A program made the translations under genes and the position numbers. A stretch of 64,000 nt of DNA from Myxococcota bacterium. GTDB lineage: Bacteria > Myxococcota_A > UBA9160 > SZUA-336. The stretch lies in contig DATJZP010000067.1 of NCBI GenBank assembly GCA_035498875.1, positions 80,107 through 144,106 of the forward strand, in the 5' to 3' direction. The notes below the pieces were generated by a model. That model had not been told where the DNA came from, made no database searches, and worked only from the letters and a program-made list of their open reading frames with translations. Shown here piece by piece: positions 1-64,000 of this stretch. Each line of letters opens with the position of its first letter. Positions within the stretch are counted from its first letter, which is position 1.

Positions 1-325
1 ACAGTCCGACGCTGCGGCGTAGCTCGTTCAGATAGGCCTCGGCCTTGGGCAGGCCGATCGAGAGCACGAGCCGGCGGAACAGAAGTTGATCGTTTCCGCC
101 CGAAGCCGCCGCTGGAGGACGGCCCCTGCGTACACCGCCGGGCGCACGCTTGCCGGCCTTCTTCGCGGACGAGCGGGTCGTGTAGACCTGAGCGATCGAG
201 AGCTTGATGCCCTCGGCCTTTGCCTTGTCTACGACTTCTTTGGCGGGCATGGAGTGGGGCAGGGCTCGGATCCAGGCGGATTTGTTCACCCTGCCTGACT
301 TCGCTCGGCGTGTGGTCGTCGCCAT
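1..325 (-). CDS. hypothetical small Lys/Arg-rich protein, 3' end outside window (N-terminus MATTTRRAKSGRVNKSAWIRA...AKEVVDKAKAEGIKLSIAQVY)
   Basis: Reverse-strand ORF running off the window edge. ATG at 323-325 (rc) is preceded by a strong RBS AGGGAGAA. Not in the ORF track because there is no in-window stop. The N-terminus resembles small helical DNA/RNA-binding modules, but that resemblance is weak. Confidence 0.4.
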   Translation of the reverse strand, partial: MATTTRRAKSGRVNKSAWIRALPHSMPAKEVVDKAKAEGIKLSIAQVYTTRSSAKKAGKRAPGGVRRGRPPAAASGGNDQLLFRRLVLSIGLPKAEAYLNELRRSVGL

Positions 326-364
326 GAAACGTTTTCTCCCTTCAAGACATGAGCTGAATCGGAA

Positions 365-400
365 GACCGTCAGGTGTAAGACTTCCTTAGCCTGACGGTC
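365..400. terminator. 10-bp perfect inverted repeat GACCGTCAGG-N16-CCTGACGGTC, with a second short hairpin GGCAC-N6-GTGCC at ~404-419; lies downstream of the CoA-transferase gene and upstream of the small ORF
   Basis: Read directly from the sequence. There is no clear U-tract, so it could be a terminator or a regulatory hairpin. Confidence 0.3.
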
Positions 401-471
401 AGGCACCTGCGAGTGCCGAACTCTCATGTAGCGCGGATGTGGAGCTACAGCTATTCGCTCGCGGGGCCAGC

Positions 472-1677
472 CTAGGAGGACGCCGAGACCAGCACCCCTT
501 TCGCCGACAGGTCGGCGATCTCGGCCGGGTCCATGCCCAGCCGTTCGCGCAGCACCTGGGCATTGTGCTGCCCGAGCAGCGGCGCGCGCAGGTCGGGCAG
601 CTCGGGCATCGCGCCGAACTTGAACGGGAAGCCCGGGATCGTGACTTCTCCGAGCACGGGATCGGGCACGCGCCGCACCATCTCGCGCGCGATGAAGTAG
701 GGGTGAGTCACGGTGTCCTTCACCGACAGCACCGGCGCCGCCGCGACCCGGTGTTTCTCGAACACTCCGAGCGCGGCGTCGTCGCTCTTCTGCCTGGCGA
801 GCCAGCCCTCGATGATCGCGGTCAGCTCGACCTTGTTCTGCCCGCGCGCCGCGCCCGTCGCGAAGCGCGGATCGTTCACGAGCTCGGGCATGCCGAGCGC
901 GCGGCAGAAGCTCTCCCACTGGCGCTCCAGCACCAGCAGCACGATCCAGCCCTGCGGCGCCTTGTACACGCCCATCGGCCCGACCCAGGCGTGCTGCGCC
1001 CCGTGGCGGTGCGGCTCGACCGCGCCGCCGCTGTTCGCGTAGGCCTGCACGTTGCCCTCGTGACAGTGATAGAGCGCGTCGATCATCGACACGTCGATGT
1101 GTTGGCCCCTGCCCGTGCGCTCGCGGTGGAAGAGCGCGTAGCCGATCGCCGCGAAGGCGTGCACGCCGCTCTGCACGTCGCCGATGCCCGCGCCCACCCA
1201 CATCGGCGGCCCGTCGGGCGCGCCCGTCATCGACATCAGCCCCGAGAACGCCTGCGCGATCAGATCGAATCCTACCTTGTGAGAGAGCGGGCCGGTGCGG
1301 CCGAACGCCGAGATCGAGGCCATCACCAGCTTCGGGTTGCGCTTCGAGAGTGACTCGTAGGAGATGCCGCGCTTCTCCAGCACCCCGGGTCCGTAGTTCT
1401 CGACCACCACGTCCGCCTTCGCCGCCAGCTCGACCAGCAGCCCCGCGGCCTCGGGCTTCTGGAAGTCGACGCACAGACTCTTCTTCCCGCGGTTCTGCTG
1501 GATGTAGTAGACGCTGCGCTCGCCGACCCGCAGCGGCAACAGCCGCGCGGGATCGCCGCCCGGCGCCTGCTCGACCTTCACCACGTCGGCGCCCATCTCG
1601 GCCATCAGGCGAGTCACCGTGGGGCCCGCGAGATATTGCGTGAAGTCCACGACTCGGATTCCGGACAAGATCGACAT
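472..1677 (-). CDS. CoA transferase, family III (CaiB/BaiF-type)
   Basis: MSILSGIRVVDFTQYLAGPTVTRLMAEMGADVVKVE is the family-III CoA-transferase N-terminal signature. Start taken at the internal Met with GGAG RBS; the longer ORF extension is R-rich and looks like an artefact. Confidence 0.85.
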   Translation of the reverse strand: MSILSGIRVVDFTQYLAGPTVTRLMAEMGADVVKVEQAPGGDPARLLPLRVGERSVYYIQQNRGKKSLCVDFQKPEAAGLLVELAAKADVVVENYGPGVLEKRGISYESLSKRNPKLVMASISAFGRTGPLSHKVGFDLIAQAFSGLMSMTGAPDGPPMWVGAGIGDVQSGVHAFAAIGYALFHRERTGRGQHIDVSMIDALYHCHEGNVQAYANSGGAVEPHRHGAQHAWVGPMGVYKAPQGWIVLLVLERQWESFCRALGMPELVNDPRFATGAARGQNKVELTAIIEGWLARQKSDDAALGVFEKHRVAAAPVLSVKDTVTHPYFIAREMVRRVPDPVLGEVTIPGFPFKFGAMPELPDLRAPLLGQHNAQVLRERLGMDPAEIADLSAKGVLVSASS

Positions 1678-1756
1678 CGTCGGCTCCTCAGCGCCCGTTC
1701 CGTCGCGCGCTCGCGTAGCATGCACCTTGGGCGGGCGAAAAACCCAAGGAGTGGAC

Positions 1757-2179
1757 ATGGCCAAGGAACCGGAGCTCCCGACCTGGATCGCGGAGCACAT
1801 GAAGAAGTACCTCGCGACCAACGGCGCCGACGGTCACATCTGGAACGGCGTGCCGACGCTGCTGTTGACGACGACCGGCTCGAAGTCCGGCGCCCGGCGC
1901 ACGCTGCCGCTGATCTACGGCCGCGACGGCGACCGCTACGTGATCGTCGCCTCGCGCGGCGGCGCGCCCGACCATCCCGCCTGGTACAAGAACCTGGTGA
2001 AGCATCCCAACGTCGAGCTGCAGGTCGCGGCCGACAAGCTCAAGGCGCGCGCCAGCACCGCAAAGGGCGCGGACCGCAAGCGCCTGTGGCAGACGATGAC
2101 CAAGATCTGGCCGGCCTACGACGAGTATCAGACCAAGACCCAGCGCGAGATCCCGGTCGTGGTGCTGGAGCGCGTCTGA
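1757..2179 (+). CDS. deazaflavin (F420H2)-dependent nitroreductase-family oxidoreductase (Ddn-like, PF04075)
   Basis: VIVASRGGAPDHPAWYKNLVKHPNVELQ and WPAYDEYQTKTQREIPVVVL closely match the Ddn/FDOR-A family. GGAG RBS before the ATG. Confidence 0.8.
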   Translation: MAKEPELPTWIAEHMKKYLATNGADGHIWNGVPTLLLTTTGSKSGARRTLPLIYGRDGDRYVIVASRGGAPDHPAWYKNLVKHPNVELQVAADKLKARASTAKGADRKRLWQTMTKIWPAYDEYQTKTQREIPVVVLERV

Positions 2180-2244
2180 AGCGACCGATCCTCGGCGCGG
2201 GTGACTGGCGGCCGCTGTTCACGCCCGCGAAGACCGGCTGCTAC

Positions 2245-3051
2245 GTGAACGATCACTGCGTGGTGCGCGTCGGCGAGCGCTGGCACGTGTTCGGCATCAC
2301 CAAGCTCACGCCCGAGGTCGATCCGCACCAGGAGCGCTGGTTCTGTCACGGCTCGGGCGAGTCACTCGGCGAGGGCGGCTTCCGCGAGCACGCGCGGGTG
2401 TGTGACTTCGGCGCGCGCGCCTGGGCGCCCACGCTGGCATTCGACGGCGAGCGCTGGGTGATGATCTACGGGCCGGATCGGCTGCGCGCGGCGATCTGCG
2501 ACGATCCGCGGCTCGAGAGCTGGCACGAGGCCCCGTGCACGCTCGGCGGCGGCCCGCTCGGCGCGGTGCTGCGCGACGGCATGATCTTCCGCCTGGACGA
2601 CGACTCGTGGCTTCTGTACGCGACCGGGAAGCGCGGCCCCGAGGGCGTGGTCAGCGTGTGCGTGTCCGAGAACCTGCTCGACTGGCGCTTCGTGCGCTTC
2701 GCGCTGCGCACCGAAGGCTCTGCGAAGCAGCCAGCCTGGGGCGCCTGCGAGTCACCGTTCGTGTTCCGGCACGAGGGCGCCTACTGGCTCTCGATCACGC
2801 ACACGACCAGCGGGCAGGGGCCCGCCGAGTATCACGAGACGGTGCTGTTCCGCTCGCAGAACCCCTTCGACTTCGGCAGCTACGACGGCAGCGAGCGGAA
2901 CGTGGCGGCGCGGCTCGCGGCGCACGCGCCCGAGTATCTCGTCGAGCCCGAGAGCGGCCGCTGGTACGTGACCAGCGCGGGCTGGATCGGCGAGCGCTTC
3001 GGCACGGTGATTCCCGGCAGCGTCGCGATCCGCGCGCTGGAGTGGCGCTAG
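2245..3051 (+). CDS. hypothetical protein, beta-propeller / glycoside-hydrolase-like; start codon unresolved
   Basis: A well-conserved-looking frame (WHVFGITKL, GERWVMIYGP, WLLYATGKRG, YWLSITHTT) is open from inside the upstream gene. There is no ATG after 2179; candidate starts are GTG ~2245 or GTG 2086. Confidence 0.35.
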   Translation: MNDHCVVRVGERWHVFGITKLTPEVDPHQERWFCHGSGESLGEGGFREHARVCDFGARAWAPTLAFDGERWVMIYGPDRLRAAICDDPRLESWHEAPCTLGGGPLGAVLRDGMIFRLDDDSWLLYATGKRGPEGVVSVCVSENLLDWRFVRFALRTEGSAKQPAWGACESPFVFRHEGAYWLSITHTTSGQGPAEYHETVLFRSQNPFDFGSYDGSERNVAARLAAHAPEYLVEPESGRWYVTSAGWIGERFGTVIPGSVAIRALEWR

Positions 3052-3551
3052 GGGAAGGCGAGCTCGAGCTGCGGCGGGTCGCGCTCGTCTTTGGCGAGCG
3101 CCAGCCCGCGCAGGCGCGTGACGTATTCCGCGGGCAGGCCGTGGTGCCGCGCGCCGGCCAGGATCAGCCCCAGATAGCGCCGCGACGGCTTGCGGCCCGC
3201 GACGCCGCGCCCGGACTGGTACGTGAACGCCGCGATCGCCTCGCCGCGCGCATCCGAGACCGAGACCGCGAGCCGCGCATAGGCGCCGTGCGGCACGCCC
3301 TCCGTGTGGTCGAGTCGCTCGGCGTCGGCGTGCGTGAGTTGGTAGAGCACGCCCCAGACCTGCTCGCCGTCGAGCGCCGTCACGTTGGCCACGCCGCGCT
3401 CGCCCGGTCCGACCGGCAGGTCGAAGCGCAGCTCGAAGTTCTCGAGCCGCCCGATCCGGGTGTCGGTCGGCACCATCCTTCTTCGTCCTAGGAAGGTACC
3501 GGGATCCAGGTTGCTCCCGTACGCGAAGTACCACAGCGTCGTGGCGTCCAT
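3048..3551 (-). CDS. gamma-glutamylcyclotransferase family protein (AIG2/GGACT-like)
   Basis: YFAYGSNLDPG N-terminal motif and ~165 aa size. Confidence 0.75.
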   Translation of the reverse strand: MDATTLWYFAYGSNLDPGTFLGRRRMVPTDTRIGRLENFELRFDLPVGPGERGVANVTALDGEQVWGVLYQLTHADAERLDHTEGVPHGAYARLAVSVSDARGEAIAAFTYQSGRGVAGRKPSRRYLGLILAGARHHGLPAEYVTRLRGLALAKDERDPPQLELAFP

Positions 3552-3613
3552 GGGCGCCCGCGATTCTGGCTTTGGCGAGCGCCGCCCACAAGTCGGCGAA
3601 GGAGACCCACGAG

Positions 3614-4795
3614 ATGAGCCCCAGCTTCTCGAAGGCGCGTCTGGCGCGCATGCACGAGGCGATGTCGAGTCACGTTGCGAGCGGCGCGATCCCGGGCCTG
3701 GTCACTCTGTTGAGTCGCCGCGGAGAGACTCACGTGGACGCGATCGGCACGCGAGCCGCGGGCTCGAGCGCGCCGATGACGCGCGACACGCTGTTCCGGA
3801 TCGCATCGATGACGAAGCCGGTGACCGCGGCCGCGGTCATGATCCTGGTCGAAGAGTGCGTGCTGCGGCTCGACGAGCCCGTGGACCACTGGCTGCCCGA
3901 GCTGGCCGGCCGGCGCGTGCTGCGCTCGCTCGACGCCGCGATCGACGACACGGTCCCGTCGCCGCGCCCGATCACGGTGCGCGATCTCCTGACGTTCCGC
4001 CTGGGACACGGCTTCGTGCTGGCGCCGCCCGGTCGCTTCCCGATCCAGAAGGCGATCGAGGCCGCGGGGCTGGCGCCGGGTCCTCGCCCCAGCTCGTTTT
4101 CACCCGACGAGTGGATGAAGCGGCTCGGGTCACTGCCGCTCGTGTACGCGCCGGGCGAGCGCTGGATGTATCACACCGGCTCCGACGTGCTGGGCGTGCT
4201 GGTGGCGCGCGCGTCGGGGAAGTCGTTCGGCGCGTTCCTGAAGGAGCGCATCTTCGAGCCGCTCGGCATGCGCGACAGCGGCTTCCACGTTCCCGCCGGC
4301 GAGCTCGAGCGGCTGCCCGGCGCCTATGCCGGCAAGGAGCCGTTCGACGCGGCCGGGCGAGACAGCCGCTTCGCAAAGCCGCCCGCGTTCGAGTCGGGCG
4401 GGGGAGGGCTGATCTCGACCGCCGACGACTATCTCGCCTTCTGCCTGATGCTGCTGGGGAAGGGCAGTCACCGCGGCACTCGCGTGCTGTCCCGACCCGC
4501 CGTCGAGCTGATGACGACCAACCAGCTCAGTGACGCGCAGCGCGCGGAAGCCAGGCTCTTCTTCGGCGATCACTCCGGCTGGGGCTTCGGCATGGCGGTC
4601 GCGATCCGGCGCACCGAGCTCTGGAACACGCCCGGGCGCTTCGGCTGGGACGGCGGCTACGGAACGTCCGGCTACACCGACCCGGCCGAAGAGCTGGTGG
4701 GGATCCTGCTCACGCAGCGCATGATGGAGTCACCCGAGCCACCGCGCGTGTTCAGCGACTTCTGGACCTCGACCTACCAGGCGCTCGAGGGCTGA
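3614..4795 (+). CDS. serine hydrolase, beta-lactamase/transpeptidase-like family
   Basis: SMTK (SxxK) active-site motif. GGAG RBS before the ATG at 3614. Confidence 0.8.
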   Translation: MSPSFSKARLARMHEAMSSHVASGAIPGLVTLLSRRGETHVDAIGTRAAGSSAPMTRDTLFRIASMTKPVTAAAVMILVEECVLRLDEPVDHWLPELAGRRVLRSLDAAIDDTVPSPRPITVRDLLTFRLGHGFVLAPPGRFPIQKAIEAAGLAPGPRPSSFSPDEWMKRLGSLPLVYAPGERWMYHTGSDVLGVLVARASGKSFGAFLKERIFEPLGMRDSGFHVPAGELERLPGAYAGKEPFDAAGRDSRFAKPPAFESGGGGLISTADDYLAFCLMLLGKGSHRGTRVLSRPAVELMTTNQLSDAQRAEARLFFGDHSGWGFGMAVAIRRTELWNTPGRFGWDGGYGTSGYTDPAEELVGILLTQRMMESPEPPRVFSDFWTSTYQALEG

Positions 4796-4803
4796 GGCGG
4801 GAG

Positions 4804-5349
4804 TCAGCCGGCCTTGCCGGCTGACTCCGCCTCGGTCAGGGTCTTCATGGAAGACAGTCCCTGCTCGAACTGGCCGCCGACCATCTTGTCCGTGTTCATG
4901 AGCAGGCCGAAGGCCTTGCCCATGAAGCCGTTCTGGCCCTCCATCCGCCAGGTGACTCGCGTGGCCTGGCCCTGGGGCTCGAGGATGAAGCGCGCGGTGT
5001 TCGTGGCCTGGAACGGCTTCACGAAGTCGAGCCGCAGCGTGACCTGCTCGTCCGGCTTGGTCTCGGTCACCGTCATGCTGCCGGAGCCCATCTTCTGACT
5101 CTCCCAGGCGGACCTCGCGCCCACGCCGGAATCCGGGCCGCTGTACTCGATCTTCATGTTCGGGTCACCCAGCGCGAAGGGCGACCAGCCGTTCATCGCG
5201 CGCGGACTCACGATGTGCGGGTAGATGACTGCGGCCGGGGCCTGGATCGACGCGCTGCGCTCGATCACGAACGCGGTGGGCTGCAGGGCCACGATGATCG
5301 CCAGCACTCCCACGATCGCCAGCAGCCCGAGCACGATGAACTTCACCAT
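4804..5349 (-). CDS. SRPBCC-family (polyketide cyclase/dehydrase-like) protein with N-terminal TM anchor
   Basis: Hydrophobic N-terminus followed by a ~150-aa START/Bet v1-like region. Confidence 0.55.
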   Translation of the reverse strand: MVKFIVLGLLAIVGVLAIIVALQPTAFVIERSASIQAPAAVIYPHIVSPRAMNGWSPFALGDPNMKIEYSGPDSGVGARSAWESQKMGSGSMTVTETKPDEQVTLRLDFVKPFQATNTARFILEPQGQATRVTWRMEGQNGFMGKAFGLLMNTDKMVGGQFEQGLSSMKTLTEAESAGKAG

Positions 5350-5410
5350 GGCGCTCCTCCTCTCGTTGCCTGATACGCCCTAGGACGAACCGCGAAGCTC
5401 CATTCCGACA

Positions 5411-5830
5411 CTACCGCTTCGAGCGCGCACGCAGCTCCTTTTCTTTCGCGACGAGCTCGGGGGTGACGTCGGAAAAGTCTTCCACTTCGAAGAGTTGGCG
5501 CACTTCGATCTCGGCGTCCTCGCCGGGGTGGGGGTGCGGCGAGCGCAGCGCCCAGTCGATCGCCTCCTGGCGCGACTTCACGTCGAGGATCCAGAAGCCC
5601 GCGATCAGCTCCTTGGTCTCGGTGAACGGACCGTCGGTGACGGTGCGCGAGCCCGCCGTGATGCGCACGCGCGCGCCCTTCGAGCTGGGCTGCAGGCCGT
5701 CGCCCGAGACCAGCACGCCCGCGTTCACGAGCTTCTCGTTGAACTCCATCATCTCCTGCATCAGCTCGTTCGGGGGCTCGACTCCGGCCTCGGAGTTGGG
5801 GGTCGCCTTCAACAGCAGCACGAACCGCAT
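5411..5830 (-). CDS. YciI-family (DGPF-domain) protein
   Basis: 139 aa, MRFVLLLKA...AGVLVSGDGLQP...DGPFTETKELIAGFWIL. RBS GGAGAG upstream. Confidence 0.75.
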   Translation of the reverse strand: MRFVLLLKATPNSEAGVEPPNELMQEMMEFNEKLVNAGVLVSGDGLQPSSKGARVRITAGSRTVTDGPFTETKELIAGFWILDVKSRQEAIDWALRSPHPHPGEDAEIEVRQLFEVEDFSDVTPELVAKEKELRARSKR

Positions 5831-5895
5831 GACGTCTCTCCTTCGTTGTCGGGTTCGACCCGAGGACGAACGAGCGGCGCCCGTTCCGACATCAG

Positions 5896-6396
5896 TCACT
5901 CGGGGTAGTGGACGTCCGTGATCTCGAGCCGCTCGCGGCCGCGCGGCGTGGTCCAGGTCACTTCGTCGCCGAGGGCGTGCCCCAGCAGCGCCCGCGCGAG
6001 CGGGGAGGTGAAGGCGATCTTGCCCTGCGCGGGATCGGCCTCGTCGACGCCCACGATGCGACAGCGCCGCTCGCCGTCTTGCCCCGCTACGGTGACCCGG
6101 GCGCCGAAGCGCACCACCTCGACCGACTCGGGCGGGGGCGCCAGCTCGGCCGTGGCGATGCGCGCCTCGAGCGCCGCGCGGCGCTCGGCCAGTGCGCCCA
6201 GCCGGCGCGCGCGCTCCTTCTCGTTCGCAAGCGCAGTGACTCGCGCGCGCTCGGCCGCGAGCCCGCCGAGCTCTTCCTGCAAGAGCGCCAGGCCCGCGCG
6301 AGTCACATAGTTCGGCACGCCCGGCGGCAGCGGCGCACGCGGCCGGACGATCGGCGCGTCCTCGCCCGCCTCTTCGTCGGTGAACGCCTTGCTCAT
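5896..6396 (-). CDS. GreA/GreB-family transcription elongation factor
   Basis: Only the C-terminal 166 aa of the 615-aa track ORF is real; coiled-coil N-region plus C-terminal FKBP-like GreA domain (IAFTSPLARALLG). Confidence 0.7.
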   Translation of the reverse strand: MSKAFTDEEAGEDAPIVRPRAPLPPGVPNYVTRAGLALLQEELGGLAAERARVTALANEKERARRLGALAERRAALEARIATAELAPPPESVEVVRFGARVTVAGQDGERRCRIVGVDEADPAQGKIAFTSPLARALLGHALGDEVTWTTPRGRERLEITDVHYPE

Positions 6397-6423
6397 CCGA
6401 TTCAGGATAGACTCGGCGCACCG

Positions 6424-7638
6424 ATGCCGGGGGACGACTCGAGGGAGGGCTCGCTGCGCTGGCTCGTGCTCGCCAGCGTGGTGGGCATGAACTTCGTGGC
6501 GACCGGAATGGCCTGGACCTACGTGGTGGTCCTGGTCGCTCCCATCCTCGAGGACCTGCATCTCCAGCTGCTCGATTGGGGGAAGCTCTGGTCGGGTCTC
6601 TCGATGGGCGCGCTGCTCGGCGCGGTGCCCGCGGGCGTGCTCGGCGACCGCTTCGGTGTGCGCGGCGTGGTGACCGCGGGCGCGCTGGCCATGGCCGCCA
6701 CCCTGGGCCTGCGCGCGCTGGGCGGGAGCTTCGGCGTGGTGCTGGTCGCGATGGTGCTCTACGGAGTCACGCTGTCGCTGGTGAGCGCGAACCTGCCCAA
6801 GGCGCTGGGCATGTGGTTCCCGCCGCAGCAGCTCGGGCTCGTGAACGGGATCGCGCTGGCCGGAAACGGCGGCGGACAGGGCCTCGCCACCTTCGCGGCG
6901 CCGCTCGCGCTCGGCTGGGCGGGCGGCTGGCGCGGACTCACCGCCTGGCTGGCCCTGGGAGTCACTGCCCTGGCCGTGATCTGGGGCGTCTGCGTGCGCG
7001 AGCGCGGCCCGCGCCCCGAGCCCGGTGACACCCCGGCGGGCGCCGGCATCGGCAGTGCGCTGGGCGTGCCGGCCGTCTGGCTCGTGGCCGGCAGCTACTT
7101 CTTCTTCCTGGCCGGCTATCTCGGCGTGGTGTCGTATCTGCCTTCCTATCTGGTGAGCGCGCGCGGGCTCGCGCCGCAGGCCGCCGGCGGCATGCTCAGC
7201 ATCGTGCTCGCGTCCTACGTGCTGGGGAGCTTGATCTTCCCCGGTCTCTCCGACCGGATCGGCCTGCGCAAGGCGGTGTACGTGCCGGGGATCCTGCTCT
7301 CGGGCGCGATGGTCTACTGCTCGAGCGCGTTCACCGGCAGCACGCTGGTGGCCGTGATGGTGGTGTGGGGGCTCGCGGCCGGCGCGATCGCGCTCGTGTT
7401 CACGGTGCCGCTCGAGCTGCCCGAAATCGGCCCCGAGCTCGCGGGCTCGGCGATCGGCGCGACGCTCATGGCGGGCTTCGCGGGCGGGTTCATCTCGCCC
7501 ATCGTCGGGCTGGCGCTCGCGGAGCGCAGCCCGAGCGCCGCCTTCCTGTTCTGGGCCGGCTGCTACGCGCTGTCGGCGTTGGCGTTCGCGTTCCTGCCCG
7601 AGACCGGGAGCGCGCGCAGATACGGAGGAGCGAGATGA
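6424..7638 (+). CDS. MFS transporter
   Basis: 12-TM hydrophobic profile. The stop overlaps the next gene's start (ATGA). Confidence 0.8.
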   Translation: MPGDDSREGSLRWLVLASVVGMNFVATGMAWTYVVVLVAPILEDLHLQLLDWGKLWSGLSMGALLGAVPAGVLGDRFGVRGVVTAGALAMAATLGLRALGGSFGVVLVAMVLYGVTLSLVSANLPKALGMWFPPQQLGLVNGIALAGNGGGQGLATFAAPLALGWAGGWRGLTAWLALGVTALAVIWGVCVRERGPRPEPGDTPAGAGIGSALGVPAVWLVAGSYFFFLAGYLGVVSYLPSYLVSARGLAPQAAGGMLSIVLASYVLGSLIFPGLSDRIGLRKAVYVPGILLSGAMVYCSSAFTGSTLVAVMVVWGLAAGAIALVFTVPLELPEIGPELAGSAIGATLMAGFAGGFISPIVGLALAERSPSAAFLFWAGCYALSALAFAFLPETGSARRYGGAR

Positions 7639-8459
7639 CGCTGTGGAAGGCGGAGCGGGATCAAAGTGGCGTGGTCGTCGCGACCTACACCAACCCGCCC
7701 ATGAACTACTTCTGCGCGCAGGGCACCCAGGAGCTCGGCGCACTGATTCCCACTTGGTCCGATCCGGCCGTGCGCGCGGTCGTGCTGACCGGCGGCATGA
7801 CCGGGAAGTTCATCACTCACTACAGCGTCGAGGAGCTCGCGGCGCTCTCGGCCGACCACGGCACGATGCGCGCGCTCGGGCTGGGCTTGAACCACGGCTA
7901 CCACGAGCTGCTGCGCTCGCTGCGCGACCTGCCCAAGCCCGTGATCGTGGCGATGAACGGCGACACCATGGGCGGCGGCTTCGAGCTCTCGCTCTCGTGC
8001 GACATCCGGATCGCCGCGTCGGGTGACCACCGGATCGGGCTGCCGGAGGCCACGCTCGGCATCCTGCCGGGCGGCAGCGGCACGCAGCGGCTGTCGCGCC
8101 TGCTCGGCGCCAGTCGCGCGATCGATTTCATCTTGCGCGGGCGCATCTGCCGGCCGGAAGAGGCGCTGCAGCTCGGGCTCGTGCACGAGGTGGCGCCCGA
8201 CGCGCTGGCGCGCGCGCGGTCGCTGGCCGGCGGCCTGGCGGAGCTCTCGCCGATCGCGCTGGCCGAGATCAAGCGCTGCGTCTATCGCGGCAGCGACGTG
8301 TCACTCGACGCGGGCCTCACGATCGAGAGTGAGTCGTTCATGAACACCATGTTCTCGGACCAGGGCTTGCGCACGATGCGCGAGTACGTGGCGCTGCCGC
8401 TCGAGAAGCGGCGCGACTGGCTCGAGCGCCGCACCCAGCTGGCGCATCCGAAGCGCTAG
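7635..8459 (+). CDS. enoyl-CoA hydratase/isomerase family protein
   Basis: Crotonase fold motifs (VIVAMNGDTMGGGFELSLSCDIRIA). GGAGGAG RBS. Confidence 0.85.
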   Translation: MTLWKAERDQSGVVVATYTNPPMNYFCAQGTQELGALIPTWSDPAVRAVVLTGGMTGKFITHYSVEELAALSADHGTMRALGLGLNHGYHELLRSLRDLPKPVIVAMNGDTMGGGFELSLSCDIRIAASGDHRIGLPEATLGILPGGSGTQRLSRLLGASRAIDFILRGRICRPEEALQLGLVHEVAPDALARARSLAGGLAELSPIALAEIKRCVYRGSDVSLDAGLTIESESFMNTMFSDQGLRTMREYVALPLEKRRDWLERRTQLAHPKR

Positions 8460-9821
8460 TCAGGCGCGGAGAGCTTCCGGCGCCCAGTCATGGCGCCACG
8501 GCAGCACCTCTTCGAGCTGCCGAGACACCTGCAGGACGAGCGCGTCCTCGCCCGGGCGCCCGATCAGGTGCGCGCCCATCGGCCAGCGCCCGGCCATGCG
8601 GCCCATCGGCAGGCTGGCCGACGGCGCGCCGCTGATGTTGCTGGTGGCGGTATACACGCCGAGCAGCGCGGCGCGCGCGAAGGCTTCGGGCGCGGGCAGG
8701 CCGTCGTAAGCCCCGACCTGCGGTGTCTCGATCGGCACGGTCGGAGTGAGACACAGGTCGAACTGCGCGGTCGAATCGAGCACGCGCTTCGCCAGGCCGC
8801 GCTGGATCGAGCGCGCGCTCTCGGCACTGACCTGCTTTCCGGCCTCGCGCAGCCAGCGCGGCACGGACTGCAGCCGCCAGGGCAGCATGGCCGGGGCGAG
8901 CCGGAGCTGGCGCTGGTACACGGGCAGGAACTCGTCGACCGTGCCCTCGGGCGCGCGCAGCTCGTCGAGCGCGTGCCCCAGCGACTCGAGCTGCTTTGCG
9001 ATCCGGCGCACGCCCTCGGCGATCTCGGGGTGGGTGGGCGCCAGGTGCGAATGAGTCAAGACGCCGATGCGCAGCCGGCGCGGGCTCTCGCGCAGCGCGC
9101 GGCGGAACTCGTCGGTGCGCGCCAGCACGTCCAGCATCGCGGCCGCGTCCTCCACGCTGCGCGCGAGCGGCCCGCAGCTGTAGAGGATGTCGGGATCCTT
9201 CAACCCGTAGGCGTTCGCGACCCGGCCGCGGCTCGCCTTGAAGCCGTAGAGCTGACACAGCGAAGCCGGGATGCGCACCGAGCCCGCGCCGTCCGAGCCG
9301 TGCGCGATCGGCAGCATGGCCGCGGCCACGGCCGCGCCAGCGCCGCCGCTCGAGCCGCCCGAGCTGCGCGTGAGATCCCAGGGGTTGCGCGTGGGCGGGT
9401 GGATGTCGGGCTCGGTGACCGGCATCGCGCCCAGCTCCGAGGTCGCGGTCTTGCCCAAGATCACGAAGCCGCCCGCGCGGATCGAGGCGGTGGAGTGACA
9501 GTCGAACGGCGCCGGGATCCACACCCCGCGCGAGCCGAAGCGAGACACCGAGCCGCGCACGAAGTTCAGGTCCTTGATCGCGGTCGGCACGCCGTGGAAC
9601 GGGGGCAGCGTGCCCGCGCCCCGCGCCGCCTCGGCGTCCTTGCGCCGCGCCTGGGCCAGCGCGCGGCGCCGGTGCACGCGCACGAAGGCGTGCAGCCGCG
9701 GATTCAGTGTCTCGATCCGCTCGAGATAGAGCCGCGTGAGCTCGAGCGACGAGATCGCGCGCGCGCGGATCTGCGCCGCCAGCTCGAGCGCGCTCTGCTC
9801 CAGGAGCGGACTCCACCCCAT
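8460..9821 (-). CDS. amidase (amidase-signature family)
   Basis: GGSSGGAGAAVAA signature and catalytic Ser-cisSer-Lys context. Confidence 0.9.
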   Translation of the reverse strand: MGWSPLLEQSALELAAQIRARAISSLELTRLYLERIETLNPRLHAFVRVHRRRALAQARRKDAEAARGAGTLPPFHGVPTAIKDLNFVRGSVSRFGSRGVWIPAPFDCHSTASIRAGGFVILGKTATSELGAMPVTEPDIHPPTRNPWDLTRSSGGSSGGAGAAVAAAMLPIAHGSDGAGSVRIPASLCQLYGFKASRGRVANAYGLKDPDILYSCGPLARSVEDAAAMLDVLARTDEFRRALRESPRRLRIGVLTHSHLAPTHPEIAEGVRRIAKQLESLGHALDELRAPEGTVDEFLPVYQRQLRLAPAMLPWRLQSVPRWLREAGKQVSAESARSIQRGLAKRVLDSTAQFDLCLTPTVPIETPQVGAYDGLPAPEAFARAALLGVYTATSNISGAPSASLPMGRMAGRWPMGAHLIGRPGEDALVLQVSRQLEEVLPWRHDWAPEALRA

Positions 9822-9838
9822 GGGTGGAGTCTAGCCGC

Positions 9839-10585
9839 TCAGCGCGTCGCCATGGCGCGCGCCATCGTGCGCACCTCGCCGCGGATCCACTCCGAAGCCG
9901 TTCGCTGCAGCTCGTCGGCCGGCCGGCGCCGGAGCGTGGGCCCGAACGCGAGCTGCAGCCGGATCTGCGGCCGGCGGAAGGTCTGCAGGAAGTGACCCAC
10001 GAATGGGTCGTCGTCGATCCAGGCGTCGCGCCGATCCTCGTACTCGATCGCGAACGGCACGACCGGGAAGTCGTACTGCTCGGCGAGCTGGAACAGTCCC
10101 GGGAAGAACGGCAGGATGCCGGGCCCGCGGCAGGTGGTGCCCTCGGGGAAGGCCGCGAACGCGAGCCCCTTCTGCAAGAGCGCGAGCGCGCCCTCGCGCG
10201 CCTTCTTGCGGCTGTCGCGGTCCTCGCGCGTGACGAACACCGTCGGGTGTAGGGAGGCCGCGCTGCCGAACACCGGCCAGCTCGCGATCTCCATCTTGGC
10301 CAGGAAGCCACAGGGCCGTACGCCCAGCACGGCGAGAATGTCGATGTACGACCGGTGATTCCCGAGCAACAGGTGCGGACCCGGGGGCGGTGCGCCGCGC
10401 ACGCTGATCTCGAGCCCCAGTGACCCGCAGAGGCGCCGCGCCCAGGCGTGGCCGTGGCGCGCGGCCTCGTGCGGGCAGCCGCCGCTGCGGGCGTGGGCGA
10501 GCTTCAGCTCGGCGAGCGCGCGGGTCGTGATCGCGGCCATGCGCGCCAGGCGCAGATAGGAGCGGACATCCGAGTTCTTCTTCAT
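9839..10585 (-). CDS. lysophospholipid acyltransferase (PlsC/AGPAT family; OlsA candidate)
   Basis: GNHRSYIDI (HX4D) and FPEGT motifs. Confidence 0.8.
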   Translation of the reverse strand: MKKNSDVRSYLRLARMAAITTRALAELKLAHARSGGCPHEAARHGHAWARRLCGSLGLEISVRGAPPPGPHLLLGNHRSYIDILAVLGVRPCGFLAKMEIASWPVFGSAASLHPTVFVTREDRDSRKKAREGALALLQKGLAFAAFPEGTTCRGPGILPFFPGLFQLAEQYDFPVVPFAIEYEDRRDAWIDDDPFVGHFLQTFRRPQIRLQLAFGPTLRRRPADELQRTASEWIRGEVRTMARAMATR

Positions 10586-10725
10586 CGTCGAGTCTCTCCC
10601 TTCGCAATACAGGCTCGGTTTCGCGTGTTACGGGAGAGTGACGAACGAGATACGAACCGGATGCTCGCCGTTTCTTCGCATGGGCGACCGCGCTTCGTCA
10701 CGGACGTTGCCGAACGTCTCACACG

Positions 10726-11652
10726 ATGAGAAACGACGCATTTCGGTGTGACGCAAGTTCGTGTAGGACGAGGCAGCTCACCGCCGAGGTCGAGAATCTC
10801 CCGCCCAGCGCGCTGTTGGTAGAGACCTCGAAGCTGCGCGTGTATCTGGCCGAGGCCCGCCAGATACCGGCGCTGCTGGACGAGATCGGGCGGCTGCGCG
10901 AGCGCACGTTCCGCGCGATCGGCGAGGGCACGGGCTCGGAGCTCGATCTCGACCGCTTCGACGGTCACTACCTGCACCTGTTCGTGTGGGACGCCGCGCG
11001 CGGCCAGGTGGCGGGCGCGTACCGGATCGCGGCGCCGCACCGGCTGCCGCAGCGCGACCTGCCGCGCAGCCTGTACACGAACACGCTGTTCGACTACGAG
11101 CGCGAGTTCCTGGACCAGCTCGGCCCGAGCCTGGAGCTGGGCCGCGCGTTCGTGACTCCCGAATTCCAGCGGTGCTCGCGCGTGCTCGCCCTGCTCTGGC
11201 AGGGGATCGCGCGGGCACTGCACCTTCAAGGCGCGCGCTGCCTGTTCGGCGCCGTCAGTGTGTCGGCGAGCTATTCGCGGCGCTCGCGGGGTCTGATCGC
11301 GGCCGCGCTGCTCGCGCACCACCGGCACGAGGAGACCTCGGGGCTGGTGAGGGCGCGCGAGCCATTTGCGCTCGAGCCCGGCGACTACGCCGAGGCCGCG
11401 GCGCTCGCCGACCCACGTGCTCTGTCCGCCCGAGTCAGCGAGCTCGAGCCGGACGGGTCGCCCCTGCCCATGCTGGTGAAGCGCTACCTCGAGCTCGGCG
11501 GCAAGTTCGCCGCCTGGCACGTCGACCGCGCCTTCGGCGACTCACTCGACGGGCTCTTGGTGCTCGACCTCGAGCGCGCGAACGCCGCGCGCGTCGCGCT
11601 CTACAGCGACAAGCGCTCGACCGCGCTGCGCACGTCGTCCGCGGTCTCGTAG
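10726..11652 (+). CDS. GNAT-family N-acyltransferase, OlsB-like (ornithine/amino-acid lipid N-acyltransferase candidate)
   Basis: N-terminal region (RLRERTFR, LHLFVWD) is typical of the OlsB/hemolysin-like acyltransferase family PF13444. It is divergent from the PlsC-family gene. Confidence 0.55.
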   Translation: MRNDAFRCDASSCRTRQLTAEVENLPPSALLVETSKLRVYLAEARQIPALLDEIGRLRERTFRAIGEGTGSELDLDRFDGHYLHLFVWDAARGQVAGAYRIAAPHRLPQRDLPRSLYTNTLFDYEREFLDQLGPSLELGRAFVTPEFQRCSRVLALLWQGIARALHLQGARCLFGAVSVSASYSRRSRGLIAAALLAHHRHEETSGLVRAREPFALEPGDYAEAAALADPRALSARVSELEPDGSPLPMLVKRYLELGGKFAAWHVDRAFGDSLDGLLVLDLERANAARVALYSDKRSTALRTSSAVS

Positions 11653-12056
11653 AAGATCGGGAAGTCGGTCTTCCGCCAGGCGATCTTGCCGTCGCGCCCC
11701 ACCAGCACGAGCGCGCGTTTGGTCATGCCGAGCAGGCCGCGCGCGCCGTACGCGCGAGTCACCGTGCCGCCGGCGTCCGCCGCCACCGGGAAGGGCAGGC
11801 GGTGCTTGTCGGCGAACTTGCCGTGCGACTCCTCGCTCTGCGGATTCAGCGCCACCACCTGGATCCCGAGCTTGTCGAACACGCCCAGGTTGTCGCGGTA
11901 GTTACAGAGCTGCTTGGTGCACACCGGCGTGTCGTCGCCCGGGTAGAACACCAGCAGCACGGGTCCCTTCCGCAACAGCGCGGAGAGCTGGAGCGGGCCG
12001 CGGTTCGAGGCAAGCGAGAAATCCGGTGCGCGATCGCCGACTTCGGGTGTGCTCAT
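11601..12056 (-). CDS. bcp: thiol peroxidase, Bcp-type peroxiredoxin (AhpC/TSA family)
   Basis: LLVFYPGDDTPVCTKQLC motif. Confidence 0.85.
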   Translation of the reverse strand: MSTPEVGDRAPDFSLASNRGPLQLSALLRKGPVLLVFYPGDDTPVCTKQLCNYRDNLGVFDKLGIQVVALNPQSEESHGKFADKHRLPFPVAADAGGTVTRAYGARGLLGMTKRALVLVGRDGKIAWRKTDFPIFYETADDVRSAVERLSL

Positions 12057-12209
12057 GGCCGGAACCCTATCACACGGCCGGCGCGCGTTTCCAGGTTCCG
12101 CAGCAAGGGCGCGGACTTGCGCCGAAGATGAGAAATCTCGAATAACTCGTGCGAGTCACGAGTCGGATTCGCGACTCACCGCATTCCGGTGAGAGGAGGG
12201 TTGTGACTC

Positions 12210-13130
12210 GTGACACAGCTTCGCCGCTTCGCCTGCGCAACTGCCTTCGCACTGTCGTGTCTCGCCGCCGCGCCCGCGGCGCGCGCCGACGTCGATCTCT
12301 GGCCGCTCTACGAGCACGACCGGGACACCACCACGGTGCTGTATCCGTTCTACGTGCACGAGGGCGATTTCCTGATGGTGTTTCCCGCGTACTACCGCAC
12401 CGACCAGGGGCACGAGCAGCACGTGCTGTGGCCGCTGCTCAAGATGCGCGACGGCCGGCTCACGCGGCTGGCACCGTTCTGGTATTCGAGTGACCCCGGC
12501 AAGTACTGGATCTTCCCGCTCGCGTACCACGACGACGACGAGACCTGGCTGCTCGTGCCGCCGGCCGTGTTCAAGGCGCACCAGTTCCAGATCGTACCGC
12601 CGCTGTTCGTGCACACCCACACGCCGGACGACGACTGGCTGGTGACCGGCGTGCGCGCTTTCGGCTGGCACAAGACCGCCGCTGAGTCGCACTACTTCGC
12701 CGGCTTCCTCGGCGACTACACCAGGCGCGCGAACGGCGAGTGGAGCGGATCGCTGACTCCGCTGCTCTACACCTGGGGCGGCTCCGAGAACCGGGGCGTG
12801 GTCGTGCCGCCGCTGTTCTGGGACACGCACACCAAGGACTCGTCCACGTTCTGGCTGGCCGGCTATCTGCGCGACCGCTCGCCGACGAGAGACTCCTGGG
12901 CGATGGTTCCGTTCATCGGAAGCTCGCGCGAGACCGCGAGCAACGGCGACCTGACGCGCCGGCTCTCGATCCTGTGGCCGGTGTACAAGCGCAAGGAGAC
13001 CAGCAACGCGGCGGGCGAGATGACCTACCGCCACCGCCGCTTCCTGGCGTTCGCCGACGACACCACGCCCGACCGCCGCCAGCTCTCGCTCTTCGGCTTC
13101 GTCGTGCGCGAGGCTTCGAAGACGCTCTAG
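12210..13130 (+). CDS. secreted hypothetical protein (signal peptide ...AAAPAARA/DV)
   Basis: GTG start after GAGGAGG RBS; Trp/Tyr-rich repeats (PLF/PLY). Confidence 0.5.
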   Translation: MTQLRRFACATAFALSCLAAAPAARADVDLWPLYEHDRDTTTVLYPFYVHEGDFLMVFPAYYRTDQGHEQHVLWPLLKMRDGRLTRLAPFWYSSDPGKYWIFPLAYHDDDETWLLVPPAVFKAHQFQIVPPLFVHTHTPDDDWLVTGVRAFGWHKTAAESHYFAGFLGDYTRRANGEWSGSLTPLLYTWGGSENRGVVVPPLFWDTHTKDSSTFWLAGYLRDRSPTRDSWAMVPFIGSSRETASNGDLTRRLSILWPVYKRKETSNAAGEMTYRHRRFLAFADDTTPDRRQLSLFGFVVREASKTL

Positions 13131-14428
13131 ATGCGCTCGAGGATCGTCGAGATGCCCATCCCGGCGCCGATGCACTGAGTGGCCAGGCCGTAGCGGCCGC
13201 CGCTCTTGCGCAACTCGCGCGCGACCGTCGTGACCAGCCGGGCGCCGGTCGCGCCGAGCGGATGACCGATCGCGATCGAGCCGCCGTTCACGTTGGCGCG
13301 CTCGGCGGGGATGCCGAGATCGCGCAGCGACGGGATCACCTGCGCGGCGAAGGCCTCGTTGAACTCGACCCGGTCGATCCGGTCGGCGCCGATGCCCGCG
13401 TGGCGCAGCGCCTTCCGGGTCGAAGGGATCGGGCCCAGCCCCATCACCTGCGGCTTCACGCCGCCGACGCCCAGACCCACGATCCGCGCCAACGGCTCGA
13501 GCCGCAGCTCGCGCGCCCTTTCCTCGCTCATCAGCAGCGCCACCGAGATCCCGTCGTTGGTGGGACACGAGTTGCCGGCGGTGATCACGATCTCCTGCTT
13601 GCCGTAGCTCACGATCCCCTTCACCGGCTGGAGCCCGGCGAGCTTGTCGGCCGTGGTGTCGGCGCGCAGACACTCGTCCTTGTCGAAGAGCACGGTCTTG
13701 CCGGTCTCGGCCTCGACCCAGTTGCCCTCGGCGTCGAACACCGGCTCCTCGACCTCGAGCGGCACCAGCTCGTCCTTGTAGAAGCCCGCCTCGTAGGCGC
13801 GCGCGCACTTGCGATGACTTTCGGCCGAGAACGCGTCGAGCTCGGCGCGCGACAGTCCGTAGCACTCGGCCACGTTCTGCGCGGTCTGAGTCATCGACAT
13901 GAGCGGCGGCGCGTCGAGGATGTAGTCGGGGAACTTCACCGAGAAGGTCTGGTCGTGATCGGGCGCCATGTTGCGCTGCTCGGGCGTGAGCTTGAACAGG
14001 CGCGGGTTCAGCTTGGTGATGCGGGTCGGCGTGGCGCGCGGCCCGCCGCCCATGAGCTGGCGGCCCATGCGCTCGATCCCGAGCGCGAGCCCGCAGTCGG
14101 TGGCGCCGACCATGATCGAGGTGGCCACCCGGTGCAGTGTCTCCATGCTGGAGCCGCACTGGCGGTTGGTCACGAAGTTGCATGCCTCCATCGGCAGGCC
14201 CGCCAGCCGCGCGACCATGCCCAGGCCGACGAACTCACCCGAGCCCGCCACGTTCCCGAGCCCGACGTCTTCGACCATCGCCGGCTTCACCTTGGGGTTG
14301 CGCGCGAGCAGCGCGCGCACCACCTGGGCTCCGGCTTCGTCCAGGCGCGTGGCGACGAGCTTCCCGCGACCTCCGCGCGCGAAGGGCGAACGCACACCAT
14401 CCACCAGGACGACTTTCCGCAGCTCCAT
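13127..14428 (-). CDS. acetyl-CoA C-acyltransferase (thiolase)
   Basis: Thiolase motifs NRQCGSSMET and C-terminal GLATQCIGAGMG. Confidence 0.9.
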   Translation of the reverse strand: MELRKVVLVDGVRSPFARGGRGKLVATRLDEAGAQVVRALLARNPKVKPAMVEDVGLGNVAGSGEFVGLGMVARLAGLPMEACNFVTNRQCGSSMETLHRVATSIMVGATDCGLALGIERMGRQLMGGGPRATPTRITKLNPRLFKLTPEQRNMAPDHDQTFSVKFPDYILDAPPLMSMTQTAQNVAECYGLSRAELDAFSAESHRKCARAYEAGFYKDELVPLEVEEPVFDAEGNWVEAETGKTVLFDKDECLRADTTADKLAGLQPVKGIVSYGKQEIVITAGNSCPTNDGISVALLMSEERARELRLEPLARIVGLGVGGVKPQVMGLGPIPSTRKALRHAGIGADRIDRVEFNEAFAAQVIPSLRDLGIPAERANVNGGSIAIGHPLGATGARLVTTVARELRKSGGRYGLATQCIGAGMGISTILERI

Positions 14429-14496
14429 GAAAATTCTCCTCGGCTCTTCAGTAAACGTTTGCGAGCGCGCGCGCCTTTGTACCACGGCGGCGTAGA

Positions 14497-15936
14497 TTGT
14501 GGGTCGTGAGCTTGGTGGCGGCGGCGTTCCTGCGCGGTCTCGGAGTGGTGTACGCCTGCGCGTTCCTGTCACTCTGGGTGCAGGTCGACGCGCTGTACGG
14601 GCCGGCGGGCATCTCGCCGGTCGGCCGCTGGCTGGTCGCGGCGCAGGAGCAGCTCGGGGCAGAGGCGCCGCTCGGCTTCCCCAGCCTGTTCTGGCTCACC
14701 GGCGCGAGTGAGTGGGCGCTCCACGGCCTGTGCGCGCTGGGGCTCGGGGCGGCGGTCGCGCTGATCGCGGGGCGGCTGTCGCTGTGGGCCGCGCTCACGG
14801 CCTGGGCCAGCTATCTGTCGTTCGTCTCCGTCGGCAGCGTGTTTCTCGCCTTTCAGTGGGACTTGCTGCTGCTCGAGGCGGGGATGGTCGGCCTGTTCGC
14901 CGCGTCGGCCGAGCCGCGGCTCGGGGTCTGGCTGGCGCGCGCGCTGCTGCTCAAGCTGATGTTCCTGTCGGGCGCGGTGAAGCTCGCCTCGGGTGACTCG
15001 ACCTGGCGCGATCTCACGGCGCTCACCTATCACTACTGGAGTCAGCCGCTGCCCTCGCCGACGAGCGTGGCCGCGGCGGCGCTGCCGGTCCCGGTCCAGA
15101 AGCTCTCGACCTTCCTGACGCTGGCGATCGAGCTCGGGGCCCCCTGGGGCATGCTCGGGCCGCGCCGGCTCCGGCTCGCGAGCGCGGCGCTCCTGGCCGG
15201 GCTGCAGGGACTGATCGCCGCGACCGGCAACTACGGCTTCTTCAATCTGCTGACGCTGGTGCTGTGCGCCTGCCTGCTGGACGACTCCGACCTGGCTCGG
15301 CTCCGGTTCCTGGCGCGCCCCGAGCCTGTGACTCGCGACCGCCTGCGCGTGCCGCGCCGGGTCGCCGCGGGGCTCGTGGCGGCCTCGAGCCTGTTGGTGG
15401 CGTGCCAGCGACTCACTCCGCCCGCGCGCTTCCCCGGCGCGCTGCGGAGCTTTTGCGACCTGCTCTCGACGCTGCGCAGCGTGAACTCCTACGGGCTGTT
15501 CGCGGTCATGACGACGGAGCGGCCCGAGATCGTGATCGAGGGCAGCGCCGACGGCGCCGATTGGCGCCCTTACCAGTTTCGCTGGAAGCCCGGCGACCTC
15601 GAGCGCGCGCCGCGCTTTGCCGGGCCGCACATGCCGCGCGTCGACTGGCAGATGTGGTTCGCGGCGCTCGGCAGCTGCCAGGACGAGCTCTGGTTCCAGC
15701 GCTTCCTGCAGCGCGTTCTCGAGGGCAGCCGGCCCGTGACGGCGCTGTTCGCGCGGAACCCGTTTCCAGGCGACCCGCCGCGCTATCTCCGCACCACCCT
15801 CTGGCAGTACCGCTTCGCCGGCGGCGAGGAGCGGCGCGCGGGCGCCTGCTGGGTGCGGTCGGACCCCCAGAGCTACTGCCCGATCGTGACTCTGCGCGAC
15901 GGCCACCTGGCTGCGGCAAACGATCTCTCGCGGTAA
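14497..15936 (+). CDS. lipase maturation factor (LMF1) family membrane protein
   Basis: DALYGPAGI, GNYGFFNLLT, SYGLFAVMTT and WQMWFAALG match the LMF (PF06762) family. Confidence 0.7.
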   Translation: MWVVSLVAAAFLRGLGVVYACAFLSLWVQVDALYGPAGISPVGRWLVAAQEQLGAEAPLGFPSLFWLTGASEWALHGLCALGLGAAVALIAGRLSLWAALTAWASYLSFVSVGSVFLAFQWDLLLLEAGMVGLFAASAEPRLGVWLARALLLKLMFLSGAVKLASGDSTWRDLTALTYHYWSQPLPSPTSVAAAALPVPVQKLSTFLTLAIELGAPWGMLGPRRLRLASAALLAGLQGLIAATGNYGFFNLLTLVLCACLLDDSDLARLRFLARPEPVTRDRLRVPRRVAAGLVAASSLLVACQRLTPPARFPGALRSFCDLLSTLRSVNSYGLFAVMTTERPEIVIEGSADGADWRPYQFRWKPGDLERAPRFAGPHMPRVDWQMWFAALGSCQDELWFQRFLQRVLEGSRPVTALFARNPFPGDPPRYLRTTLWQYRFAGGEERRAGACWVRSDPQSYCPIVTLRDGHLAAANDLSR

Positions 15937-16105
15937 CTCCTGCGTCCGTTCCCGCCAGGCGCTCGCGGGCTCACGAGCCGGCAACTCCATGGCGCGCCGG
16001 CTTCAGAGCATCTTTCCGCCAACCGATCGGAAAGCTGGAAGGAATCACCCCCGATGCCGGCCCTCCCAGCCCTGGCTTTCGACAAGTAGGAGCCTCGCTC
16101 GCGGC

Positions 16106-17524
16106 ATGACTCGACGCGAGCCGATGGAGTCACCCGTGGCCAGGCTGGCCGCACTCTGGCTGCGCCTGGCGCACGTGTTCATCCCGCCCCGGCAGCGGCT
16201 CGACCCCGATACCTACCGGCGCGCGCGCACCACGGTCTACTCCTGCCTGGTGCCCGCGCCGATGTCGCTGGTGTTCGCCTGGAACTACTGGGAGACGCTC
16301 GGCGGCCAGGTCGGGCTGCTCGCCACCGCGATCGTGCTGGGCACGAACCTCGCCGCGCTCGCGGCGCTGCTGACGCTGCGCCAGACCGGCAAGGTGTCTC
16401 TCGCCGCGAACGTGTTGCTCGGCTACGCCTTCCTCGAGTTCGCGGCGCTCGCGGTGCTGTTCGGGGGCCCGCTCTCGTCGTCGATCTACTGGAGCGTGAT
16501 GCTGCCGCTGGTCGCGATGCTGACCGGCGGCACCCGGCTGGCACTGCCCTGGCTCGGGCTCTGTCTCGCCGAGTACGCGGCGGTGTACTGGCTGCAGCTG
16601 CAGGGTGTGGAGTTCGTGAACCGCCTGCCGCCAGACCGGCGCATGCCGCTCTGGGTCAGCAGCATCTCGAGCATCAGCGTGTTGTGTCTGGTGTTCGTGC
16701 TGATCTACGAGCGCGCCAAGCACGAGACGCTGCGCACGTTGCTCGGCGCGAACGCGGCGCTGGAGCGCGCGCGCGACGCGGCCGAGGCGGCGAACCGCAG
16801 CAAGAGCGACTTCCTGGCGAACGTGAGTCACGAGATCCGCACGCCGCTGACCGCGATCCTGGGCTACGCCGAGCTGCTGCTGCGCGAGAGCGACTCGGGG
16901 GCGATCGCCAAGAGCTACGCCGCCACGCTGCTCACGATCCGCCGCAACGGCGAGCACCTGCTCGACATCATCAACGACATCCTCGACTTCTCGAAGATCG
17001 CCGCGGGCACTTTCGACGTGGAGCGGGTGCCGGTCGCGCCGGTGGCGCTGGTCTCCGAGGTGGTCTCGCTGATGAGCATCCGCGCCGAGGCCAAGCGCCT
17101 GTCGCTCGCGGTCGAGTGCGAGCCGCCGTTGCCCACGAAGTTCGAGACCGACCCGCGGCGCCTGCGCCAGGTGCTGGTCAATCTGATCGGGAACGCACTG
17201 AAGTTCACCGACCGGGGCCGGGTCGTGCTGCGAGTCACCGGCGGCGCCGACGCGCCCGGGCCGCGCGTCCGCTTCGAGGTCGTCGACAGCGGGATCGGCA
17301 TCACCGAGGAGCAGATGGCGCGACTGTTCCAGCCGTTCGCCCAGGCCGACGCCTCGACCGCGCGCCGCTACGGCGGCACCGGGCTCGGGCTCTCGATCTG
17401 CAAGCACCTGGTCGAGCTGCTCGGGGGCGAGATCGGCGCGCACAGCCGGCCGGGCGCCGGCAGCACCTTCTGGGTCGAGCTGCCGGGCGCGCCGGTCGAG
17501 GGGAGTCACTCCGGTGAGGCATGA
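16106..17524 (+). CDS. sensor histidine kinase with membrane-embedded multi-TM sensor and no periplasmic domain
   Basis: HisKA H-box (SHEIRTPL) and HATPase_c (GTGLGLSI) after a ~5-6 TM N-terminal region. Confidence 0.8.
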
Positions 17525-19343
17525 CTCGGGCAGTCTGTCCCGCTGGCTTGCGCGCGCCGAGGCCGCGTTCGTCTCGCCGCACCTGCGCGGCGATCCGGTC
17601 GCGCTGCGCACGGCCTTCGTGGTGGCGGGCTTCTCGCTCGCGCCGGCGCTGTTCGTGCCATTCCTGGCCTGGATGGGCTGGGAGTCGTTTCCGCGCGAGG
17701 TGGCGGTGCGGATCCTGCCGCTGGTGCTGCTCGCCGCGCCGGTCTGCGTGCTGGTCTCGGTCACCCAGCGCTTCGCCGGCCCGACCGCGCTGGCCGGCAA
17801 CTTCATGCTCGCCTACGCGTTCGCGCTGTTCGGAATCGTGACTTACTACGCGGGCGGCGCGGTCTCGCCGCCCAGCTTCTGGAACGTGCTGATCCCGATG
17901 ACGGCGATCGCGCTGGTGGGCCGGCGCTGGGCCGCCTTCTGGGCGGTGATGGTGCTGGCCGAAGCGGTGGCCACGGTCTGGCTCGACCGCCACGGACTGC
18001 ACTTCGAGAACCGCATCCTGCCGCAGTGGCGGCCCCTGTACTGGTTCGCGAGCATCGGCTCCCTCACCACGCTGATCATGCTGGCGGGGCTCGTCTACGA
18101 GCGCACCAAGGACGCCGCCCTGCACACGCTCGAGGCCGCCAACGCCGAGCTCGAGCGCGCGCGCGACGACGCCGACCGCGCGAGCGCCGCCAAGAGTGAC
18201 TTCCTCGCGATCCTGACTCACGAGATCCGCACGCCCATGACCGCGATCCTGGGCTTCGCCGACGTATTGCGCGACGAGTGGGCAGAGCGCGGCTTCCCGG
18301 CCCGACAGATCGATGCGCTGGCCACGATCCAGCGCAGCGGGCGCGAGCTGCTCGAGACGATCAACGATCTGCTCGACCTGTCGAAGATCGAGGCGGGCAA
18401 GCTCGAGCTCGAGCAGATCGCGTTCTCGCCGGGCGAGCTGATCTCGTCGGTGCTCGAGCCACTGCGGCCGCGCGCGCTGGAGCTCGGGCTCGAGCTGTCG
18501 TTCGAGCTGGAGGCGGCCGTCCCCGGTGTGGTGCAGAGTGACCCGGCGCGGCTGCGCCAGATCGCGGTGCACCTGCTCGAGAACGCGCTCGCGTTCACGG
18601 CGCAGGGTGGGGTGCAGGTGTCGCTCGGCGTCAGCGACGAGGGCCAGGGCCCGCAGCTCGACCTGCGCGTGCGAGACACCGGCTTCGGGATTCCGCCCGA
18701 GAAGCTGGCCTCGCTGTTCCAGCCCGGACTGCGGCGCGCGGCGTGCGCCGACGCGTCGGAGCGCATCGGCCTGGGCCTGGCGATGTGCAAGCGACTCACC
18801 GAGCTGCTCGGGGGCCGGATCGAGGTCGAGAGCGAGCTCGGCCACGGCAGCCTGTTCCGGGTGCTGGTGCCGATCCGCCCCGCGAGCGCGCCGGCCTGGT
18901 CGCCCGCGCGCTTCGAGACACCCGCCCATTCGCGGCCCACGTTGCGCGCGCACGTGCTGGTGGTGGACGACGGGCCGGACAATCTGCGGCTGATCTCGCA
19001 CGTGCTGGGGCGCGCGGGCGCCGACGTGGTGACGGCCAGCGATGGCCGCCGCGCGCTGGCCTGCGTGCGCGAGGCCGAGCGCGCCGGCCGGCCGTTCGAC
19101 GTGGTGCTGATGGACATGCAGATGCCCGAAATGGACGGCTACGCCGCCACCGCCGAGCTGCGGCGCAGCGGCTTCACGCGCCCGATCCTCGCGCTCACCG
19201 CCCATGCGGTGCCGGGGACACGCGAGAGCTGCCTGGCGGCGGGCTGTGACGATTTCGCGACCAAGCCCGTGGACCGGCACGAGCTGATCGAGCGCATCAA
19301 CCGGCTGTGTCCGGATATACTACCTTCGGGGAGTGACTCTTGA
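17514..19343 (+). CDS. hybrid sensor histidine kinase/response regulator, paralogue of the upstream kinase
   Basis: Same architecture as the upstream kinase plus a C-terminal REC domain (VLVVDDGPDN...DVVLMDMQMPEMDG). Overlaps the upstream kinase by 11 nt and the P450 start by 4 nt. Confidence 0.85.
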   Translation: MRHDSGSLSRWLARAEAAFVSPHLRGDPVALRTAFVVAGFSLAPALFVPFLAWMGWESFPREVAVRILPLVLLAAPVCVLVSVTQRFAGPTALAGNFMLAYAFALFGIVTYYAGGAVSPPSFWNVLIPMTAIALVGRRWAAFWAVMVLAEAVATVWLDRHGLHFENRILPQWRPLYWFASIGSLTTLIMLAGLVYERTKDAALHTLEAANAELERARDDADRASAAKSDFLAILTHEIRTPMTAILGFADVLRDEWAERGFPARQIDALATIQRSGRELLETINDLLDLSKIEAGKLELEQIAFSPGELISSVLEPLRPRALELGLELSFELEAAVPGVVQSDPARLRQIAVHLLENALAFTAQGGVQVSLGVSDEGQGPQLDLRVRDTGFGIPPEKLASLFQPGLRRAACADASERIGLGLAMCKRLTELLGGRIEVESELGHGSLFRVLVPIRPASAPAWSPARFETPAHSRPTLRAHVLVVDDGPDNLRLISHVLGRAGADVVTASDGRRALACVREAERAGRPFDVVLMDMQMPEMDGYAATAELRRSGFTRPILALTAHAVPGTRESCLAAGCDDFATKPVDRHELIERINRLCPDILPSGSDS

Positions 19344-20668
19344 AGACGTTGAAGGACGTTCCGCGGCTCGGCTTCCTGAACGGCATGCGCCAGCTGCTGG
19401 CGAGCGGCGGCGGGCGCGTCGACATGCTCTCGGGCCTGCGCGACCAGTACGACTCACACGGCTCGGTGGTGCTGCAGCTCTCGGGCCCGTTCAAGCTGAT
19501 CAACCTGTTCGGCCCCGACGCCAACCGGCTGGTGCTGATGGATCGCGACCAGATCTTCAGCGCCAAGCGTCCCTGGGATCAGATCATGGGCCGGATCTTC
19601 ACCAACGGTCTGCTGCTGCGCGACGGCGCGGACCACAAGCACCACCGCAAGATCATGCACGAGGCCTTCACGCGGCCGGCGCTGCGCGAGTACGTGGAGC
19701 GCATGCACCCGATCGTGGCGCGCGGGCTCGAGTCACTGCCGAGCTCGGGCGAGCCGGTGCTCGCGTTCCGCGCCTACAAGGAGCTCACGCTGGCGCTCGC
19801 CGCCAGCATCTTCGTGGGCATGGACCTGGGGCCCGCCACCCGACCCATGAACACGGCGTTCGAAAACATGGTGGCGGCCTCGATGTCGCGCATCCGCCTG
19901 CCGTGGATCGGGCGCGAGTTCCAGCGCGGGCTGCGCGGGCGCCAGTACATGCTCGACCTGCTCGGCGGCATGCTCGAGAAGAAGCACGGCGATGCTGGCC
20001 CCGACATGTTCGGCCGGCTGTGCCGCGCGCGCACCCCGGAGGGCGAGGCGCTCGCCGACGCCGAGGTGCTCGACCACATGGTGTTCCTGATGATGGCGGC
20101 GCACGACACCACCACCAGCACGCTCACGTCGCTGACCTACGAGCTGGCCAAGCATCCCGAGTGGCAGGAGCGGCTGCGCGACGAGTCACACGCGCTCGGC
20201 AAGGACGAGCCGGGCCTCGAAGAGCTGGGCCAGCTCGAGTCGCTGGGCTGGGCGCTGCACGAGACGCTGCGGCGCTATCCGCCGCTGCCGGTGATCCCGC
20301 GCGTCAACACGCAGGACTTCGCGTTCGAGGACTTCCAGATCCCGGCCGGCTGCATGGTGGTGGTCTCGCCGATCCATACCCATCACATGAGCGAGTGGTG
20401 GAGCGAGCCGTTCCGCTGGGATCCCGCGCGCTTCGCGCCGGGCCGGGCCGAGCAGGAGCGCCACACTCACTCCTGGGTCCCGTTCGGCGGCGGCCCGCAC
20501 ATGTGTCTGGGGCTGCGCTTCGCCGAGTCGCAGGTGCGGCTGGTCATGCACCAGCTGCTCTTGCGCTACCGCTGGAGCGTGCCCGAGGGCTACCAGATGC
20601 CGGTCCAGCAGGCGCCGATCTCGAAGCCGCGCGACGGTCTGCCGACCACCTTCCACAGACTGGCTTGA
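19340..20668 (+). CDS. cytochrome P450
   Basis: Heme-binding loop FGGGPHMCLG; ETLRRYPP (ExxR). Confidence 0.9.
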   Translation: MKTLKDVPRLGFLNGMRQLLASGGGRVDMLSGLRDQYDSHGSVVLQLSGPFKLINLFGPDANRLVLMDRDQIFSAKRPWDQIMGRIFTNGLLLRDGADHKHHRKIMHEAFTRPALREYVERMHPIVARGLESLPSSGEPVLAFRAYKELTLALAASIFVGMDLGPATRPMNTAFENMVAASMSRIRLPWIGREFQRGLRGRQYMLDLLGGMLEKKHGDAGPDMFGRLCRARTPEGEALADAEVLDHMVFLMMAAHDTTTSTLTSLTYELAKHPEWQERLRDESHALGKDEPGLEELGQLESLGWALHETLRRYPPLPVIPRVNTQDFAFEDFQIPAGCMVVVSPIHTHHMSEWWSEPFRWDPARFAPGRAEQERHTHSWVPFGGGPHMCLGLRFAESQVRLVMHQLLLRYRWSVPEGYQMPVQQAPISKPRDGLPTTFHRLA

Positions 20669-20702
20669 CAGCCCTCGGCGCTCGGCCGGAGCATGGGCGC
20701 CC

Positions 20703-21632
20703 ATGGAACAGAAACCCCTCGGTCGCTCCGGTCTCCGCGTCTCGGTCGTCGGTCTAGGCTGCAACAACTTCGGCATGCGCTGCGATCTCGCGCAGACACG
20801 CTCGGTGGTCGGCAAGGCGCTCGACCTGGGAGTCACTCTGTTCGACACCGCCGACGTCTACGGCGGGCAGGGTGTCTCGGAGGAGTATCTGGGCAAGGCG
20901 CTCGAGGGCCGGCGCAACGAGGTGATCGTCGCGACCAAGTTCGGCATGCCCATGGGCGAGGGCTACCGCCGCGGCGGCTCGCGCCGCTGGATCATGCAAG
21001 CCTGCGAGAACAGCCTGCGCCGGCTCGCGACCGACTACATCGACCTGTACCAGATCCACTTCCCCGACGCGTCGACGCCGATCGAGGAGACACTGCGCGC
21101 GCTCGACGATCTCGTGCGCCAGGGCAAGGTCCGCTATCTCGGCTGCTCGAACTTCGCCGGCTGGCAGGTGGTCGAGGCGGCCTTCACCGCGCGCAACGCC
21201 CACCTGACGGCCTTCGTCTCGGCGCAGAACTTCTACAACCTGCTGGAGCGCGGCGTCGAGAAGGAGCTGGTGCCGGCGTGCAGCGCCTACGGGCTGGGCA
21301 TCCTGCCGTACTTCCCGCTGGCGAGCGGGCTGCTCACCGGGAAATACCGGCGCGGCGAGGCGCCGCCCGAGGGCACGCGGCTCTCGGTGCCGCGCTTCAA
21401 GGGCGCGCTCACCGACAAGAACTTCGACAAGGTCGAGAAGCTCGCGAGCTTCGCCGCGGACGCGGGTCACTCGCTGCTCGATCTGGCGATCGGCTGGCTC
21501 GCCAGTCAGGCGCACGTGCCCAGCGTGATCGCCGGCGCGACCCGGCCCGAGCAGGTCGAGCAGAACGTGCGCGCGGGCGAATGGAAGCTCACGCCCGCCG
21601 AGCTCGCGAAGGCGAGCGAGCTCAGCGCATGA
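20703..21632 (+). CDS. aldo/keto reductase
   Basis: AKR fold motifs (LFDTADVYG, IDLYQIH). Confidence 0.9.
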   Translation: MEQKPLGRSGLRVSVVGLGCNNFGMRCDLAQTRSVVGKALDLGVTLFDTADVYGGQGVSEEYLGKALEGRRNEVIVATKFGMPMGEGYRRGGSRRWIMQACENSLRRLATDYIDLYQIHFPDASTPIEETLRALDDLVRQGKVRYLGCSNFAGWQVVEAAFTARNAHLTAFVSAQNFYNLLERGVEKELVPACSAYGLGILPYFPLASGLLTGKYRRGEAPPEGTRLSVPRFKGALTDKNFDKVEKLASFAADAGHSLLDLAIGWLASQAHVPSVIAGATRPEQVEQNVRAGEWKLTPAELAKASELSA

Positions 21633-22459
21633 GCGGGCGCGCGATCGAGACCGGGACCGAGACGCTGCTGGCCCGGGTCGAGGACGGCGTCGCGACTCTG
21701 GTCATGAATCGGCCCGAGCGCCGAAACGCCTTGTCCGACGAGATGTTCCGGGGCATGGCGCAAGCGTTGCGCGAGGCCGAGACCGCGTCCGACGTACGCT
21801 GCCTGGTGCTCACCGGCGCCGGCGGCGCCTTCTGCTCGGGCGGCGACGTGAAGGGCATGGCCGAGGGCTCGAGCCGCGGCGGGCCGGGAGTCACGCTGGA
21901 CGAGCGCATCCACCGGCAGCGCCTCTCGCAGCGCGAGACGGCGGGACGGCTGTACCGCATGCCCAAGCCCGTGATCGCCTCGCTGCCGGGCCCGGCCGCC
22001 GGCGCGGGTCTCTCGCTCGCGCTCGCCTGCGACCTGCGGATCGCGGCCGAGAGCGCGCTGCTCACCACCGCGTTCGCCAAGGTCGGCTTCAGCGGCGACT
22101 ATGGTGGAAGCTACTTCCTGACTCATATGGTCGGCTCGGGCAAGGCGCGCGAGCTGTATTACCTGTCCGACCGCCTCGACGCGAAGGAAGCCGAGCGGCT
22201 CGGGCTCGTGAACCGCGTGGTGCCCGATGCCGCGCTCGAAGCCGAGACCCGGGCGCTGGCGCAGCGCCTCGCCTCGGGCGCCACCGTGGCCTACCGCTAC
22301 ATGAAGGAGAACTTGAACCGCGCCGCCCAGGGCGCGAGCGTGGAGGAGTGTCTCGACCTCGAGGCCACGCACCACGTTCACGCGGGACTCACCGAGGATC
22401 ACCGCGAGGCCGCCAAGGCGTTCGTCGAGAAACGCATGCCGGTGTTCAAGGGTCGGTAG
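21629..22459 (+). CDS. enoyl-CoA hydratase/isomerase family protein
   Basis: Crotonase motifs; start overlaps the AKR stop (ATGA). Confidence 0.85.
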   Translation: MSGRAIETGTETLLARVEDGVATLVMNRPERRNALSDEMFRGMAQALREAETASDVRCLVLTGAGGAFCSGGDVKGMAEGSSRGGPGVTLDERIHRQRLSQRETAGRLYRMPKPVIASLPGPAAGAGLSLALACDLRIAAESALLTTAFAKVGFSGDYGGSYFLTHMVGSGKARELYYLSDRLDAKEAERLGLVNRVVPDAALEAETRALAQRLASGATVAYRYMKENLNRAAQGASVEECLDLEATHHVHAGLTEDHREAAKAFVEKRMPVFKGR

Positions 22460-23497
22460 GGCATCGCCCTCGAGCCCGAAGCACTGCTGGCCGCGCTGCG
22501 AAAGGCGCTCGACCGGCCGGCGCTCGAGCTGCGCGAGCCGCCACAGGCGATCGCCGGCGGCTACGACACCGCGATCTTCGCCTTCCGCCTGGCCGGGGCG
22601 CCGGACGGCTGGAGTGACTCGCTGATCCTGCGCCTGTTCCGGGTCGAGACGCCGGGCACGCTGGCGCGCTTCGAGACCACGGTGCAGCGCTGCGTCGCGG
22701 AGCTGGGCCTGCCCGCGCCGCGCGTCTTCCTGGTCGAGGAGGACCCGGGTCTCCTGGGCGGCGCCTTCATGGTGATGGAGCGACTGCCCGGCGAGCCGTT
22801 GCTGCGCGCCGTCTTCGGCACGGCGGCGCTGCGCGTGCCCGGGTTGCTGGCGGGAATCCAGGCGCGGCTCCACACGCTGGACTCGGCGGCGCTTTCGCGC
22901 GCGCTCGCCCGCGCGGGCTTCGATCCGGCCGCGCGCAGTGCGGAAGCGTCGCTCTGCGACTGCGCCCGGACGGTCGAGTCACTCGGGCTCGACGGCCTGC
23001 GGGGCGCGGCCGACTGGCTCGGCCGCAAGCTCCCCGAGCCGTCGCCGGCTTCGATCTGCCACGGCGACTTCCACCCGCTGAACGTGCTCTGGGACGGAGC
23101 GCGAGTGACTGGCCTGATCGACTGGCCGCGAGTGCACCTGTCGCCCGCCGAGCACGACGTGGGGTCGTCGATTGCACTCATGAGTCACGGACCGATTCGC
23201 GTGCCAGCCTGGCTCAGGCCGGTCGCGCGCGCCGCGCGCGCGCTGCTGGTCCGCCGCTACGTCGCGGCCTACCGCGCGCTGCGACCCCTCGATCCGGCGC
23301 GGCTGCGCTATTTCGAGGCGCTGCGCATGCTGGAGTTCCTGGTCGAGGAGGGCGCGGAGCAGGCGGCCGAGCTCGCCGGCCGCGGCCGTTCCTCGAAGCC
23401 GAGCCCGTGGGCCGATCCCGGCGTGCAGCGCGGCATCCTGGCCCGCTTCGAGTCACTCACGGGCGTTCGCGCCACGCTGCCGCGTCCGCTCGCGTAA
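22460..23497 (+). CDS. aminoglycoside/choline-kinase-type phosphotransferase (APH family) with no canonical start codon; in frame with the upstream enoyl-CoA hydratase and separated from it only by TAG
   Basis: HGDFHPLNVLWD and IDWP catalytic motifs. The N-lobe (AIAGGYDTAIFAFRL...LILRLF) is encoded between 22460 and 22681, where the frame contains no ATG/GTG/TTG. Track ORF 22682 begins at an internal GTG. Confidence 0.55.
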   Translation, partial: GIALEPEALLAALRKALDRPALELREPPQAIAGGYDTAIFAFRLAGAPDGWSDSLILRLFRVETPGTLARFETTVQRCVAELGLPAPRVFLVEEDPGLLGGAFMVMERLPGEPLLRAVFGTAALRVPGLLAGIQARLHTLDSAALSRALARAGFDPAARSAEASLCDCARTVESLGLDGLRGAADWLGRKLPEPSPASICHGDFHPLNVLWDGARVTGLIDWPRVHLSPAEHDVGSSIALMSHGPIRVPAWLRPVARAARALLVRRYVAAYRALRPLDPARLRYFEALRMLEFLVEEGAEQAAELAGRGRSSKPSPWADPGVQRGILARFESLTGVRATLPRPLA

Positions 23498-23628
23498 ACC
23501 GCTTTCGCCGGTCCGGGGTCCGACGAGATGGGGCGCCGATGAATGTGATACCTCTCCAGGTCGAGCCTCGGTCAGAAGCTCGCCCAGGCGGTGAAACTTG
23601 CCCGTAAACCCAGCGTCCGAGCCGTGAA

Positions 23629-26600
23629 ATGTGGATCGTCCGTCTAGCGCTCCGCCGCACCTACACCTTCGTCGTCATGGCGATGCTGATCGGGGTGCTG
23701 GGCGCGTTGTCGATCCTGACCATGCCGACGGACATCTTTCCCAACATCGACATCCCGGTCGTGTCGTCGGTCTGGTTCTACGGCGGCCTCTCTCCCGACG
23801 AGATGCAGAACCGCATCACCACGATCGTCGAGCGCGCCACCACGACCACGGTCAACGACATCCAGCACATCGAGTCGCTGACCCTGCGCGGGGTCACCGT
23901 GATCAAGGTGTTCTTCCAGCCGGGCGCGAAGGTCGAGTCGGGAGTGGCGCAGATCAACGCGATCTCGAACACGCTGATCCGGCCGCTCCCGCCGGGCATT
24001 ACGCCGCCGCTGATCCTGCAATACAACGCGGCCAGCGTGCCGGTGCTGCAGCTGAGTCTCTCGAGTGACACGCTGTCGGACCAGGAGATCAACGACCTCG
24101 GCTCGAACTTCATCCGCACCCAGCTCGTGACCGTGAACGGCGCGTCGATCCCCCCGGCCTACGGCGGCAAGTCGCGTGTGATCATGGCCGACCTCGATCC
24201 CGACGCGCTGTACGCGCGCGGCATCTCCCCGCAGGACGTCTCCGACGCGCTGAACTCGGGCAACGTGATCCTGCCCGCGGGCTCGGCGAAGATGGGCGTG
24301 CGCGAGTACGACGTGGCGCTGAACGGCAGCCCGCGGGTGCTGACCGACCTGGACGACTTGCCGGTGAAGGCGGTGAACGGCGCCGTGGTGAAGATGCGCG
24401 ACGTGGCCCACGTGCACGACGGCTTCACGCCGCAGACCAGCATGATCCGACGCGACGGTCACCACGCGGTGATGATCTCGGTGCTGAAGAGCGGCCGGGC
24501 CTCGACGCTGGCCGTGGTGAAGGGCGTGAAGGAGCTCTTGCCGCGGATCATGGCCGGCATGCCGCCCGAGCTCTCCGTGGACGCGCTGTTCGATCAGTCG
24601 CTGTTCGTGCGCGCGGCGGTGGGCGACGTGCTGCGCGAGGGCGCGATCGCGGCAGGACTCACTGCGGTCATGATCCTCTTGTTCCTGGGCAGCCCGCGCA
24701 GCACGATCATCGTGGCCACCTCGATCCCGCTCTCGGTGCTCACGTCGATCATCGTGCTCAAGGTCCTGAACCAGACGCTGAACGTGATGACGCTCGGCGG
24801 GATGGCGCTGGCGGTCGGCATCCTGGTCGACGACGCGACCGTCGAGATCGAGAACATCCACCGCAACCTGGCCCAGCACAAGCCGATCCGGCAGGCGATC
24901 CTCGACGGCGCGCAGCAGATCGCGGTCGCGGCCTTCGTCTCCACGCTCGCGATCTGCATCGTGTTCGTGCCCGTCTTCGCGCTCGGCGGCGTGGTGGGCT
25001 CGCTGTTCTCGCCGCTCGCCATGTCGGTCGTGTTCGCGATGCTGGCCTCGTATCTCCTGTCGCGCACCCTGATCCCCACCATGGTCCTGTATCTCCTGCC
25101 GGCCGAGCTCGAGCGCGAGCACGCGCGCAAGGAGGGCGAGGAGCATGGACTCACCGCGCGCCTGCACCGGCGCGTGGGCGACGCTTTCGAGAGACTCGGC
25201 CGCTCGTACGAGCGGGGGCTCTCGGCGGCGCTGGCGAACCGACGCTTCTGGGCGCTCGGCTTCGGCGCCTTCGCGCTGGCCTCGCTCGTGCTCGTGCCGT
25301 TCGTGGGCCGCGACTTCTTCCCGACCATCGACGCGGGCAGCCTGCGCATCCACGTGCGCGGACCCACCGGCACCCGGCTCGAGGAGACCGAGCACTACTT
25401 CCAACGCGTCGAGGACCGCATCCGCCAGCTGATCCCCCCGGACGAGATGGGCGTGATCCTCGACAACCTGGGCGTGCCCAATGGCATCAATCTCGCGCTC
25501 ACCGACAACGCCTCCGTGTCCGCGGCCGAGGGCGAGATCCAGGTGTCGCTCCGGCCCGGTCACGCGCCGACCGCGAAGTATCTGAAGGAGCTGCGCCGGG
25601 TGCTGCCGAGCGAGTTCCCCGAGCTGATCTTCTTCGCGCAGCCGGCTGACATGGTCGGGCAGATCCTGAACTTCGGTCTGCCGGCGCCGATCGACGTGCA
25701 GATCAGCGGCCCGAACGCCGAGCAGGCGCACAACTACGCCTTCGCGCAGGAGATCGCCGAGCGGGTCCGGACGGTGCCGGGCGCCGCCGACGTGCACGTG
25801 CACCAGGTGCTCGATGGCCCGCGCCTGGCCTTCGACGTCGACCGCTCGCTCGCCGCCGAGAGCGGGCTGTCCGTGCGCGACGTGGCGCAGAGCCTGTTGA
25901 TCTCACTCACCGGCTCGGGCACCACCGGCACCAACTACTGGCTGAACCCGAAGAACGGCGTCAGCTACCAGGTGGTGATCCAGAGCCCGCAGCACCGCAT
26001 GAGCAACATCGGCGCGCTGCAGGCCACGCCGGTGACTTCGGTCAGCACCGGCAGCGACCAGACACCGCTCCTGCTCAGCAACGTCGCCACGGTCTCGCGC
26101 ACCATCACGCCCGTCGCCCTGAATCACTACAACGTGCAGCCCGTGTACGACGTGTTCGCGAACGTGCAGGGCACCGATCTGGGCAGCGTCGCCGATGGGG
26201 TGAGCCGGATCGTCGACGAGTACCGCGCCAAGATCCCCAAGGCCAGCATCATCACCATGCGCGGGCAGGTGCAGAGCATGAACGAGGCCTTCTCCGGCCT
26301 GGCCTTCGGGATCGCGTTCGCGATCGTGCTCGTGTATTTCCTGATGGTCGTGAACTTCCAGTCCTGGATCGATCCGGCCATCATCCTGATGGCGCTGCCC
26401 GGCGCGCTGGCGGGGATCCTGTGGTTCCTGTTCGCCACCAACACCACGCTGTCGGTGCCGTCGCTGATGGGTTCGATCATGGCGATCGGCGTGGCGACCT
26501 CGAACAGCATCCTGTTGATCACCTTCGCCAACGAGGAGCGACAGCGCGGGCTCGACGCGCGCGCCGCGGCGCTGTCTGCGGGCCGCACGCGGCTGCGCCC

Positions 26601-26802
26601 GGTGCTGATGACGGCGCTGGCCATGATCATCGGCATGCTGCCCATGTCACTCGGGCTGGGCGAGGGCGGTGAGCAGAACGCGCCGCTCGGTCGCGCCGTG
26701 ATCGGCGGTCTCACGCTGGCCACCGCGTACACGCTGTTCTTCGTTCCGCTGGCCTACAGCCTGCTGCGGCGCGCCGCGCCGAAGCCGGTGGAGGGCCATT
26801 GA
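23629..26802 (+). CDS. efflux RND transporter permease subunit
   Basis: 1057 aa; AcrB/CzcA-like N-terminus (DIFPNIDIPVV) and 12-TM/2-loop architecture. Confidence 0.9.
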   Translation: MWIVRLALRRTYTFVVMAMLIGVLGALSILTMPTDIFPNIDIPVVSSVWFYGGLSPDEMQNRITTIVERATTTTVNDIQHIESLTLRGVTVIKVFFQPGAKVESGVAQINAISNTLIRPLPPGITPPLILQYNAASVPVLQLSLSSDTLSDQEINDLGSNFIRTQLVTVNGASIPPAYGGKSRVIMADLDPDALYARGISPQDVSDALNSGNVILPAGSAKMGVREYDVALNGSPRVLTDLDDLPVKAVNGAVVKMRDVAHVHDGFTPQTSMIRRDGHHAVMISVLKSGRASTLAVVKGVKELLPRIMAGMPPELSVDALFDQSLFVRAAVGDVLREGAIAAGLTAVMILLFLGSPRSTIIVATSIPLSVLTSIIVLKVLNQTLNVMTLGGMALAVGILVDDATVEIENIHRNLAQHKPIRQAILDGAQQIAVAAFVSTLAICIVFVPVFALGGVVGSLFSPLAMSVVFAMLASYLLSRTLIPTMVLYLLPAELEREHARKEGEEHGLTARLHRRVGDAFERLGRSYERGLSAALANRRFWALGFGAFALASLVLVPFVGRDFFPTIDAGSLRIHVRGPTGTRLEETEHYFQRVEDRIRQLIPPDEMGVILDNLGVPNGINLALTDNASVSAAEGEIQVSLRPGHAPTAKYLKELRRVLPSEFPELIFFAQPADMVGQILNFGLPAPIDVQISGPNAEQAHNYAFAQEIAERVRTVPGAADVHVHQVLDGPRLAFDVDRSLAAESGLSVRDVAQSLLISLTGSGTTGTNYWLNPKNGVSYQVVIQSPQHRMSNIGALQATPVTSVSTGSDQTPLLLSNVATVSRTITPVALNHYNVQPVYDVFANVQGTDLGSVADGVSRIVDEYRAKIPKASIITMRGQVQSMNEAFSGLAFGIAFAIVLVYFLMVVNFQSWIDPAIILMALPGALAGILWFLFATNTTLSVPSLMGSIMAIGVATSNSILLITFANEERQRGLDARAAALSAGRTRLRPVLMTALAMIIGMLPMSLGLGEGGEQNAPLGRAVIGGLTLATAYTLFFVPLAYSLLRRAAPKPVEGH

Positions 26803-28019
26803 GCGACGCGCTGAACCGCGAGAACGAGTCGTTCTTCCGGCGGACGGCGACTCAGGCGCGCGCCAATCCGGCTGCGCTGGGCATCGCTGCGGTCTTTCTC
26901 CTGCTGCTGCTGGCGGGGATCGTGCCGCGCGTGCTGGCGCGGATCGAGCTGGCGCGCGATGCGCGACTCGCGGAGGGCGCGCTGCCGCGCGTGGCGGTCA
27001 CGCCGCCCAAGGCCGCACCCAGCTCGCAGCTCAGCCTGCCGGGCTCGGCGCAGCCGTTCCAGCAGGCCGTGCTCTATGCGCGAGTGAGTGGCTATCTCGA
27101 CAAGCGGCTGGTCGACATCGGCGACGTGGTGAAGGCGGGCGCGCTGCTCGCCCAGATCAGCGCGCCCGAGCTCGACCAGCAGCTCGCACAGGCGAAGGCC
27201 GACCAGGGCAAGGCCGAGGCCGACCTCGAGTTCGCGCGCTCGAGCCTGCGCCGCTTCGAAGAGGCCGACAAAGACGGAGCGATCGCCAAGGAAGACCTCG
27301 ACCAGCGCCGCAACGCCGTGCGCACCGCGGAAGCCACGGTGAAGGCCGAGAAGGCCACCGTGGCCGGGCTGGCCGAGCAGCAGGGGTTCGAGCGCGTGGT
27401 CGCGCCGTTCGACGGCATCGTGACCGAGCGCCACGTCGATACGGGCGCGCTCATCACCGCCGGCGGCGGCTCGAACACGCCCCTGTTCGCGCTGGCGCAG
27501 ACCTCGACGCTGCGCGTGTACGTCAATGTTCCGCAGGCGTTCGTCGACGATCTGGTGGTGGGCAAGCCGGTGAAGATTCACACGCGCACGCTGCCCGGCC
27601 GCGAGTTCACGGGCACGGTCGCGCGCACCGCCGGCTCACTCGATATCGCTACGCGCACCATGCTGACGGAAGTCGACATCCCCAACGCCGAGGGCGCGCT
27701 CAAGGCGGGCATGTATCTCCAGGTCGATTTCCAGGCCGACCTGGTTGGGCCGCGCTGGCGCGTGCCGGCGAGCGCGGTGATCTTCGACGGCGCGGGCACG
27801 CAGCTCGCGATCGTCGACGCCGACAACACGCTGCGCCTGCGCAAGGTGCTGTTGGGTCGTGACTTCGGCGACGAGATCGAGATCTCGTCGGGAATCAATG
27901 GCGACGAGAAGATCGTGACCACGCCCTCGGCGGCGCTCACGGACGGCACCAAGGTCGAGCCGGTCCAGCCCAAGGCCCCCGACCAGCCGATTCCGCACGG
28001 GATCCCGCCGCGCATATGA
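26799..28019 (+). CDS. efflux RND transporter periplasmic adaptor subunit
   Basis: Signal-anchor, coiled-coil hairpin and beta-barrel/MP domains. Confidence 0.85.
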   Translation: MSDALNRENESFFRRTATQARANPAALGIAAVFLLLLLAGIVPRVLARIELARDARLAEGALPRVAVTPPKAAPSSQLSLPGSAQPFQQAVLYARVSGYLDKRLVDIGDVVKAGALLAQISAPELDQQLAQAKADQGKAEADLEFARSSLRRFEEADKDGAIAKEDLDQRRNAVRTAEATVKAEKATVAGLAEQQGFERVVAPFDGIVTERHVDTGALITAGGGSNTPLFALAQTSTLRVYVNVPQAFVDDLVVGKPVKIHTRTLPGREFTGTVARTAGSLDIATRTMLTEVDIPNAEGALKAGMYLQVDFQADLVGPRWRVPASAVIFDGAGTQLAIVDADNTLRLRKVLLGRDFGDEIEISSGINGDEKIVTTPSAALTDGTKVEPVQPKAPDQPIPHGIPPRI

Positions 28020-29413
28020 CCCGCCGCCGGCGAGTCACCCGGGCGCTCGCGGCCGGCGCGGCGTGGCTCGCGGGCTGCGCCGTCGGTCCGAACTACCAGC
28101 GGCCCGAGGTCGAGGTGCCCGCCGGCTATCACGGCCCCAATGCCGCGAGCGGCGCGGCGGTCGACACGGAATGGTGGAAGCTGTTCGGCGATCCCACGCT
28201 GACCGCGCTCGAGGAGCAGGCCCGGGACGCGAACCAGGCGCTGCAGCTCGCGATCGGGCGCGTCGACGAGGCGCGGGCGACCGCGCGCATCGCGCGCGCG
28301 GACTTCTTCCCGACCCTGACGCTCGATCCGCAGTACACGGTCGGGCGTCAGTCGCCCAACCGGCCCTTCGCAGGCGTGGCCAAGACGGGGGCGTACTTTC
28401 AGGACGTCCAGGTGCCGTTCGACCTGTCGTACGAGATCGATTTCTGGGGCCGCGTGCGCCGCAGCTTCGAGTCGTCGACCGCCGCCGCAGTGGCCACGGT
28501 GCACGACTACCAGTTCGTGTCGCTCACGGTCGCCGTGAGCGTGGCGACCACCTACTTCGCGATCCGCTCGCTCGACGCGCAGGCCGCGATCCTGGACGAG
28601 AGCCGCGGCATCTTCGAGGAGCAGGTGCGCGTGGTCGACTCACGCCACCGCGCAGGTCTGGTGAGTGACCTCGACCTGGCCCAGGCGCAGACGCAGCTCG
28701 CCAGCACGATCGCGCAGCAGGCCGACGTCTCTCGCGCGCGCGCCGAAGCCGAGCACGCGCTCGCCGTGCTGTGCGGGCGCGCCGCGTCGGACTTCAGCGT
28801 GCCGGTGCAGCCGCTCGACCTGCAGCCGCCCGTGGTTCCCGCGGGCGTGCCCTCGGAGCTGCTCCAGAATCGGCCCGACGTCGCCTCGGCCGAGCAGAGC
28901 CTGGTGGCGGCGAACGCCGAGATCGGCGTCGCCAAGGCCTTGTTCTTCCCGCAGGTGCGACTCACCGGTGCGGCCGGGCTCGAGAGCGCGAGCTTCGGCG
29001 ACCTGGTGAAGTGGGAGAGCCGGCTGTGGGAGATCGGTCCGAGCGTCTCGGCGCCGATCTTCGAGGGCGGCCGGCTGCGCGCGAATCTGTCCGCCGCCGA
29101 GGCGCGCTATGCCGAGCAGGTGGCGAGCTACCGCCAATCGGTGCTCGCGGCCTTCCAGGACGTGGAGGACGCGCTGATCGGAATCCAGCTCCGCGACCGG
29201 CAGGCCAACGCGCTCGCCGATGCGGTCGAGTCGTCGGGGCGGGCGGCCGCGGTGTCGCGTGCGCAGTACGACCGCGGCATCGCCGACTACCTGCAGGTGG
29301 TGATCGCCGAGACGAGTCACTTGAACCTGAAGCTGCAGGCCGCGCAGATCGACGAGCAGAAGCTCGATGCCGCGGTGCTGCTCGTGCGCGCGATCGGCGG
29401 CGGCTGGCAGTGA
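28016..29413 (+). CDS. efflux transporter outer-membrane factor lipoprotein (NodT/TolC family)
   Basis: Lipobox LAGC; two TolC-like repeats. Confidence 0.85.
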   Translation: MTRRRRVTRALAAGAAWLAGCAVGPNYQRPEVEVPAGYHGPNAASGAAVDTEWWKLFGDPTLTALEEQARDANQALQLAIGRVDEARATARIARADFFPTLTLDPQYTVGRQSPNRPFAGVAKTGAYFQDVQVPFDLSYEIDFWGRVRRSFESSTAAAVATVHDYQFVSLTVAVSVATTYFAIRSLDAQAAILDESRGIFEEQVRVVDSRHRAGLVSDLDLAQAQTQLASTIAQQADVSRARAEAEHALAVLCGRAASDFSVPVQPLDLQPPVVPAGVPSELLQNRPDVASAEQSLVAANAEIGVAKALFFPQVRLTGAAGLESASFGDLVKWESRLWEIGPSVSAPIFEGGRLRANLSAAEARYAEQVASYRQSVLAAFQDVEDALIGIQLRDRQANALADAVESSGRAAAVSRAQYDRGIADYLQVVIAETSHLNLKLQAAQIDEQKLDAAVLLVRAIGGGWQ

Positions 29414-29414
29414 G

Positions 29415-30572
29415 TCAGGCGCCCGCGCCGGAGCGGCCCTTCCAGCTGGCGCCCTCGTTGCGCCAGGTGCGGCGCGCGGAGTCGAAGGTCATCGCGCCGT
29501 ACAGCACCCCGGCGGCGGGCAGCGCCAGCGCGAGCCACAGTCGGCGGCGGTAGAGCGCGAGCGTCGGCACGAACGAGACCGACTGCAGCATCCAGGCCGC
29601 GCCGCCGAAGACGGCCGCCGCGCCCGCGTGACCGCCGAGCAGCCAGCGCAGCACGGCCAGCGCCGGCACGAGATACAGGATCGAGAGGCCCGCGAGCGTG
29701 CCCGCGAGCTGGAGCGGGGAGTGACTGAGCTGGGTGTAGGCGCTGCGCGCGACCATGTTCCAGACGTCGGCCACGTCGCGGTAGGGCCGCACCGACTCCT
29801 CGCGCTCGGCCAGGCCGAGCCAGATCCGGCCCCCGCGCTTGATCGCGCGGCCCAGCGCGCAGTCGTCGATCACCTCGCCGCGCAATGACTCGATACCGCC
29901 CGCGCGCCCGAGCGCGCCGCGCCGCACCAGCACGCAGCCGCCCGCGGCCGCGGCCACCGACGAGCGCGGGTCGTTCACGAGCGGAAACGGGTAGAGCTGC
30001 TGGAAGAAGTAGACGAACGCGGGCACGAGCAGCGCGTTCCAGCCCGAGCCCGCGTGGAGCTTCACCATCAGCGACACCAGGTCGAGTGACTCGGCCTCGC
30101 CCTTGGCGACGAGCCGCGCCAGCGTGTCGGGCGCGTGGGCGACGTCGGCGTCGCTGAGCCACCACCAGGCCGGCCCGTCCGCGCGCTCGCCGATCTTCAC
30201 GCCGGTCTCGAGCGCCCACATCTTCCCGACCCAGCCGGGTGGTCGCTCGGGCGTGCGCACGACCTCGAGCCGGGCGCCGTTCGGGTGACTCGCCGCCAGG
30301 TCCGCCGCGACCTTGCTCGTGCCGTCCGAGCTCTCGTCGTCGACCAGCACCACGCGCAGCCGGCCGGGATAGTCCTGGCCGAGCAGTCCGGGCAGCGAGA
30401 GCGGCAACAGCTCGGCCTCGTCGCGCGCCGGCACCACGGCCACGACCTCGGGCCACTGGGCCGGCGCCGCGGCGCGCCCGTCGAGCCGCTGGTCGGCGAG
30501 CCAGAACCGCCCGCGCGCGAACACCAGGTAGAGCCACGCGCCGGCCGAGAGCAGGCTCAGCAGAGTGAACAT
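29415..30572 (-). CDS. family-2 glycosyltransferase, membrane-bound (HpnI / ceramide-glucosyltransferase-like)
   Basis: N-terminal TM, VVLVDDESSDGT (DxD) region, C-terminal TM helices. Confidence 0.65.
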   Translation of the reverse strand: MFTLLSLLSAGAWLYLVFARGRFWLADQRLDGRAAAPAQWPEVVAVVPARDEAELLPLSLPGLLGQDYPGRLRVVLVDDESSDGTSKVAADLAASHPNGARLEVVRTPERPPGWVGKMWALETGVKIGERADGPAWWWLSDADVAHAPDTLARLVAKGEAESLDLVSLMVKLHAGSGWNALLVPAFVYFFQQLYPFPLVNDPRSSVAAAAGGCVLVRRGALGRAGGIESLRGEVIDDCALGRAIKRGGRIWLGLAEREESVRPYRDVADVWNMVARSAYTQLSHSPLQLAGTLAGLSILYLVPALAVLRWLLGGHAGAAAVFGGAAWMLQSVSFVPTLALYRRRLWLALALPAAGVLYGAMTFDSARRTWRNEGASWKGRSGAGA

Positions 30573-30573
30573 G

Positions 30574-30594
30574 TTCTAAATCCTAGCGTTAGAA
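30574..30594. promoter_or_regulatory. inverted repeat TTCTAA-N9-TTAGAA whose right arm forms a -10-like TAGAAT, inside the 42-bp divergent intergenic region
   Basis: Read directly from the sequence. Confidence 0.3.
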
Positions 30595-30614
30595 TCCGCA
30601 TCGACGGAGGTTTC

Positions 30615-31739
30615 ATGCGTACCGAGCTCTGCGATCGACTGGGCATCGAGTTTCCGATCTTCGCATTCAGCCACTGCCGCGACGTGGTCGCCGCCGTGTC
30701 GCAGGCCGGCGGCTTCGGCGTGCTGGGCGCGGTGGGCTTCTCGCCCGAGCAGCTCGAGCTCGAGTGCAAGTGGATCGACGAGCACGTGGGCTCGAAGCCC
30801 TACGGCGTGGATCTGGTGATTCCCCAGAAGTACGAGGGCATGGGCGAGATCGATCCAGCGAAGCTGGAAGACATGCTGCGCGCGCAGATCCCGCTCATGC
30901 ACCGCGAGTTCGCGGCCAAGCTCTTGGCCGACCACGGCGTGCCCGAGCTTCCGCCCGAGAACCGGGCGCGCGAGCTCCTGGGTTGGACCGAGGCCACCGC
31001 GGCGCCGCAGATCGAGGTCGCCCTCGCGCACGACAAGGTGCGACTCATCGCCAACGCGCTCGGCACGCCGCCCAAGGACGTGATCGCGCAGGTGCAACAG
31101 AGCGGTCGGCTGGTCGCCGCGCTGTGCGGGCGCGTGCACCAGGCGCGCCGCCATCGCGACGCCGGCGTCGACATCGTGATCGCGCAGGGCACCGAGGGCG
31201 GGGGTCACACCGGCGAGATCGGGAGCCTCGTGCTCTGGCCGCAAGTGATCGAAGCCGTCGCTCCGCTGCCGGTGCTGGCGGCGGGCGGGATCGGCACGGG
31301 CGCGCAGATCGCGGCGGCGCTGGCGCTCGGCGCGCAGGGCGTCTGGACCGGCTCGCTCTGGCTCACGGTCGAGGAGGCCGAGGCCGAGCCCGCGCAGGTC
31401 GACTCACTCCTGCGCGCGTCGAGCGAGGACACGGTGCGCTCGCGCTCGTTCACGGGCAAGCCGTGCCGCATGCTGCGCAACGACTGGACCGAGGCCTGGG
31501 AGAAGCCCGAGTCACCGAAGCCGCTCGGGATGCCGCTCCAGGGCATGGTCACCATGGACGCGATCGCGCGCACTTCGCGCTACGCCGGCGCCGGGCAGAC
31601 CCAGCGCGTGGCGTTCAATCCGGTCGGCCAGACCGTCGGGCTGATGCGCGAAGTACGCTCCTGTCGCGAGGTGATCTACGACCTGGTCGAGGGCTACGTC
31701 ACCGCCAGCGAGAGACTGGCGGCACTTGCACCCCGCTGA
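30615..31739 (+). CDS. nitronate monooxygenase / 2-nitropropane dioxygenase-family (FMN, NMO/FabK-like) protein
   Basis: GGGHTGEIGSLVLWPQV and LAAGGIGTGAQIAAALALGA motifs. GGAGG RBS. Confidence 0.85.
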   Translation: MRTELCDRLGIEFPIFAFSHCRDVVAAVSQAGGFGVLGAVGFSPEQLELECKWIDEHVGSKPYGVDLVIPQKYEGMGEIDPAKLEDMLRAQIPLMHREFAAKLLADHGVPELPPENRARELLGWTEATAAPQIEVALAHDKVRLIANALGTPPKDVIAQVQQSGRLVAALCGRVHQARRHRDAGVDIVIAQGTEGGGHTGEIGSLVLWPQVIEAVAPLPVLAAGGIGTGAQIAAALALGAQGVWTGSLWLTVEEAEAEPAQVDSLLRASSEDTVRSRSFTGKPCRMLRNDWTEAWEKPESPKPLGMPLQGMVTMDAIARTSRYAGAGQTQRVAFNPVGQTVGLMREVRSCREVIYDLVEGYVTASERLAALAPR

Positions 31740-31745
31740 GACGAG

Positions 31746-32033
31746 TCACTTCTTCTTGGAGCTCTTCGCCGCCTTCGCGGGCGCGATGTCGGTGGCCGTC
31801 ATCTTGTAGTGGATCACCACCTTGTCGCCGGGCTTCACGTCGGCGCTCTTGGTCGAGGCGTCCTTGGCGATCGTCCAGTTGTCCTTGCCCTTGGTGACCA
31901 CGATCGAGTCATCGGTCACCGAGACCACCGGTCCGGTCACCTGGTAGGTCTTCATGTCGTCGGTGTGGCCCAGCTGGGCGAACAAGAGAGCACCGGTCAG
32001 GGCGCCGAGCGCCAGTCGCATCGCGGACTTCAT
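31746..32033 (-). CDS. small secreted hypothetical protein
   Basis: Signal peptide MKSAMRLALGALTGALLFAQLG; the internal Met is taken as the start. Confidence 0.45.
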   Translation of the reverse strand: MKSAMRLALGALTGALLFAQLGHTDDMKTYQVTGPVVSVTDDSIVVTKGKDNWTIAKDASTKSADVKPGDKVVIHYKMTATDIAPAKAAKSSKKK

Positions 32034-32096
32034 CGCAGCTCCTTCGTTGCGCGGATCGCGCGCGACCATCGTACCTTGCGCGGTACACTCCGGCGC

Positions 32097-33065
32097 ATGA
32101 AAGCGATCGTGGTCTCGAACACCGGTGGACCCGAGGTCCTGCAGTACCAGGACCACGACCCGGGCCCGCCGGGACCGGGTCAGGCGCGGATTCGCGTGCG
32201 CGCCGCGGGGGTGAACTACATCGACATCTACTTCCGCAGCGGTCTGTATCCGCGGCCGCTGCCGTTCGTGGCCGGACTCGAGGGCGCGGGCGAGATCGAG
32301 TCAGTCGGTTCCGGAGTCAGCGACTTCGCTGCCGGCGACCGCGTGGCCTGGGCCTCCGCGCCGGGCTCCTATGCCCAGGTGGTGAACGCGCCCGCCGACC
32401 GGCTGGTACGCGTGCCCAAGGGCGTGGGCGACGACGTCGCGGCCGCCGCCATGCTGCAGGGCATGACCGCGCACTATCTGTGCCGCTCGACCTTCCCGGC
32501 GAAGAAGGGAGACACGGCGCTCGTGCACGCGGCGGCCGGTGGGGTGGGGCTGCTGCTGGTGCAGATGCTCCACTCACTGGGTGCGGTCGTGATCGGCACC
32601 TGCTCGACGCCCGAGAAGGAGAAGCTCGCGCGCGAGGCCGGCGCCGACCACGTGATCCGCTACACCGAGGCCGAGTTCAGCCCGCTCGCGCGCAAGCTCA
32701 CCAACGGCCGCGGCGTCGACGTGGTGTACGACGGCGTGGGCCGCACCACCTTCGAGGGCAGCCTGCGCGCGCTGCGCCCGCGGGGCATGCTGGTGCTGTT
32801 CGGCCAGTCGAGCGGGCCGGTGCCGCCGTTCGAGCTGCGGTCGCTGAACGACCTTGGGTCACTCTTCATCACCCGGCCTTCGCTGGCGCACTACACGGCC
32901 GAGCGCGCCGAGCTCGAGCTGCGCGGCAACGAGGTGCTGGCGCAGATCGCGGCCGGCAAGCTCGACGTGCGGATCGGCGCGCGCTTCCCGCTGGCGGAGA
33001 CCGCCGCCGCGCACCGCGCGCTCGAGGGCCGCGCCACCACGGGGAAGGTGATCCTGCTGCCGTGA
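32097..33065 (+). CDS. NADPH:quinone oxidoreductase (zinc-type ADH superfamily)
   Basis: MKAIVV... and AAGGVGLLLVQM Rossmann motif. Confidence 0.85.
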   Translation: MKAIVVSNTGGPEVLQYQDHDPGPPGPGQARIRVRAAGVNYIDIYFRSGLYPRPLPFVAGLEGAGEIESVGSGVSDFAAGDRVAWASAPGSYAQVVNAPADRLVRVPKGVGDDVAAAAMLQGMTAHYLCRSTFPAKKGDTALVHAAAGGVGLLLVQMLHSLGAVVIGTCSTPEKEKLAREAGADHVIRYTEAEFSPLARKLTNGRGVDVVYDGVGRTTFEGSLRALRPRGMLVLFGQSSGPVPPFELRSLNDLGSLFITRPSLAHYTAERAELELRGNEVLAQIAAGKLDVRIGARFPLAETAAAHRALEGRATTGKVILLP

Positions 33066-33571
33066 GTCGCTGGGCCGCGCTGCTCTGGCTGCTCGCGGCC
33101 ACGGCGCGCGCCGACCCGTACGCGGTCGACTCGAACGTGCCGGCGCTGGCACTGCCGGACCAGAACGGCGCCGTGCAGACGCTCGACCCGGCGCTGCGCG
33201 CGATCGTCTTCTCGCGCGACATGGCGGCCGGTCAGGTGGTGAAGGACGCGATCGAGAAGGCCGGTCCGAAGCTGTTCGAGCGCGACGGCGCGGCCTACGT
33301 GGTCGACCTCGCGGGCATGTCGCCGTTCGTGCGGCGCTGGTTCGCGCTGCCCGGCTTGCGCCGCAAGTCCTACCGGATCCTGGTCGACGAAGAGGGCACG
33401 CGCACGCGCGAGATTCCCAGCGTCCCCGGCCGACCCACCGTGCTGTCGCTCGACGGGCTGCGGGTCACTCGCATCGACAACCCCGCGAACGCCGACGCGC
33501 TCATCCAGGCGCTCGAGCCCGCCGCGCCAGCCACGCCAGATACTCGTCCATCGAGCGGCGCACCGCCGTGA
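33062..33571 (+). CDS. secreted hypothetical protein (GTG start overlapping the upstream stop)
   Basis: Signal peptide AALLWLLAATARA/DP. Overlaps the convergent NUDIX gene by ~70 nt, so the 3' end is uncertain. Confidence 0.4.
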   Translation: MSRWAALLWLLAATARADPYAVDSNVPALALPDQNGAVQTLDPALRAIVFSRDMAAGQVVKDAIEKAGPKLFERDGAAYVVDLAGMSPFVRRWFALPGLRRKSYRILVDEEGTRTREIPSVPGRPTVLSLDGLRVTRIDNPANADALIQALEPAAPATPDTRPSSGAPP

Positions 33572-33986
33572 TCAGCGCCGCGATCTCCGGATGCGCCGGC
33601 CGCAGCTTCTCGATCGCCGCCGTCGAGCAGTAGCGGTCGCGGTACTCGAGCGGGTCGACCCAGCGCGCCGCCGAGTGCTCGTGACTCAAGCTCGGCTCAC
33701 CCTCGAGACATGCGCAGGCGAATGCCACCACGAAGCCCTCGGCGCCGTAGAAGGTCATCGGCACCAGCCCCACCAGCTCGAGCGGCCCCGAGGGCACGAG
33801 CCCGGTCTCCTCGTAGAGCTCGCGGCGCGCGCACTCGGCCGGCTCTTCGCCCGGGTCGAGCCCGCCTCCGGGCGTGTACCAGGCGCCGCTGGCCTCGCCG
33901 GTCGCGCGTTTCAGGATCAGGATCTTCCCGTCGCGCTCGGCGTAGACGGCGGTGCCCAGGCCGAACCGCTTGCGCTCGGGACTCAT
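33501..33986 (-). CDS. NUDIX hydrolase
   Basis: Nudix box GGGLDPGEEPAECARRELYEETG. Confidence 0.8.
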   Translation of the reverse strand: MSPERKRFGLGTAVYAERDGKILILKRATGEASGAWYTPGGGLDPGEEPAECARRELYEETGLVPSGPLELVGLVPMTFYGAEGFVVAFACACLEGEPSLSHEHSAARWVDPLEYRDRYCSTAAIEKLRPAHPEIAALITAVRRSMDEYLAWLARRARAPG

Positions 33987-34702
33987 TCTGTCCCGGTTCC
34001 GATGCGGTCGACGTCGTCGAGCGCCTTCTGCAGGTCCTTCAGCTGCTGTGAGTTCCGCTCGTCGGGGAACTTCTGCAGGAACGAGTCCATCGCCGCCTGC
34101 GCTCCGGGCACGTCGCGGCTCATCAGCCGCAGCTTCACGTACTCGAACTCCACGGCGCGATCGGGCTCGGGACCGAGCACCCTGCGCAGCGTATCCAGGC
34201 TCGCCTCGGCGAGCATGAGTCGGTCGCTGGTCGGCTCGATCGACAGGTAGAACTGCGCGCGCGTCCAGTGACAGCCGACCGAGAAGGCGTCGCGCGCGAG
34301 ACACTCCTTCAGGCAGTCGTCCGTGCGCTCGGCGGAGCCGTCCACGTCCAGGTTGTGACCCATGCGATACAGGTCGGCCAGCACCGCGAGCCGGGCGGTC
34401 TGGCTTCGCGCCTGGCTCCAGTCGCGCGTCTTGGTGTCGCGCAGCATGTCGGTCCACTCGGCGTAGAGCTTGTCGCGCTCGGCCTCGCTCGCGACGCGGG
34501 GCGGGTAGTCGCCGAGCTTGTCGAGCAGGCGGTCGCCGGTCGCCTTGAACTCGTCCGGCGAGCGCCGGGTCACCGGCGGGCCGTCCGACGGCATCGGATA
34601 CACCTTGCTCGGAAGCTGGCCGGGCAGGAGCGCTGGCTGTTTCGAGGCGCAGGCCGCGAGCCCCGTTGCCAGGGCCAGCAGCGCGAGCGCGCGCGCGCTC
34701 AC
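33983..34702 (-). CDS. hypothetical lipoprotein
   Basis: Lipobox LAAC after the signal peptide. Confidence 0.5.
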   Translation of the reverse strand: MSARALALLALATGLAACASKQPALLPGQLPSKVYPMPSDGPPVTRRSPDEFKATGDRLLDKLGDYPPRVASEAERDKLYAEWTDMLRDTKTRDWSQARSQTARLAVLADLYRMGHNLDVDGSAERTDDCLKECLARDAFSVGCHWTRAQFYLSIEPTSDRLMLAEASLDTLRRVLGPEPDRAVEFEYVKLRLMSRDVPGAQAAMDSFLQKFPDERNSQQLKDLQKALDDVDRIGTGTE

Positions 34703-35883
34703 GTGGGCCGCAGCTCGTTCAGCTCGGCGGTGTTCGCGTGCAGGATGCGGCGCCGGCTCGCGGCGTCGAACTTGGCGATCTCGGCCAGATAGTCGAGCGG
34801 CTGGGGCATGCCCTCGATGTGCGGCCAGTCACTGCCGAAGATCACGCGCTCGGGACCCATCAGCGCGCCGATCTCGTACACGTCGTCCTCCCAGAACGGG
34901 TTGATCCAGACGTGGCGGCGGAAGCTCTCGACCGGGTCCTCCTTGAAGTAGCCGGGCGTCTTCTTCGCGGTCTGGCGCAGCTTCTTGAACAGGTCGGCGA
35001 GATAGTCGGAGCCGTTCTCGACCGAGGCGATGCGCAGATTCGGGAAGCGGTCGAACAGCTTCTCGAACACCAGCGTGATCAGGAAATCGTGCGCGGCGCG
35101 CTCGATGTTGAAGGACTTGATCGAGGGCTTCCAGCCGCCGCCGCTGAAGCTGGCGCCGAAGCCGTCGCGCGCGTAGCCGTTCGAGCTGTAGCCGCTGTCG
35201 CCCGCGTGCACGACCACGGTGATTCCCGCCTCGTTCACGCGCGCCCAGAAGCCGTCGAACAGCGCATCGCTGGGAGACACCGGCCCGTTCGCCGTCCACG
35301 CCGGCGCCGGCCGCATGCACACCACGTGCGCGCCACGCGCGAGGGACCACTCGAGCTCGCGGATCGCGACCTCGGGGCTACACATTGGAATGTAGGGCGC
35401 GGCGAAGATCCGGCCGCGGTAGGCGACGCCCCAGTCCTCGTCGAGCCACTGGTTGAACGCGCGGAAGGTCCAGGCCACCGCCTCGGGGTCGCGCTTCAGC
35501 AGCTCCTCGTACAGCACGCCCAGCGTCGGGAACAGCCAGACCGCCTGGACGCCCTGGCGATCCATCACCCCGAGCCGCGCGTCGCGCTCGCGGTACGCGG
35601 CCGGGATCGGCTCGCGCTCGCGCAGGAACTCGATCGGTGACTTGCCGTTCGGATTGCCGCGGAAGTACTCGTGCATCGCCCCCGGCTTGGCGATCGGGTT
35701 GAACGTGGGGTTCGTGACTGCATGCGAGACCACCCCGCCCACCACGTGATACTTCCGGCCGCCGATCTCCGCCCACTGCACGCAGCGCGGCCCCAGCCGC
35801 GGGTCGAGGTGCCGGGTGAAGGCGTCGAGCGCCTCGTAGTAGTGGTTGTCGCAGTCGAAGACCGGGTGATCGAGAGCATCCAT
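34699..35883 (-). CDS. amidohydrolase-2 family metal-dependent hydrolase (ACMSD-like)
   Basis: N-terminal DCDNHYY metal-binding motif; the internal Met is taken as the start. Confidence 0.7.
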   Translation of the reverse strand: MDALDHPVFDCDNHYYEALDAFTRHLDPRLGPRCVQWAEIGGRKYHVVGGVVSHAVTNPTFNPIAKPGAMHEYFRGNPNGKSPIEFLREREPIPAAYRERDARLGVMDRQGVQAVWLFPTLGVLYEELLKRDPEAVAWTFRAFNQWLDEDWGVAYRGRIFAAPYIPMCSPEVAIRELEWSLARGAHVVCMRPAPAWTANGPVSPSDALFDGFWARVNEAGITVVVHAGDSGYSSNGYARDGFGASFSGGGWKPSIKSFNIERAAHDFLITLVFEKLFDRFPNLRIASVENGSDYLADLFKKLRQTAKKTPGYFKEDPVESFRRHVWINPFWEDDVYEIGALMGPERVIFGSDWPHIEGMPQPLDYLAEIAKFDAASRRRILHANTAELNELRPT

Positions 35884-35911
35884 GGACCCAGCATACCGCG
35901 GCGGGTGTACG

Positions 35912-36769
35912 ATGCTCGACATGGCCATCCTCGCGGGGGAGCTGCGCCGGGCGCGCAACGGCGCGATCGATCAGAAGGGCAGCATTCACGACGACGCGAC
36001 CGCGTCCAAGCTCGGCTTCCGGGGCGGCACGGTCGCGGGCAGCGTGCACATGGATCAGTTCCCGCCGCTGCTGCTGCGCGTGTTCGGGCCGGCTTTCTTC
36101 GAGACCGGCGCGCTCTCGCTGTATTTCCAGAACGCGACCGTCGATCGCGAGGCCGTGCGCGCCTACGCCGAGGAGCCGGCGCCGGGCGAGTCACAGATGC
36201 GCGTGTTCATGACGCGCGACGACGGGCTCGAGGTGTGCGAGGGCACGGCTTCGCTCGGCGACGCCACGCGCTCGGCGCTGCGCACGCGCGACCTGCGCGG
36301 GAGTGACCCGGCCGAGCTGCGCATCCTGGCCGAGCTCGAGCCGGGCATGGACCTGGGTAGCGAGAAGGTGAGCCTCGACGTCGAGCGCCAGCGCCGGCGC
36401 GTGGCGCGCGACCTGTGCAGCGGGCCGCTCGACTGGTACACGGGTCCCTCCCCCTGGGGCGGGCCGATCGCGGCGCCGTCCGCGGCGGTCGAGCTGTTGT
36501 GGGCGGCGCCCACCCGCGCGCTCCGCGAGCACACCGGCCGCGCGGTCGGGCTGTTCGGCGCGATCGAGATCGCCCACCTGGCCGGGCCGATCCGCATGGA
36601 CGCGACCTACAGCGTGAGCGCGCGGGTCGTGGCCGTGGGTCAGAGCCCGAAGACCGAGTATCTCTGGTTCGACTCGCTGGCCGCCGACGAGCGCGGACGC
36701 GAGGTCGCGGCGATGCGGATGTTGCTGCGCTTCATGAAGGCGTCGTCGCCGCGCTGGGCGGCGCACTGA
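35912..36769 (+). CDS. hypothetical protein (possibly a hotdog-fold / dehydratase-like pair)
   Basis: Conserved-looking ORF divergent from the amidohydrolase gene. No family assigned. Confidence 0.35.
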   Translation: MLDMAILAGELRRARNGAIDQKGSIHDDATASKLGFRGGTVAGSVHMDQFPPLLLRVFGPAFFETGALSLYFQNATVDREAVRAYAEEPAPGESQMRVFMTRDDGLEVCEGTASLGDATRSALRTRDLRGSDPAELRILAELEPGMDLGSEKVSLDVERQRRRVARDLCSGPLDWYTGPSPWGGPIAAPSAAVELLWAAPTRALREHTGRAVGLFGAIEIAHLAGPIRMDATYSVSARVVAVGQSPKTEYLWFDSLAADERGREVAAMRMLLRFMKASSPRWAAH

Positions 36770-36773
36770 CCGA

Positions 36774-37646
36774 CTAGAGCGGCGCGTCCGCGAACGTGTC
36801 GCAGTCGTCGATGTTCCCGCTCGACAGACCCTTCTTGAGCCAGCGCACGCGCATCGCCGACGAGCCGTGAGTCCAGCTCTCGGGCGCTACGGCGCGACCC
36901 GCCTGGCGCTGCAGCGTGTCGTCGCCGATCGCCGCGGCGGCCGCGAGCCCGGCTTCGACGTCGCCCGGCTCGAGCCACTTGTGCTCCTGGTTGGCGCGCT
37001 GACCCCAGACGCCGGCGAGACAGTCGGCCTGCAGCTCCATGCGCACCGAGATCTCGTTGGCGTCGCTGCGCGAGCCGCGGCGCTGCGCGGCGCTCACCTT
37101 GTCGGCGATGCCGAGCAGGTTCTGCACGTGATGGCCGACCTCGTGCGCGATCACGTAGGCGCGCGCGAAGTCACCGGGCGCCCCGAAGCGCTGCTCGAGC
37201 TCGTGGAAGAACGAAAGGTCGAGATAGACCTGTGAGTCGGGCGGGCAGTAGAACGGGCCGACCGCGGCCTCGGCAGTGCCGCAGGCCGATTGCACGGCAT
37301 CCGAGAACAGCACCAGCTTGGGGCGCTGGTAGGTCCGGCCGCGCTCGGAGAACACCTCGCTCCAGACGTCCTCGGTCGAGGCCAGCACCACCGCCGCGAA
37401 CTTGCCCTGCGCATCCGAGGGTGTGCCCATCTTGCCCGGCTCGCCGGGCGAGTCACTCTGGCCGGACGACACGTCGGAGACACCCTGCACCACCTGGATC
37501 ACCTGGCGCGGGTCGGTGCCGGTGAGCGCCGAGAACAACAGGATCAGGAGCAGGCTGCCGCCGCCCAGCGCCACCCCGCCGCGGCCGATGCGGATGCCGC
37601 GGCGATCCTCGATCTGGTCGCTCTCGCGCTCGTCTTCCCACTTCAT
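36774..37646 (-). CDS. YpfJ-family neutral zinc metallopeptidase (putative)
   Basis: HEVGHH zinc motif and N-terminal TM segment. Confidence 0.8.
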   Translation of the reverse strand: MKWEDERESDQIEDRRGIRIGRGGVALGGGSLLLILLFSALTGTDPRQVIQVVQGVSDVSSGQSDSPGEPGKMGTPSDAQGKFAAVVLASTEDVWSEVFSERGRTYQRPKLVLFSDAVQSACGTAEAAVGPFYCPPDSQVYLDLSFFHELEQRFGAPGDFARAYVIAHEVGHHVQNLLGIADKVSAAQRRGSRSDANEISVRMELQADCLAGVWGQRANQEHKWLEPGDVEAGLAAAAAIGDDTLQRQAGRAVAPESWTHGSSAMRVRWLKKGLSSGNIDDCDTFADAPL

Positions 37647-37876
37647 CGGCGACCCTCCGCGCCAAAGGGTACGCCAGAAGCGAAGCGAGCTCCCACCCGA
37701 CAGCGACACGGAGGGCCAGCTCTATGCGCCGTCGGGCGGGAGCTCCCGGAGACGTCCTGGAATCGGCCGCGGCGGCATCGACCTGCCGCCGGCGACTCGC
37801 CATCCCGCGGCGCGGAAGCCTCGATTCCCGCGCCACTCGTCCGGACCGTATCCGGCCCCAGCCTAACCCGGTGGAG

Positions 37877-40590
<2,714 letters not shown>

Positions 40591-40633
40591 GCCGATCGAG
40601 CGCTGCTCCGCCCCGATTTCGCGCCTCTTGTAT

Positions 40634-40653
40634 TTAATCAATCGATTGATTAA
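40634..40653. promoter_or_regulatory. perfect 20-bp palindrome TTAATCAATCGATTGATTAA, 10 nt upstream of the TetR gene start: candidate TetR operator
   Basis: Read directly from the sequence; AT-rich in a 70% GC background. Confidence 0.6.
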
Positions 40654-40663
40654 TTTTGCGGCC

Positions 40664-41359
40664 ATGGCGAACCGAAGAACCGAACGAGCGGGGGCAGCCC
40701 GGGAGGGCGGGCGTCGCCCGGGCCGGCCCCGGCGTGGCCCCGTACTTGAAGATCCCAAGCGCGAGCTCGTGGCGGCGGCGCGCGATCTGTTCGCGCGCCG
40801 CGGCTTCAGCGAGGTCGGCATTCGCGAGCTGTCGCGCGCCGCGGGAGTCACTCCCGGAATGATCTCCTACTACTTTGGCGGCAAGCAGGGCTTGTACGAA
40901 GCCATGCTTTCGAGCGTCTTCGAGGACCTGCTCGCGCGCGTGCGCGAGCTGGCCGCGCAGCCGGCCGAGTCGACGGCGCCGCTCGCGGCGCTGGTGCGGC
41001 TCTATACCGCCACGCTCGCGAGTCAGCCCTGGCTGCCGGCGCTCCTGCTGCGCGAGGTGATCTACGGCGACGCCGAGACCCGCGCGCGCTTCATCGAGCG
41101 CTTCGCGCAGCGCGCTTCGGCGCTTCTGCCGGCGCTGGTCGCGAGTGAGATCGAGAGCGGCGCGTTGCGCGCGGATCTCGACCCGGCACTGACCGTGCTG
41201 GCGCTGATCGGCGCGTCGGTCTTTCCGTTCCTGGCGCACCCCGTGCTCGGCAAGGTGCTCGGCTACGAGCTCGACGACGCGTTCGCGGCGCGCCTGGCGA
41301 GTCACACGACGAGGCTCTTGTTCGACGGAGGGCGGCCCCGGCCCGAGGTCGAGCCATGA
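40664..41359 (+). CDS. TetR/AcrR-family transcriptional regulator
   Basis: HTH (GIRELSRAAGVTPGMISYYF). ATG after the palindrome is preferred over the upstream TTG. Confidence 0.8.
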   Translation: MANRRTERAGAAREGGRRPGRPRRGPVLEDPKRELVAAARDLFARRGFSEVGIRELSRAAGVTPGMISYYFGGKQGLYEAMLSSVFEDLLARVRELAAQPAESTAPLAALVRLYTATLASQPWLPALLLREVIYGDAETRARFIERFAQRASALLPALVASEIESGALRADLDPALTVLALIGASVFPFLAHPVLGKVLGYELDDAFAARLASHTTRLLFDGGRPRPEVEP

Positions 41360-42333
41360 GACGCTGGCTCGTCGCGGCGTGTCTCGGGCTGGCCGCAGGG
41401 GCTTGCCGGCGCGACGTCGCCTCGATCCCCGCCGTCGGCACGCTCGAGCGCGATCGCATCGAGCTCACCGCTGAAGAGAACGAGCCCATCGTCTCGGTCC
41501 CGGTCAAGGAAGGCGACGTGGTGGCGGCGGGCGAGGTGCTGATGGCCCTCGACGACCGCCGGCTGGCTGCGCAGCTCGCGCGCGCGCGGGCGTCGCGCGA
41601 CGAGCTGGCGGCGCGGCTCGCCGAGCTCGAGAAGGGGCCGCGCGCGGAGCGCATCCGCGAGGCGCGGGCGCGCCTGGCCGGCGCGGAGAGCGAGGCCAGC
41701 AACGCGCAGAGTGAGTTCGACCGCAGCCGCGCGCTCGAGCGCCAGGCGGTCGAGTCGGCGGCGCGGCGCGACCAGATGCGCATGCAGCGCGACGCCGCGG
41801 TGGCGCGGCGCGACCAGGCGCGCGCCACGCTCGAAGAGCTGGAGCGCGGCACCCGCTTGGAGCAGATCGACCAGGCGCGCGGCGCGCTCGCGGCGGCGGC
41901 GGCGACCGTGGACGAGATCCAGGTGCGCTTCGAGCGACTCACCGTGCGCGCACCGCGCCTGGGCCGCGTCGACTCGCTGCCGTTCAAGCTGGGCGAGCGC
42001 CCGCCCGCGGGCGCGGTGGTGGTGGTCATGCTGGCCGCCGACCCGACCTACGCCCGGGTGTACGTGCCGGAGGCCGTGCGCGTGCGGATCGCCGAGGGCA
42101 CGCGCGCCAGCGTCACGATCAGCGGGCGCGACGGCGCGCTCGACGGCCGCGTGCGCGACCTCTCGCACGAGGCCGCCTTCACGCCGTATTTCGCGCTGAC
42201 CCAACACGACCGCGGGCGGCTCTCGTATCTGGCCGAGGTCGACGTGTCGGGTCCCGACGTGGCAACGCTTCCGACCGGCGTGCCGGTCGAGGTGCGCTTC
42301 GAGCTCGAGACGCGCGCGGTGAGCGCGAAGTGA
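41356..42333 (+). CDS. HlyD-family secretion / membrane-fusion protein
   Basis: Signal anchor, long coiled-coil, beta-barrel domain. Confidence 0.8.
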   Translation: MRRWLVAACLGLAAGACRRDVASIPAVGTLERDRIELTAEENEPIVSVPVKEGDVVAAGEVLMALDDRRLAAQLARARASRDELAARLAELEKGPRAERIREARARLAGAESEASNAQSEFDRSRALERQAVESAARRDQMRMQRDAAVARRDQARATLEELERGTRLEQIDQARGALAAAAATVDEIQVRFERLTVRAPRLGRVDSLPFKLGERPPAGAVVVVMLAADPTYARVYVPEAVRVRIAEGTRASVTISGRDGALDGRVRDLSHEAAFTPYFALTQHDRGRLSYLAEVDVSGPDVATLPTGVPVEVRFELETRAVSAK

Positions 42334-43259
42334 GCGAGCTCGCGATCCAGGCGCGCGGACTCACGCGCCGCTTCGGCAAGAGCGTCGCGGTCGACCACGT
42401 GGATCTCGAGATCCCGCGCCGCGCGATCTACGGCTTCCTCGGCCCGAACGGCTCGGGCAAGTCGACCACCATCCGCATGCTGTGCGGCCTGCTCACGCCG
42501 TCCGAGGGCGGCGCGACCGTGCTCGGGCTCTCGGTGCCGCGCGACGCCGAGAAGCTGCGCCGCAAGATCGGCTACATGACTCAGCGCTTCTCGCTCTACG
42601 AGGACCTGACGGTGGCCGAGAACCTCGAGTTCCTGGCCGAGATCTACTCCGTGCGCGGCGCCGCGGCGCGCGCCCGGATCGACGAGCTCTGCGGCGAGTT
42701 CCACCTGCGCGAGATCGCGCGTCAGCGCGCGGGCACGCTGTCGGGCGGACAGAGGCAGCGGCTCGCGCTGGCCGGCGCCACGCTGCACCAGCCGCAGCTG
42801 CTGTTCCTGGACGAGCCGACCAGCGCCGTCGATCCGCAGAGCCGCCGTGACTTCTGGGAGACGCTCTACGCCCTGGTCGAGCGCGGCACCACGATCCTGG
42901 TCTCGACTCACTTCATGGACGAGGCCGAGCGCTGTCACGAGCTGGCGATCCTGGACCGCGGGCGCGTGGTGGCCAGTGGCGCGCCCGAGAAACTGATGCG
43001 CGAGATCGACGCCGCCGTGGTCGAGATCGAGGCCCCCGAGCCGCACGCCGCGCGCGTGGCGCTCGAGCAGAACCGCGCGGTGCACAGCGTGGCCCAGCTC
43101 GGCACGCGCCTGCACGCGCTGGTCGACCGGGCGCTGCCCGATCCGGCGCGCGCGCTCTCCGAGGCGCTGCGCAACGCACACGTCGAAGCGCGCGTGGGTC
43201 TGGCGCGCGCGAGCCTCGAAGACGTGTTCGTCGCCGCGACGCAGAGTCACAGGCCGTGA
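42330..43259 (+). CDS. ABC transporter ATP-binding protein
   Basis: Walker A GPNGSGKST, LSGGQRQR signature, Walker B LLFLDEPT. Confidence 0.9.
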   Translation: MSELAIQARGLTRRFGKSVAVDHVDLEIPRRAIYGFLGPNGSGKSTTIRMLCGLLTPSEGGATVLGLSVPRDAEKLRRKIGYMTQRFSLYEDLTVAENLEFLAEIYSVRGAAARARIDELCGEFHLREIARQRAGTLSGGQRQRLALAGATLHQPQLLFLDEPTSAVDPQSRRDFWETLYALVERGTTILVSTHFMDEAERCHELAILDRGRVVASGAPEKLMREIDAAVVEIEAPEPHAARVALEQNRAVHSVAQLGTRLHALVDRALPDPARALSEALRNAHVEARVGLARASLEDVFVAATQSHRP

Positions 43260-44377
43260 TCGGCTGGCGCAGCTCACTGGGGCGCATCGCGGCGATCGCG
43301 CGCAAGGAGCTGCGACACCTGCGCCGCGATCCACTCACTGGCGGCATGGTGCTGGGCGTGCCGCTGATGATGACGCTGCTCTTCGGCTACGCCATCAACC
43401 AGGACGTGCGCCACCTGCGCGCCGGCGTGGCCGATCTCTCGGGCTCGCAGAGCGCGCGCTTCCTGGTGGCCGACGCCCAGGCCTCGCAAGTGATCGACGT
43501 GGTGCGGGTCGCGCACTCGGTGCGCGAGCTCGAGAAGTGGCTGGTCGCGGGCGACGTCTCGGTGGGGATCGTGATCCCCGAGGACTACGAGCGGCGCCGG
43601 CTGGGCGGGGAGCGCGCCAGCGCGCAGCTCCTGGTCGACGGTGGCGATCCAGTCGTGCTGGCGGCAGTGCGCGGCCTGACCGGGCTGCCCGTCGAGCGCC
43701 GGCTCGCGCCGCCCTTGCGCCCAATGGTGTCACCCCCGCCCGCCTTCGAGCTGCGCGCCTACTACAACCCGGAGCGCCGCTCCGCGGTGCACATCGTGCC
43801 GGCGCTGTGCGGAGTCATCCTGACGCTCACGCTGGTGCTCTTCACGGCGGTGGCGATCGTGCGCGAGCGCGAGCGCGGAAACCTGGAGCTCTTGATCACG
43901 ACGCCGGTGCAGACGCCGGAGCTGATGATCGGGAAGATCTTGCCGTACGTGGCGATCGGCTACGGACAGATGACGCTGATCCTCTCGCTCGGCCACTTCT
44001 TGTTCGACGTGCCGATCGCCGGTCACCTGGGCGCGCTGTATCTCGGCGCGGGCGCGTTCGTGGCGGCGGCGCTCACGCTCGGCCTGTTGATCTCGACCCT
44101 CGCGCAGACTCAGTTCCAGGCCTTCCAGATGGCCTTCGTGTCGTTCCTGCCGCAGATCCTGCTCTCGGGCTTCATGTTCCCGTTCGACGGCATGCCGCGG
44201 CCGGCGCAGCTGCTGGCGCAGCTCCTGCCGTTGACTCACTTCCTGCGCATCGTGCGCGGGATCGTGCTGCGCGGCGCGACCCTGGTGGACGTCTCCAGCG
44301 AGATTAAGGCGCTTCTCATCTTCTTCTCGATCGCTTTCGCGCTGTCGCTGCTGCGATTCCGCAAGCGCCTGGACTGA
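43256..44377 (+). CDS. ABC-2-type transporter permease
   Basis: 6-TM ABC-2 permease profile. The operon resembles E. coli ybiH-ybhGFSR. Confidence 0.8.
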   Translation: MIGWRSSLGRIAAIARKELRHLRRDPLTGGMVLGVPLMMTLLFGYAINQDVRHLRAGVADLSGSQSARFLVADAQASQVIDVVRVAHSVRELEKWLVAGDVSVGIVIPEDYERRRLGGERASAQLLVDGGDPVVLAAVRGLTGLPVERRLAPPLRPMVSPPPAFELRAYYNPERRSAVHIVPALCGVILTLTLVLFTAVAIVRERERGNLELLITTPVQTPELMIGKILPYVAIGYGQMTLILSLGHFLFDVPIAGHLGALYLGAGAFVAAALTLGLLISTLAQTQFQAFQMAFVSFLPQILLSGFMFPFDGMPRPAQLLAQLLPLTHFLRIVRGIVLRGATLVDVSSEIKALLIFFSIAFALSLLRFRKRLD

Positions 44378-44409
44378 AAGCGGGATAGTCTCCGCGCCCC
44401 GCGGGGGGA

Positions 44410-45249
44410 GTGGACATGCTTCTGGCCTGGCAGGCCGTGGTGCTCGGCCTGGTCGAGGGGATCACCGAGTATCTGCCGATCAGCTCGACCGGCCACCTGA
44501 TCCTGGTCGAGTCGCTGCTCGGTCTGGGCGGCGAGGACACCAAGCCGGCGCTCGACGCGTTCTCGATCGTGATCCAGGGCGGAGCCATCCTGGCCGTGCT
44601 CGGCCTGTATTTCCAGCGCGTGCTCTCGATGTTGCGCGGCGTGCTGGGCAGTGACCCGACCGGGCTGCGGCTCTTGCTGAACCTGCTCGTGGCGTTCGTG
44701 CCCTCGGTCGTGGTCGGGCTGCCGCTCGACAAGTGGATCGAACGGCATCTCTTTCACCCGCTGCCGGTGCTGCTCACGCTCGCCGCCGGGGGCCTGTTCA
44801 TGATCGTGTACGATCGCCGGCTGCGTTCGGGCACGCGCACGATCGACGAGCTCGACTGGCGCCACGCGCTCGGCATCGGCGCGCTGCAGTGTCTCGCGCT
44901 CTGGCCAGGCACGTCGCGCTCGATGGTGGTGATCGTGGGCGGGCTCCTGTTCGGCCTGCGCCCGCGCGACGCGGCCGAGTTCTCGTTCCTGCTCGGGCTG
45001 CCCACCCTGGGCGGCGCGTGCGCCTACAAGGCGCTGAAGGAGCACCACGCGATCGCGCAGCTCGGCGTCACGCCAGTTGCGATCGGCATCGCGGTGGCGG
45101 CAATCTCGGCGGCGCTCGCGGTGCGCTGGCTGGTCTCGTTCCTCAACCGGCGCGGGCTGGCGCCGTTCGGCTGGTATCGCCTGGCGCTGTCGGCGGCGCT
45201 GTTGGTTTGCCTGGGGCTCGGGTGGGTCCAGTTCGGTGGTCTATCCTGA
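44410..45249 (+). CDS. uppP: undecaprenyl-diphosphate phosphatase
   Basis: BacA/UppP motifs (ISSTGHLIL, LWPGTSRSM). Confidence 0.9.
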   Translation: MDMLLAWQAVVLGLVEGITEYLPISSTGHLILVESLLGLGGEDTKPALDAFSIVIQGGAILAVLGLYFQRVLSMLRGVLGSDPTGLRLLLNLLVAFVPSVVVGLPLDKWIERHLFHPLPVLLTLAAGGLFMIVYDRRLRSGTRTIDELDWRHALGIGALQCLALWPGTSRSMVVIVGGLLFGLRPRDAAEFSFLLGLPTLGGACAYKALKEHHAIAQLGVTPVAIGIAVAAISAALAVRWLVSFLNRRGLAPFGWYRLALSAALLVCLGLGWVQFGGLS

Positions 45250-45267
45250 GCGTGGGGAGAATGCTGG

Positions 45268-45570
45268 ATGACCGAGATGCTTGAGACGTTCTTCCGCTGG
45301 CTGATGCAAACGCTCAGCAATCCCTGGACCGCGATCGGAATCGCCGGTCAGGTGGTCTTTTCGCTGCGGTTTCTGGTGCAGTGGATCGCGTCCGAGCGGG
45401 CAGGGCGGAGCGTCGTGCCCGACGTCTTCTGGTATCTCTCGATCCTGGGATCGCTCGTGCTGCTGACTTATGCGCTCCACTTGAGGGACCTGGTCTTCAC
45501 GCTGGGTCAGTCGTTCGGGTTCGTCGTCTACGCGCGCAACCTCGCGCTTCGAAAGAGGGAGACGGCGTGA
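45268..45570 (+). CDS. lipid-A-disaccharide synthase N-terminal-domain (LAB_N) small membrane protein
   Basis: 100-aa 3-TM protein of the type found beside ArnC-like GT2 genes. Confidence 0.65.
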   Translation: MTEMLETFFRWLMQTLSNPWTAIGIAGQVVFSLRFLVQWIASERAGRSVVPDVFWYLSILGSLVLLTYALHLRDLVFTLGQSFGFVVYARNLALRKRETA

Positions 45571-46289
45571 GCCGCCCACTCTCGGGAGTGTCGGTGGTCG
45601 TGCCGGTGTTCGACGAAGAGGACAACATCGGTCCGCTCGCCGACGAGCTGGGCGCGGCGCTCGCGGGGCTCGAGATCCCGTGGGAGGTGATCTTCGTCGA
45701 CGACGGCAGCCGCGACGGGACGCGCAAGCGCGTGCTCGAGACACTCGAGCACAAGACCGGCTTCCGGCTGGTGCCGCTCGACCGCAACCAGGGTCAATCG
45801 GCCGCGCTGGTGGCCGGCGTGCGCGCGGCGCGACACAGTCATGTGGCCACGCTCGACGGCGACCTGCAGAACGATCCGCGCGACGTACCGCGCGTGGTGG
45901 CGCTGGCGCGCGAGGACGACGTGGTGATCGGCCGGCGCGCGCAGCGCCGCGACACCGTCTGGCGTCGGCTCGCCGGCAAGCTCGCGAACTCGGTGCGCCG
46001 CTCGGTGCTGGGCGACGGCGCGTCGGACACCGGCTGCTCGCTGAAGCTCTTCCCCACGCAGGCCTTCCTGGCGCTGCCGCGCTTCGACGGCATGCACCGC
46101 TTCCTGCCGGCGCTGTTCCGCTACCAGGGACTCAGCGTGCGCGAGATCGACGTGAATCACCGCGCGCGCGTGGCGGGCCGCTCGAAGTACACCAACTTCG
46201 CGCGCCTGCGCCGCACGGTCTTCGACCTCGCCGGGGTCTACTGGCTGTCGAAGCGGACGATTCGGGTGGGCGCGCGCGACGAGAGCTAG
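45567..46289 (+). CDS. polyprenyl-phosphate glycosyltransferase (GT2; ArnC/GtrB-like)
   Basis: VVVPVFDEEDNI and VDDGSRDGT motifs. GTG start overlapping the LAB_N stop. Confidence 0.8.
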   Translation: MSRPLSGVSVVVPVFDEEDNIGPLADELGAALAGLEIPWEVIFVDDGSRDGTRKRVLETLEHKTGFRLVPLDRNQGQSAALVAGVRAARHSHVATLDGDLQNDPRDVPRVVALAREDDVVIGRRAQRRDTVWRRLAGKLANSVRRSVLGDGASDTGCSLKLFPTQAFLALPRFDGMHRFLPALFRYQGLSVREIDVNHRARVAGRSKYTNFARLRRTVFDLAGVYWLSKRTIRVGARDES

Positions 46290-47713
46290 TCATCGTCCTG
46301 AATCTCGAGTGCCTTCAAGACCGAGATCGCGAACCACTCGTGATCGCGGCGCACGGCAGCGAGCCGCTCGCGGTCGTCGATCGAGAGCACCATGTAGGTC
46401 CGCGACAGCATGATCAGCTGCAGCTCGACCTCGCCGCGACCGATGCCCGCGAGCACGAGCAACCCCAGCAGCCACGACAGCCCGAAGCCCGGGCGGCGGT
46501 CGAAAAGCGCCGCCAGCCCGGCCACGGCGAAGAGGGCGATCGGTAGTCCCACGCGCAGCGCCACGCCCAGCGGCTCGAGTGACTCGACCCAGAGGTAGAA
46601 GAGCGCGATCCAGATCGCGACGGCAAGCCCGGCGGCCGCGAGCAGCGGACCGATGCCCCGCACCAGCCAGCCGAAGCGACTGCCGAGCTCGCGCGCAGCG
46701 GCGCGCAGCGCATCGGCGCTGCACAGCGCGAGCCCCGGAATCATCGACAGCGTGTAGTGCTTCTGCTTCTGCGGCAGGAACGAGAACGCGAGGAAGGGCA
46801 CGACGAACGCCAGCGCGGCAAACCGGCGGCCCGGCTCGCCGCGATACAGCCGCGTGCGCCAGAGCTGCCACACCACGAACGGCAAGAGCAGACTGGCGGG
46901 CGCCGCGCGCACCGGCAGGACGCTGAGATACCACCAGGGCGCCTTGAAGTGAGCCGAGCCGCTGTGACTGTCGGAATCACCCAGCGGCAGGAGCAGGGCG
47001 TCGCGGAAGGCCTCGAACGCGCCTGGCACGAACACCAGCACCGCCACGTACCACGAGAGACCGATCGCGGCGACCACCGCGAACACCTTCCACGCGCGCG
47101 GCCGGCGCAGCGCGCCGAGCTCGCCCTGGAGCGCCAGATAGGCGAGGATCGGCAGCGCGATCGTGAACACGATCGCGGTCGCCTTGGTCAGGAAGGCGAG
47201 TCCGGCGCACAGCGCGAACGGCCAGAGCGAGCGCTCGCGCCGTGACTCGAAGCGGTAGAACGCGAACAGCGCCGCGGTCGAGAGCAGCGCGAGCAGCATC
47301 TCGGCGTCGCCGCGCCGACCGGACGAGGTGAACTGCTGCATCGCCGCGAGTGACCCGAGCGCGAGCAGCCCCTCGGCGGCGCCGCCCAGCGACCGGCCCC
47401 AGGCGAAGATCAACAGCGCCAGTCCGAGCGCCGCGCTCGCCGACACCGCGCGCACCGGCCAGGCTGCCGTGTTACCGCTGAGCTTCGCGACCACGGCGCC
47501 CGCCCAGTAGAAGAGCGGTGGCTTCTGCAGCCGAAGCGTGTCCCCGAGACGTGGCACCAGCCAATCGCCGCTCTCGAGCATGCCCCGCACCACGTTGACG
47601 CAGCGCGCCTCACTGATCCGTCCCACGATCGTTGTGTCCAGACCGATCCAGAGCGCGAAGGTCAGCGCAGCCAGGATCGACACCAGCGCCACAAACTCGA
47701 AACGCTCCCTCAT
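46286..47713 (-). CDS. ArnT/PMT-like polyprenyl-phosphate-sugar-dependent glycosyltransferase (GT39/GT83 family)
   Basis: ~11-13 TM; N-terminal loop with the RLGDTLRLQKPPLFYW motif typical of the ArnT/PMT fold. Confidence 0.7.
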   Translation of the reverse strand: MRERFEFVALVSILAALTFALWIGLDTTIVGRISEARCVNVVRGMLESGDWLVPRLGDTLRLQKPPLFYWAGAVVAKLSGNTAAWPVRAVSASAALGLALLIFAWGRSLGGAAEGLLALGSLAAMQQFTSSGRRGDAEMLLALLSTAALFAFYRFESRRERSLWPFALCAGLAFLTKATAIVFTIALPILAYLALQGELGALRRPRAWKVFAVVAAIGLSWYVAVLVFVPGAFEAFRDALLLPLGDSDSHSGSAHFKAPWWYLSVLPVRAAPASLLLPFVVWQLWRTRLYRGEPGRRFAALAFVVPFLAFSFLPQKQKHYTLSMIPGLALCSADALRAAARELGSRFGWLVRGIGPLLAAAGLAVAIWIALFYLWVESLEPLGVALRVGLPIALFAVAGLAALFDRRPGFGLSWLLGLLVLAGIGRGEVELQLIMLSRTYMVLSIDDRERLAAVRRDHEWFAISVLKALEIQDDD

Positions 47714-47740
47714 GGCGCGCGATGCATAGCACACCGCTGC

Positions 47741-47769
47741 TTGACAAGAATGAGGGCGCGCGAGATTCT
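47741..47769 (+). promoter_or_regulatory. candidate sigma-70 promoter: TTGACA-N17-GATTCT upstream of the ABC exporter leader
   Basis: Perfect -35, weak -10. Confidence 0.25.
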
Positions 47770-47867
47770 GCGACGCGATGTCTTCCCGGCCCGCCGCGAA
47801 TCTTTGCGCCTACCCGATGTCGATCGCGCTTGCGGTCGTCATTGCGACGGAGCTCGTCCACACGTAG

Positions 47868-47922
47868 CCGGAAGGGACAGTGAGTACATCCAGCGCCCTT
47901 CCGGGAACCCCCGGAAGGGCGC
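47868..47922 (+). promoter_or_regulatory. 5' leader with three copies of CCGGAAGGG / CCCTTCCGG giving mutually exclusive hairpins, just upstream of the RBS AAGGGG and ATG 47943
   Basis: Read directly from the sequence. The 13-bp stem GCGCCCTTCCGGG/CCCGGAAGGGCGC has a 4-nt loop (47893-47922) and is followed by a TTCGGTTTAA tract. Confidence 0.4.
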
Positions 47923-47942
47923 TTCGGTTTAAGGGGCGTGAC

Positions 47943-48938
47943 ATGACCGCAGGCATCGAAGTCGAGGAGCTCCGCAAGGTCTTCCGCGTGCGCGAGCGAG
48001 CGCGCGGCTTCGGGGGCGCATTGCGCGCGCTGGTGGCGCCGCGCTCGCGCGAGCTGGTCGCGGTCGACGGTATCTCGTTCCGGATCGCGCCGGGCGAGCG
48101 CGTGGCCTTCGTCGGGCCGAACGGCGCCGGGAAGTCGACCACGTTGAAGATGCTGTCCGGCATCCTGCGCCCGAGCTCGGGCCGCGTGCGCGTCGCGGGC
48201 TTCGAGCCCGGCCGCGACCGCGGCCGGCTCGGCTACAAGATCGGCGCGGTCTTCGGTCAGCGCTCGCAGCTCTGGCTGCACCTGCCGGCCGCGGACACCT
48301 TCGACCTCTTGGCGCGGATCTACGAGATCCCGCCCGACGACTATCGCGCGCGGCGCGACGAGCTGGTGCGCGCGTTCGAGATCGACGAAGTGAGTCGCAA
48401 GCCGGTGAGTCAGCTGTCGCTGGGCGAACGGATGCGCTGCGAGCTGGTGGCGAGCCTGCTGCACCGGCCGGAGATCCTGTTCCTGGACGAGCCGACGATC
48501 GGCCTCGACGTGGTGGCCAAGGCCACCATCCGCGACCTGGTGCGCGAGCGCGGCCGGCGCGACGGCTGCACGGTGCTGCTCACCTCGCACGACACCGGCG
48601 ACATGGAGCGCGTGTGCGAGCGCGTGCTGGTGATCCACCGCGGGCGCATGCTGCTCGACCGCTCGGTGGACGCGCTGCGCAAGAGCTTCATTCCGCGCAA
48701 GCGCATCTCGGTGGTGAGCGAGGAGGTCGAGCTCGCGCTCGACCTGCCGGGCGTACGCCGGCTGCCGAGCGCGCCGCACCGCACCGAGCTCGAGGTCGAT
48801 CTGCGCGCGATCGGCGTGGACCGCGTGGTGGCGGCGATCGTGGCGCGCGCGCGCGTGCTCGACCTGTCGGTGGAGGATCCGCCGATGGAGGAGATCGTGA
48901 CCGCGATCTACGCCGGAGCGAAGGAGGCCGTGGCGTGA
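47943..48938 (+). CDS. ABC transporter ATP-binding protein
   Basis: Walker A GPNGAGKST, LSLGERMR signature, Walker B. Confidence 0.85.
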   Translation: MTAGIEVEELRKVFRVRERARGFGGALRALVAPRSRELVAVDGISFRIAPGERVAFVGPNGAGKSTTLKMLSGILRPSSGRVRVAGFEPGRDRGRLGYKIGAVFGQRSQLWLHLPAADTFDLLARIYEIPPDDYRARRDELVRAFEIDEVSRKPVSQLSLGERMRCELVASLLHRPEILFLDEPTIGLDVVAKATIRDLVRERGRRDGCTVLLTSHDTGDMERVCERVLVIHRGRMLLDRSVDALRKSFIPRKRISVVSEEVELALDLPGVRRLPSAPHRTELEVDLRAIGVDRVVAAIVARARVLDLSVEDPPMEEIVTAIYAGAKEAVA

Positions 48939-49732
48939 GCGCGGCGGACGCTTCGGCGAAGTATCTCGCGCTCGCGGGCTCGGGGCTGCGGCGGGGGCTG
49001 TCCGAGCGCTCGATTCTCGTGGGCCGGGCCGTGTTCCTGGGCGTGATCCTGTTCACGTTCTCGCGCATCTGGTCGCTGATCGGCGCGCGCGACTCGCTGC
49101 CCGGCGTGGGCACGCGCGAGCTGATCTGGTATCTCGCGCTGACCGAGTGGGTGGTGCTGGGCACGCCGCCGATGTTCCTGGCGATCGAGCGCGACGTGCG
49201 CTCGGGCGACTTCGCCTGCCGGCTGGTGCGCCCGGTGAGCTACGTGGGCGCGCAGGTCGCCGAAGCCATCGGTGAGTCGGCGCTGCGCATGGCGGCGCTG
49301 GCGCCGGCCGGTGTGGCCGGCGCGCTGCTCCTGGGCGGCGGCCTGCCGGCCGACCCGCGCGGGCTGTGGCTCGCCGTGCCGCTGGCGCTGCTGGGCTCGC
49401 TCATCGCCACGCTGTCGATGACCGTGGTGGGTCTCTCGGCGTTCTGGGTGGTCGACACCAACCCGTGTTTCCTGGTCTGGCAGAAGCTCGTGTTCATCCT
49501 GGGCGGACTGTTGTTTCCGCTCGAGATCTATCCCGAGTGGCTGCAGCGCATCGCGCACGCGACGCCGTTCCCGCTGATCTGCTGGGCGCCGGGCCGCATG
49601 GCGCTGGGCTGGGATCCCGCGCTCGCGCTGGAGTCGGGGCTCGAGGGGCTGGTCTGGCTGGCTCTCTTGTCGGGGCTGATCGTGCTCGTGTCGCGCCGCG
49701 CGCGCGCGCGGCTCACCGTGGCGGGAGGCTAG
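48935..49732 (+). CDS. ABC-2-family transporter permease (DUF990-like)
   Basis: 6-TM; GTG start overlapping the ATPase stop. Confidence 0.65.
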   Translation: MSAADASAKYLALAGSGLRRGLSERSILVGRAVFLGVILFTFSRIWSLIGARDSLPGVGTRELIWYLALTEWVVLGTPPMFLAIERDVRSGDFACRLVRPVSYVGAQVAEAIGESALRMAALAPAGVAGALLLGGGLPADPRGLWLAVPLALLGSLIATLSMTVVGLSAFWVVDTNPCFLVWQKLVFILGGLLFPLEIYPEWLQRIAHATPFPLICWAPGRMALGWDPALALESGLEGLVWLALLSGLIVLVSRRARARLTVAGG

Positions 49733-49734
49733 CG

Positions 49735-50529
49735 ATGCGGATTCGAGCGCTGTTGCGCTTCGCCGGATCACTCACCGCCACGAACCTGCGCGCCAGCCTG
49801 GCGCTGCGCGGCGCGTTCTGGCTGCAGGCGGTCCTGATGGTCGTGAACAACGTCGCGTTCTTCACGATGTGGTGGATCTTGTTCGCGCGCTTCCACGAGA
49901 TCGGGGGCTGGCGGCTCGCCGACCTGATGACGCTGTACGGTGTCGTGGCATCGGGCTACGGCTTCGCGGTGGTGTTCGGCGGCGGCGCGCGCCGCCTCGC
50001 GCGCGCGATCGTCGACGGCGAGCTCGACCCGCGGCTCACCCAGCCCAAGCCGGTGCTGCTGCACGCCGTGGCTTCGAGCAGCATCGCCTCTGGCTGGGGA
50101 GACGTCGCCACCGGCGTGGGCATGCTCTATCTCGCGGGCCGGCTCGATCTGGCGAACGCGCCGCTGCTGGGGCTGGCGATCGCCGTCAGCGCGCTGAGCT
50201 TCGTGGCGGTCACGGTGACCTTCCAGTGCCTGGCGTTCTGGATGGGCGACGTGGAGCAGCTTGCGCGCCAGCTCTGGGAGCTCACGCTGAACTTCGCGCT
50301 CTATCCGCAGCCGCTGTTCGCGGGGAGTCTCTCGTTCGTGCTCTACACGCTGATCCCGGCCGGCTTCGTGGGCTTCCTGCCGGTCGAAGTCGTGCGCAAC
50401 CCCAGCCTGCACGCGTGTCTCTACGCGCTGGGGGGCGCCGTGCTGTCCTGGGCGATCGCGGTCTCGGTGTTCGCGGCCGGGCTGCGCCGCTACGAGTCGG
50501 GCAACCGCTTCGGCGCGATCGGCAGCTGA
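49735..50529 (+). CDS. ABC-2-family transporter permease (second, paralogous)
   Basis: 6-TM; GGAGG RBS. Confidence 0.65.
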   Translation: MRIRALLRFAGSLTATNLRASLALRGAFWLQAVLMVVNNVAFFTMWWILFARFHEIGGWRLADLMTLYGVVASGYGFAVVFGGGARRLARAIVDGELDPRLTQPKPVLLHAVASSSIASGWGDVATGVGMLYLAGRLDLANAPLLGLAIAVSALSFVAVTVTFQCLAFWMGDVEQLARQLWELTLNFALYPQPLFAGSLSFVLYTLIPAGFVGFLPVEVVRNPSLHACLYALGGAVLSWAIAVSVFAAGLRRYESGNRFGAIGS

Positions 50530-50530
50530 G

Positions 50531-51610
50531 TCACGCGCCGGAAACCTGCCGGTACACGGCGCGCAGCTTGCGCGCCGACGCGGTCCACGACATGGCCTGC
50601 GCCCGCGCCAGGCCGCGCGCGCGCAGCTCGGCGGCGAGCGCCGAGTCATGGGTGACTCGCAGGAGCGCGTGCGCGAGCTCCTCGGGCTGGCGCGCGTCGA
50701 CCAAGAGCGCCGCGTCGCCCGCGGCCTCGGGCAGCGAGGCGGCGCGCGAGCACACCAGTGGCGTGCCGCAGGCCATCGCCTCGAGCACGGTCAGCCCGAA
50801 GCCCTCGTACAGGCTCGGCACGGCGCAGGCGCGCGCGGCGCCCAGCAGCGCCACGAGCTCGTCCTCGGGCAGGCCGGCGAGCCGCGTGGTGCGCGCGCGC
50901 AGGCCGTGCCGGTCGAGCGACTCCTCGAGCTCGCGCTCGCCGTCGCTGCCGCGCCCGACCAGCACCAGCCGCAGCTCGGGCAGGCGCTCGAGCGCGGCCA
51001 CCAGCGCGGGGAAGTTCTTGCGCCGCGAGAGCAGGCCGATCGAGATCACGTAGTCGCCGTAGCGCTCGCGCAGCTTGGCCACGGTCTCCGGCGCGGCGGG
51101 CTGGAAGCGCGCGGTGTCCACGCCCAGGTGCACCGGGTGCACGCGTTCGCGCGGCAGGCCGTACTCCTCGCACACCTCGCCGGCGGTAAACTCACTGTAA
51201 GTCACCACGTGGTCGGCGCGCGCCACCGCGTCGGCGATCTTGCCGCCGCGGCGCTCGTGCCAGTGCTCGCTCACCCACTCGGTGTTTCGCACCGCGTTCA
51301 GGTCGTGGATCGTGACGAGCTTCGGTACGCGCGGGGTCGTCGGCACGAACACGTTCATGGCGTGGAACAGCTTCGCGCCCGCGAGCAAGAGGCCGTTCCA
51401 GGGATCGGCGATCAGCCGCAGGCGCGCGTTCGGAGCCTCGGGCCGCCAGCGCTCGCCCTTGCGCGCACGGGAGAGCCGCGTGCACAGGAGATACTCGGTG
51501 CCCGGGTCGTCGGCGAGCAGCGCGCCGACCACGCCGCGGATCGTACCGCCCACGCCGCCCAGCGGCCCCCGCCCGGCCGCGGAGCTGACCTCGAGCGCGA
51601 GCCGAGTCAT
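50531..51610 (-). CDS. family-4 glycosyltransferase
   Basis: EGFGLTVLEAMACGTPLV (GT4 E-x7-E region). Confidence 0.85.
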   Translation of the reverse strand: MTRLALEVSSAAGRGPLGGVGGTIRGVVGALLADDPGTEYLLCTRLSRARKGERWRPEAPNARLRLIADPWNGLLLAGAKLFHAMNVFVPTTPRVPKLVTIHDLNAVRNTEWVSEHWHERRGGKIADAVARADHVVTYSEFTAGEVCEEYGLPRERVHPVHLGVDTARFQPAAPETVAKLRERYGDYVISIGLLSRRKNFPALVAALERLPELRLVLVGRGSDGERELEESLDRHGLRARTTRLAGLPEDELVALLGAARACAVPSLYEGFGLTVLEAMACGTPLVCSRAASLPEAAGDAALLVDARQPEELAHALLRVTHDSALAAELRARGLARAQAMSWTASARKLRAVYRQVSGA

Positions 51611-51626
51611 CGCGCCCCGGCGCCGC

Positions 51627-52391
51627 TCATTCGGCGCCGACGAGCCGCGGCAGGATCTCGCCGATCGGGCCGCGGATCACGGCGTCGGCCAGCTCGTCCA
51701 TCTCGGTCGGATCGCCGTTCACGATCACGATGCGCGCGCCGGCGCGCTTGGCGATCGGCACGACCGCCGCGATCGGATACACCGACAAGGTGCTGCCCAC
51801 CGCCAGCAGCAGGTCGCAGCGGTTCGCCTCGCGATCGGCGCGCTCGAGGTCGTGGGCAACCAGGTTCTGGCCGAACGAGATCGTGGCCGACTTCAAGATC
51901 CCCCCGCAGCTCCGGCAGGGCGGGTCCGACTCACCGGCGCGCACGCGAGCCAGCGCGCGCTCCATCGGCGCGCGCTCGCCGCAGTCCAGACAGGTCACCT
52001 CGCGCACGTTGCCGTGGATCTCGACCAGCTTCCCGGCCGACGTGCCCGCGGCCAGGTGCAGGCCGTCGACGTTCTGGGTGATCACGAGCGACACGCTTCC
52101 CGCTCGCTCGAGCCGTGCGAGCGCGAGGTGGCCGGCGTTCGGCTTCGCGTCCCACATCGGCGACTCGAGCCGGTGCCGCCAGGCGCGCTCGCGCACCTCT
52201 TTGTCGCTCACGTAGTGCGACAGGGTCGCCATCTTCTCGGCGCCGGGGTTCTTGGTCCACAGACCCTGCGGCCCGCGGAAGTCGGGGATGCCTGACTCGG
52301 TCGAGATACCGGCGCCGGTCAACACCACGATGCGTCGGGCCTCGCGCAGCCAGGACGCGACCTCGCGCAGCGCTTCTCGGGTCTGGGACAT
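51627..52391 (-). CDS. cobB: NAD-dependent protein deacylase (sirtuin, CobB/Sir2 family)
   Basis: GAGISTESGIPDFRG and zinc ribbon CLDCG...CRSCGG. Confidence 0.9.
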   Translation of the reverse strand: MSQTREALREVASWLREARRIVVLTGAGISTESGIPDFRGPQGLWTKNPGAEKMATLSHYVSDKEVRERAWRHRLESPMWDAKPNAGHLALARLERAGSVSLVITQNVDGLHLAAGTSAGKLVEIHGNVREVTCLDCGERAPMERALARVRAGESDPPCRSCGGILKSATISFGQNLVAHDLERADREANRCDLLLAVGSTLSVYPIAAVVPIAKRAGARIVIVNGDPTEMDELADAVIRGPIGEILPRLVGAE

Positions 52392-52446
52392 GCGCGAATT
52401 CTCGCACGACTGGCGCGAGCGGTCGTCCGTCTCCTAGGATGCCTGC

Positions 52447-53019
52447 GTGCCCGCACAACCGACCTCGTACCACTCACCGAAGCTCGAAGGACGTCGCATC
52501 GAGGGCAAAGGCGGCCGGACGCTGGTCGCCCGCGAGGCAGTCGAGCCCGACGAGCTGGTGGTCGTGTTCGGAGGCGAGGTGGTCCAGGCCGGCCAGCTCG
52601 CAAATTTGTCACCGGCGAAGCGCCTGCTGACGCTCCAGGTCGAGGAAGGTCTGTATCTCGTCTCGGGTCACGACGGTCCGGCCGACTGGGTGAACCACTC
52701 CTGCGCGCCCAACTGCGGCCTGCGCGGCCAGATCGCGCTGGTGGCGATGCGCCGGCTCGAGCCGGGCGAGGAGATCTGCTTCGACTACGCCATGAGCGAC
52801 GGCACGCCCTACGACGAGTTCCCGTGCGGCTGCGGCGCCCCGACCTGCCGCGGCAAGGTCAGCGGCGACGACTGGACCCGTCCCGAGCTCTGGAAGCGCT
52901 ACCGCGGCTACTTCTCGCCGTACCTGCAGCGGCGCATCGACCAGCTGGCGGGCGGTCGGGACTTGCGATCTCATAAGAGCCGGGGGCGAGCGCGGCAAGG
53001 GCAAGGGAGAACACGGTGA
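52447..53019 (+). CDS. SET-domain protein-lysine methyltransferase (with post-SET Cys cluster)
   Basis: NHSCAPN, EEICFDY and CGCGAPTCRG motifs. Confidence 0.7.
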   Translation: MPAQPTSYHSPKLEGRRIEGKGGRTLVAREAVEPDELVVVFGGEVVQAGQLANLSPAKRLLTLQVEEGLYLVSGHDGPADWVNHSCAPNCGLRGQIALVAMRRLEPGEEICFDYAMSDGTPYDEFPCGCGAPTCRGKVSGDDWTRPELWKRYRGYFSPYLQRRIDQLAGGRDLRSHKSRGRARQGQGRTR

Positions 53020-54155
53020 GCGATGCAGTGCAAGAGTACGAAGGCGCCCTGGACCGAGGGCTCGAGGGCGTAGTCACGTGCACCACCTCGATCAGCACGA
53101 TCGAGGGTACGACGCTCCTCTACCGCGGGTACACGATCGAGGACCTGGCCAAGAACGCCACCTTCGAAGAGGTGGTCTATCTGTTGTGGTACGGCTGGCT
53201 GCCGACCCGACGCGAGCTCGACGAGTTCTCGACCGACCTGCACCACAGCATGGCGCTGCCGCCCGAGGCCTTCGGCTGGTTCCACGGCCTGCCGACGCGC
53301 GTGCACCCGATGGACTTCCTGCACGCGGTGATCGCGGGACTCACGCTGCACGACCCCGACGCCAACCTGGTGAACGCCGCCGCCACGCTGCGCAAGTCGA
53401 CGCGGCTCGCGGCGCGCGTCGGCACGATCGTGGCCGCCTACCAGCGCGTGCGCTCGGGTCAGTGGCCGCTGCAGCCGCTGCCCGAGAAGTCGATCGCCTG
53501 GAACTTCCTCTACATGCTGAAGGGCGAGGAGCCGGACGAGCAGACCGTGCGCCGCTTCGACACGTGTCTCATCCTGCACGCCGACCACGAGCTGAACGCG
53601 TCGGCGTTCTCGGCGCGAGTCACCTCGAGCACGCTCTCGGGCCTCTACTCGAGCGTGATGGCCGCGATCGGCACGCTGAAGGGCCCGCTGCACGGCGGCG
53701 CGAACGAGCAGGTGGCGCGCATGCTGCTCGAGATCAAGTCGCTCGACCGGCTCGAGGGCTGGCTCGACAACACGCTGCGGTCGGGCGAGAAGGTGATGGG
53801 CTTCGGTCACCGCGTCTACAAGGAAGGCGACCCGCGCGCCAAGATCCTGAAGCGCATGAGTCAGGAGATCACGCGCGAGAACGGTCACCCGGAGCTGTAC
53901 GAGATGAGCGCCCGGCTCGAAGAGCTGATGCAGGCCAAGAAGGGACTCATTCCCAACGTCGACTTCTACTCGGCGTCGGTCTACTACAGCATGGGCATCC
54001 CGATCGATCTGTTCACGCCGGTGTTCGCGACCAGCCGCATCTCGGGCTGGTGCGCGCACGTGCTCGAGCAGTACCAGAACAACCGGATCTACCGCCCGCG
54101 CGGCAAGTATGTCGGGCCCACCGGCGAGGTCTACGTCCCGATCGACGAGCGCTAG
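53016..54155 (+). CDS. gltA: citrate synthase (short ~380-aa form; citrate or 2-methylcitrate synthase)
   Basis: GFGHRVYK and catalytic His/Asp context. Confidence 0.9.
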   Translation: MSDAVQEYEGALDRGLEGVVTCTTSISTIEGTTLLYRGYTIEDLAKNATFEEVVYLLWYGWLPTRRELDEFSTDLHHSMALPPEAFGWFHGLPTRVHPMDFLHAVIAGLTLHDPDANLVNAAATLRKSTRLAARVGTIVAAYQRVRSGQWPLQPLPEKSIAWNFLYMLKGEEPDEQTVRRFDTCLILHADHELNASAFSARVTSSTLSGLYSSVMAAIGTLKGPLHGGANEQVARMLLEIKSLDRLEGWLDNTLRSGEKVMGFGHRVYKEGDPRAKILKRMSQEITRENGHPELYEMSARLEELMQAKKGLIPNVDFYSASVYYSMGIPIDLFTPVFATSRISGWCAHVLEQYQNNRIYRPRGKYVGPTGEVYVPIDER

Positions 54156-54180
54156 GGCGCGCTCGCGCTGAATCGGATCG

Positions 54181-54614
54181 ATGGCGAGCCTGCTCCTCGC
54201 GGTCGCATGCGTGCTCGCGGCGACTCGAATCTGCGGCGCGCGGGTGCGCCGGGTCGGACAGCCGCCGCTGCTGGGCGAGCTGACGCTGGTGCGCGAAGAG
54301 ATCATGGCCACGGGCGTCGGAGTGGGTGTGGCCATCCCGCACGCGCAAGTGCCGGGTCTGGCTGCGCCCGTGGCCGCGCTCGGGCTGGCCGAGCCGGCGG
54401 TCGATTTCGGCGCGCCGGACGGGAGCCGGCGCGCGTGGTGGTGCTGGTCGTGACTCCCGCGGGGGACGACCGGGTGCAGCTCGAGCTCCTGGCCGAAGTG
54501 TCCCGGCTCTTTGCAAGCCCGGCCACGCGCCGGCGGGTTGCGCGTGCGCGGAGCTTCGAGGAGCTTACGGGGGCGCTGCGCGAGGCGCCGATCCGCGGCG
54601 AGGAGCATCGATAA
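54181..54614 (+). pseudogene. PTS EIIA(Ntr)-like regulatory domain ORF interrupted by a 1-nt deletion in a G-run at ~54425
   Basis: Frame 1 encodes REEIMATGVGVGVAIPHA...VDFGAPDG. Frame 2 continues PARVVVLVVTPAGDD...LLAEVSRLFASP...SFEELTGAL, which together make a typical EIIA(Ntr) sequence. Confidence 0.5.
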
Positions 54615-54618
54615 CCGG

Positions 54619-55866
54619 ATGGCAGTGCTGATCTGGGCTGGATTCCTGGCGCTGGTCCTCGTGTTCCTGGCGATGGACCTCGGCGTCTTCAACAAGACGC
54701 CGCGCGTGATCAGCACCCGCGAGGCGCTCGCCTGGACGCTGTTCTACGTCTCGCTGTCGCTCGCCTTCAGCGGCGTGGTGTACGCGCTCTTCCAGCACGA
54801 CTGGGGCGGCATCGCCAGCAACGCGCCGGGTCATCTGGACGGCAAGCACGCGGTGGTGCAGTACCTGACCGGCTACGTGGTCGAGTACTCGCTGTCACTC
54901 GACAACGTGGTCGTGATCGCGCTGATCTTCAGCTACTTCCGCGTGCCGCTCGCCTATCAGCACCGGGTCCTGTACTGGGGCGTGCTGGGCGCGCTGGTCT
55001 TTCGCGGCATCATGATCGGCGCGGGCGCCGCGCTGCTCGCGCACTTCAGCTGGATCTCGTACGTGTTCGGCGTGTTCTTGATCGTCTCGGCCGCGCGCAT
55101 GCTGGTGGCCAGCGGCGAGAGCATGTGCCCCGAGGAGAACAAGCTCTACCGGGCGGTGCGCAAGCTGTATCCGATCCACGACGACTTCGTCGAGCACAAG
55201 TTCTTCATCCAGCGCGACGGCCAGAGACTCGCCACCCGGCTGTTCGTGGTGTTGCTCTTCGTGGAGACCTCGGACGTGATGTTCGCGGTCGACTCGATCC
55301 CCGCGATCTTCGCGGTCACGAGTCACCCGTTCCTGGTGTTCAGCTCGAACGTGTTCGCAGTTCTGGGGCTGCGCAGCCTGTACTTCGCGCTGGCGCCCAT
55401 GATCGAGCACTTCCGCTACATGAAGGCGAGCCTCGTGCTCTTGCTCGCGTTCGTGGGCGTGAAGATGATCCTGGCGCACCACATCGAGATTCCGAACAGC
55501 GCTTCGCTGGGCGTGATCCTGGGGATCCTGGGCGTGGGCGCGCTGGCGTCGGTGATCGGCTCGCGCCGTGAGTCGGCCCGGCTCGGCTCGCCGGTCGGCC
55601 CGGCCGAGCTCGAGGCGCTGGCGCGACTCACGCTGCGCGCCGCGCGCCGCATGGTGGTGCTGGTGATCGGGGGGACGGTCCTGCTGGTCGGCGTGGCGAT
55701 GCTCGTGCTGCCTGGCCCCGGGCTGGTGGTCGCGCCCGCGGGCCTCGCGATCCTGGCCACCGAGTTCCTGTGGGCGAAGCGCCTGTTGGCGCGCGTGCGC
55801 GATTCGGCGGCGACCGCGGCCTCGACCGTCTCGGGCACGCTGCGCCGCGGGTCGCATGGGAGATAG
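54619..55866 (+). CDS. TerC-family integral membrane protein fused to a C-terminal PGPGW-type transmembrane domain
   Basis: TerC motifs (SLDNVVVIALIF; second repeat FAVDSIPAIF) plus C-terminal LVLPGPGLVVAPAGLAILATEFLWAKR. Confidence 0.8.
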   Translation: MAVLIWAGFLALVLVFLAMDLGVFNKTPRVISTREALAWTLFYVSLSLAFSGVVYALFQHDWGGIASNAPGHLDGKHAVVQYLTGYVVEYSLSLDNVVVIALIFSYFRVPLAYQHRVLYWGVLGALVFRGIMIGAGAALLAHFSWISYVFGVFLIVSAARMLVASGESMCPEENKLYRAVRKLYPIHDDFVEHKFFIQRDGQRLATRLFVVLLFVETSDVMFAVDSIPAIFAVTSHPFLVFSSNVFAVLGLRSLYFALAPMIEHFRYMKASLVLLLAFVGVKMILAHHIEIPNSASLGVILGILGVGALASVIGSRRESARLGSPVGPAELEALARLTLRAARRMVVLVIGGTVLLVGVAMLVLPGPGLVVAPAGLAILATEFLWAKRLLARVRDSAATAASTVSGTLRRGSHGR

Positions 55867-57907
55867 CCCCGAGAGCGCTCCCGGGTCGCCCCGCTGGCAG
55901 ATCGGCCTGCTCGCGGCGATGGTGCTCTTGCTCGAGCTCTCGTTCATCCGCCAGGTGCCGGCGGAAGTGCGCGCGATCTCGTACTTCACCAACCTGATGT
56001 TCACCGCCGGCTTCTCCGGCATGGGCATCGGCTGCATCCTGGCGCGCCAGAAGTCACTGGCGTTCGCGCTGCCGCTGGGTCTGTGGCTGGTGTTTGCGTT
56101 CATGGTCTTTGGCCGCGGCATCGTGATCCAGCCCGGCGCCACCGCAGTGCACTACTTCCTGCAGTACCCCGACCTGGCGGAGAGCGCGCCCGAGCTGCCG
56201 CTGTTTCCCGCCGCGGCTGCGATCTTCCTGTTCGCGGCGGTGCCGTTCGTGGCGTTGGGCCAGGCGCTGGCGGGGGCCATGGCGGGCCACCCGCGGCTCT
56301 CTGCGTACGGCTGGGACATCGCCGGGAGTCTCTCGGGCACGATCGCGTTCTCGCTGTCGTCGTGGGCGGGGATTCCGCCGTGGATCTGGCCGATTGCGAT
56401 CGGGGTGGCCTGGGCCGCCGCGCTCGAGCGCGTGGTCTGGCGCCGCGCGCTGTTCGCGCTGGCCGGCGTGCCGTTCCTGTGGCTCGCGACCTCGGCGCGT
56501 GACTCGGCCTGGAGCCCCTACTACTACGTGCAGAGCGAGACTGTGCCGGAGGGGCTGCGGGTGTTCGTGAATTCGAGCTTCCACCAGCTGGCGCTCGACT
56601 TCCGCGCCCAGACGCCCGAGGGCAGGGCGCTCTCCAAGTTCATGCTCGGCCGCTTCGGCCGTCCGTATCAGCTCTACCGCGACATGCACGGCGGCCAGAA
56701 CCCGAAGAAGGTGCTGATCCTCGGCGCGGGCACGGGCAACGACGTGTACGTGGCCCGTTCGAACGACGCGGCCGAGATCGTGGCGGTCGAGATCGACCCC
56801 GTGATCCTGCGGCTCGGCCACGAGCGCAACCTGGCGCGGCCCTACGACGACCCGCGCGTCCGCGCGGTGGTCGACGATGCGCGGCACTTCCTGCGCACCA
56901 CCGACGAGCGCTTCGACCTGATCGTGTTCGGCACGCTCGACTCACAGGCGCTGCTCTCGGGCTCGGCCAATCTGCGGCTCGAGAACTACGTCTACACCCG
57001 TGAATCACTCGAGGACGCGCGCCGCATCCTCGCCGACCACGGCGTGGTCACGCTGTACTACTCGATCTTCGAGCCCTGGCTGTACGAGCGTATCTTCTCG
57101 ACCGTGCGCGGCGCATTCGGCGACCAGGCGATGCTGATCAGCGACGGCGAAGTGTTCCTGTTCAACACGGTGATCGTGGCAACGAAGGGCGAGGGCACGT
57201 GGAGCGGCTCGCCGCAGATCCTCGAGCAGTACGGGCACGGCCTGCCCTCGAGCGACGACTGGCCCTTCATCTACCTGGAGCGGCCCACGATCGCGCCGGT
57301 GTATCTCGAGCTGCTGGCCGTCGTCGCGGTGGTGATGGTCGCGGCGTTCGCTCTGTTGCGGCGGCTCCAGCCGGTGCGCGGCTGGTATCTCAACTTCTGG
57401 CTGTTGGGCCTGGGCTTCACGCTGATGGAGTCGAGCGCGATCGTGCGGCTCGCGCTCTTGTTCGGCAGCACCTGGTCGGTGAACGCGCTGGTGTTCACGG
57501 CCTTCCTGCTCACGGTGTTCATTGCGAATTACACCGTTCTGCGTCGCTGGGCGCCGCCGCTCCGCGCCGCGTGGGCGGGGCTGTTCCTCGCGATCGCCGT
57601 GAACTACGCGTTTCCACTGCCGGCGCTGTTCGCGCTGGCAGCGCCGCTGCGCGCGCTGGCGTGCGCGGCGCTGGTGGGGCTTCCCGTGTACTGCGCCTCG
57701 GTGTGTTTCAGCCGACTGTTCGCGGCCGAGCCGAGCGTCGGCTATCCGCTCGGCATCAACCTGATCGGCGCAATGGCGGGCGGGCTGGTCGAGTACGCGT
57801 CGATGGCGCTCGGCATGCGCGCGGTGTGGCTGGTGGCGCTGGGCGTGTACGTGTCGGCGTTCCTCGCCACGCGCTTCCTCGCTCCCGCCGGCGCGCGGAG
57901 CGGCTGA
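55856..57907 (+). CDS. spermidine-synthase-like aminopropyltransferase-fold domain embedded in a polytopic membrane protein
   Basis: Central VLILGAGTGNDV...DLIVFGTLDSQA SAM/Rossmann-like region flanked by ~7 N-terminal and ~6 C-terminal TM helices. Confidence 0.7.
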   Translation: MGDSPESAPGSPRWQIGLLAAMVLLLELSFIRQVPAEVRAISYFTNLMFTAGFSGMGIGCILARQKSLAFALPLGLWLVFAFMVFGRGIVIQPGATAVHYFLQYPDLAESAPELPLFPAAAAIFLFAAVPFVALGQALAGAMAGHPRLSAYGWDIAGSLSGTIAFSLSSWAGIPPWIWPIAIGVAWAAALERVVWRRALFALAGVPFLWLATSARDSAWSPYYYVQSETVPEGLRVFVNSSFHQLALDFRAQTPEGRALSKFMLGRFGRPYQLYRDMHGGQNPKKVLILGAGTGNDVYVARSNDAAEIVAVEIDPVILRLGHERNLARPYDDPRVRAVVDDARHFLRTTDERFDLIVFGTLDSQALLSGSANLRLENYVYTRESLEDARRILADHGVVTLYYSIFEPWLYERIFSTVRGAFGDQAMLISDGEVFLFNTVIVATKGEGTWSGSPQILEQYGHGLPSSDDWPFIYLERPTIAPVYLELLAVVAVVMVAAFALLRRLQPVRGWYLNFWLLGLGFTLMESSAIVRLALLFGSTWSVNALVFTAFLLTVFIANYTVLRRWAPPLRAAWAGLFLAIAVNYAFPLPALFALAAPLRALACAALVGLPVYCASVCFSRLFAAEPSVGYPLGINLIGAMAGGLVEYASMALGMRAVWLVALGVYVSAFLATRFLAPAGARSG

Positions 57908-57910
57908 CGC

Positions 57911-58330
57911 ATGGTACGTGAGCTCGAGATCGCGCCCGCCAAGGCCGGCCTGCACGAAGTCACGGCCGAGATCGAGTCACTCGTGGCCGACTGGGTGCGC
58001 GTGACCGGCAAGCGCGAGGGGCTGTGCACGGTGTTCGTGCGCCACACCTCGGCGAGCCTCCTGATCCAGGAGAACGCCGACCCCGACGTGCGCCGCGATC
58101 TGGACGCGTTCTTCGCGCGGCTGGTTCCCGAAGGCGATCCGCTCTACCGGCACACCACCGAGGGGCCCGACGACATGCCCTCGCACGTGCGCTCGGCGCT
58201 CACCTCGACCTCGCTCTCGATCCCGATCCTCGCCGGACGGCTCACGCTCGGCACCTGGCAGGGCGTGTATCTCTGGGAGCACCGCCGGAAGCCCAGCCGG
58301 CGCGAGCTCGTGGTGCATCTGGCGGAGTGA
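57911..58330 (+). CDS. yjbQ: YjbQ-family (UPF0047) secondary thiamine-phosphate-synthase-like protein
   Basis: 139 aa; GLCTVFVRHTSASL and TWQGVYLWEHR motifs. Confidence 0.85.
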   Translation: MVRELEIAPAKAGLHEVTAEIESLVADWVRVTGKREGLCTVFVRHTSASLLIQENADPDVRRDLDAFFARLVPEGDPLYRHTTEGPDDMPSHVRSALTSTSLSIPILAGRLTLGTWQGVYLWEHRRKPSRRELVVHLAE

Positions 58331-58332
58331 CT

Positions 58333-59541
58333 CTAGTTGCGGGCGATCGCCACGCGCTGGCCTTCGGACAGGCCGGAGGCCTCGCCCACGACCAGCGCCT
58401 CGCCGCCCGACAGACCTTCCTCGACGGCGACCTGGTCACCGCGCTCCGCGCCCGGGCGCACCAGCTGGCGGCGCAGCTTGCCCTCGGTGACCACCCAGGC
58501 GTAGCTGCCGCTCGAGTCGCTGCGGATCGCGCCGCGCGGCGCCAGCACGAGCGGCGGACCGCCCTTCTCGGCGGGCGTGTCGCCGGCCAGGAACGAAAGG
58601 CGCACGCTCATGTCGGGCAAGAGATACGGATCGGGGTTCAGGATCCCGACTTCGACCTTGAGCGTGCCCTTCGAGCGGTTCACCTGCGGGTACATCTTCA
58701 CGACCTTGGCCTCGTAGCGCTTGTCGGGGTAGGCGTCGGGGGTGACGAACGCCTTCTGGCCGAGGCGCACGCGGTTCAGGTCGGCCTCGGCGATGTCGAC
58801 CTCGGCGCGCAGGTCGGAGAGGTTGGCCATGCGGATCAGGTCACCCGAGCCGGCGAAGCCGCCGGGCGTGGCCATCTCGCCCACCTCTTTCAGCTTGGCC
58901 AGCACCACGCCGTCGGCGGGCGCGCGCAGCACGGTGTAGTCGAGGTTCACCTGTGATTGCGCGATCTCGGCCTCGAGCTGGGCGATCTGCGCCTTGTCGA
59001 CGCGCAGCTGGGTCTCGGCCGTGTCGAGCTCGGCCTGCGAGGCGTAGTTCTGCACGCGCAGCTTGCGCTGCCGGTCGGCCTGGATCTGGTGCAGGTCGAG
59101 ATTCGCGCGCGCCACCGCCAGGCGCGCCTTCTGGCTCTCGAGCGCCGCGCGGTAGTCGCGGTCGTCGAGCTGGACCAGCGGCTCGCCCTGCTTCACGTGG
59201 TCGCTCTCGTCCACGAAGAATTTCTCGATCCGCCCGGGGATGCGCACGCCGATCGAGATGTACTTGTCGGCAGTCACCACGTAGCCCGAGCCCGAGAGCA
59301 CCGCGACCGAAGGCGCCGCGCCGCCCGGCTCGATGCGCGAGGCGTACGCGACCTGCACGATCTTCGGGCCGCCGAGTGACAGCCACACGACGAGCGCCAC
59401 GAGCACCAAGACCACGGCGGTGCCGATCGCGATCCAGCGCGTGGGCACGCGCGGGGGCGGCTTGCGCGTCGCGGTCGTCCCGCGGTCGATCCGCAGGGCC
59501 TGGAGGTCGTCGCGCAGGTTGCGTGGGGCTTCGGCCGCCAT
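58333..59541 (-). CDS. efflux periplasmic adaptor (HlyD/MacA-like membrane-fusion protein)
   Basis: Signal anchor, coiled coil, beta-barrel. Last gene of the ABC efflux operon. Confidence 0.8.
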   Translation of the reverse strand: MAAEAPRNLRDDLQALRIDRGTTATRKPPPRVPTRWIAIGTAVVLVLVALVVWLSLGGPKIVQVAYASRIEPGGAAPSVAVLSGSGYVVTADKYISIGVRIPGRIEKFFVDESDHVKQGEPLVQLDDRDYRAALESQKARLAVARANLDLHQIQADRQRKLRVQNYASQAELDTAETQLRVDKAQIAQLEAEIAQSQVNLDYTVLRAPADGVVLAKLKEVGEMATPGGFAGSGDLIRMANLSDLRAEVDIAEADLNRVRLGQKAFVTPDAYPDKRYEAKVVKMYPQVNRSKGTLKVEVGILNPDPYLLPDMSVRLSFLAGDTPAEKGGPPLVLAPRGAIRSDSSGSYAWVVTEGKLRRQLVRPGAERGDQVAVEEGLSGGEALVVGEASGLSEGQRVAIARN

Positions 59542-59555
59542 GGGTCTCGTGGAGT

Positions 59556-60734
59556 CTACGCTTTCCGGAGCGCCTCGACCGGCCGCAGCTTGGCCGCGGC
59601 CCACGCCGGGAAGAAGCCGCCGATCAGCCCGATCGCGATCGAGAGCGCGAAGGGGAACACGAGGTCCTGCGGCGCGACGGTCAGCTCGACAACGCTGGTG
59701 CTGAAGGTCTTCGAGTTCATGCCGATCCCGCCCAACGCGTGCGAGATCACGTAGCCGCCGACCGCGGACGCCGCGCCGCCGATCACGAAGCCAGCCATGG
59801 AAGTCATGACTGACTCGGCGAGGAAGGCCGAGAGGATCGCGCCGCGCGAGAAGCCGAGCGCGCGCAGCGTGCCGATCTCGGAGGTGCGGGACTGTACCGC
59901 CGCGTACAGCGTGTTCGCCGCGCCGAAGATCGCGCCGATGCCCGCGAACACCGCTACCGCCACGACCACGATCAGAAGCGTGTTGCCGGTCGAGGCGAGC
60001 TCCTGGTAGTAGTCGGTCTCGCGCGAGGCGGAGAGCGCCCAGCGCGAGTCATCGGCGATGCGTCGCGCCAGCGCGTCCATGTCTGCGCCCGGCGCGACCC
60101 GGATGCGCAAGCCGGAGTAGGGCAGCGTGCGCTTCGCGTCGTTGGCGAGCTCGCGCGCGTCGACCCACACCTCGCTCTCGAACGACGATCCGCCGGACTC
60201 GAGCACCCCGACGACCTTCCAGACGCCGTGGCCGAAGTGGAGATCGGAGCCGATCTGCGCACCCTGATAGCGCCCGGCCACGCTGCGGCCGACCACCGCC
60301 TCGCTGCTCGAGGGGTGGAACATGCGGCCTTCCTTGATGTGCACCTCGTCGTGCACCTGGAGCGCCATCGGCTCCACGCCGCGCACCAGCACGTTCTCGC
60401 GCACGCCCTCGAGTGTCTTGAAGAACGGCTGCACCACGAGCTCCGGCGAAGCGATCGGGTTGCCTTCCGAGTCTTTGGCCACGCCGTCGAAGAGTCGGAC
60501 GGCCTGCACGGCCTCGAGCGCCAGCTGACTCGAGCCGTCGTTGTTGGCGCCCTTGCGCATGACGATCAGGTTGTCGGGCGAGCCCGACGCCACCATGCTG
60601 CGCTTCAAGCTGCCGACCAGGCTCCACAGCAGCGTGATGGCCACCACGACGAGCGCGATCACCGCCACGGTGAAGGCCGTGCGCGTGCCGCGTGCCAGCA
60701 GGCTGCGCCAGCTGTAGGACAGCGGCAGCGCCAC
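59556..60734 (-). CDS. ABC transporter permease, FtsX/MacB-type (second of two)
   Basis: N-terminal TM, periplasmic domain, 3 C-terminal TM; GTLRALGF motif. Confidence 0.85.
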   Translation of the reverse strand: MALPLSYSWRSLLARGTRTAFTVAVIALVVVAITLLWSLVGSLKRSMVASGSPDNLIVMRKGANNDGSSQLALEAVQAVRLFDGVAKDSEGNPIASPELVVQPFFKTLEGVRENVLVRGVEPMALQVHDEVHIKEGRMFHPSSSEAVVGRSVAGRYQGAQIGSDLHFGHGVWKVVGVLESGGSSFESEVWVDARELANDAKRTLPYSGLRIRVAPGADMDALARRIADDSRWALSASRETDYYQELASTGNTLLIVVVAVAVFAGIGAIFGAANTLYAAVQSRTSEIGTLRALGFSRGAILSAFLAESVMTSMAGFVIGGAASAVGGYVISHALGGIGMNSKTFSTSVVELTVAPQDLVFPFALSIAIGLIGGFFPAWAAAKLRPVEALRKA

Positions 60735-61910
60735 TCAGAACACCTCGCGCAGGGTCGCCGCGACGCTGCGCCGCGATGCGCCCAGCGCGGGCAGCCAGCC
60801 GGAGATGATGCCGATGAAGAACGCCACGAAGAGTGACTGGATCAGGATCGCGTCGGTGATCACGAAGCCGGTGAGCGGCCCGAGCTGCGGCCCGGTCCCG
60901 CCGCTGGTCGAGGTCATCTTGCGCAGGAACAGGGTGAGTCCGAGCGAAGACAGCGCGCCCACCACGCCGGCCGCCGTCGACAGCATCACCGCTTCGGCGA
61001 GCAGGGTCGAGAACACCGTGCGCTTGCGGAAGCCGATCGCCTTCAGGACCGCGATCTCGCCCGTGCGCTCGCGCACCGACATGCTCGCGGTGTTCGCCGC
61101 CACGAACACGATGCAAAGAGTCACTACGCCGGTCACGATCTCGATCACATAGATCAGCTGCTTCAGGCTGCCGAAGAAGCCGCGAATGAAGTCCTTCTCG
61201 GTCTCGGACGCGGTCTCGGCGTCGCTGTTCTTGAACATCTCGTCGATCTCGCGCATGACGCCGTTCACGCGCTCGGGATCGTCGACGCGCGTCCAGATCA
61301 TGCCCGTCTGATCGCCGTTGCCGCCGATCGCGGCCAGCGCCTGCACGAGATACTCGCGCTGGAAGTAAAAGCTGTTCGAGCTGTCTATCGGGATCTCGCC
61401 GACGATGCGGAAGGAGAGGTTCACCGGGAACACGGTGCTCTGCAGCGTGACCACGTCGCCGACCTTCCACTTCTGCTCGTTGAGCACGCGCCGGCCCACC
61501 AGCGCGGAGTCACGGTATTTGCGGAAGTCGTCGAGGGCCTTCGGGTCGACCTTCCAGTCGGCATAGACCTTGCCGAACTCCTCGGGGTCGACGGCGAAGT
61601 TCGGAAACGAAACGCCCTTGGTCGGATCGATCGCGCCGCCGAACCACTGCCAGCTGAGCGCGGCGACGACGCCGGGGATGCCGCGCACCTTGTTGAGATA
61701 GGCGTAGGGCAGGGAGTAGACGATACCGGCCTGGTTGTGAGTCGAGATGCGCGTGTTCGCGGCGATCGAGTTCACCACGCCGTCGAGCCCCGCCGGCATG
61801 GTGCGCAGTGCGCAAACCAGCGCGATGGCCAGGGCGATCGTGGCGCCGGTCAGGATCGAGCGCAGCTTGTTGCGGCCCAGGTTGCGGATCACGAGCGGCA
61901 GATATTTCAT
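60735..61910 (-). CDS. ABC transporter permease, FtsX/MacB-type (first of two)
   Basis: Only the 3' 391 codons of the 647-aa track ORF are real; IAVLKAIGF motif. Confidence 0.85.
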
Positions 61911-62608
61911 CCCGCGGGCCCCCGCGCGGCCCCGCCGGGCCGTTTCTCGAGCAACACGCCCTTGTCGAGGTGGATCACCTCGTCGACCCACTTCTCGGCG
62001 CGCGGGTCGTGAGTCACGATCACGACCGTCTTGCCGAAGTCGCGGCGCAGCGTCTGCAGCAGCGACAGGATCTCCTCGGCGTTCTTCGCGTCCAGGTCGC
62101 CGGTGGGCTCGTCGGCCACGATCAGCTCGGCGTCGGTGACGATCGAGCGCGCGATCGCCACGCGCTGCTGCTCGCCGCCCGAAAGCTGGCGCGGCAGGTG
62201 GTCGGCGCGGTCGGCCAGCCCGACCACGCGCAGCGCGGTCTCGGCGCGCTGCCGGCGCTCGGCCTTCGACAGGTGCGTGAGCAGGAGCGGCAGCTCCACG
62301 TTCTCGACCGCGTTCAGCACCGGAATGAGATTGAAGAACTGGAACACGAAGCCGACGGTGTGCGCGCGGAACTCGGCGAGCTCGTCTTCCGACATCTCGT
62401 TCAGCCGCTTGCCGAACACGGTCACGTCGCCGGAGTTCGGCCGGTCGAGGCCGGCCAGCACGTTGAGGAGCGTCGACTTGCCCGAGCCGGACGGCCCCAT
62501 CAGCGCCACGAAGCGCTGCTTGTCGACGTGGAGACTGACGCGCTCGAGCGCGTGGATCTCGTCCGCGCCGCGCCGATACAGCCGAGACACGTTGACAAGA
62601 TCGATCAA
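61907..62608 (-). CDS. ABC transporter ATP-binding protein (MacB/LolD-type)
   Basis: Walker [18 protein letters not shown], Walker [17 protein letters not shown] start 6 nt after GAGGAG. Confidence 0.8.
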
Positions 62609-62686
62609 GCTCGACTCCTCGTGGGAGCCGATGATATCGGAACCACCGCCGGTGCGCGCTGCCGCGCGCACCCTGCACGCAGTCAG

Positions 62687-64000
62687 CTACAGGCCGTGGC
62701 GCATCTCCGCGATCGCATCGATCAGGCGATCGAGCACGCGCCGCACGTCGTGCGCGGGCGGGCGCTCCGCGGGCGCGCGGTCACCCGCGGGCTCGGGCGG
62801 GTTCAGATCCTGGTGGTCGACGAACTCTGCGATCACCCGGTGCAGCTTGCCGCTCGAGAGCCGGCGCCGATAGTGGATCAAGCGGTCAGTCGCGTAGTCG
62901 ACGCCGTCGCCCGTGATCCGATCACGGCGGTTGATCACGGCGCTGCGACGCGCGACTTCGCGCAAGAGCTCGGCCAGCGGGCGCCGCTCGTGCAGAGCCG
63001 CGGCGCGCATCAGCGCGAGGTGCGAGCGCTGCAGCCGGCGGGCCATGCGCCGCCGCGTGGGAGTCGAGCGGCGATCGCCGCGCGCGGCGTAGCTGGAGAG
63101 CGCGATCTCGAGAAACTCGTCGCCGCAGAGCGGCACGGGCGCGCCGGCGTAGCGCAGCGGTAGCTCGCGCAACAGGTCGCGCATGCTGAACACCGCGTTC
63201 CAGGTGAGTCCGTCCGGCACGCGTTGCCGTCCGCGCGCGGAGCGCGCGCGCTCGAAGTAGGCGAACGCGCGCCGGAAGCGCTCGAGCTCGCGGCGCCGCG
63301 CGCGAGTCACGAAGGCCGCGGTCTCGGGCCGCAGGCCGAGCTTGCGCACCAGCAGGCGCTCCTTGGTAGCGGCGAACTCGCGGTCGAAGCTGCGCAGACA
63401 CGGGTCGTGCGCGAACTCCTCGAGCGGGCGCTTCCTGCCCTCGAGCAGGCAGGCGCGGATCTGCGCGAAGCACTGCGCGATGTAGCGCGCCTTCACGCGT
63501 TGCTCGGGGATCGTGGTCGACCAGCGCGTGTCGTCGTCGAAGCGGTACTCGCGGTGGTAGAGCCCGAACTGGCGCACCGAGCCGTAGTCCACGATCCCGC
63601 CGTCGGCCAGCACGTTGTCGCCGTCCCAGTCGAGCCAGCAGAACACGTACTCACTCTCGAAGATCGCGGCCGTGCGCGCGAACGCGCGCGCGCAGGCGTC
63701 CGCCAGGTGGCGGTAGCGCGCCGCGCCGGGGGCGAGCTGGGGCCAGTCGCCGTTCGCGATCTGGCGCTCGCAGAACACGTCGATCGCGGCGCGCAGGCGC
63801 GGCAGGTCGCCTTGCTTCAGCGGCGCGAAGAAGTGAGACGGGCGCAGCAGGTTCCGGCCGGCGCGCACGTTGATCGCGTGACCGTTCGGCAGCGCGATCA
63901 CCGCCAGCACGCGCTCGGTCGGGATGCCGTTGCGGTGGAAGGTCTCGGAGAGCAGCGCGGCCGAGATGCCCTCGCCCAGCGCCGCGGTGCCGCAGCCGTA
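62687..64000 (-). CDS. SelO/YdiU-like (UPF0061) pseudokinase-fold protein, divergent; N-terminus beyond the window
   Basis: [21 protein letters not shown] aligns with the SelO HGVMNTDNMSLLGLTLDYG region. The frame is open to the window edge. Confidence 0.4.

Follow-up and report, generated by a model that had tools for sequence, protein, structure and literature searches.

The window analysed here, a 64-kb stretch of DNA from an uncultured soil Myxococcota of 70% GC (70.4% in the window itself), carries ordinary metabolic, transport and signalling genes, and the heptamer GAGTCAC is scattered through it (Table 1). By exact counting, the plus strand holds 40 GAGTCAC and 22 GTGACTC, 62 sites in all, together with 15 copies of the nonamer GAGTSACTC (8 GAGTCACTC and 7 GAGTGACTC). 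The preliminary description had given the same figures as approximate counts. All of its 40 example positions correspond to real sites, 35 of them within 2 bases and five lying 9–11 bases off (23191 for 23182, 29325 for 29314, 53628 for 53617, 61129 for 61118 and 62022 for 62011), and its 15 nonamer positions are correct within 3 bases.

Table 1. Copies of GAGTCAC and of the nonamer in the window (strand, the one reading GAGTCAC; dot, no strand given)
Word	Position	Strand	Gene or context
GAGTCAC within GTGAGTCAC	705..711	+	CoA-transferase gene 472-1677(-), sense reads GTG ACT C
Nonamer GAGTGACTC	1348..1356	.	gene 472-1677(-)
GAGTCAC	1611..1617	+	gene 472-1677(-)
Nonamer GAGTCACTC	2359..2367	.	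gene 2245-3051(+)
GAGTCAC	2749..2755	+	gene 2245-3051(+)
GAGTCAC	3667..3673	+	beta-lactamase-family gene 3572-4795(+)
GAGTCAC	4727..4733	+	beta-lactamase-family gene 3572-4795(+)
GAGTCAC	4952..4958	-	gene 4804-5349(-)
GAGTCAC	6236..6242	-	GreA-like gene 5896-6396(-)
GAGTCAC	6300..6306	+	GreA-like gene 5896-6396(-)
GAGTCAC	6764..6770	+	MFS gene 6424-7638(+)
GAGTCAC	6959..6965	+	MFS gene 6424-7638(+)
GAGTCAC	11152..11158	-	gene 10816-11652(+)
GAGTCAC	11756..11762	+	AhpC/TSA gene 11601-11975(-)
Family-word cluster	12140..12215	.	intergenic; core sites 12153(+), 12203(-); CGAGTCACGAGTC 12152-12164, GACTCAC 12173-12179, GTGACTCGTGAC 12203-12214; 10-nt perfectly complementary arms, 40 nt between
GAGTCAC	14993..14999	-	LMF1 gene 14497-15936(+)
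GAGTCAC	15328..15334	-	LMF1 gene 14497-15936(+)
GAGTCAC	15886..15892	-	LMF1 gene 14497-15936(+)
GAGTCAC	16127..16133	+	codons 2-3, histidine-kinase gene 16124-17524(+)
GAGTCAC within GTGAGTCAC	16825..16831	+	histidine-kinase gene 16124-17524(+)
GAGTCAC	17232..17238	+	histidine-kinase gene 16124-17524(+)
Nonamer GAGTCACTC	17503..17511	.	close to end of gene 16124-17524(+)
Nonamer GAGTGACTC	19331..19339	.	junction of genes 17514-19343 and 19340-20668
GAGTCAC	19730..19736	+	P450 gene 19340-20668(+)
GAGTCAC	20183..20189	+	P450 gene 19340-20668(+)
Nonamer GAGTCACTC	20830..20838	.	aldo/keto reductase gene 20703-21632(+)
GAGTCAC	21888..21894	+	enoyl-CoA hydratase gene 21629-22459(+)
Nonamer GAGTGACTC	22612..22620	.	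upstream or N-terminal part of APH-family gene
Nonamer GAGTCACTC	22976..22984	.	gene 22682-23497(+)
GAGTCAC	23182..23188	+	gene 22682-23497(+)
GAGTCACTCAC (nonamer + AC)	23450..23460	.	gene 22682-23497(+)
GAGTCAC	28032..28038	+	outer-membrane factor gene 28016-29413(+)
GAGTCAC	29314..29320	+	outer-membrane factor gene 28016-29413(+)
Nonamer GAGTGACTC	30084..30092	.	glycosyltransferase gene 29415-30572(-)
GAGTCAC	30285..30291	-	glycosyltransferase gene 29415-30572(-)
GAGTCAC	31509..31515	+	NMO gene 30615-31739(+)
GAGTCAC	31743..31749	+	its TCA is the TGA stop of gene 31746-32033(-)
GAGTCAC	33681..33687	-	uncalled stretch 33572-33982
GAGTCAC	36188..36194	+	gene 35912-36769(+)
Nonamer GAGTCACTC	37450..37458	.	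Zn-peptidase gene 36774-37646(-)
GAGTCAC	37936..37942	+	P-II gene 37877-38218(-)
GAGTCAC	39197..39203	-	gene 39103-40590(+)
GAGTCAC	39884..39890	-	gene 39103-40590(+)
Nonamer GAGTGACTC	40103..40111	.	gene 39103-40590(+)
Nonamer GAGTCACTC	40845..40853	.	TetR gene 40769-41359(+)
GAGTCAC	41299..41305	+	TetR gene 40769-41359(+)
GAGTCAC	43244..43250	+	ABC ATPase gene 42330-43259(+); GCGGCGC in L001
Nonamer GAGTGACTC	46577..46585	.	gene 46286-47734(-); not conserved in L001, L002
GAGTCAC	47242..47248	-	gene 46286-47734(-); shared with L002 only
GAGTCAC	50528..50534	+	its TCA is the TGA stop of gene 50531-51610(-); shared with L002
GAGTCAC	50652..50658	-	gene 50531-51610(-); shared with L002
GAGTCAC	53617..53623	+	citrate synthase gene; common to window, L001, L002, L005
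GAGTCAC	54450..54456	-	gives TGA stop of ORF 54181-54453(+)
GAGTCAC	55320..55326	+	TerC gene 54619-55866(+); shared with L001; CCGGCAC in L002
GAGTCAC	56499..56505	-	gene 55856-57907(+)
Nonamer GAGTCACTC	57974..57982	.	YjbQ gene 57911-58330(+)
Nonamer GAGTGACTC	58325..58333	.	gives TGA stop of YjbQ gene 57911-58330(+)
GAGTCAC	61118..61124	+	MacB-type permease gene 60735-61910(-); shared with L001, L006
GAGTCAC	61507..61513	+	window-specific; GCGTCGC-like words in other genomes
GAGTCAC within GTGAGTCAC	62011..62017	+	window-specific; GCGTGAC or close variant in other genomes
GAGTCAC	63304..63310	+	gene 62687-64000(-); GAAGCAG in L001

The excess of the heptamer in the window is confirmed under every null model. 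Markov models of orders 0, 1, 2 and 3 predict 6.4, 10.3, 6.8 and 12.6 copies, the last being the type of background that had been proposed as a check, and in 100 dinucleotide shuffles the count was 10.3 ± 3.0 and never exceeded 19. The nonamer is expected 0.3–0.75 times (Markov) or 0.64 ± 0.79 times (dinucleotide shuffles). Moreover, we shuffled synonymous codons 200 times in 60 genes called with a home-made codon-likelihood caller, preserving proteins and codon usage; 4.2 ± 1.9 in-gene heptamers resulted (maximum 9) against 54 observed, and GAGTCAC ranked first among all 7-mers under this null.

GAGTCAC forms the core of a family of partly palindromic words with the consensus c-GAGT-S-ACTC-g, in which GACTCAC, GAGTGAC, GAGACAC and GAGATAC are enriched alongside it. 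The heptamer is preferentially preceded by C (-1) and followed by T (+1) and C (+2), and the full nonamer makes up 24% of the sites in the window and 27% of those in L073, its richest relative. GANTC and GTSAC as such show no notable enrichment in the window. All alternating S/W runs of 9–11 nt are 3–4 times enriched, a breadth that is odd for one binding site. Together, the family words (the five above and GAGAGAC) number 199 over positions 1..64000, or 3.1 per kb, and each 4-kb bin holds 7–18 of them. Such an even spread, with turnover of individual sites and tolerance of a degenerate family, is what sites for an abundant nucleoid-associated or chromosome-organising protein might show, selection acting on overall density rather than on single sites, as has been proposed for HIP1 periodicity. 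We consider this improbable: the spacing is indistinguishable from random (CV 0.99, KS p=0.28), the window is too short for a 10–90-kb periodicity, and no candidate protein was found in it.

The word is confined to one young sub-lineage and is absent as an excess from its closest relatives. The 62 core heptamers of the window correspond to 0.97 per kb, and the density is 0.52 in L001, 0.48 in L002, 0.39 in L005, 0.52 in L006, 0.95 in L068, 0.94 in L069 and 2.30 in L073, giving eight rich genomes at about 0.4–2.3 per kb. Sister genomes (L008-L013, L070-L072) at the same raw distance, roughly 80–85% nucleotide identity, have 0–0.19 per kb, a 10–17-fold contrast, and their base composition is identical to that of the rich genomes. 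Pooled, there are 90 copies in 122 kb of rich and 13 in 319 kb of sister sequence; these comparative counts come from about 250 kb of fragments and from partly non-independent lineages. The preliminary description, which had suggested comparing related genomes, was right about the excess of the one heptamer, but it missed the co-enriched family, this confinement and the depletion of one-off words described below.

Within genes, GAGTCAC on the sense strand falls in the three reading frames 15, 11 and 9 times, and GTGACTC in two of them 12 and 7 times, the third frame being closed because it reads TGA. The codons TCA (51), AGT (60) and ACT (59) are 2–6 times more frequent than other four-fold codons that end in A or T; of the 51 TCA codons, 46 are followed by C and 20 come after GAG. 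The encoded peptides are varied (ESL, ESP, RVT, GVT, xSH, VTx, xDS), so repeated protein motifs do not account for the excess. As had been claimed, then, the word lies in all reading frames, forces rare codons and acts as DNA, not via RNA or protein. It is hardly credible that codon usage or codon-pair bias, recurrent peptides or faulty assembly gave rise to the word. Some over-represented words here are indeed coding-linked, since GTATCTC always lies on the sense strand (20/20, 18 of them read G TAT CTC) and CGAGGGCA favours it 20:5. For the core heptamer this origin is refuted by the codon shuffle, by its occurrence on both strands, in all frames and in diverse peptides, and by enrichment in eight independent assemblies (NCBI, ENA, JGI) with some orthologous sites in common.

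Where the protein permits the word, it is often present. In rich genomes it occupies 51% of E-S-[LPHQR], 62% of [RG]-V-T, 38% of V-T-[LPHQR], 44% of [RGSC]-D-S and 29% of x-S-H contexts, compared with 2–17% of the same contexts in the sisters, so that permissive contexts are near-saturated. The permissive tripeptides are themselves inflated, 1.1–2.6 times overall in rich genomes and 1.7–5 times in L073. Weakly constrained positions are preferred: outgroups free of the motif vary more at the columns that hold sites (0.31 vs 0.20, p=0.003), and site density outside called genes is roughly twice that inside.

The leading idea of the preliminary description was a Chi-like polar motif, that is, a replication-oriented signal read by RecBCD/AddAB or, if KOPS-like, by FtsK. 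A 7-nt over-represented word at 40:22 on the plus strand invites this reading, and GC skew is weakly positive across 36–58 kb of the window. Most of the bias, however, comes from stop-codon exclusion and gene orientation. Plus-strand genes make up two thirds of the coding DNA, and because of this excess and the restriction of GTGACTC to two of three sense frames, 53% of coding sites are predicted to read GAGTCAC on the plus strand; 37 of 54 do (p=0.03), a weak residual, and orientation differs between plus and minus genes (Fisher p=0.037). Other family words show no plus-strand bias (GAGTGAC 20:17, GAGACAC 12:13), and GACTCAC tracks gene sense on either strand. In L073 the plus-strand genes give 25:13, close to the 60% coding expectation, while syntenic loci lean the opposite way (L002 2:4, L005 1:4). 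In addition, a quarter of the sites are orientation-free palindromes, and known Chi or KOPS are 5–20 times sparser. A polar signal is therefore very improbable, and this part of the earlier interpretation falls, whereas the excess, its place in coding DNA, the frames, the rare codons and the action at the DNA level stand.

Comparison of orthologous sites indicates that gains are ongoing and largely independent. Most sites are lineage-specific, and at loci with at least two alignable rich genomes 16 sites occur in a single genome and 8 are shared, so accumulation continues in parallel. The word is created by no fewer than eight kinds of substitution (C>A, G>A, C>G, G>C, C>T, G>T, T>C, A>C), synonymous as well as non-synonymous, at six of its seven positions. 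At 53617, motif-poor sisters read GCGTCAC or GGGTCAC, hence a change from CGT (Arg) to AGT (Ser); at 61118 they read GCGTGAC, which implies two synonymous changes, GTC ACG to GTG ACT, a two-step route that recurs. Two one-off words have nearly gone from the rich genomes (GCGTCAC 8 vs 45, GAGGCAC 0 vs 9), and CGTCAC (0.44x) and AGGTAC (0.26x) are depleted, GAGTCGC being unaffected. In rich genomes, 8% of outgroup GCGTCAC sites survive, compared with 42% among the outgroups themselves, and 29% now read GAGTCAC; 36% of GAGGTAC sites have become GAGATAC.

The main rival explanation invokes context-specific mutagenesis or biased short-patch repair, with Vsr/Dcm repair at CCWGG as the parallel. Here a lineage-specific mismatch enzyme would read G-N-G-N-S-A-C and resolve it towards GAGWSAC, the word having no function of its own. 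We regard it as possible but doubtful. The depletion and conversion of one-off words agree with it, as do the unchanged base composition, the lineage-specific sites, a conservation of motif sites (33%) no higher than that of generic 7-mers with three A/T (38%), and 1.9 changes per new site, matching the 1.74 of controls. The asymmetry by which GCGTCAC and GAGGCAC are lost and GAGTCGC stays intact fits biased repair at least equally. A repair enzyme is normally limited to one mismatch type, which sits poorly with the many substitution types and positions that create the word. Moreover, the apparent prevalence of C>A at position 2 (16 of 20) was not repeated in a second region, where independent sites were scored (1 of 7), the two-step synonymous routes recur, and retention of family words (27.6%) exceeds that of matched alternating words outside the family (16.8%).

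The explanation we tentatively favour, at somewhat less than even odds, is a HIP1- or uptake-sequence-like DNA word raised across the whole chromosome by a lineage-specific sequence-recognising activity. A putative protein, present in the rich lineage and missing from the sisters, would favour word-bearing DNA during repair, recombination or transmission. Through this advantage, the word would take the place of heptamers that differ from it by one or two substitutions, so long as the encoded protein can bear the change. The twofold symmetry of the word suggests a dimer; the candidate reader may be a methyltransferase, orphan or restriction-linked, acting alone or with a nicking partner, or else an uptake or recombination receptor. 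No such protein, and no cognate GANTC or GTSAC methyltransferase or restriction gene, was found among the genes of the 64-kb window.

The stricter form, in which a competence receptor such as a type IV pilus minor pilin prefers the word, and transformation and recombination drive its rise as for USS and DUS, appears unlikely. Known uptake sequences are 9–12 nt long, asymmetric and sharply defined, whereas the present word is shorter, partly palindromic and degenerate, and competence genes were not found in the 64-kb window. On the other side stand its frequency of about one per kb, its poorly conserved positions in both orientations and all frames of coding DNA, and the single intergenic inverted pair. 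Inflation of encodable tripeptides has also been described for uptake sequences (PMC2817400), and DUS dialects are lineage-specific (PMC3630211), as is this word. Among the options of the preliminary description, a HIP1-like iterated palindrome or an uptake-type sequence thus fits best. GAGTCAC resembles cyanobacterial HIP1 and DNA uptake sequences, but HIP1 sites are more conserved than generic words and those of GAGTCAC are not.

An exact count gave 40 copies of GAGTCAC and 22 of its reverse complement GTGACTC on the plus strand of the window, whose GC content is 70.4%. All of the example positions in the preliminary description are real sites, five of them displaced by 9–11 bases. These 62 sites compare with 6.4 expected from base composition, with 10.3, 6.8 and 12.6 under Markov models of orders 1, 2 and 3, and with 10.3 ± 3.0 (maximum 19) in 100 dinucleotide shuffles, so that the over-representation first noticed by eye holds against the order-3 background. 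The nonamer GAGTSACTC is present 15 times, as eight copies of GAGTCACTC and seven of GAGTGACTC, while the Markov and composition models and the shuffles give 0.3–0.75 for the window. Genes were called by codon log-likelihood, the window itself serving as the training set, rather than with a standard gene finder; this yielded 65 ORFs covering 95% of the window, and the 60 with a score above 20 entered the analyses. We permuted synonymous codons among all genes, which keeps every protein and the global codon usage. As a result, the 54 heptamers inside genes stand against 4.2 ± 1.9 expected (maximum 9, 200 permutations), and GAGTCAC is the top-ranking 7-mer of the window under this null. Because every protein is preserved in these permutations, the excess does not stem from a few repeated protein motifs, as the preliminary description had considered. 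The peptides encoded at the sites (ESL, ESP, RVT, GVT, xSH, VTx and xDS) are varied and represent all frames.

When the 62 sites were aligned, C was found at −1 in 38 of them and T followed by C at +1 and +2, with nothing else conserved; the consensus is the symmetric c-GAGT-S-ACTC-g with an odd centre. The full nonamer makes up 24–27% of the core sites in the window and in L073, the locus of a motif-rich relative. A longer repeat element with conserved flanks is ruled out by this alignment, and REP/MITE-type dispersed repeats were also rejected, as conservation does not extend past −2 to +3 and 87% of the copies (54 of 62) are inside called genes. Around the core word stands a family of variants that are 5- to 12-fold enriched, namely GACTCAC (38 copies in the window), GAGTGAC (37), GAGACAC (25), GAGATAC (21) and GAGAGAC (16). 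GACTGAC and variants with a G/C-rich centre are not enriched in the window. Runs in which G/C and A/T strictly alternate are present 77 times at a length of 9 nt, 20 times at 10 nt and 16 times at 11 nt, against 25, 5 and 3.6 in a third-order Markov simulation. Two one-off words are depleted in the window, GCGTCAC (4 against about 20 expected) and GAGGCAC (0 against 8–16 expected). Placement along genes is uniform, and the distances between sites follow an exponential distribution (CV 0.99) and carry no mod-3 signal in the window, where the inflated codons TCA, AGT and ACT occur nearly always within the context of the word. The eight sites outside called genes fall in 5% of the window; four of them provide the TGA stop of a gene, and another two make up an inverted pair, which may be an operator or a hairpin. 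The raw ORF list hinted at motifs at ORF ends, but a gene-end signal was discarded, since in proper frames the stop codon is supplied by four of the 62 sites.

The strand bias of the word had been likened to that of Chi-like, polarised motifs. GTGACTC reads TGA in one frame, leaving two, so GAGTCAC and GTGACTC are predicted at 3:2 on the sense strand; in the window genes we observed 35:19. The plus strand carries two thirds of the coding DNA, and together with the exclusion of TGA this predicts 53% of coding sites there, against 37 of 54 observed, a weak residual (p=0.03). The residual is not common to the other family words of the window, among which GACTCAC tracks gene sense on both strands, and the plus-strand genes of L073 show 25:13, which is the coding expectation. 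From stop-codon exclusion, gene orientation, the family words and L073 together, the Chi-like polar reading is therefore not supported, as judged from the 64-kb window and the L073 locus. GTATCTC is on the sense strand in 20 of 20 sites, 18 of them read as G TAT CTC (Tyr-Leu); the opposite orientation would need the near-forbidden codons ATA or AGA. The word is used in 33% of x-Y-L contexts in motif-rich genomes and in 5% of those in the sisters. In its behaviour GTATCTC matches the family word GAGATAC, with these codons blocking the other orientation. A second over-represented octamer, CGAGGGCA/TGCCCTCG, was tried as a polar Chi or KOPS candidate and rejected, for it divides 13:14 between the strands but 20:5 toward sense; it is probably coding-linked (Glu-Gly context) and not a polar signal. 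TCGCGCA, a similar case, occurs 94 times in the window against 38.

By its citrate synthase and P450 homologues, the window belongs among MAGs of uncultured soil Myxococcota, and we compared the syntenic loci around both genes. Core copies per kb are 0.97 in the window, 0.95 and 0.94 in the motif-rich relatives L068 and L069, 0.52 in both L001 (GcL4-1, GCA_044450765.1) and L006, 0.48 in L002 and 0.39 in L005, and they reach 2.30 in L073 (GCA_973790005.1), with 6.9 family words per kb. The motif-poor sisters (L008–L013 and L070–L072) have 0–0.19, and more distant Myxococcota of the same GC have essentially none. The sisters (0.17–0.24 substitutions per aligned site) and the rich genomes (0.12–0.22) are at a similar distance from the window. 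The motif-rich MAGs include GcL4-1, SMAG_U9429, OBJ2_061818_070_59 and the ENA bins of L068 and L069, and the motif-poor ones MFD10007.bin.2.43, SMAG_U15179, LejiaD_71_22 and SOY_38_metabat_195. Pooled counts are 90 copies for 122 kb of rich sequence and 13 for 319 kb of poor sequence, which is 17-fold over the sisters; AGTCA is 9-fold up at a base composition equal to the second decimal. No comparably enriched word was found as a sister dialect in L008–L034. In the rich genomes the alternating runs increase along with every family word, so that this is one phenomenon of recent origin, and the enrichment recurs in eight independent assemblies from three archives, so that an artefact is poorly supported. 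As a separate observation, the HindIII site AAGCTT is missing from all motif-rich loci and from the window, where 3.6 copies are expected, with 14 copies in 112 kb of sister loci, and TCCGGA, GGTACC and AGGTAC are 2.4–4 times rarer in rich genomes; this scarcity may reflect lineage-specific restriction-site avoidance. Differences in gene content met along these loci are listed with the other located features in the table.

Coordinates of located features (positions in the window unless a contig is named; L001, L002, L068, L069 and L073 are loci of motif-rich relatives, L070 and L071 of motif-poor sisters)
Feature	Coordinates	Observation
Octamer CGAGGGCA/TGCCCTCG (examples)	10923, 15537, 21368, 208, 1053	27 copies against 3.8 expected
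Inverted pair of family words	12140-12215	Between the AhpC/TSA gene and the gene 12210-13130 (no Pfam hit); dense with CGAGTCACGAGTC, GACTCAC and GTGACTCGTGAC; 10-nt arms, perfectly complementary, 40 nt apart
Gap	15937-16123	187 nt, at the place of a conserved 205-aa gene of unknown function that in L068-L071 and L073 separates the LMF1 from the histidine-kinase gene and is apparently missing from the window
Interval between core heptamers	23457 to 28031	Core heptamer absent
RND efflux operon	23629-29413	Pump, adaptor and outer-membrane factor; also in L068 and L069; in L070, L071 and L073 the slot from the enoyl-CoA hydratase to the glycosyltransferase gene holds other genes (methyltransferase/YCII/sigma-70; FtsH; 98-aa HNH protein and an unknown)
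ORF	54181-54453	Resembles a remnant of the 560-aa Na+/H+ exchanger-PTS_EIIA_2 gene of L002
684-aa gene	55856-57907	Weak spermidine-synthase domain; absent from L001 and L002
L073 locus	218241-239569 of contig CCZKBH010000022.1 (405 kb)	Most extreme of the genomes compared; 49 GAGTCAC in 21.3 kb; AGTSACT 37 against 3.5 expected

The strength of the process can be read from the peptide contexts that permit the word. It is carried by 51% of E-S-[LPHQR] contexts in rich genomes and 2% in the sisters, by 62% and 3% of [RG]-V-T, by 38% and 6% of V-T-[LPHQR], by 44% and 17% of [RGSC]-D-S, and by 29% and 7% of x-S-H. Moreover, the tripeptides that the word encodes are 1.1–2.6 times commoner in rich genomes and 1.7–5 times commoner in L073. 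The process thus overrides codon bias and shifts protein composition, filling 30–60% of permissive contexts and raising tripeptides up to five-fold in the richest genome. Such tripeptide inflation is the signature that Findlay and Redfield gave for uptake sequences (PMC2817400). A strict uptake-signal model fits in part, as it accommodates these proteome effects, but the word is short, symmetric and degenerate.

We further traced how the copies arose by inferring ancestral states from motif-free outgroups. Most sites in the multiple alignments are confined to one lineage; at places with an alignment of two or more rich genomes, 16 sites are unique and eight shared. Between rich genomes 12–17% apart, 14–67% of core sites are conserved, and 33% with the pairs pooled, against 38% for generic words with three A/T (pairs not independent). 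Accumulation is therefore continuing in parallel. Family words are retained in 27.6% of cases and matched alternating non-family words in 16.8% (pairs again not independent), though retention does not exceed that of generic three-A/T words. Variability among the outgroups is higher at site columns (0.31) than elsewhere (0.20, p=0.003). The gains run through eight substitution types (C>A, G>A, C>G, G>C, C>T, G>T, T>C and A>C) at six of the seven positions. They include synonymous changes, such as GTC ACG to GTG ACT, seen twice, as well as changes to the protein, such as Arg to Ser (CGT to AGT) in citrate synthase and Ala to Ser (GCC to TCC). Two simpler routes were dropped. First, for a single C>A signature (CpG to ApG), C>A at position 2 was present in 16 of 20 instances in the first region and at one of seven independent sites in the second, the dominance in the first being inflated by shared ancestry. 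Second, multi-nucleotide block replacement had a pairwise hint of 3–4 differences per site, while the outgroup-based mean is 1.9 against 1.74 in controls.

In comparisons of site-by-genome pairs, which are not independent, outgroup GCGTCAC sites are kept in 8% of comparisons with rich genomes against 42% among outgroups and have become GAGTCAC in 29% of rich-genome comparisons; GAGGTAC has become GAGATAC in 36%, and GAGTCGC showed no effect. Biased short-patch repair, the main rival explanation, would account for this near-elimination of certain precursor words and for the lack of clear conservation of sites, but eight substitution types converging on one word fit it poorly.

Taken together, these results show that one partly symmetric word is under strong, directional pressure at the DNA level. 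This pressure is switched on in a single young lineage and acts at every place where the protein can accommodate the word. Chi- or KOPS-type polarity, like codon or peptide effects, is poorly supported or refuted. That the cause lies at the DNA level and is sequence-specific is very probable. More tentatively, we favour a lineage-specific, sequence-recognising protein that would favour the repair, recombination or transmission of DNA carrying its site; this protein would probably be a dimer, because the word is symmetric. Pfam scans of about 47 proteins of the window revealed no DNA methyltransferase, nuclease or competence protein, and its gene content is of ordinary metabolic, transport and signalling genes. 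A bolder and more speculative idea is that a HIP- or uptake-like system arose or was horizontally acquired recently in Myxococcota, with one gained DNA-recognising gene rewriting codon choice and amino-acid sequence genome-wide. If so, a hyper-abundant genomic word would for the first time be caught in the course of its origin, with motif-rich (up to 2.3 per kb) and motif-free sisters differing by only 15–20% in sequence, and the causal gene could be found by presence/absence comparison among existing MAGs.

Few non-coding signals of bacterial genomes are as strong as hyper-abundant words like HIP1, USS and DUS, and the origin of such words, as well as the function of HIP1, is debated (PMC5861425, PMC4390886). 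The classic cases arose long ago and are fixed throughout large clades, so that in them cause cannot be told from effect. Here a signal of this type is met in another phylum and with another word, the closest sisters are without it, and its density is graded from 0.4 to 2.3 per kb. Graded densities, motif-free sisters and a recent origin therefore make the question of origin testable by comparative genomics, methylome and population data. Existing MAGs can be searched for gene content that co-varies with the word, and gains can be examined as drive, selection or mutation bias. In practice, GAGTCAC can serve as a sharp k-mer marker, both to bin this lineage and to recognise genes imported recently.

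A literature search for the GAGTCAC word gave eukaryotic AP-1 and primer matches only, and one combining Myxococcus, Chi and uptake sequences gave nothing specific; we found neither this word nor any comparable one described for Myxococcota in the searchable literature. As to restriction, the word contains GAGTC (PleI/MlyI/BstNBI-type) and the nonamer GTSAC (Tsp45I-type), while GANTC is the CcrM/HinfI-type specificity; restriction sites are usually avoided rather than enriched. GTSAC (188 against 170 expected in the window) and GANTC (253 against about 173 expected from composition) are not notably enriched as such, and CcrM-type regulation was rejected, since the latter count departs from the genic GANTC depletion of Alphaproteobacteria. 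In Dcm/Vsr VSP repair of enterobacteria (CCWGG), a single mismatch type (T:G) is corrected and excesses are modest. Its directional conversion raises the target word and lowers particular one-offs, as GAGTCAC is up and GCGTCAC and GAGGCAC are down; however, many substitution types and an excess of 10-fold or more are seen here. Chi sites (PMC8022716) are likewise over-represented 7–8-mers in core genes, but they are asymmetric, strongly co-oriented with replication and far sparser, and neither such co-orientation nor such sparseness was found for GAGTCAC.

By analogy, the behaviour of the word is that of cyanobacterial HIP1 and of the uptake sequences of Pasteurellaceae (USS) and Neisseriaceae (DUS). 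With the latter (PMC2817400, PMC3630211, PMC1939737) it shares about one copy per kb in both orientations without replication polarity, in-gene sites at weakly constrained, poorly conserved positions, inflated tripeptides, lineage-specific dialects and an accumulation compatible with molecular drive. However, USS and DUS are asymmetric, sharply defined words of 9–12 nt, whereas here a 7-mer core has a symmetric extension and a broad family, and in those taxa a receptor and natural competence are established. HIP1 (GCGATCGC, with lineage-specific variants in cyanobacteria; PMC4390886, PMC5861425) is similarly short, twofold-symmetric and hyper-abundant at about 1 per kb or more. Both words occur in coding and non-coding DNA and in all frames, independently of peptide and codon preference and using non-preferred codons, with one-off variants co-enriched and with presence or absence differing between close relatives. 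HIP1 proper was rejected, as the sequence and the phylum differ, the closest named citrate synthase and P450 homologues being from Myxococcota MAGs. Furthermore, GAGTCAC forms the full palindrome in about a quarter of copies and has an unpaired S centre, its excess is 5- to 17-fold (about 25-fold for the 9-mer) against 15- to 300-fold for HIP1, its sites are not clearly conserved beyond controls, and a cognate methyltransferase is not known here. GAGTCAC matches neither HIP1 nor any USS or DUS so far known, and its origin is much younger than that of HIP1, with sisters at 80–85% nucleotide identity still free of it.

Follow-up and report, generated by a model that had tools for sequence, protein, structure and literature searches.

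In a genome of the SZUA-336 Myxococcota, the genes of two paralogous membrane-embedded sensor histidine kinases (HK1 and HK2) are packed together with those of a cytochrome P450, an aldo-keto reductase (AKR) and a crotonase-superfamily protein (ECH), a real arrangement that is restricted to one lineage, a clade of uncultured soil Myxococcota. We regard it as about an even call that HK1-HK2-P450-AKR-ECH constitutes a lineage-specific composite operon made of two independently widespread modules, and a functional link between the kinases and the enzymes is no more than plausible. The double kinase, which may be a heterodimer, is the more interesting part of the locus. The window, by which the whole 64-kb stretch of DNA analysed is meant, carries six open reading frames in the order HK1-HK2-P450-AKR-ECH-APH, all on the forward strand, and every domain call made in the earlier note for these six co-directional genes was borne out by Pfam. 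The features of the locus are as follows:

14506..15936, forward strand: LMF1-like polytopic protein (gene call; Pfam LMF1 and LMF1_C)
15987..16128, no strand: deletion scar, 142 nt in place of the p206 stretch of about 700 nt (blastn breakpoints against L084 and L085)
16124..17524, forward strand: HK1, with a six-transmembrane (6-TM) MASE6-like sensor (about 16124-16723), a helical linker, HisKA and HATPase_c, and no receiver
17514..19343, forward strand: HK2, with a paralogous 6-TM sensor (17514-18101), HisKA, HATPase_c and a C-terminal receiver
19340..20668, forward strand: cytochrome P450, soluble, its TTG start overlapping the HK2 stop codon as TTGA
20703..21632, forward strand: AKR (Aldo_ket_red, 245 bits)
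21629..22459, forward strand: ECH (ECH_1, 198 bits), the last gene of the conserved unit
22463..23497, forward strand: APH-family kinase-like ORF (Pfam APH; HGDFHPLN and IDW motifs intact)
23629-26802, forward strand: RND pump (Pfam-annotated)
26799-28019, forward strand: membrane-fusion protein (Pfam-annotated)
27863-29413, forward strand, open frame: outer-membrane factor (Pfam-annotated)

Genes within the cluster overlap by 11 nt (HK1/HK2), 4 nt (HK2/P450) and 4 nt (AKR/ECH); the gap that had been reported between the P450 and AKR genes is present, with a length of 34 rather than 35 nt. The cluster, and with it HK1, had been placed from 15989 onward. The HK1 start is most likely ATG 16124, as chosen by the gene caller, or ATG 16106, and in this region similarity to the relatives starts at 16129 (blastn). 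HK2 starts at GTG 17514; the ATGA found at 17521 contains an ATG in a different reading frame. The junction of HK2 and the P450, previously described as an ATGA, is a TTGA instead, and the P450 start codon, TTG 19340, corresponds by homology to those of its relatives, which are ATG, GTG or TTG; the ATGA coupling of AKR and ECH had been read correctly. Across the clade HK2 and the P450 are spaced by between -4 and about +25 nt, and in all ten loci compared the Shine-Dalgarno sequence of the P450 falls within the 3' end of HK2, which makes co-transcription of the two genes very probable. The junctions of the cluster in the clade are too short for separate promoters, with both flanks variable, and we infer a single transcript from HK1 to ECH. 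A promoter and terminator scan of the cluster was uninformative, its counts falling within the range of shuffled sequences, and no terminator was predicted inside the cluster.

Both kinases belong to the class I (HisKA) sensor histidine kinases by their H, N, G1, F and G2 boxes, those of HK2 being partly altered. Pfam assigns HisKA and HATPase_c to HK1, in which all five boxes are canonical (the G2 box reads GGTGLGL), and HisKA, HATPase_c and Response_reg to HK2, which retains the H-box His, the N-box Asn and G1 and has substitutions at the N-box Lys and at the first glycines of the G2 box/ATP lid. The C-terminal REC domain attributed to the second kinase is well founded (Response_reg, 88.9 bits), and its residues, as read from the sequence, comprise the DD485-486 pocket, the phospho-Asp D534, T562 and K584. 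HK2 is a hybrid kinase by its receiver domain, with no Hpt match of its own and no terminal regulator encoded in the window. The phosphorelay proposed earlier for the pair is unsupported, since neither HK1 nor HK2 has an Hpt match in Pfam and no second REC is found in the window; by tblastn no further REC or HK domain occurs anywhere in the 64 kb, and no response regulator is encoded within the window. The remark that no DNA-binding output is encoded nearby holds for the annotated genes between 5.8 and 30.6 kb, and the annotated stretch around the cluster encodes no redox partner for the P450.

The sensor regions of HK1 and HK2 are paralogous, as had been suggested, with 37% identity over 219 aa (BLASTP, E 1e-40). 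The AlphaFold2 model of the sensor (pLDDT 91.2) has an N-terminal helix and six TM helices, and its longest loop is of about 10 residues, in agreement with the absence of a periplasmic loop stated in the earlier note, which had also asked whether the domains are MASE-like. HMM and structure searches place them as divergent MASE6 relatives with a 6-TM fold nearest to the Rv1625c adenylyl-cyclase anchor. The HK1 sensor scores 12.4 bits against MASE6 (PF20966; E 0.16), below the gathering threshold of 27.4 bits, the HK2 sensor gives no match to the Pfam MASE6 model, and the scores of HK1/HK2 against MASE6 and MASE11 are only about 12 bits versus gathering thresholds of about 27. Homologues retrieved with a sensor profile reach 20-31 bits against MASE6 (P0237, 31.0 bits; P0217, 26.2 bits), and the tie of HK1 and HK2 to MASE6 is transitive only, through these proteins. 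The profile search returned 983 representatives at E<=1e-3, whose outputs include HisKA and, in distant members that attain or come close to the MASE6 gathering threshold, MCP, PAS, CheA-like and GGDEF-EAL domains. The all-helical, polytopic, short-looped model, N-terminal to signalling outputs, has the architecture of MASE6, itself a polytopic sensor with minimal loops, about 170-190 aa in length, that precedes HisKA, MCP, PAS or GGDEF-EAL; unlike MASE6, the HK1/HK2 sensors make up a divergent subfamily whose members are typically found as tandem pairs of one N-type and one C-type sensor. Among solved structures the best Foldseek match of the model is 7yzk, the 6-TM anchor of Rv1625c (TM-score 0.60; rmsd 3.6 A over 168 columns, 15% identity), with a weak E-value of 0.14. 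A literature search for MASE6 gave nothing relevant. The family is visible only by exhaustive profile search, the HK2 sensor having only three matches in a word-indexed protein search; for a pattern scan of metagenomes an alignment of 15 sensor sequences proved too divergent, and a 5-sequence subset, which did work, returned mostly the same clade.

HK1, of the N-type, and HK2, of the C-type, represent in split form a tandem kinase pair that recurs. In about 20 of 149 cluster representatives both modules are fused in one polypeptide, with S-K-R-S-K-R and S-K-S-K-R architectures, and the existence of such double kinases in other lineages indicates that the two kinases belong together. Of 16 fused proteins, HK1 fits the N-terminal sensor better in 12, and HK2 the C-terminal one in 14; the modules are paralogous, adjacent or fused, and keep their N- or C-type identity. 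The split tandem is present also in L097. In several fused proteins one of the modules lacks the phospho-His or the G2 box. The sensor family also has single-module members (L095), and heterodimerisation is therefore no rule for the family as a whole. In other lineages, four fused double kinases have unrelated neighbours, with no P450, AKR or ECH adjoining. Histidine kinases are normally homodimers, insulated from each other, and these paired paralogues, fused or split and often with one degenerate partner, would lend themselves naturally to a test of heterodimeric kinase signalling. The same pair would serve to test ligand sensing by six-helix membrane anchors, to our knowledge still an open question for adenylyl cyclases. 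The helical link from TM6 to the catalytic domain is shared with Rv1625c/Cya and the mammalian adenylyl cyclases, the output here being a histidine kinase and not a class III cyclase. Mammalian membrane adenylyl cyclases have a TM1-C1-TM2-C2 pseudo-heterodimer layout (PMC9433096, PMC12414865), which the fused double kinases mirror, and for the kinases a pseudo-heterodimer is what we infer. The stronger proposal that HK1/HK2 and their fused relatives are an obligate (pseudo-)heterodimeric kinase with a 12-helix lipid receptor of TM1-C1-TM2-C2 type, assembled from two unlike six-helix membrane domains, in which one catalytic module is free to degenerate and which in this clade is co-transcribed with a P450 pathway that makes or removes the ligand, seems to us rather unlikely as a whole.

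The P450 (Pfam score 210 bits) carries the motifs of the superfamily, with AAHDTT in the I helix, ETLRR for the K-helix ExxR, and FGGGPHMCLG for the Cys-ligand loop FxxGxxxCxG, all invariant in 13 orthologues. The P450 has at least 572 orthologues. Its nearest solved relative by sequence is CYP120A1 of Synechocystis (PDB 2ve3; E 2.6e-41, residues 53-441), which like the P450 described here is soluble; both fall into one broad group with the CYP51, CYP3 and CYP4-like matches. By convention, P450s of at least 40% identity are placed in the same CYP family; with about 30% identity in the HMMER alignment the enzyme falls outside CYP120, and the substrate of CYP120A1 is not transferable to it. An assignment as CYP51/sterol demethylase was rejected, since CYP120 gives a far stronger match than CYP51. 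A hint at the substrate comes from the genes that adjoin P450 orthologues elsewhere, among them SDR, CoA-transferase III, acyl-CoA dehydrogenase, thiolase and ECH; sister P450s adjoin sugar aminotransferase, MBOAT and GDSL genes, not beta-oxidation genes, which leaves the substrate class uncertain.

The order (p206)-HK1-HK2-P450-AKR-ECH is invariant in every locus of the clade that reaches far enough (L002-L005, L085, L087, L088, L091-L093). The earlier note had pointed to the HK-HK-P450 order in relatives as a check: the order is kept inside the clade, but P450 orthologues at 46-72% identity never have these kinases alongside. The full HK1-HK2-P450-AKR-ECH arrangement, with an HK2-P450 spacing of at most 25 nt, occurs only where the P450 is at least 79% identical, and among the best 80 GTDB loci with P450 orthologues the kinases are present in two only, at about 79-80% identity. 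The earlier note had called a P450 apparently wired to a dedicated phosphorelay unusual; a sensor-kinase operon with a P450 in it is unusual but has a precedent in the CvnE conservons of Streptomyces, and this P450 is not generally tied to these kinases. The kinase-P450 link is not general, yet the clade is a good entry point, and the presence of P450, AKR and crotonase genes in the same operon points in a concrete and testable way to the kind of chemistry to which the ligand belongs.

In the model that we propose for the composite operon, the first module would be the double histidine kinase, whose six-helix intramembrane sensors are linked by a helix straight to HisKA, and the second an enzyme set made up of a soluble P450, whose orthologous group is widespread, with an AKR and a crotonase-fold protein after it. 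The kinase pair would act as a heterodimer or pseudo-heterodimer whose membrane sensor has 12 helices, the His and Asp acceptor sites coming from HK2 and the fully canonical domain for ATP binding from HK1; it may sense a membrane-resident lipophilic cue and pass the signal to an Hpt protein or a response regulator not linked to the locus, and the P450, AKR and crotonase may oxidise and process an aliphatic or acyl-CoA-type lipid related to that cue. A less probable but serious alternative is that the adjacency has no functional meaning, having arisen by a single neighbouring event in the ancestor of the clade and been kept by inertia, with the kinases acting on unrelated targets through an unlinked regulator. 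Each module is found independently elsewhere, orphan and hybrid kinases are common in Myxococcota, and about 16 kb are largely collinear in the clade; with the adjacency limited to one clade, shared ancestry alone could explain it. Inertia accounts less readily for the persistence of the core order while both flanks were rearranged, and for junctions of at most 25 nt, with the embedded Shine-Dalgarno sequence, being kept where the sensors have diverged to 60% identity.

The enzymes and kinases could also be a signal synthase and receptor pair resembling cqsA-cqsS or lqsA-lqsS, with the P450, AKR and crotonase making a lipophilic autoinducer sensed within the membrane by the adjacent 6-TM kinases, a reading that we consider improbable. 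CqsS and LqsS, of Vibrio and Legionella, are six-TM quorum-sensing hybrid kinases that lack a periplasmic domain and are coupled directly to HisKA. The combination of a 6-TM sensor of this kind with HisKA and a receiver is the CqsS design, and the locus shares with these systems the position of the receptor gene beside enzyme genes for lipophilic molecules, here in one operon with enzymes for acyl-type substrates. Moreover, the Rv1625c anchor, the best structural match of the sensor, is interchangeable with CqsS-type 6-TM receptors (PMC4821796). The partner enzymes, however, are a P450, an AKR and a crotonase, not a CqsA-type synthase; the kinases are a pair of paralogues, not a single protein, and show no detected similarity in sequence to CqsS; no Hpt protein or equivalent of LuxU or LuxO was seen nearby, and orthologues of the P450 are widespread where no receptor of this kind exists. 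Less probable still is that the P450 is not primarily an enzyme but a haem-based accessory that binds and modulates the kinases, as proposed for CvnE P450s. Streptomyces conservons can carry a P450, CvnE, as the fifth gene of an operon that includes a membrane sensor kinase-like gene, and contacts of the P450 to kinase ATPase domains have been predicted (PMC13343842); the 4-nt HK2/P450 overlap would suit translational coupling. That overlap is not conserved, since the spacing in relatives reaches about 25 nt, and all catalytic P450 motifs are invariant in orthologues that have no kinase partner. The present locus, from a different phylum, also differs from a conservon in that its P450 is followed by AKR and crotonase genes and has kinase-free orthologues, and in the absence of CvnB (Roadblock), CvnC and CvnD (GTPase): no Roadblock/LC7, DUF742 or small GTPase occurs among the Pfam-annotated genes between 5.8 and 30.6 kb.

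The flanks of the conserved unit are variable. Upstream, p206, a protein of 206 aa without Pfam, NCBIfam or PDB match, heads the operon in all relatives examined, just upstream of HK1 in L084-L086 and L088-L094 and as gene calls in L002 and L003. It was searched for in the window and is absent there, and the lineage of the window has lost it by deletion. The LMF1-like gene and a thiolase had been suggested as possibly related to the cluster; the former is kept upstream (L002, L003, L084, L085, L088, L089, L091-L094), within the same clade only, and the latter lies on the opposite strand. Where the window has a 306-aa ORF (12210-13130) without Pfam or NCBIfam match, the relatives carry a different gene, a CoA-transferase. 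APH, RND pump and thiolase were rejected as members of the conserved unit; downstream of ECH the relatives have different, convergent genes. APH and the RND block (23629..29413) occur together only in the window and in L085, and these APH and efflux genes are a variable add-on, acquired later. The APH ORF follows in frame right behind the TAG stop of ECH, as had been noted; its Pfam match (108 bits, model positions 4-238 of 239) begins at codon 30, although no ATG, GTG or TTG precedes GTG 22682. This junction was rejected as evidence for an ECH-APH fusion or programmed readthrough at the TAG, since in L085 the orthologue stands apart from ECH, about 1 kb 3' of it, and begins at an ATG of its own; the codon homologous to that ATG is ATC at 22463-22465.

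The most interesting element of this locus is a recurrent, sometimes fused, double kinase with six transmembrane (TM) helices per sensor, represented in the window by the paralogous membrane sensor kinases HK1 and HK2. The surrounding genes, on a metagenome contig of 70% G+C that matches ENA ERZ27256511 k141_2172512, were mapped from codon-position G+C and ORF listing; all are co-directional, and all the domains named in the earlier note were confirmed with Pfam.

Genes of the cluster and its flanks (basis: codon-position G+C and ORF listing, with Pfam)
14506-15936, co-directional with the cluster, LMF1-like gene
16124-17524, co-directional, HK1
17514-19343, co-directional, HK2, with a C-terminal receiver
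19340-20668, co-directional, cytochrome P450
20703-21632, co-directional, aldo-keto reductase (AKR)
21629-22459, co-directional, crotonase (enoyl-CoA hydratase, ECH)
22460-23497, co-directional, APH frame
after APH to 29413, co-directional, RND pump, membrane-fusion protein and outer-membrane factor

That the two kinases belong together had been proposed, and they are indeed a genuine pair, as fused double-kinase proteins exist. Among the best 149 of 983 representatives of the sensor family, about 20 proteins of 1070-1320 aa hold two complete sensor-kinase modules, and two HisKA plus HATPase copies were confirmed by Pfam in most of those scanned. The fused architectures are sensor-kinase core-receiver in duplicate (n=10) and sensor-kinase core-sensor-kinase core-receiver (n=4), the latter being exactly HK1 plus HK2. 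The HK1 sensor scores better against the N-terminal sensor in 12/16 fused proteins and the HK2 sensor against the C-terminal one in 14/16, preferences which argue that the kinase duplication is old and that fused and split forms correspond. Single-module relatives of the sensor exist too (locus L095). In the database protein P0001, HK1 (TM6 into the HATPase domain) is joined directly to the HK2 sensor with about 350 nt skipped; the paralogues have recombined here, or the sequence is a chimera made in assembly.

The H, N, G1, F and G2 boxes of HK1 are all canonical. In HK2 and its close orthologues the His, G1 and the N-box Asn persist; the N box no longer has its Lys, G2 has lost its leading glycines, and the ATP lid is altered. 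Several fused double kinases (P0137, P0143, P0151, P0149 and P0152) combine a canonical module with one in which the phospho-accepting His or the G2 box is missing. An asymmetry of this kind may point to a heterodimer or pseudo-heterodimer, which would tolerate it. Every conserved residue of the HK2 receiver is present. The designation of the pair as a phosphorelay was not supported, since neither HK1 nor HK2 gave a match to an Hpt domain and the 64-kb window encodes no further REC or HK domain.

Over their N-terminal 200 residues, HK1 and HK2 share 37% identity (E 1e-40). These regions gave no significant Pfam match, MASE6 and MASE11 (E ~0.2) being the only hints. When 1.84 billion representatives were searched exhaustively with a profile (cut-off E<=1e-3), 983 sensor homologues were retrieved, 125 of them below 1e-10, and the outputs of the distant ones are MCP, PAS, HisKA_3, CheA-like Hpt-HATPase or GGDEF-EAL. 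The suggestion that the sensors are MASE-like was upheld through these sequences: the HK1/HK2 sensor is a divergent MASE6 relative, because its distant homologues score near or above the Pfam threshold for that family (P0237, 31.0 bits; gathering score, 27.4). In a confident AlphaFold2 model built on a 15-sequence alignment (pLDDT 91.2, pTM 0.84), one N-terminal helix precedes six TM helices, the loops are at most about 10 residues long, and TM6 continues as the helix towards HisKA. Of the solved structures, Rv1625c, an adenylyl cyclase of M. tuberculosis, gives the best match with its six-helix anchor (7yzk; TM-score 0.60, rmsd 3.6 A over 168 columns, E-value just 0.14); that anchor has been experimentally exchanged for the 6-TM quorum-sensing receptor CqsS (PMC4821796).

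The link between these kinases and the P450 is much narrower in distribution. The window P450 is 100% identical to an NCBI protein annotated from a Myxococcota MAG and comes from a large group of orthologues, in which many clusters are at 63-92% identity. Scanning GTDB species genomes gave at least 572 P450 relatives, of which the best 80 loci, taken with as much as 10 kb on either side, were compared by tblastn with all window proteins. Within this set the order HK1-HK2-P450-AKR-ECH was found only in L004 and L005 (P450 identity ~79-80%), and no kinase pair was found beside P450 orthologues at 46-72% identity; the order likewise occurs in L002 and L003, close relatives reached through the sensor search. 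A sensor-based metagenome scan recovered 14 loci, and every one long enough with at least 59% HK2-sensor identity keeps the order LMF1, p206 (a 206-aa gene), HK1, HK2, P450, AKR, ECH. Kinase-free P450 orthologues occur in MAGs labelled Myxococcota, Binatia and Spirochaetales, and in Porticoccaceae and other Gammaproteobacteria. The neighbours of these kinase-free orthologues, among the best 80 of at least 572 loci, vary: SDR (21 loci), CoA-transferase III (12), AKR (12), acyl-CoA dehydrogenase (10) and occasionally thiolase or ECH. In other lineages, the four fused double kinases that were looked up have unrelated neighbours (YchF GTPase and esterase; PALP and PhoX; seryl-tRNA synthetase; AI-2E transporter). 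Because P450 orthologues stand elsewhere without kinases and fused kinases beside unrelated genes, the two modules appear independent everywhere except in this clade, outside which neither needs the other. The HK-HK-P450 order is thus conserved within one clade but not for P450 orthologues elsewhere, and the P450-AKR-crotonase genes are very probably co-transcribed with the kinases in that clade only. The earlier note had made a real observation and interpreted it in part correctly; a P450 within a kinase operon has a precedent in actinobacterial conservons (PMC13343842).

The closest kinase-free P450 sisters (L006, L008 and L015, 69-72% identity) have DegT/EryC1-type aminotransferase, MBOAT, GDSL-like and TetR neighbours, located around 8500-14400, which may point to the modification of cell envelope or glycolipids as their role in those lineages. 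A second, looser kinase-P450 neighbourhood could exist in two MAGs, of which one is labelled only "bacterium" and the other Deltaproteobacteria: there, P450 orthologues (~60% identity) have, 3-4 kb upstream, a pair of neighbouring HisKA kinases whose polytopic N-terminus is of a different kind (L034, 1028-3261; L042, 4493-6905).

Within the clade, the HK2-P450 linkage looks to be maintained. The spacing from HK2 stop to P450 start is -4, +4, ~5, ~20 or ~25 nt, the 3' end of HK2 contains the P450 Shine-Dalgarno (GGGGAG or GGAG), and the start-codon position is conserved as ATG, GTG or TTG. In the window the overlap of HK2 stop and P450 start, reported as ATGA, is TTGA, and the P450 starts with TTG. 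HK2 itself reads from GTG 17514, overlapping HK1 by 11 nt, the ATG within ATGA at 17521 being in a different frame. The reported P450-AKR gap is present, with 34 instead of 35 nt, and the ATGA coupling of AKR and ECH is confirmed.

Both flanks of this core are variable. p206, which encodes a soluble protein without match in Pfam, NCBIfam or PDB, lies directly upstream of HK1 in 12/12 relatives covering the position (L002, L003, L084-L086, L088-L094; 7985-8602 in L003) with 63-100% identity, and may be a kinase accessory; it is cleanly lost from the window, where 142 nt (15987-16128) replace ~700 nt. Further upstream, relatives carry a family III CoA-transferase (L003) and the window an unrelated 306-aa ORF. 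The latter (12210-13130) has strong codon bias and no match in Pfam or NCBIfam. The relatives differ downstream of ECH: some carry beta-lactamase-like or FtsH-like genes in convergent orientation, others a set of small unrelated genes and then a convergent gene resembling a sigma factor; the window and L085 instead have APH and the RND pump. Together with the genes for the membrane-fusion protein and the outer-membrane factor, these two make up an indel of ~7 kb (22460-29413 in the window against L004, L088, L092 and L093). In most relatives the interval between ECH and a family-21 glycosyltransferase is ~1.7-2 kb and holds one convergent gene, which is beta-lactamase-like in L004 and FtsH-like in L093.

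As described previously, the APH frame follows ECH in frame, beginning directly after its TAG stop. It contains no ATG, GTG or TTG until codon 75, and the APH domain match runs from codon 30. The L085 orthologue (64% identical) is a separate gene that starts MEKLDAALL ~1 kb after ECH; the window codon homologous to its ATG is ATC (Ile) at 22463, three bases past the TAG (22457-22465), leaving therefore a 345-codon, otherwise intact frame without canonical start. Since the orthologue is separate with its own start and the ATC follows the TAG so closely, the in-frame junction is best read as a by-product of a deletion. With catalytic motifs and codon bias intact, the gene may use the ATC start, depend on TAG readthrough or be newly inactivated.

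The catalytic motifs of the P450 are complete and invariant across 13 orthologues; no N-terminal membrane segment is read from its sequence, and the cluster has no gene for a redox partner. Its closest solved relative is CYP120A1, with only ~30% identity, so that the substrate is not transferable; AKR and crotonase match generic subfamily models only. A lipid substrate fits the lipid-related surroundings (PlsC-type acyltransferase, OlsF/GlsB-like N-acyltransferase, LMF1-like, thiolase and family-21 glycosyltransferase), which are compatible with it and no proof. At 9839-11652 a PlsC-type acyltransferase (- strand) lies divergently to an Acetyltransf_5 protein (+ strand) that matches OlsF, an ornithine-lipid synthase, in the latter's N-acyltransferase half (E 2.6e-59), and also the glycine-lipid GlsB; the pair is conserved in relatives and looks like an aminolipid synthesis pair.

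Follow-up and report, generated by a model that had tools for sequence, protein, structure and literature searches.

Two pairs of genes stand back to back in the window, the term used here for the whole 64,000-nucleotide stretch of DNA that was analysed. The minus strand carries a gene for a sirtuin of the Sir2 family (51627..52391; 254 aa), class-U-like and with a Cys4 zinc ribbon. Downstream of it by 16 bp, on the same strand, is the gene for a GT4-family glycosyltransferase (50531..51610; Pfam Glycos_transf_1, 3.1e-28), which comes second in a predicted Sir2-GT4 transcription unit; in two relatives (L082 and L169) it overlaps the sirtuin gene by 4 nt. Across a divergent intergenic region of 55 bp (52392..52446), the plus strand carries a gene for a predicted stand-alone SET and post-SET methyltransferase (52447..53019; 190 aa), followed by one for a type II citrate synthase (citrate/2-methylcitrate synthase, 53016..54155). 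The last matches Pfam Citrate_synt at 6.7e-132 and, with 486 bits, clears the TIGR01800 cut-off of 421.

The two plus-strand genes meet at a GTGA junction, where the TGA that ends the SET gene (53017-53019) and the GTG that starts citrate synthase (53016-53018) give an overlap of 4 nt, and GGGAG lies 6 nt upstream of the second start. The SET gene itself begins at the GTG at 52447, the first start past an in-frame TAG (52435-52437), a choice that matches the N-termini of aligned homologues. Thus the physical description in the earlier note stands: a canonical sirtuin, a SET protein with intact motifs, divergent genes, a gap of 55 bp and the GTGA at which SET and citrate synthase overlap are all there. 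No extra copy of Sir2, SET or citrate synthase is found within the window. All three genes are under purifying selection, with dN/dS ratios, within the clade of relatives discussed below, of 0.24-0.35 for Sir2 and 0.2-0.3 for SET.

The sirtuin matches Pfam SIR2 (PF02146) at 2.2e-43 over profile positions 1-180 of 180. It has GAGIS at residue 26, PDFRG at 36, QNVD at 106, the catalytic His126 (within EIHGN) and a zinc ribbon formed by C134xxC137 and C159xxC162. It exceeds the cut-off of NCBIfam NF001753, the NAD-dependent protein deacylase subfamily (244.1 bits; cut-off 243), and falls below that of the narrower CobB equivalog NF040867 (248.6 bits; cut-off 320). Its closest solved relatives are Sir2-Af2 (1ma3, 3e-51) and Sir2Tm (5.5e-44), and with these class-U sirtuins and with bacterial CobB it shares a full-length match, the same Rossmann/zinc-ribbon architecture and the catalytic histidine. 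Unlike the desuccinylases of CobB/SIRT5 type, it lacks, as judged by eye, the YxxR motif at the corresponding position. A protein with these features is expected to be an NAD+-dependent lysine deacetylase/deacylase.

The SET protein scores 41 bits against Pfam SET (PF00856; cut-off 22.4, E 2.8e-10) and has GKGG at residue 20, NHSC at 83, FDY at 112 and CGCGAPTC at 127, so that the GxG, NHxCxPN and catalytic-tyrosine (F/Y)DY hallmarks of SET methyltransferases are all present. An alignment of 77 homologues shows no variation at N83, H84, C86, P88, C127, C129 or C134 and hardly any at Y114. Degenerate SAM-binding residues would have told against the earlier note's enzyme, and there are none: its catalytic and zinc motifs are intact. 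The post-SET CxCx4C together with the cysteine of NHSC (C127, C129, C134 and C86) makes a predicted zinc site. C-terminal to this is an extension of two helices specific to the family (residues ~137-168), then a basic tail; the extension, about 30 residues long, is conserved in the family as DDWxRPELWxRYxGYFSPYLQRRID.

A profile of the family finds the SET domain of MLL1 at 1.4e-21, over residues 9-136. An AF2 model made from the 77-sequence alignment (pLDDT 91.1, pTM 0.83), which replaced an earlier one made from 15 sequences (pLDDT 63), gives 342 Foldseek matches in the PDB with E <= 0.001, each of the 50 listed being a SET-domain protein. ASH1L comes first (E 6.6e-10, rmsd 2.5 A), and the SET domains of NSD1, MLL and SETD2 are also among the leading matches. 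The protein shares with MLL (KMT2), ASH1L, NSD and SETD2 the fold, GxG, NHSCxPN, (F/Y)DY with its catalytic tyrosine, and the post-SET CxCx4C. It differs from them in standing alone at 190 aa, without AWS/pre-SET, reader domains or partner-binding regions, in a C-terminal extension that has no counterpart there, and in coming from bacteria that have no histones.

Some characterised prokaryotic SET proteins methylate endogenous nucleoid proteins (Hc1/Hc2, MC1-alpha). Chlamydia cpnSET/NUE, Legionella RomA/LegAS4 and Methanosarcina Go1-SET are, like the present protein, small prokaryotic SET methyltransferases (PMC3980110), but by their descriptions the present family is set apart from them by its distinct C-terminal extension, and the pathogen proteins of Chlamydia and Legionella are effectors secreted to work on the histones of the host, while the present family is one of free-living environmental bacteria. 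A sirtuin or operon partner is not mentioned in that review of prokaryotic SET proteins (PMC3980110), and a search of the literature turned up no relevant account of SET-sirtuin pairing or of SET gene neighbourhoods.

How rare are such proteins? The earlier note called bacterial SET proteins uncommon, which is right in relative terms, but this single family alone comprises more than 2,368 protein clusters (all 120 homologues among those listed carry PF00856) and has at least 594 confirmed matches in species-representative genomes. Identity across phyla is 50-60%. The gene neighbourhood was examined at 164 loci: 80 in species-representative genomes, 80 on metagenome contigs (the best 80 of each collection, out of more than 590 loci) and 4 from further look-ups. 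The roughly 157 loci outside the clade of the present locus span at least six phyla, including Chloroflexota, Krumholzibacteria, Alphaproteobacteria, other Myxococcota, Spirochaetes and Acidobacteriota. No conserved neighbour that might reveal the substrate was found, and no neighbour family occurs in more than 13 of 80 loci. The commonest neighbour clusters (S9 peptidase, response regulator/histidine kinase, RsmB, IMPDH and GuaA) are lineage-specific. As a family, these stand-alone bacterial SET proteins are numerous and uncharacterised, and they have no conserved gene partner.

Against this background, the arrangement seen in the window is confined to one shallow clade, a narrow group of uncultured Myxococcota. 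A divergent Sir2 gene and a citrate synthase gene flank SET in 7 of the 164 loci, exactly those whose SET proteins are at least 73% identical to the one here. In these seven the citrate synthase match begins 6-39 nt past the end of the SET match, and all share a longer block: PMT, ABC, ABC2, ABC2, GT4, Sir2 on one side of the junction and SET and citrate synthase on the other. Two further clade loci were reached from the Sir2 side, and in all nine examined the Sir2-SET junction is stable. The 4-nt overlap of SET and citrate synthase is kept in every clade locus with full gene calls (L081, L082, L083, L167 and L169). Downstream of citrate synthase, by contrast, the clade loci are rearranged, with TerC, PGPGW, a Na/H exchanger-EIIA or MFP/MacB, a point against mere inheritance of gene order. 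Since dS within the clade is only 0.3-0.95, synteny is to be expected by descent, and preserved gene order weighs little.

In the loci examined beyond the clade, the arrangement is missing from whichever gene one approaches it. Neither a divergent Sir2 gene nor a downstream citrate synthase gene lies beside SET at any of the ~157 other loci, drawn from the best 80 per collection. Among the 78 species genomes outside the clade, SIR2 is the immediate upstream neighbour of SET in 0 of 71 cases and Citrate_synt the immediate downstream neighbour in 0 of 70. Outside the clade a citrate synthase-like match within 5 kb of SET turns up once, and it is a distant one (L043). The arrangement persists around Sir2 homologues at 83% identity; those at 75-76% lie in three other contexts (after PDH E1-E2-E3, after a DAO oxidoreductase and after DUF4410), without SET. 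Citrate synthases fall into a group of at least 88% identity, which is the clade, and a next group of at most 80%, of which three members at 77-78% identity each have surroundings of their own, unrelated to those of the others and with neither SET nor Sir2. The earlier note took a lack of recurrence in other genomes as evidence against its module. The pairing recurs in close relatives that share the longer block, with dS below 1, and not elsewhere among the loci sampled.

The intergenic region has features of its own. There is a minus-strand -10-like hexamer, GAGAAT, at 52398-52403, and in eight of nine clade loci nAGAAT precedes the start codon of Sir2 at a distance of exactly 6 nt; on the plus strand there is TAGGAT at 52435-52440, and the clade alignment has TA(G/C)GAT 6-12 nt before the SET start. 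I infer a promoter role for the two conserved hexamers, with starts that are predicted to be leaderless. A scan of 51400-54400 for consensus sigma-70 promoters and terminators gave no promoter and two terminator-like sites, both inside coding sequence; such a scan is uninformative in a myxobacterial genome of 70% GC. The length of the region varies among clade loci from 33 bp (L002) to 132 bp (L083), and its sequence is partly conserved. In L002 the middle has been deleted, so the supposedly shared control region is not conserved.

I propose that the locus consists of two independent units placed back to back, and that Sir2 and SET probably lie side by side because the local gene order was inherited, and not because they form a conserved functional module. 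The limitation of the pairing to a narrow group of uncultured Myxococcota gives it this look. Coupling runs instead to the partners on the same strand, Sir2 with GT4 and SET with citrate synthase. The minus-strand unit would supply a conventional NAD+-dependent sirtuin deacetylase and then a GT4 glycosyltransferase; the plus-strand unit would supply a minimal SET/post-SET SAM-dependent methyltransferase, translationally coupled to type II citrate synthase.

If so, the two enzymes may be pictured separately. The SET enzyme would bind SAM through its GxG and NH motifs and, by way of Tyr114 and an aromatic channel with Phe112 at the Phe/Tyr-switch position, would methylate a lysine, probably more than once. 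Cys86, Cys127, Cys129 and Cys134 would form the post-SET zinc site, and the C-terminal helices, which are conserved in the family and missing from eukaryotic SET domains, may contribute to substrate recognition. The target is most likely a lysine of a protein whose gene lies in another part of the genome. The sirtuin, like other bacterial sirtuins, would strip acetyl or acyl groups off metabolic enzymes.

An alternative view takes the operon at its word: SET would methylate the citrate synthase encoded downstream of it, and that enzyme may also be deacetylated by the sirtuin, so that the flow of acetyl-CoA into the TCA cycle would be tuned. There is a kind of precedent, in that mammals have a dedicated methyltransferase, unrelated to the SET enzyme here, for lysine methylation of their citrate synthase. 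The constancy of the 4-nt overlap within the clade is also in its favor, as is the position of a Sir2 gene 75% identical to this one directly after PDH E1-E2-E3 in another Myxococcota MAG, where a sirtuin again lies by acetyl-CoA metabolism. E. coli citrate synthase, moreover, has been reported to be a substrate of CobB (review PMC8603916). But in the 70 cases examined outside the clade citrate synthase never immediately follows SET, the one match within 5 kb is the distant one already noted, and no SET gene adjoins the citrate synthases at 77-78% identity. A SET family that holds at 50-60% identity across phyla without any link to citrate synthase speaks for a different substrate or a wider range of them. 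This explanation is unlikely.

What of the module suggested by the earlier note, in which SET and sirtuin act as writer and eraser on the same lysine or lysines of a common substrate, a nucleoid or metabolic protein, under shared divergent control? Both enzyme types act on lysine epsilon-amino groups, and each of the two modifications, methylation and acetylation, would block the other. The divergent arrangement is kept in every clade member examined, across spacers of 33-132 bp, and the motifs in the spacer are conserved. There is also one independent lineage of Alphaproteobacteria (L057, L109, L112, L118, L139 and L155) in which a sirtuin gene lies 0.9-2.5 kb upstream of SET. That sirtuin, however, is of a different subclass, the CobB type, and wherever the locus is fully resolved two opposite-strand genes separate cobB from SET; the crude probability of such proximity by chance is about 0.06, given ~42 independent synteny groups, which is borderline.

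The rest of the evidence goes against the module. The divergent pairing is missing from ~157 other SET loci, and close homologues of Sir2 (at 75-76% identity) and of citrate synthase (at 77-78%) outside the clade lie in other contexts. The clade is shallow, so the gene order kept within it carries little weight, and in L002 the spacer lacks its middle. The Lys-rich ORF at 1-325, named in the earlier note as a substrate to try, was translated, and nothing ties it to this locus. I consider the module very unlikely.

It may be that the SET protein does not methylate protein at all. BurB, a 172-aa SET enzyme of Burkholderia thailandensis, S-methylates free methionine in a biosynthetic pathway (PMC12542666), and the SET protein might similarly be a small-molecule methyltransferase. 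Both are bacterial, small (about 170-190 aa) and stand-alone (PMC12542666), and they are detectably related in sequence and fold: BurB (PDB 9l4t/9l4v) is matched by 9l4t at 2.1e-8 by sequence and at 7.1e-12 with the family profile, and the folds match over about 162 columns, the C-terminal part included. Identity is about 21%, however, and the fit is poor, with an rmsd of about 8 A. MLL1 is far closer (1.4e-21, as against 7e-12 for BurB), the catalytic tyrosine of lysine methyltransferases and a complete post-SET zinc motif are conserved, and no biosynthetic gene cluster was found near the SET gene. With its nearer kinship to lysine methyltransferases, the protein is most improbably a second BurB.

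Very unlikely, too, is the idea that sirtuin, SET and citrate synthase together form a lineage-specific post-translational switch where acetyl-CoA enters the TCA cycle. In such a switch citrate synthase, or some other enzyme that handles acetyl-CoA, would be methylated by SET at one or more lysines that are otherwise acetylated and then deacetylated by the sirtuin; were it true, a bacterial competition of methyl and acetyl groups on a metabolic enzyme would be encoded as one locus.

A conserved module, had it held, would have offered a switch between methylation and acylation of lysine in bacteria, with a substrate that could be defined, and it would have been valuable because hardly any SET protein of free-living bacteria has a known substrate. 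The locus shows ordinary lineage-specific gene order and does not itself identify a substrate. The interest that remains is in the SET family, which is large, uncharacterised, unusually well conserved across phyla and equipped with its own C-terminal extension, and which is a reasonable candidate for the biochemical discovery of substrates.

There is one more role in which sirtuins are met, that of anti-phage defence (Thoeris, DSR, SIR2-HerA and pAgo-associated Sir2). A Pfam match named "GT4-conflict" prompted a defence reading of Sir2 and GT4, but generic GT1 models score far higher. PADLOC gave marginal fragments for Sir2 (E about 6e-4 to 9e-4), none of them passing, and nothing for SET or GT4. 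The neighbours of Sir2 in the window are housekeeping genes.

The locus consists of four genes on two strands, in DNA that is 70% GC and whose genes have their nearest public relatives in MAGs labelled Myxococcota. On the minus strand is a 254-aa sirtuin (Sir2, 51627-52391), which covers the entire Pfam Sir2 profile (2.2e-43) and scores 244.1 bits against a cut-off of 243 for the NCBIfam deacylase subfamily NF001753. On the same strand, beginning 16 nt past its end, is a 359-aa ORF (50531-51610) matching GT4 glycosyltransferases (Pfam/NCBIfam). On the plus strand, a 190-aa SET-domain protein (52447-53019; Pfam SET 2.8e-10, 41 bits against a cut-off of 22.4) precedes a 379-aa type II citrate/2-methylcitrate synthase (CS, 53016-54155; TIGR01800, 486 bits). 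The start of SET is well defined: an in-frame stop, TAG, precedes it by 12 nt, and the N-termini of homologues align with this start. The sirtuin and the SET protein are both clear members of known families. An earlier note had described a canonical sirtuin with a zinc ribbon, divergent across some 55 bp from a SET gene that is translationally coupled to CS, and this description holds: the spacer measures 55 bp (52392-52446), the SET stop and the GTG start of CS overlap as GTGA (53016-53019) with GGGAG 6 nt upstream, Sir2 contains GAGIS26, PDFRG36, His126 and C134xxC137...C159xxC162, and SET contains GKGG20, NHSC83, FDY112 and C127xC129x4C134.

I propose, with fair confidence in the whole, that these genes are two transcription units standing back to back, Sir2-GT4 and SET-CS, whose juxtaposition would be a lineage-specific gene order. 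The likeliest role of SET would be that of a SAM-dependent methyltransferase of protein lysines, working in trans on a protein whose gene lies elsewhere, and that of the sirtuin the general deacetylation or deacylation of metabolic enzymes.

This SET protein belongs to a large family, with more than 2,368 protein clusters and at least 594 confirmed matches in one-genome-per-species contigs. Its members, usually at 50-64% identity, occur in Chloroflexota/Anaerolineae, Krumholzibacteria, Hyphomicrobium, Methyloceanibacter, several Myxococcota, Spirochaetes and Acidobacteriota. The flanks of 164 SET loci (the best 80 from genomes, the best 80 from metagenomes and 4 look-ups) were probed by tblastn with the Sir2, CS, GT4 and TerC proteins of the window. 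A divergent Sir2 as the immediate upstream neighbour, together with a downstream CS, appeared in seven (L001, L002, L081-L085), exactly those with SET identity of at least 73%. In these the CS match starts 6-39 nt past the end of the SET match (a 4-nt overlap in their own gene calls), and all seven have a longer block in common: PMT, ABC ATPase, two ABC-2 permeases, GT4 and Sir2, then SET and CS. Every examined locus with SET identity of 64% or less lacks the arrangement, including the Myxococcota loci Haliangium L016, Enhygromyxa L033 and L068. A Pfam scan of the immediate neighbours of SET in 78 non-clade species genomes, independent of tblastn, found SIR2 at none of 71 upstream positions and Citrate_synt at none of 70 downstream ones. 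No neighbour family is common to more than 13 of 80 loci, and those that recur often (S9 peptidase, class I methyltransferases, RsmB, IMPDH, GuaA) are housekeeping genes of particular lineages.

The view from the other two genes is the same. Two Sir2 homologues at 83% identity (P0144, P0129) retain the arrangement in full, and three at 75-76% lack it: P0212 directly follows the genes for PDH E1, E2 and E3 in another Myxococcota MAG, P0237 a DAO-type oxidoreductase gene and P0217 a DUF4410 gene. CS homologues fall on either side of a sharp gap, the clade at 88% or more and the next group at 80% or less; of the latter, three at 77-78% lie in contexts unrelated to one another, none of which includes SET or Sir2. 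By all three comparisons, then, the arrangement is a trait of one clade. Synonymous divergence of the clade from the window is only 0.3-0.95, over which gene order is expected to last by descent alone, so that little about function can be read from its conservation. The three genes are themselves under purifying selection, as judged by dN/dS within the clade of 0.20-0.30 (SET), 0.24-0.35 (Sir2) and 0.11-0.17 (CS).

Might SET methylate the enzyme with which it is co-translated, the sirtuin possibly acting on that same enzyme? CobB is reported to act on the citrate synthase of E. coli (PMC8603916), and a close Sir2 homologue adjoins PDH genes. Set beside the want of CS at the 70 positions scanned next to SET outside the clade, this reading seems improbable, though it fares best of the alternatives.

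The window's sirtuin is closest to Archaeoglobus Sir2-Af2 (1ma3, 3e-51) and Thermotoga Sir2Tm, classical NAD+-dependent protein deacetylases. It falls short of the NCBIfam equivalog threshold for CobB, and comparison with the Sir2 models of defence systems gave no meaningful match. The PDH-adjacent homologue, 75% identical (L165 1-5771, L166 1-5771; GCA_035542715.1), begins 26 nt past the E1, E2 and E3 genes on the same strand, E3 being lipoamide dehydrogenase, and hints at a link of this sirtuin lineage to acetyl-CoA or lipoyl enzymes. Among sirtuins, E. coli CobB and SIRT4 are known to have lipoamidase activity.

A slightly poorer prospect, and a decidedly doubtful one, is the earlier note's proposal that SET and Sir2 act as a module on a common substrate. 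It looked for the pairing to recur in other genomes, and in the loci examined the pairing is confined to the one clade. The nearest thing to a recurrence is in one alphaproteobacterial lineage, where at six loci (L057 from Methyloceanibacter, L109, L112, L118, L139, L155) a sirtuin of CobB type is encoded 0.9-2.5 kb upstream of SET; L057 and L112, in which the order is fully resolved, read aroC, cobB, rlmD-like and tlyA-like genes on the opposite strand, SET. This is a weak hint and not support for a module: the sirtuin is of another subclass, is not adjacent, and does not occur at the remaining 29 loci of that broad alphaproteobacterial group. When loci are joined by common neighbours (single linkage), about 42 synteny groups whose flanks are informative come out as independent, and the chance of at least one other group having a sirtuin within 2.5 kb is about 0.06, a crude estimate of my own that assumes one or two sirtuin genes per ~5 Mb genome. 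A possible substrate that the note suggested, a small Lys/Arg-rich ORF (1-325, minus strand; MATTTRRAKSGRVNKSAW...), lies 51 kb away, and its translation offers no tie to the locus.

That SET is a protein-lysine methyltransferase is argued by its likeness to others. With a family profile, residues 9-136 align with the SET/post-SET domain of MLL1 (1.4e-21), and a confident AlphaFold model (pLDDT 91, alignment of 77 homologues) finds its top structural matches in the SET domains of ASH1L, NSD1, MLL1/3/4 and SETD2. The earlier note had named degenerate SAM-binding residues as grounds for doubt; the motif residues are conserved in the 77 members, N83, H84, C86, C127, C129 and C134 being invariant and Y114 nearly so, from which the residues for cofactor binding, catalysis and zinc are judged intact. 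Phe112, at the Phe/Tyr-switch position in the alignment to MLL1, suggests that the enzyme may add more than one methyl group. It is least likely of all that SET is a small-molecule methyltransferase like BurB, a SET enzyme of 172 aa whose substrate is free methionine (PMC12542666), for although BurB is the sole solved bacterial relative among the matches listed, the resemblance (7e-12, ~21% identity, rmsd ~8 A) is far weaker than that to lysine methyltransferases.

The family also carries a conserved C-terminal extension of ~30 residues, DDWxRPELWxRYxGYFSPYLQRRID (within residues ~137-190, window 52855-53019), modelled as two helices and without counterpart in eukaryotic SET structures. In clade members a low-confidence tail rich in Arg/Lys follows (RSHKSRGRARQGQGRTR), and the DNA that encodes it also contains the ribosome-binding site of CS. 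In the literature searched, no SET-sirtuin gene pair is described, nor any partner conserved with the SET genes of bacteria. The family, uncharacterised yet unusually conserved, is of modest intrinsic interest, and the locus does not reveal its substrate.

Some SET neighbours deserve mention. In Alphaproteobacteria, rRNA methyltransferase genes adjoin SET in two distinct arrangements, with RsmB upstream (L022, L029, L037, L038, L040, L047, L066, L067) or with TlyA/FtsJ and RlmD-like genes upstream (L057, L112, L109 and relatives), and at six Anaerolineae loci a class I methyltransferase gene ends ~20 nt 5' of SET. These may point to a substrate connected with translation, or may be chance. At three alphaproteobacterial loci a second, shorter SET ORF (146 aa) lies directly 3' of the first and makes a tandem pair with it (L112 4659-5099, L109 3103-3543 and a third); among downstream neighbours such ORFs match Pfam SET down to 2e-14.

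Within the spacer, the clade loci conserve a -10-like hexamer close to each start codon, at an almost constant distance: (G/T)AGAAT (52398-52403, minus strand) precedes the Sir2 ATG by exactly 6 nt in eight of nine loci, and TA(G/C)GAT (52435-52440, plus strand) precedes the SET start by 6-12 nt. Their closeness to the start codons suggests back-to-back promoters whose mRNAs would have no leader or a very short one. L002 has a deletion of ~23 bp in the middle of the spacer.

Between CS and TerC lies a frameshifted remnant (54292-54623, plus strand) of a gene that fuses a Na+/H+ exchanger to EIIA; what is left is the C-terminal PTS_EIIA_2 part, closed by a stop. Its two frames meet near 54423 and are 75% and 63% identical to the L083 protein. 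The intact fusion gene follows CS in L082, L083 and L167; the exchanger part is deleted in the window, so the remnant is probably a pseudogene fragment. The TerC membrane protein (54511-55866, plus strand) carries a fused PGPGW domain at its C-terminus; in L081, L082 and L083, where TerC is missing at that position, PGPGW is a separate small gene.
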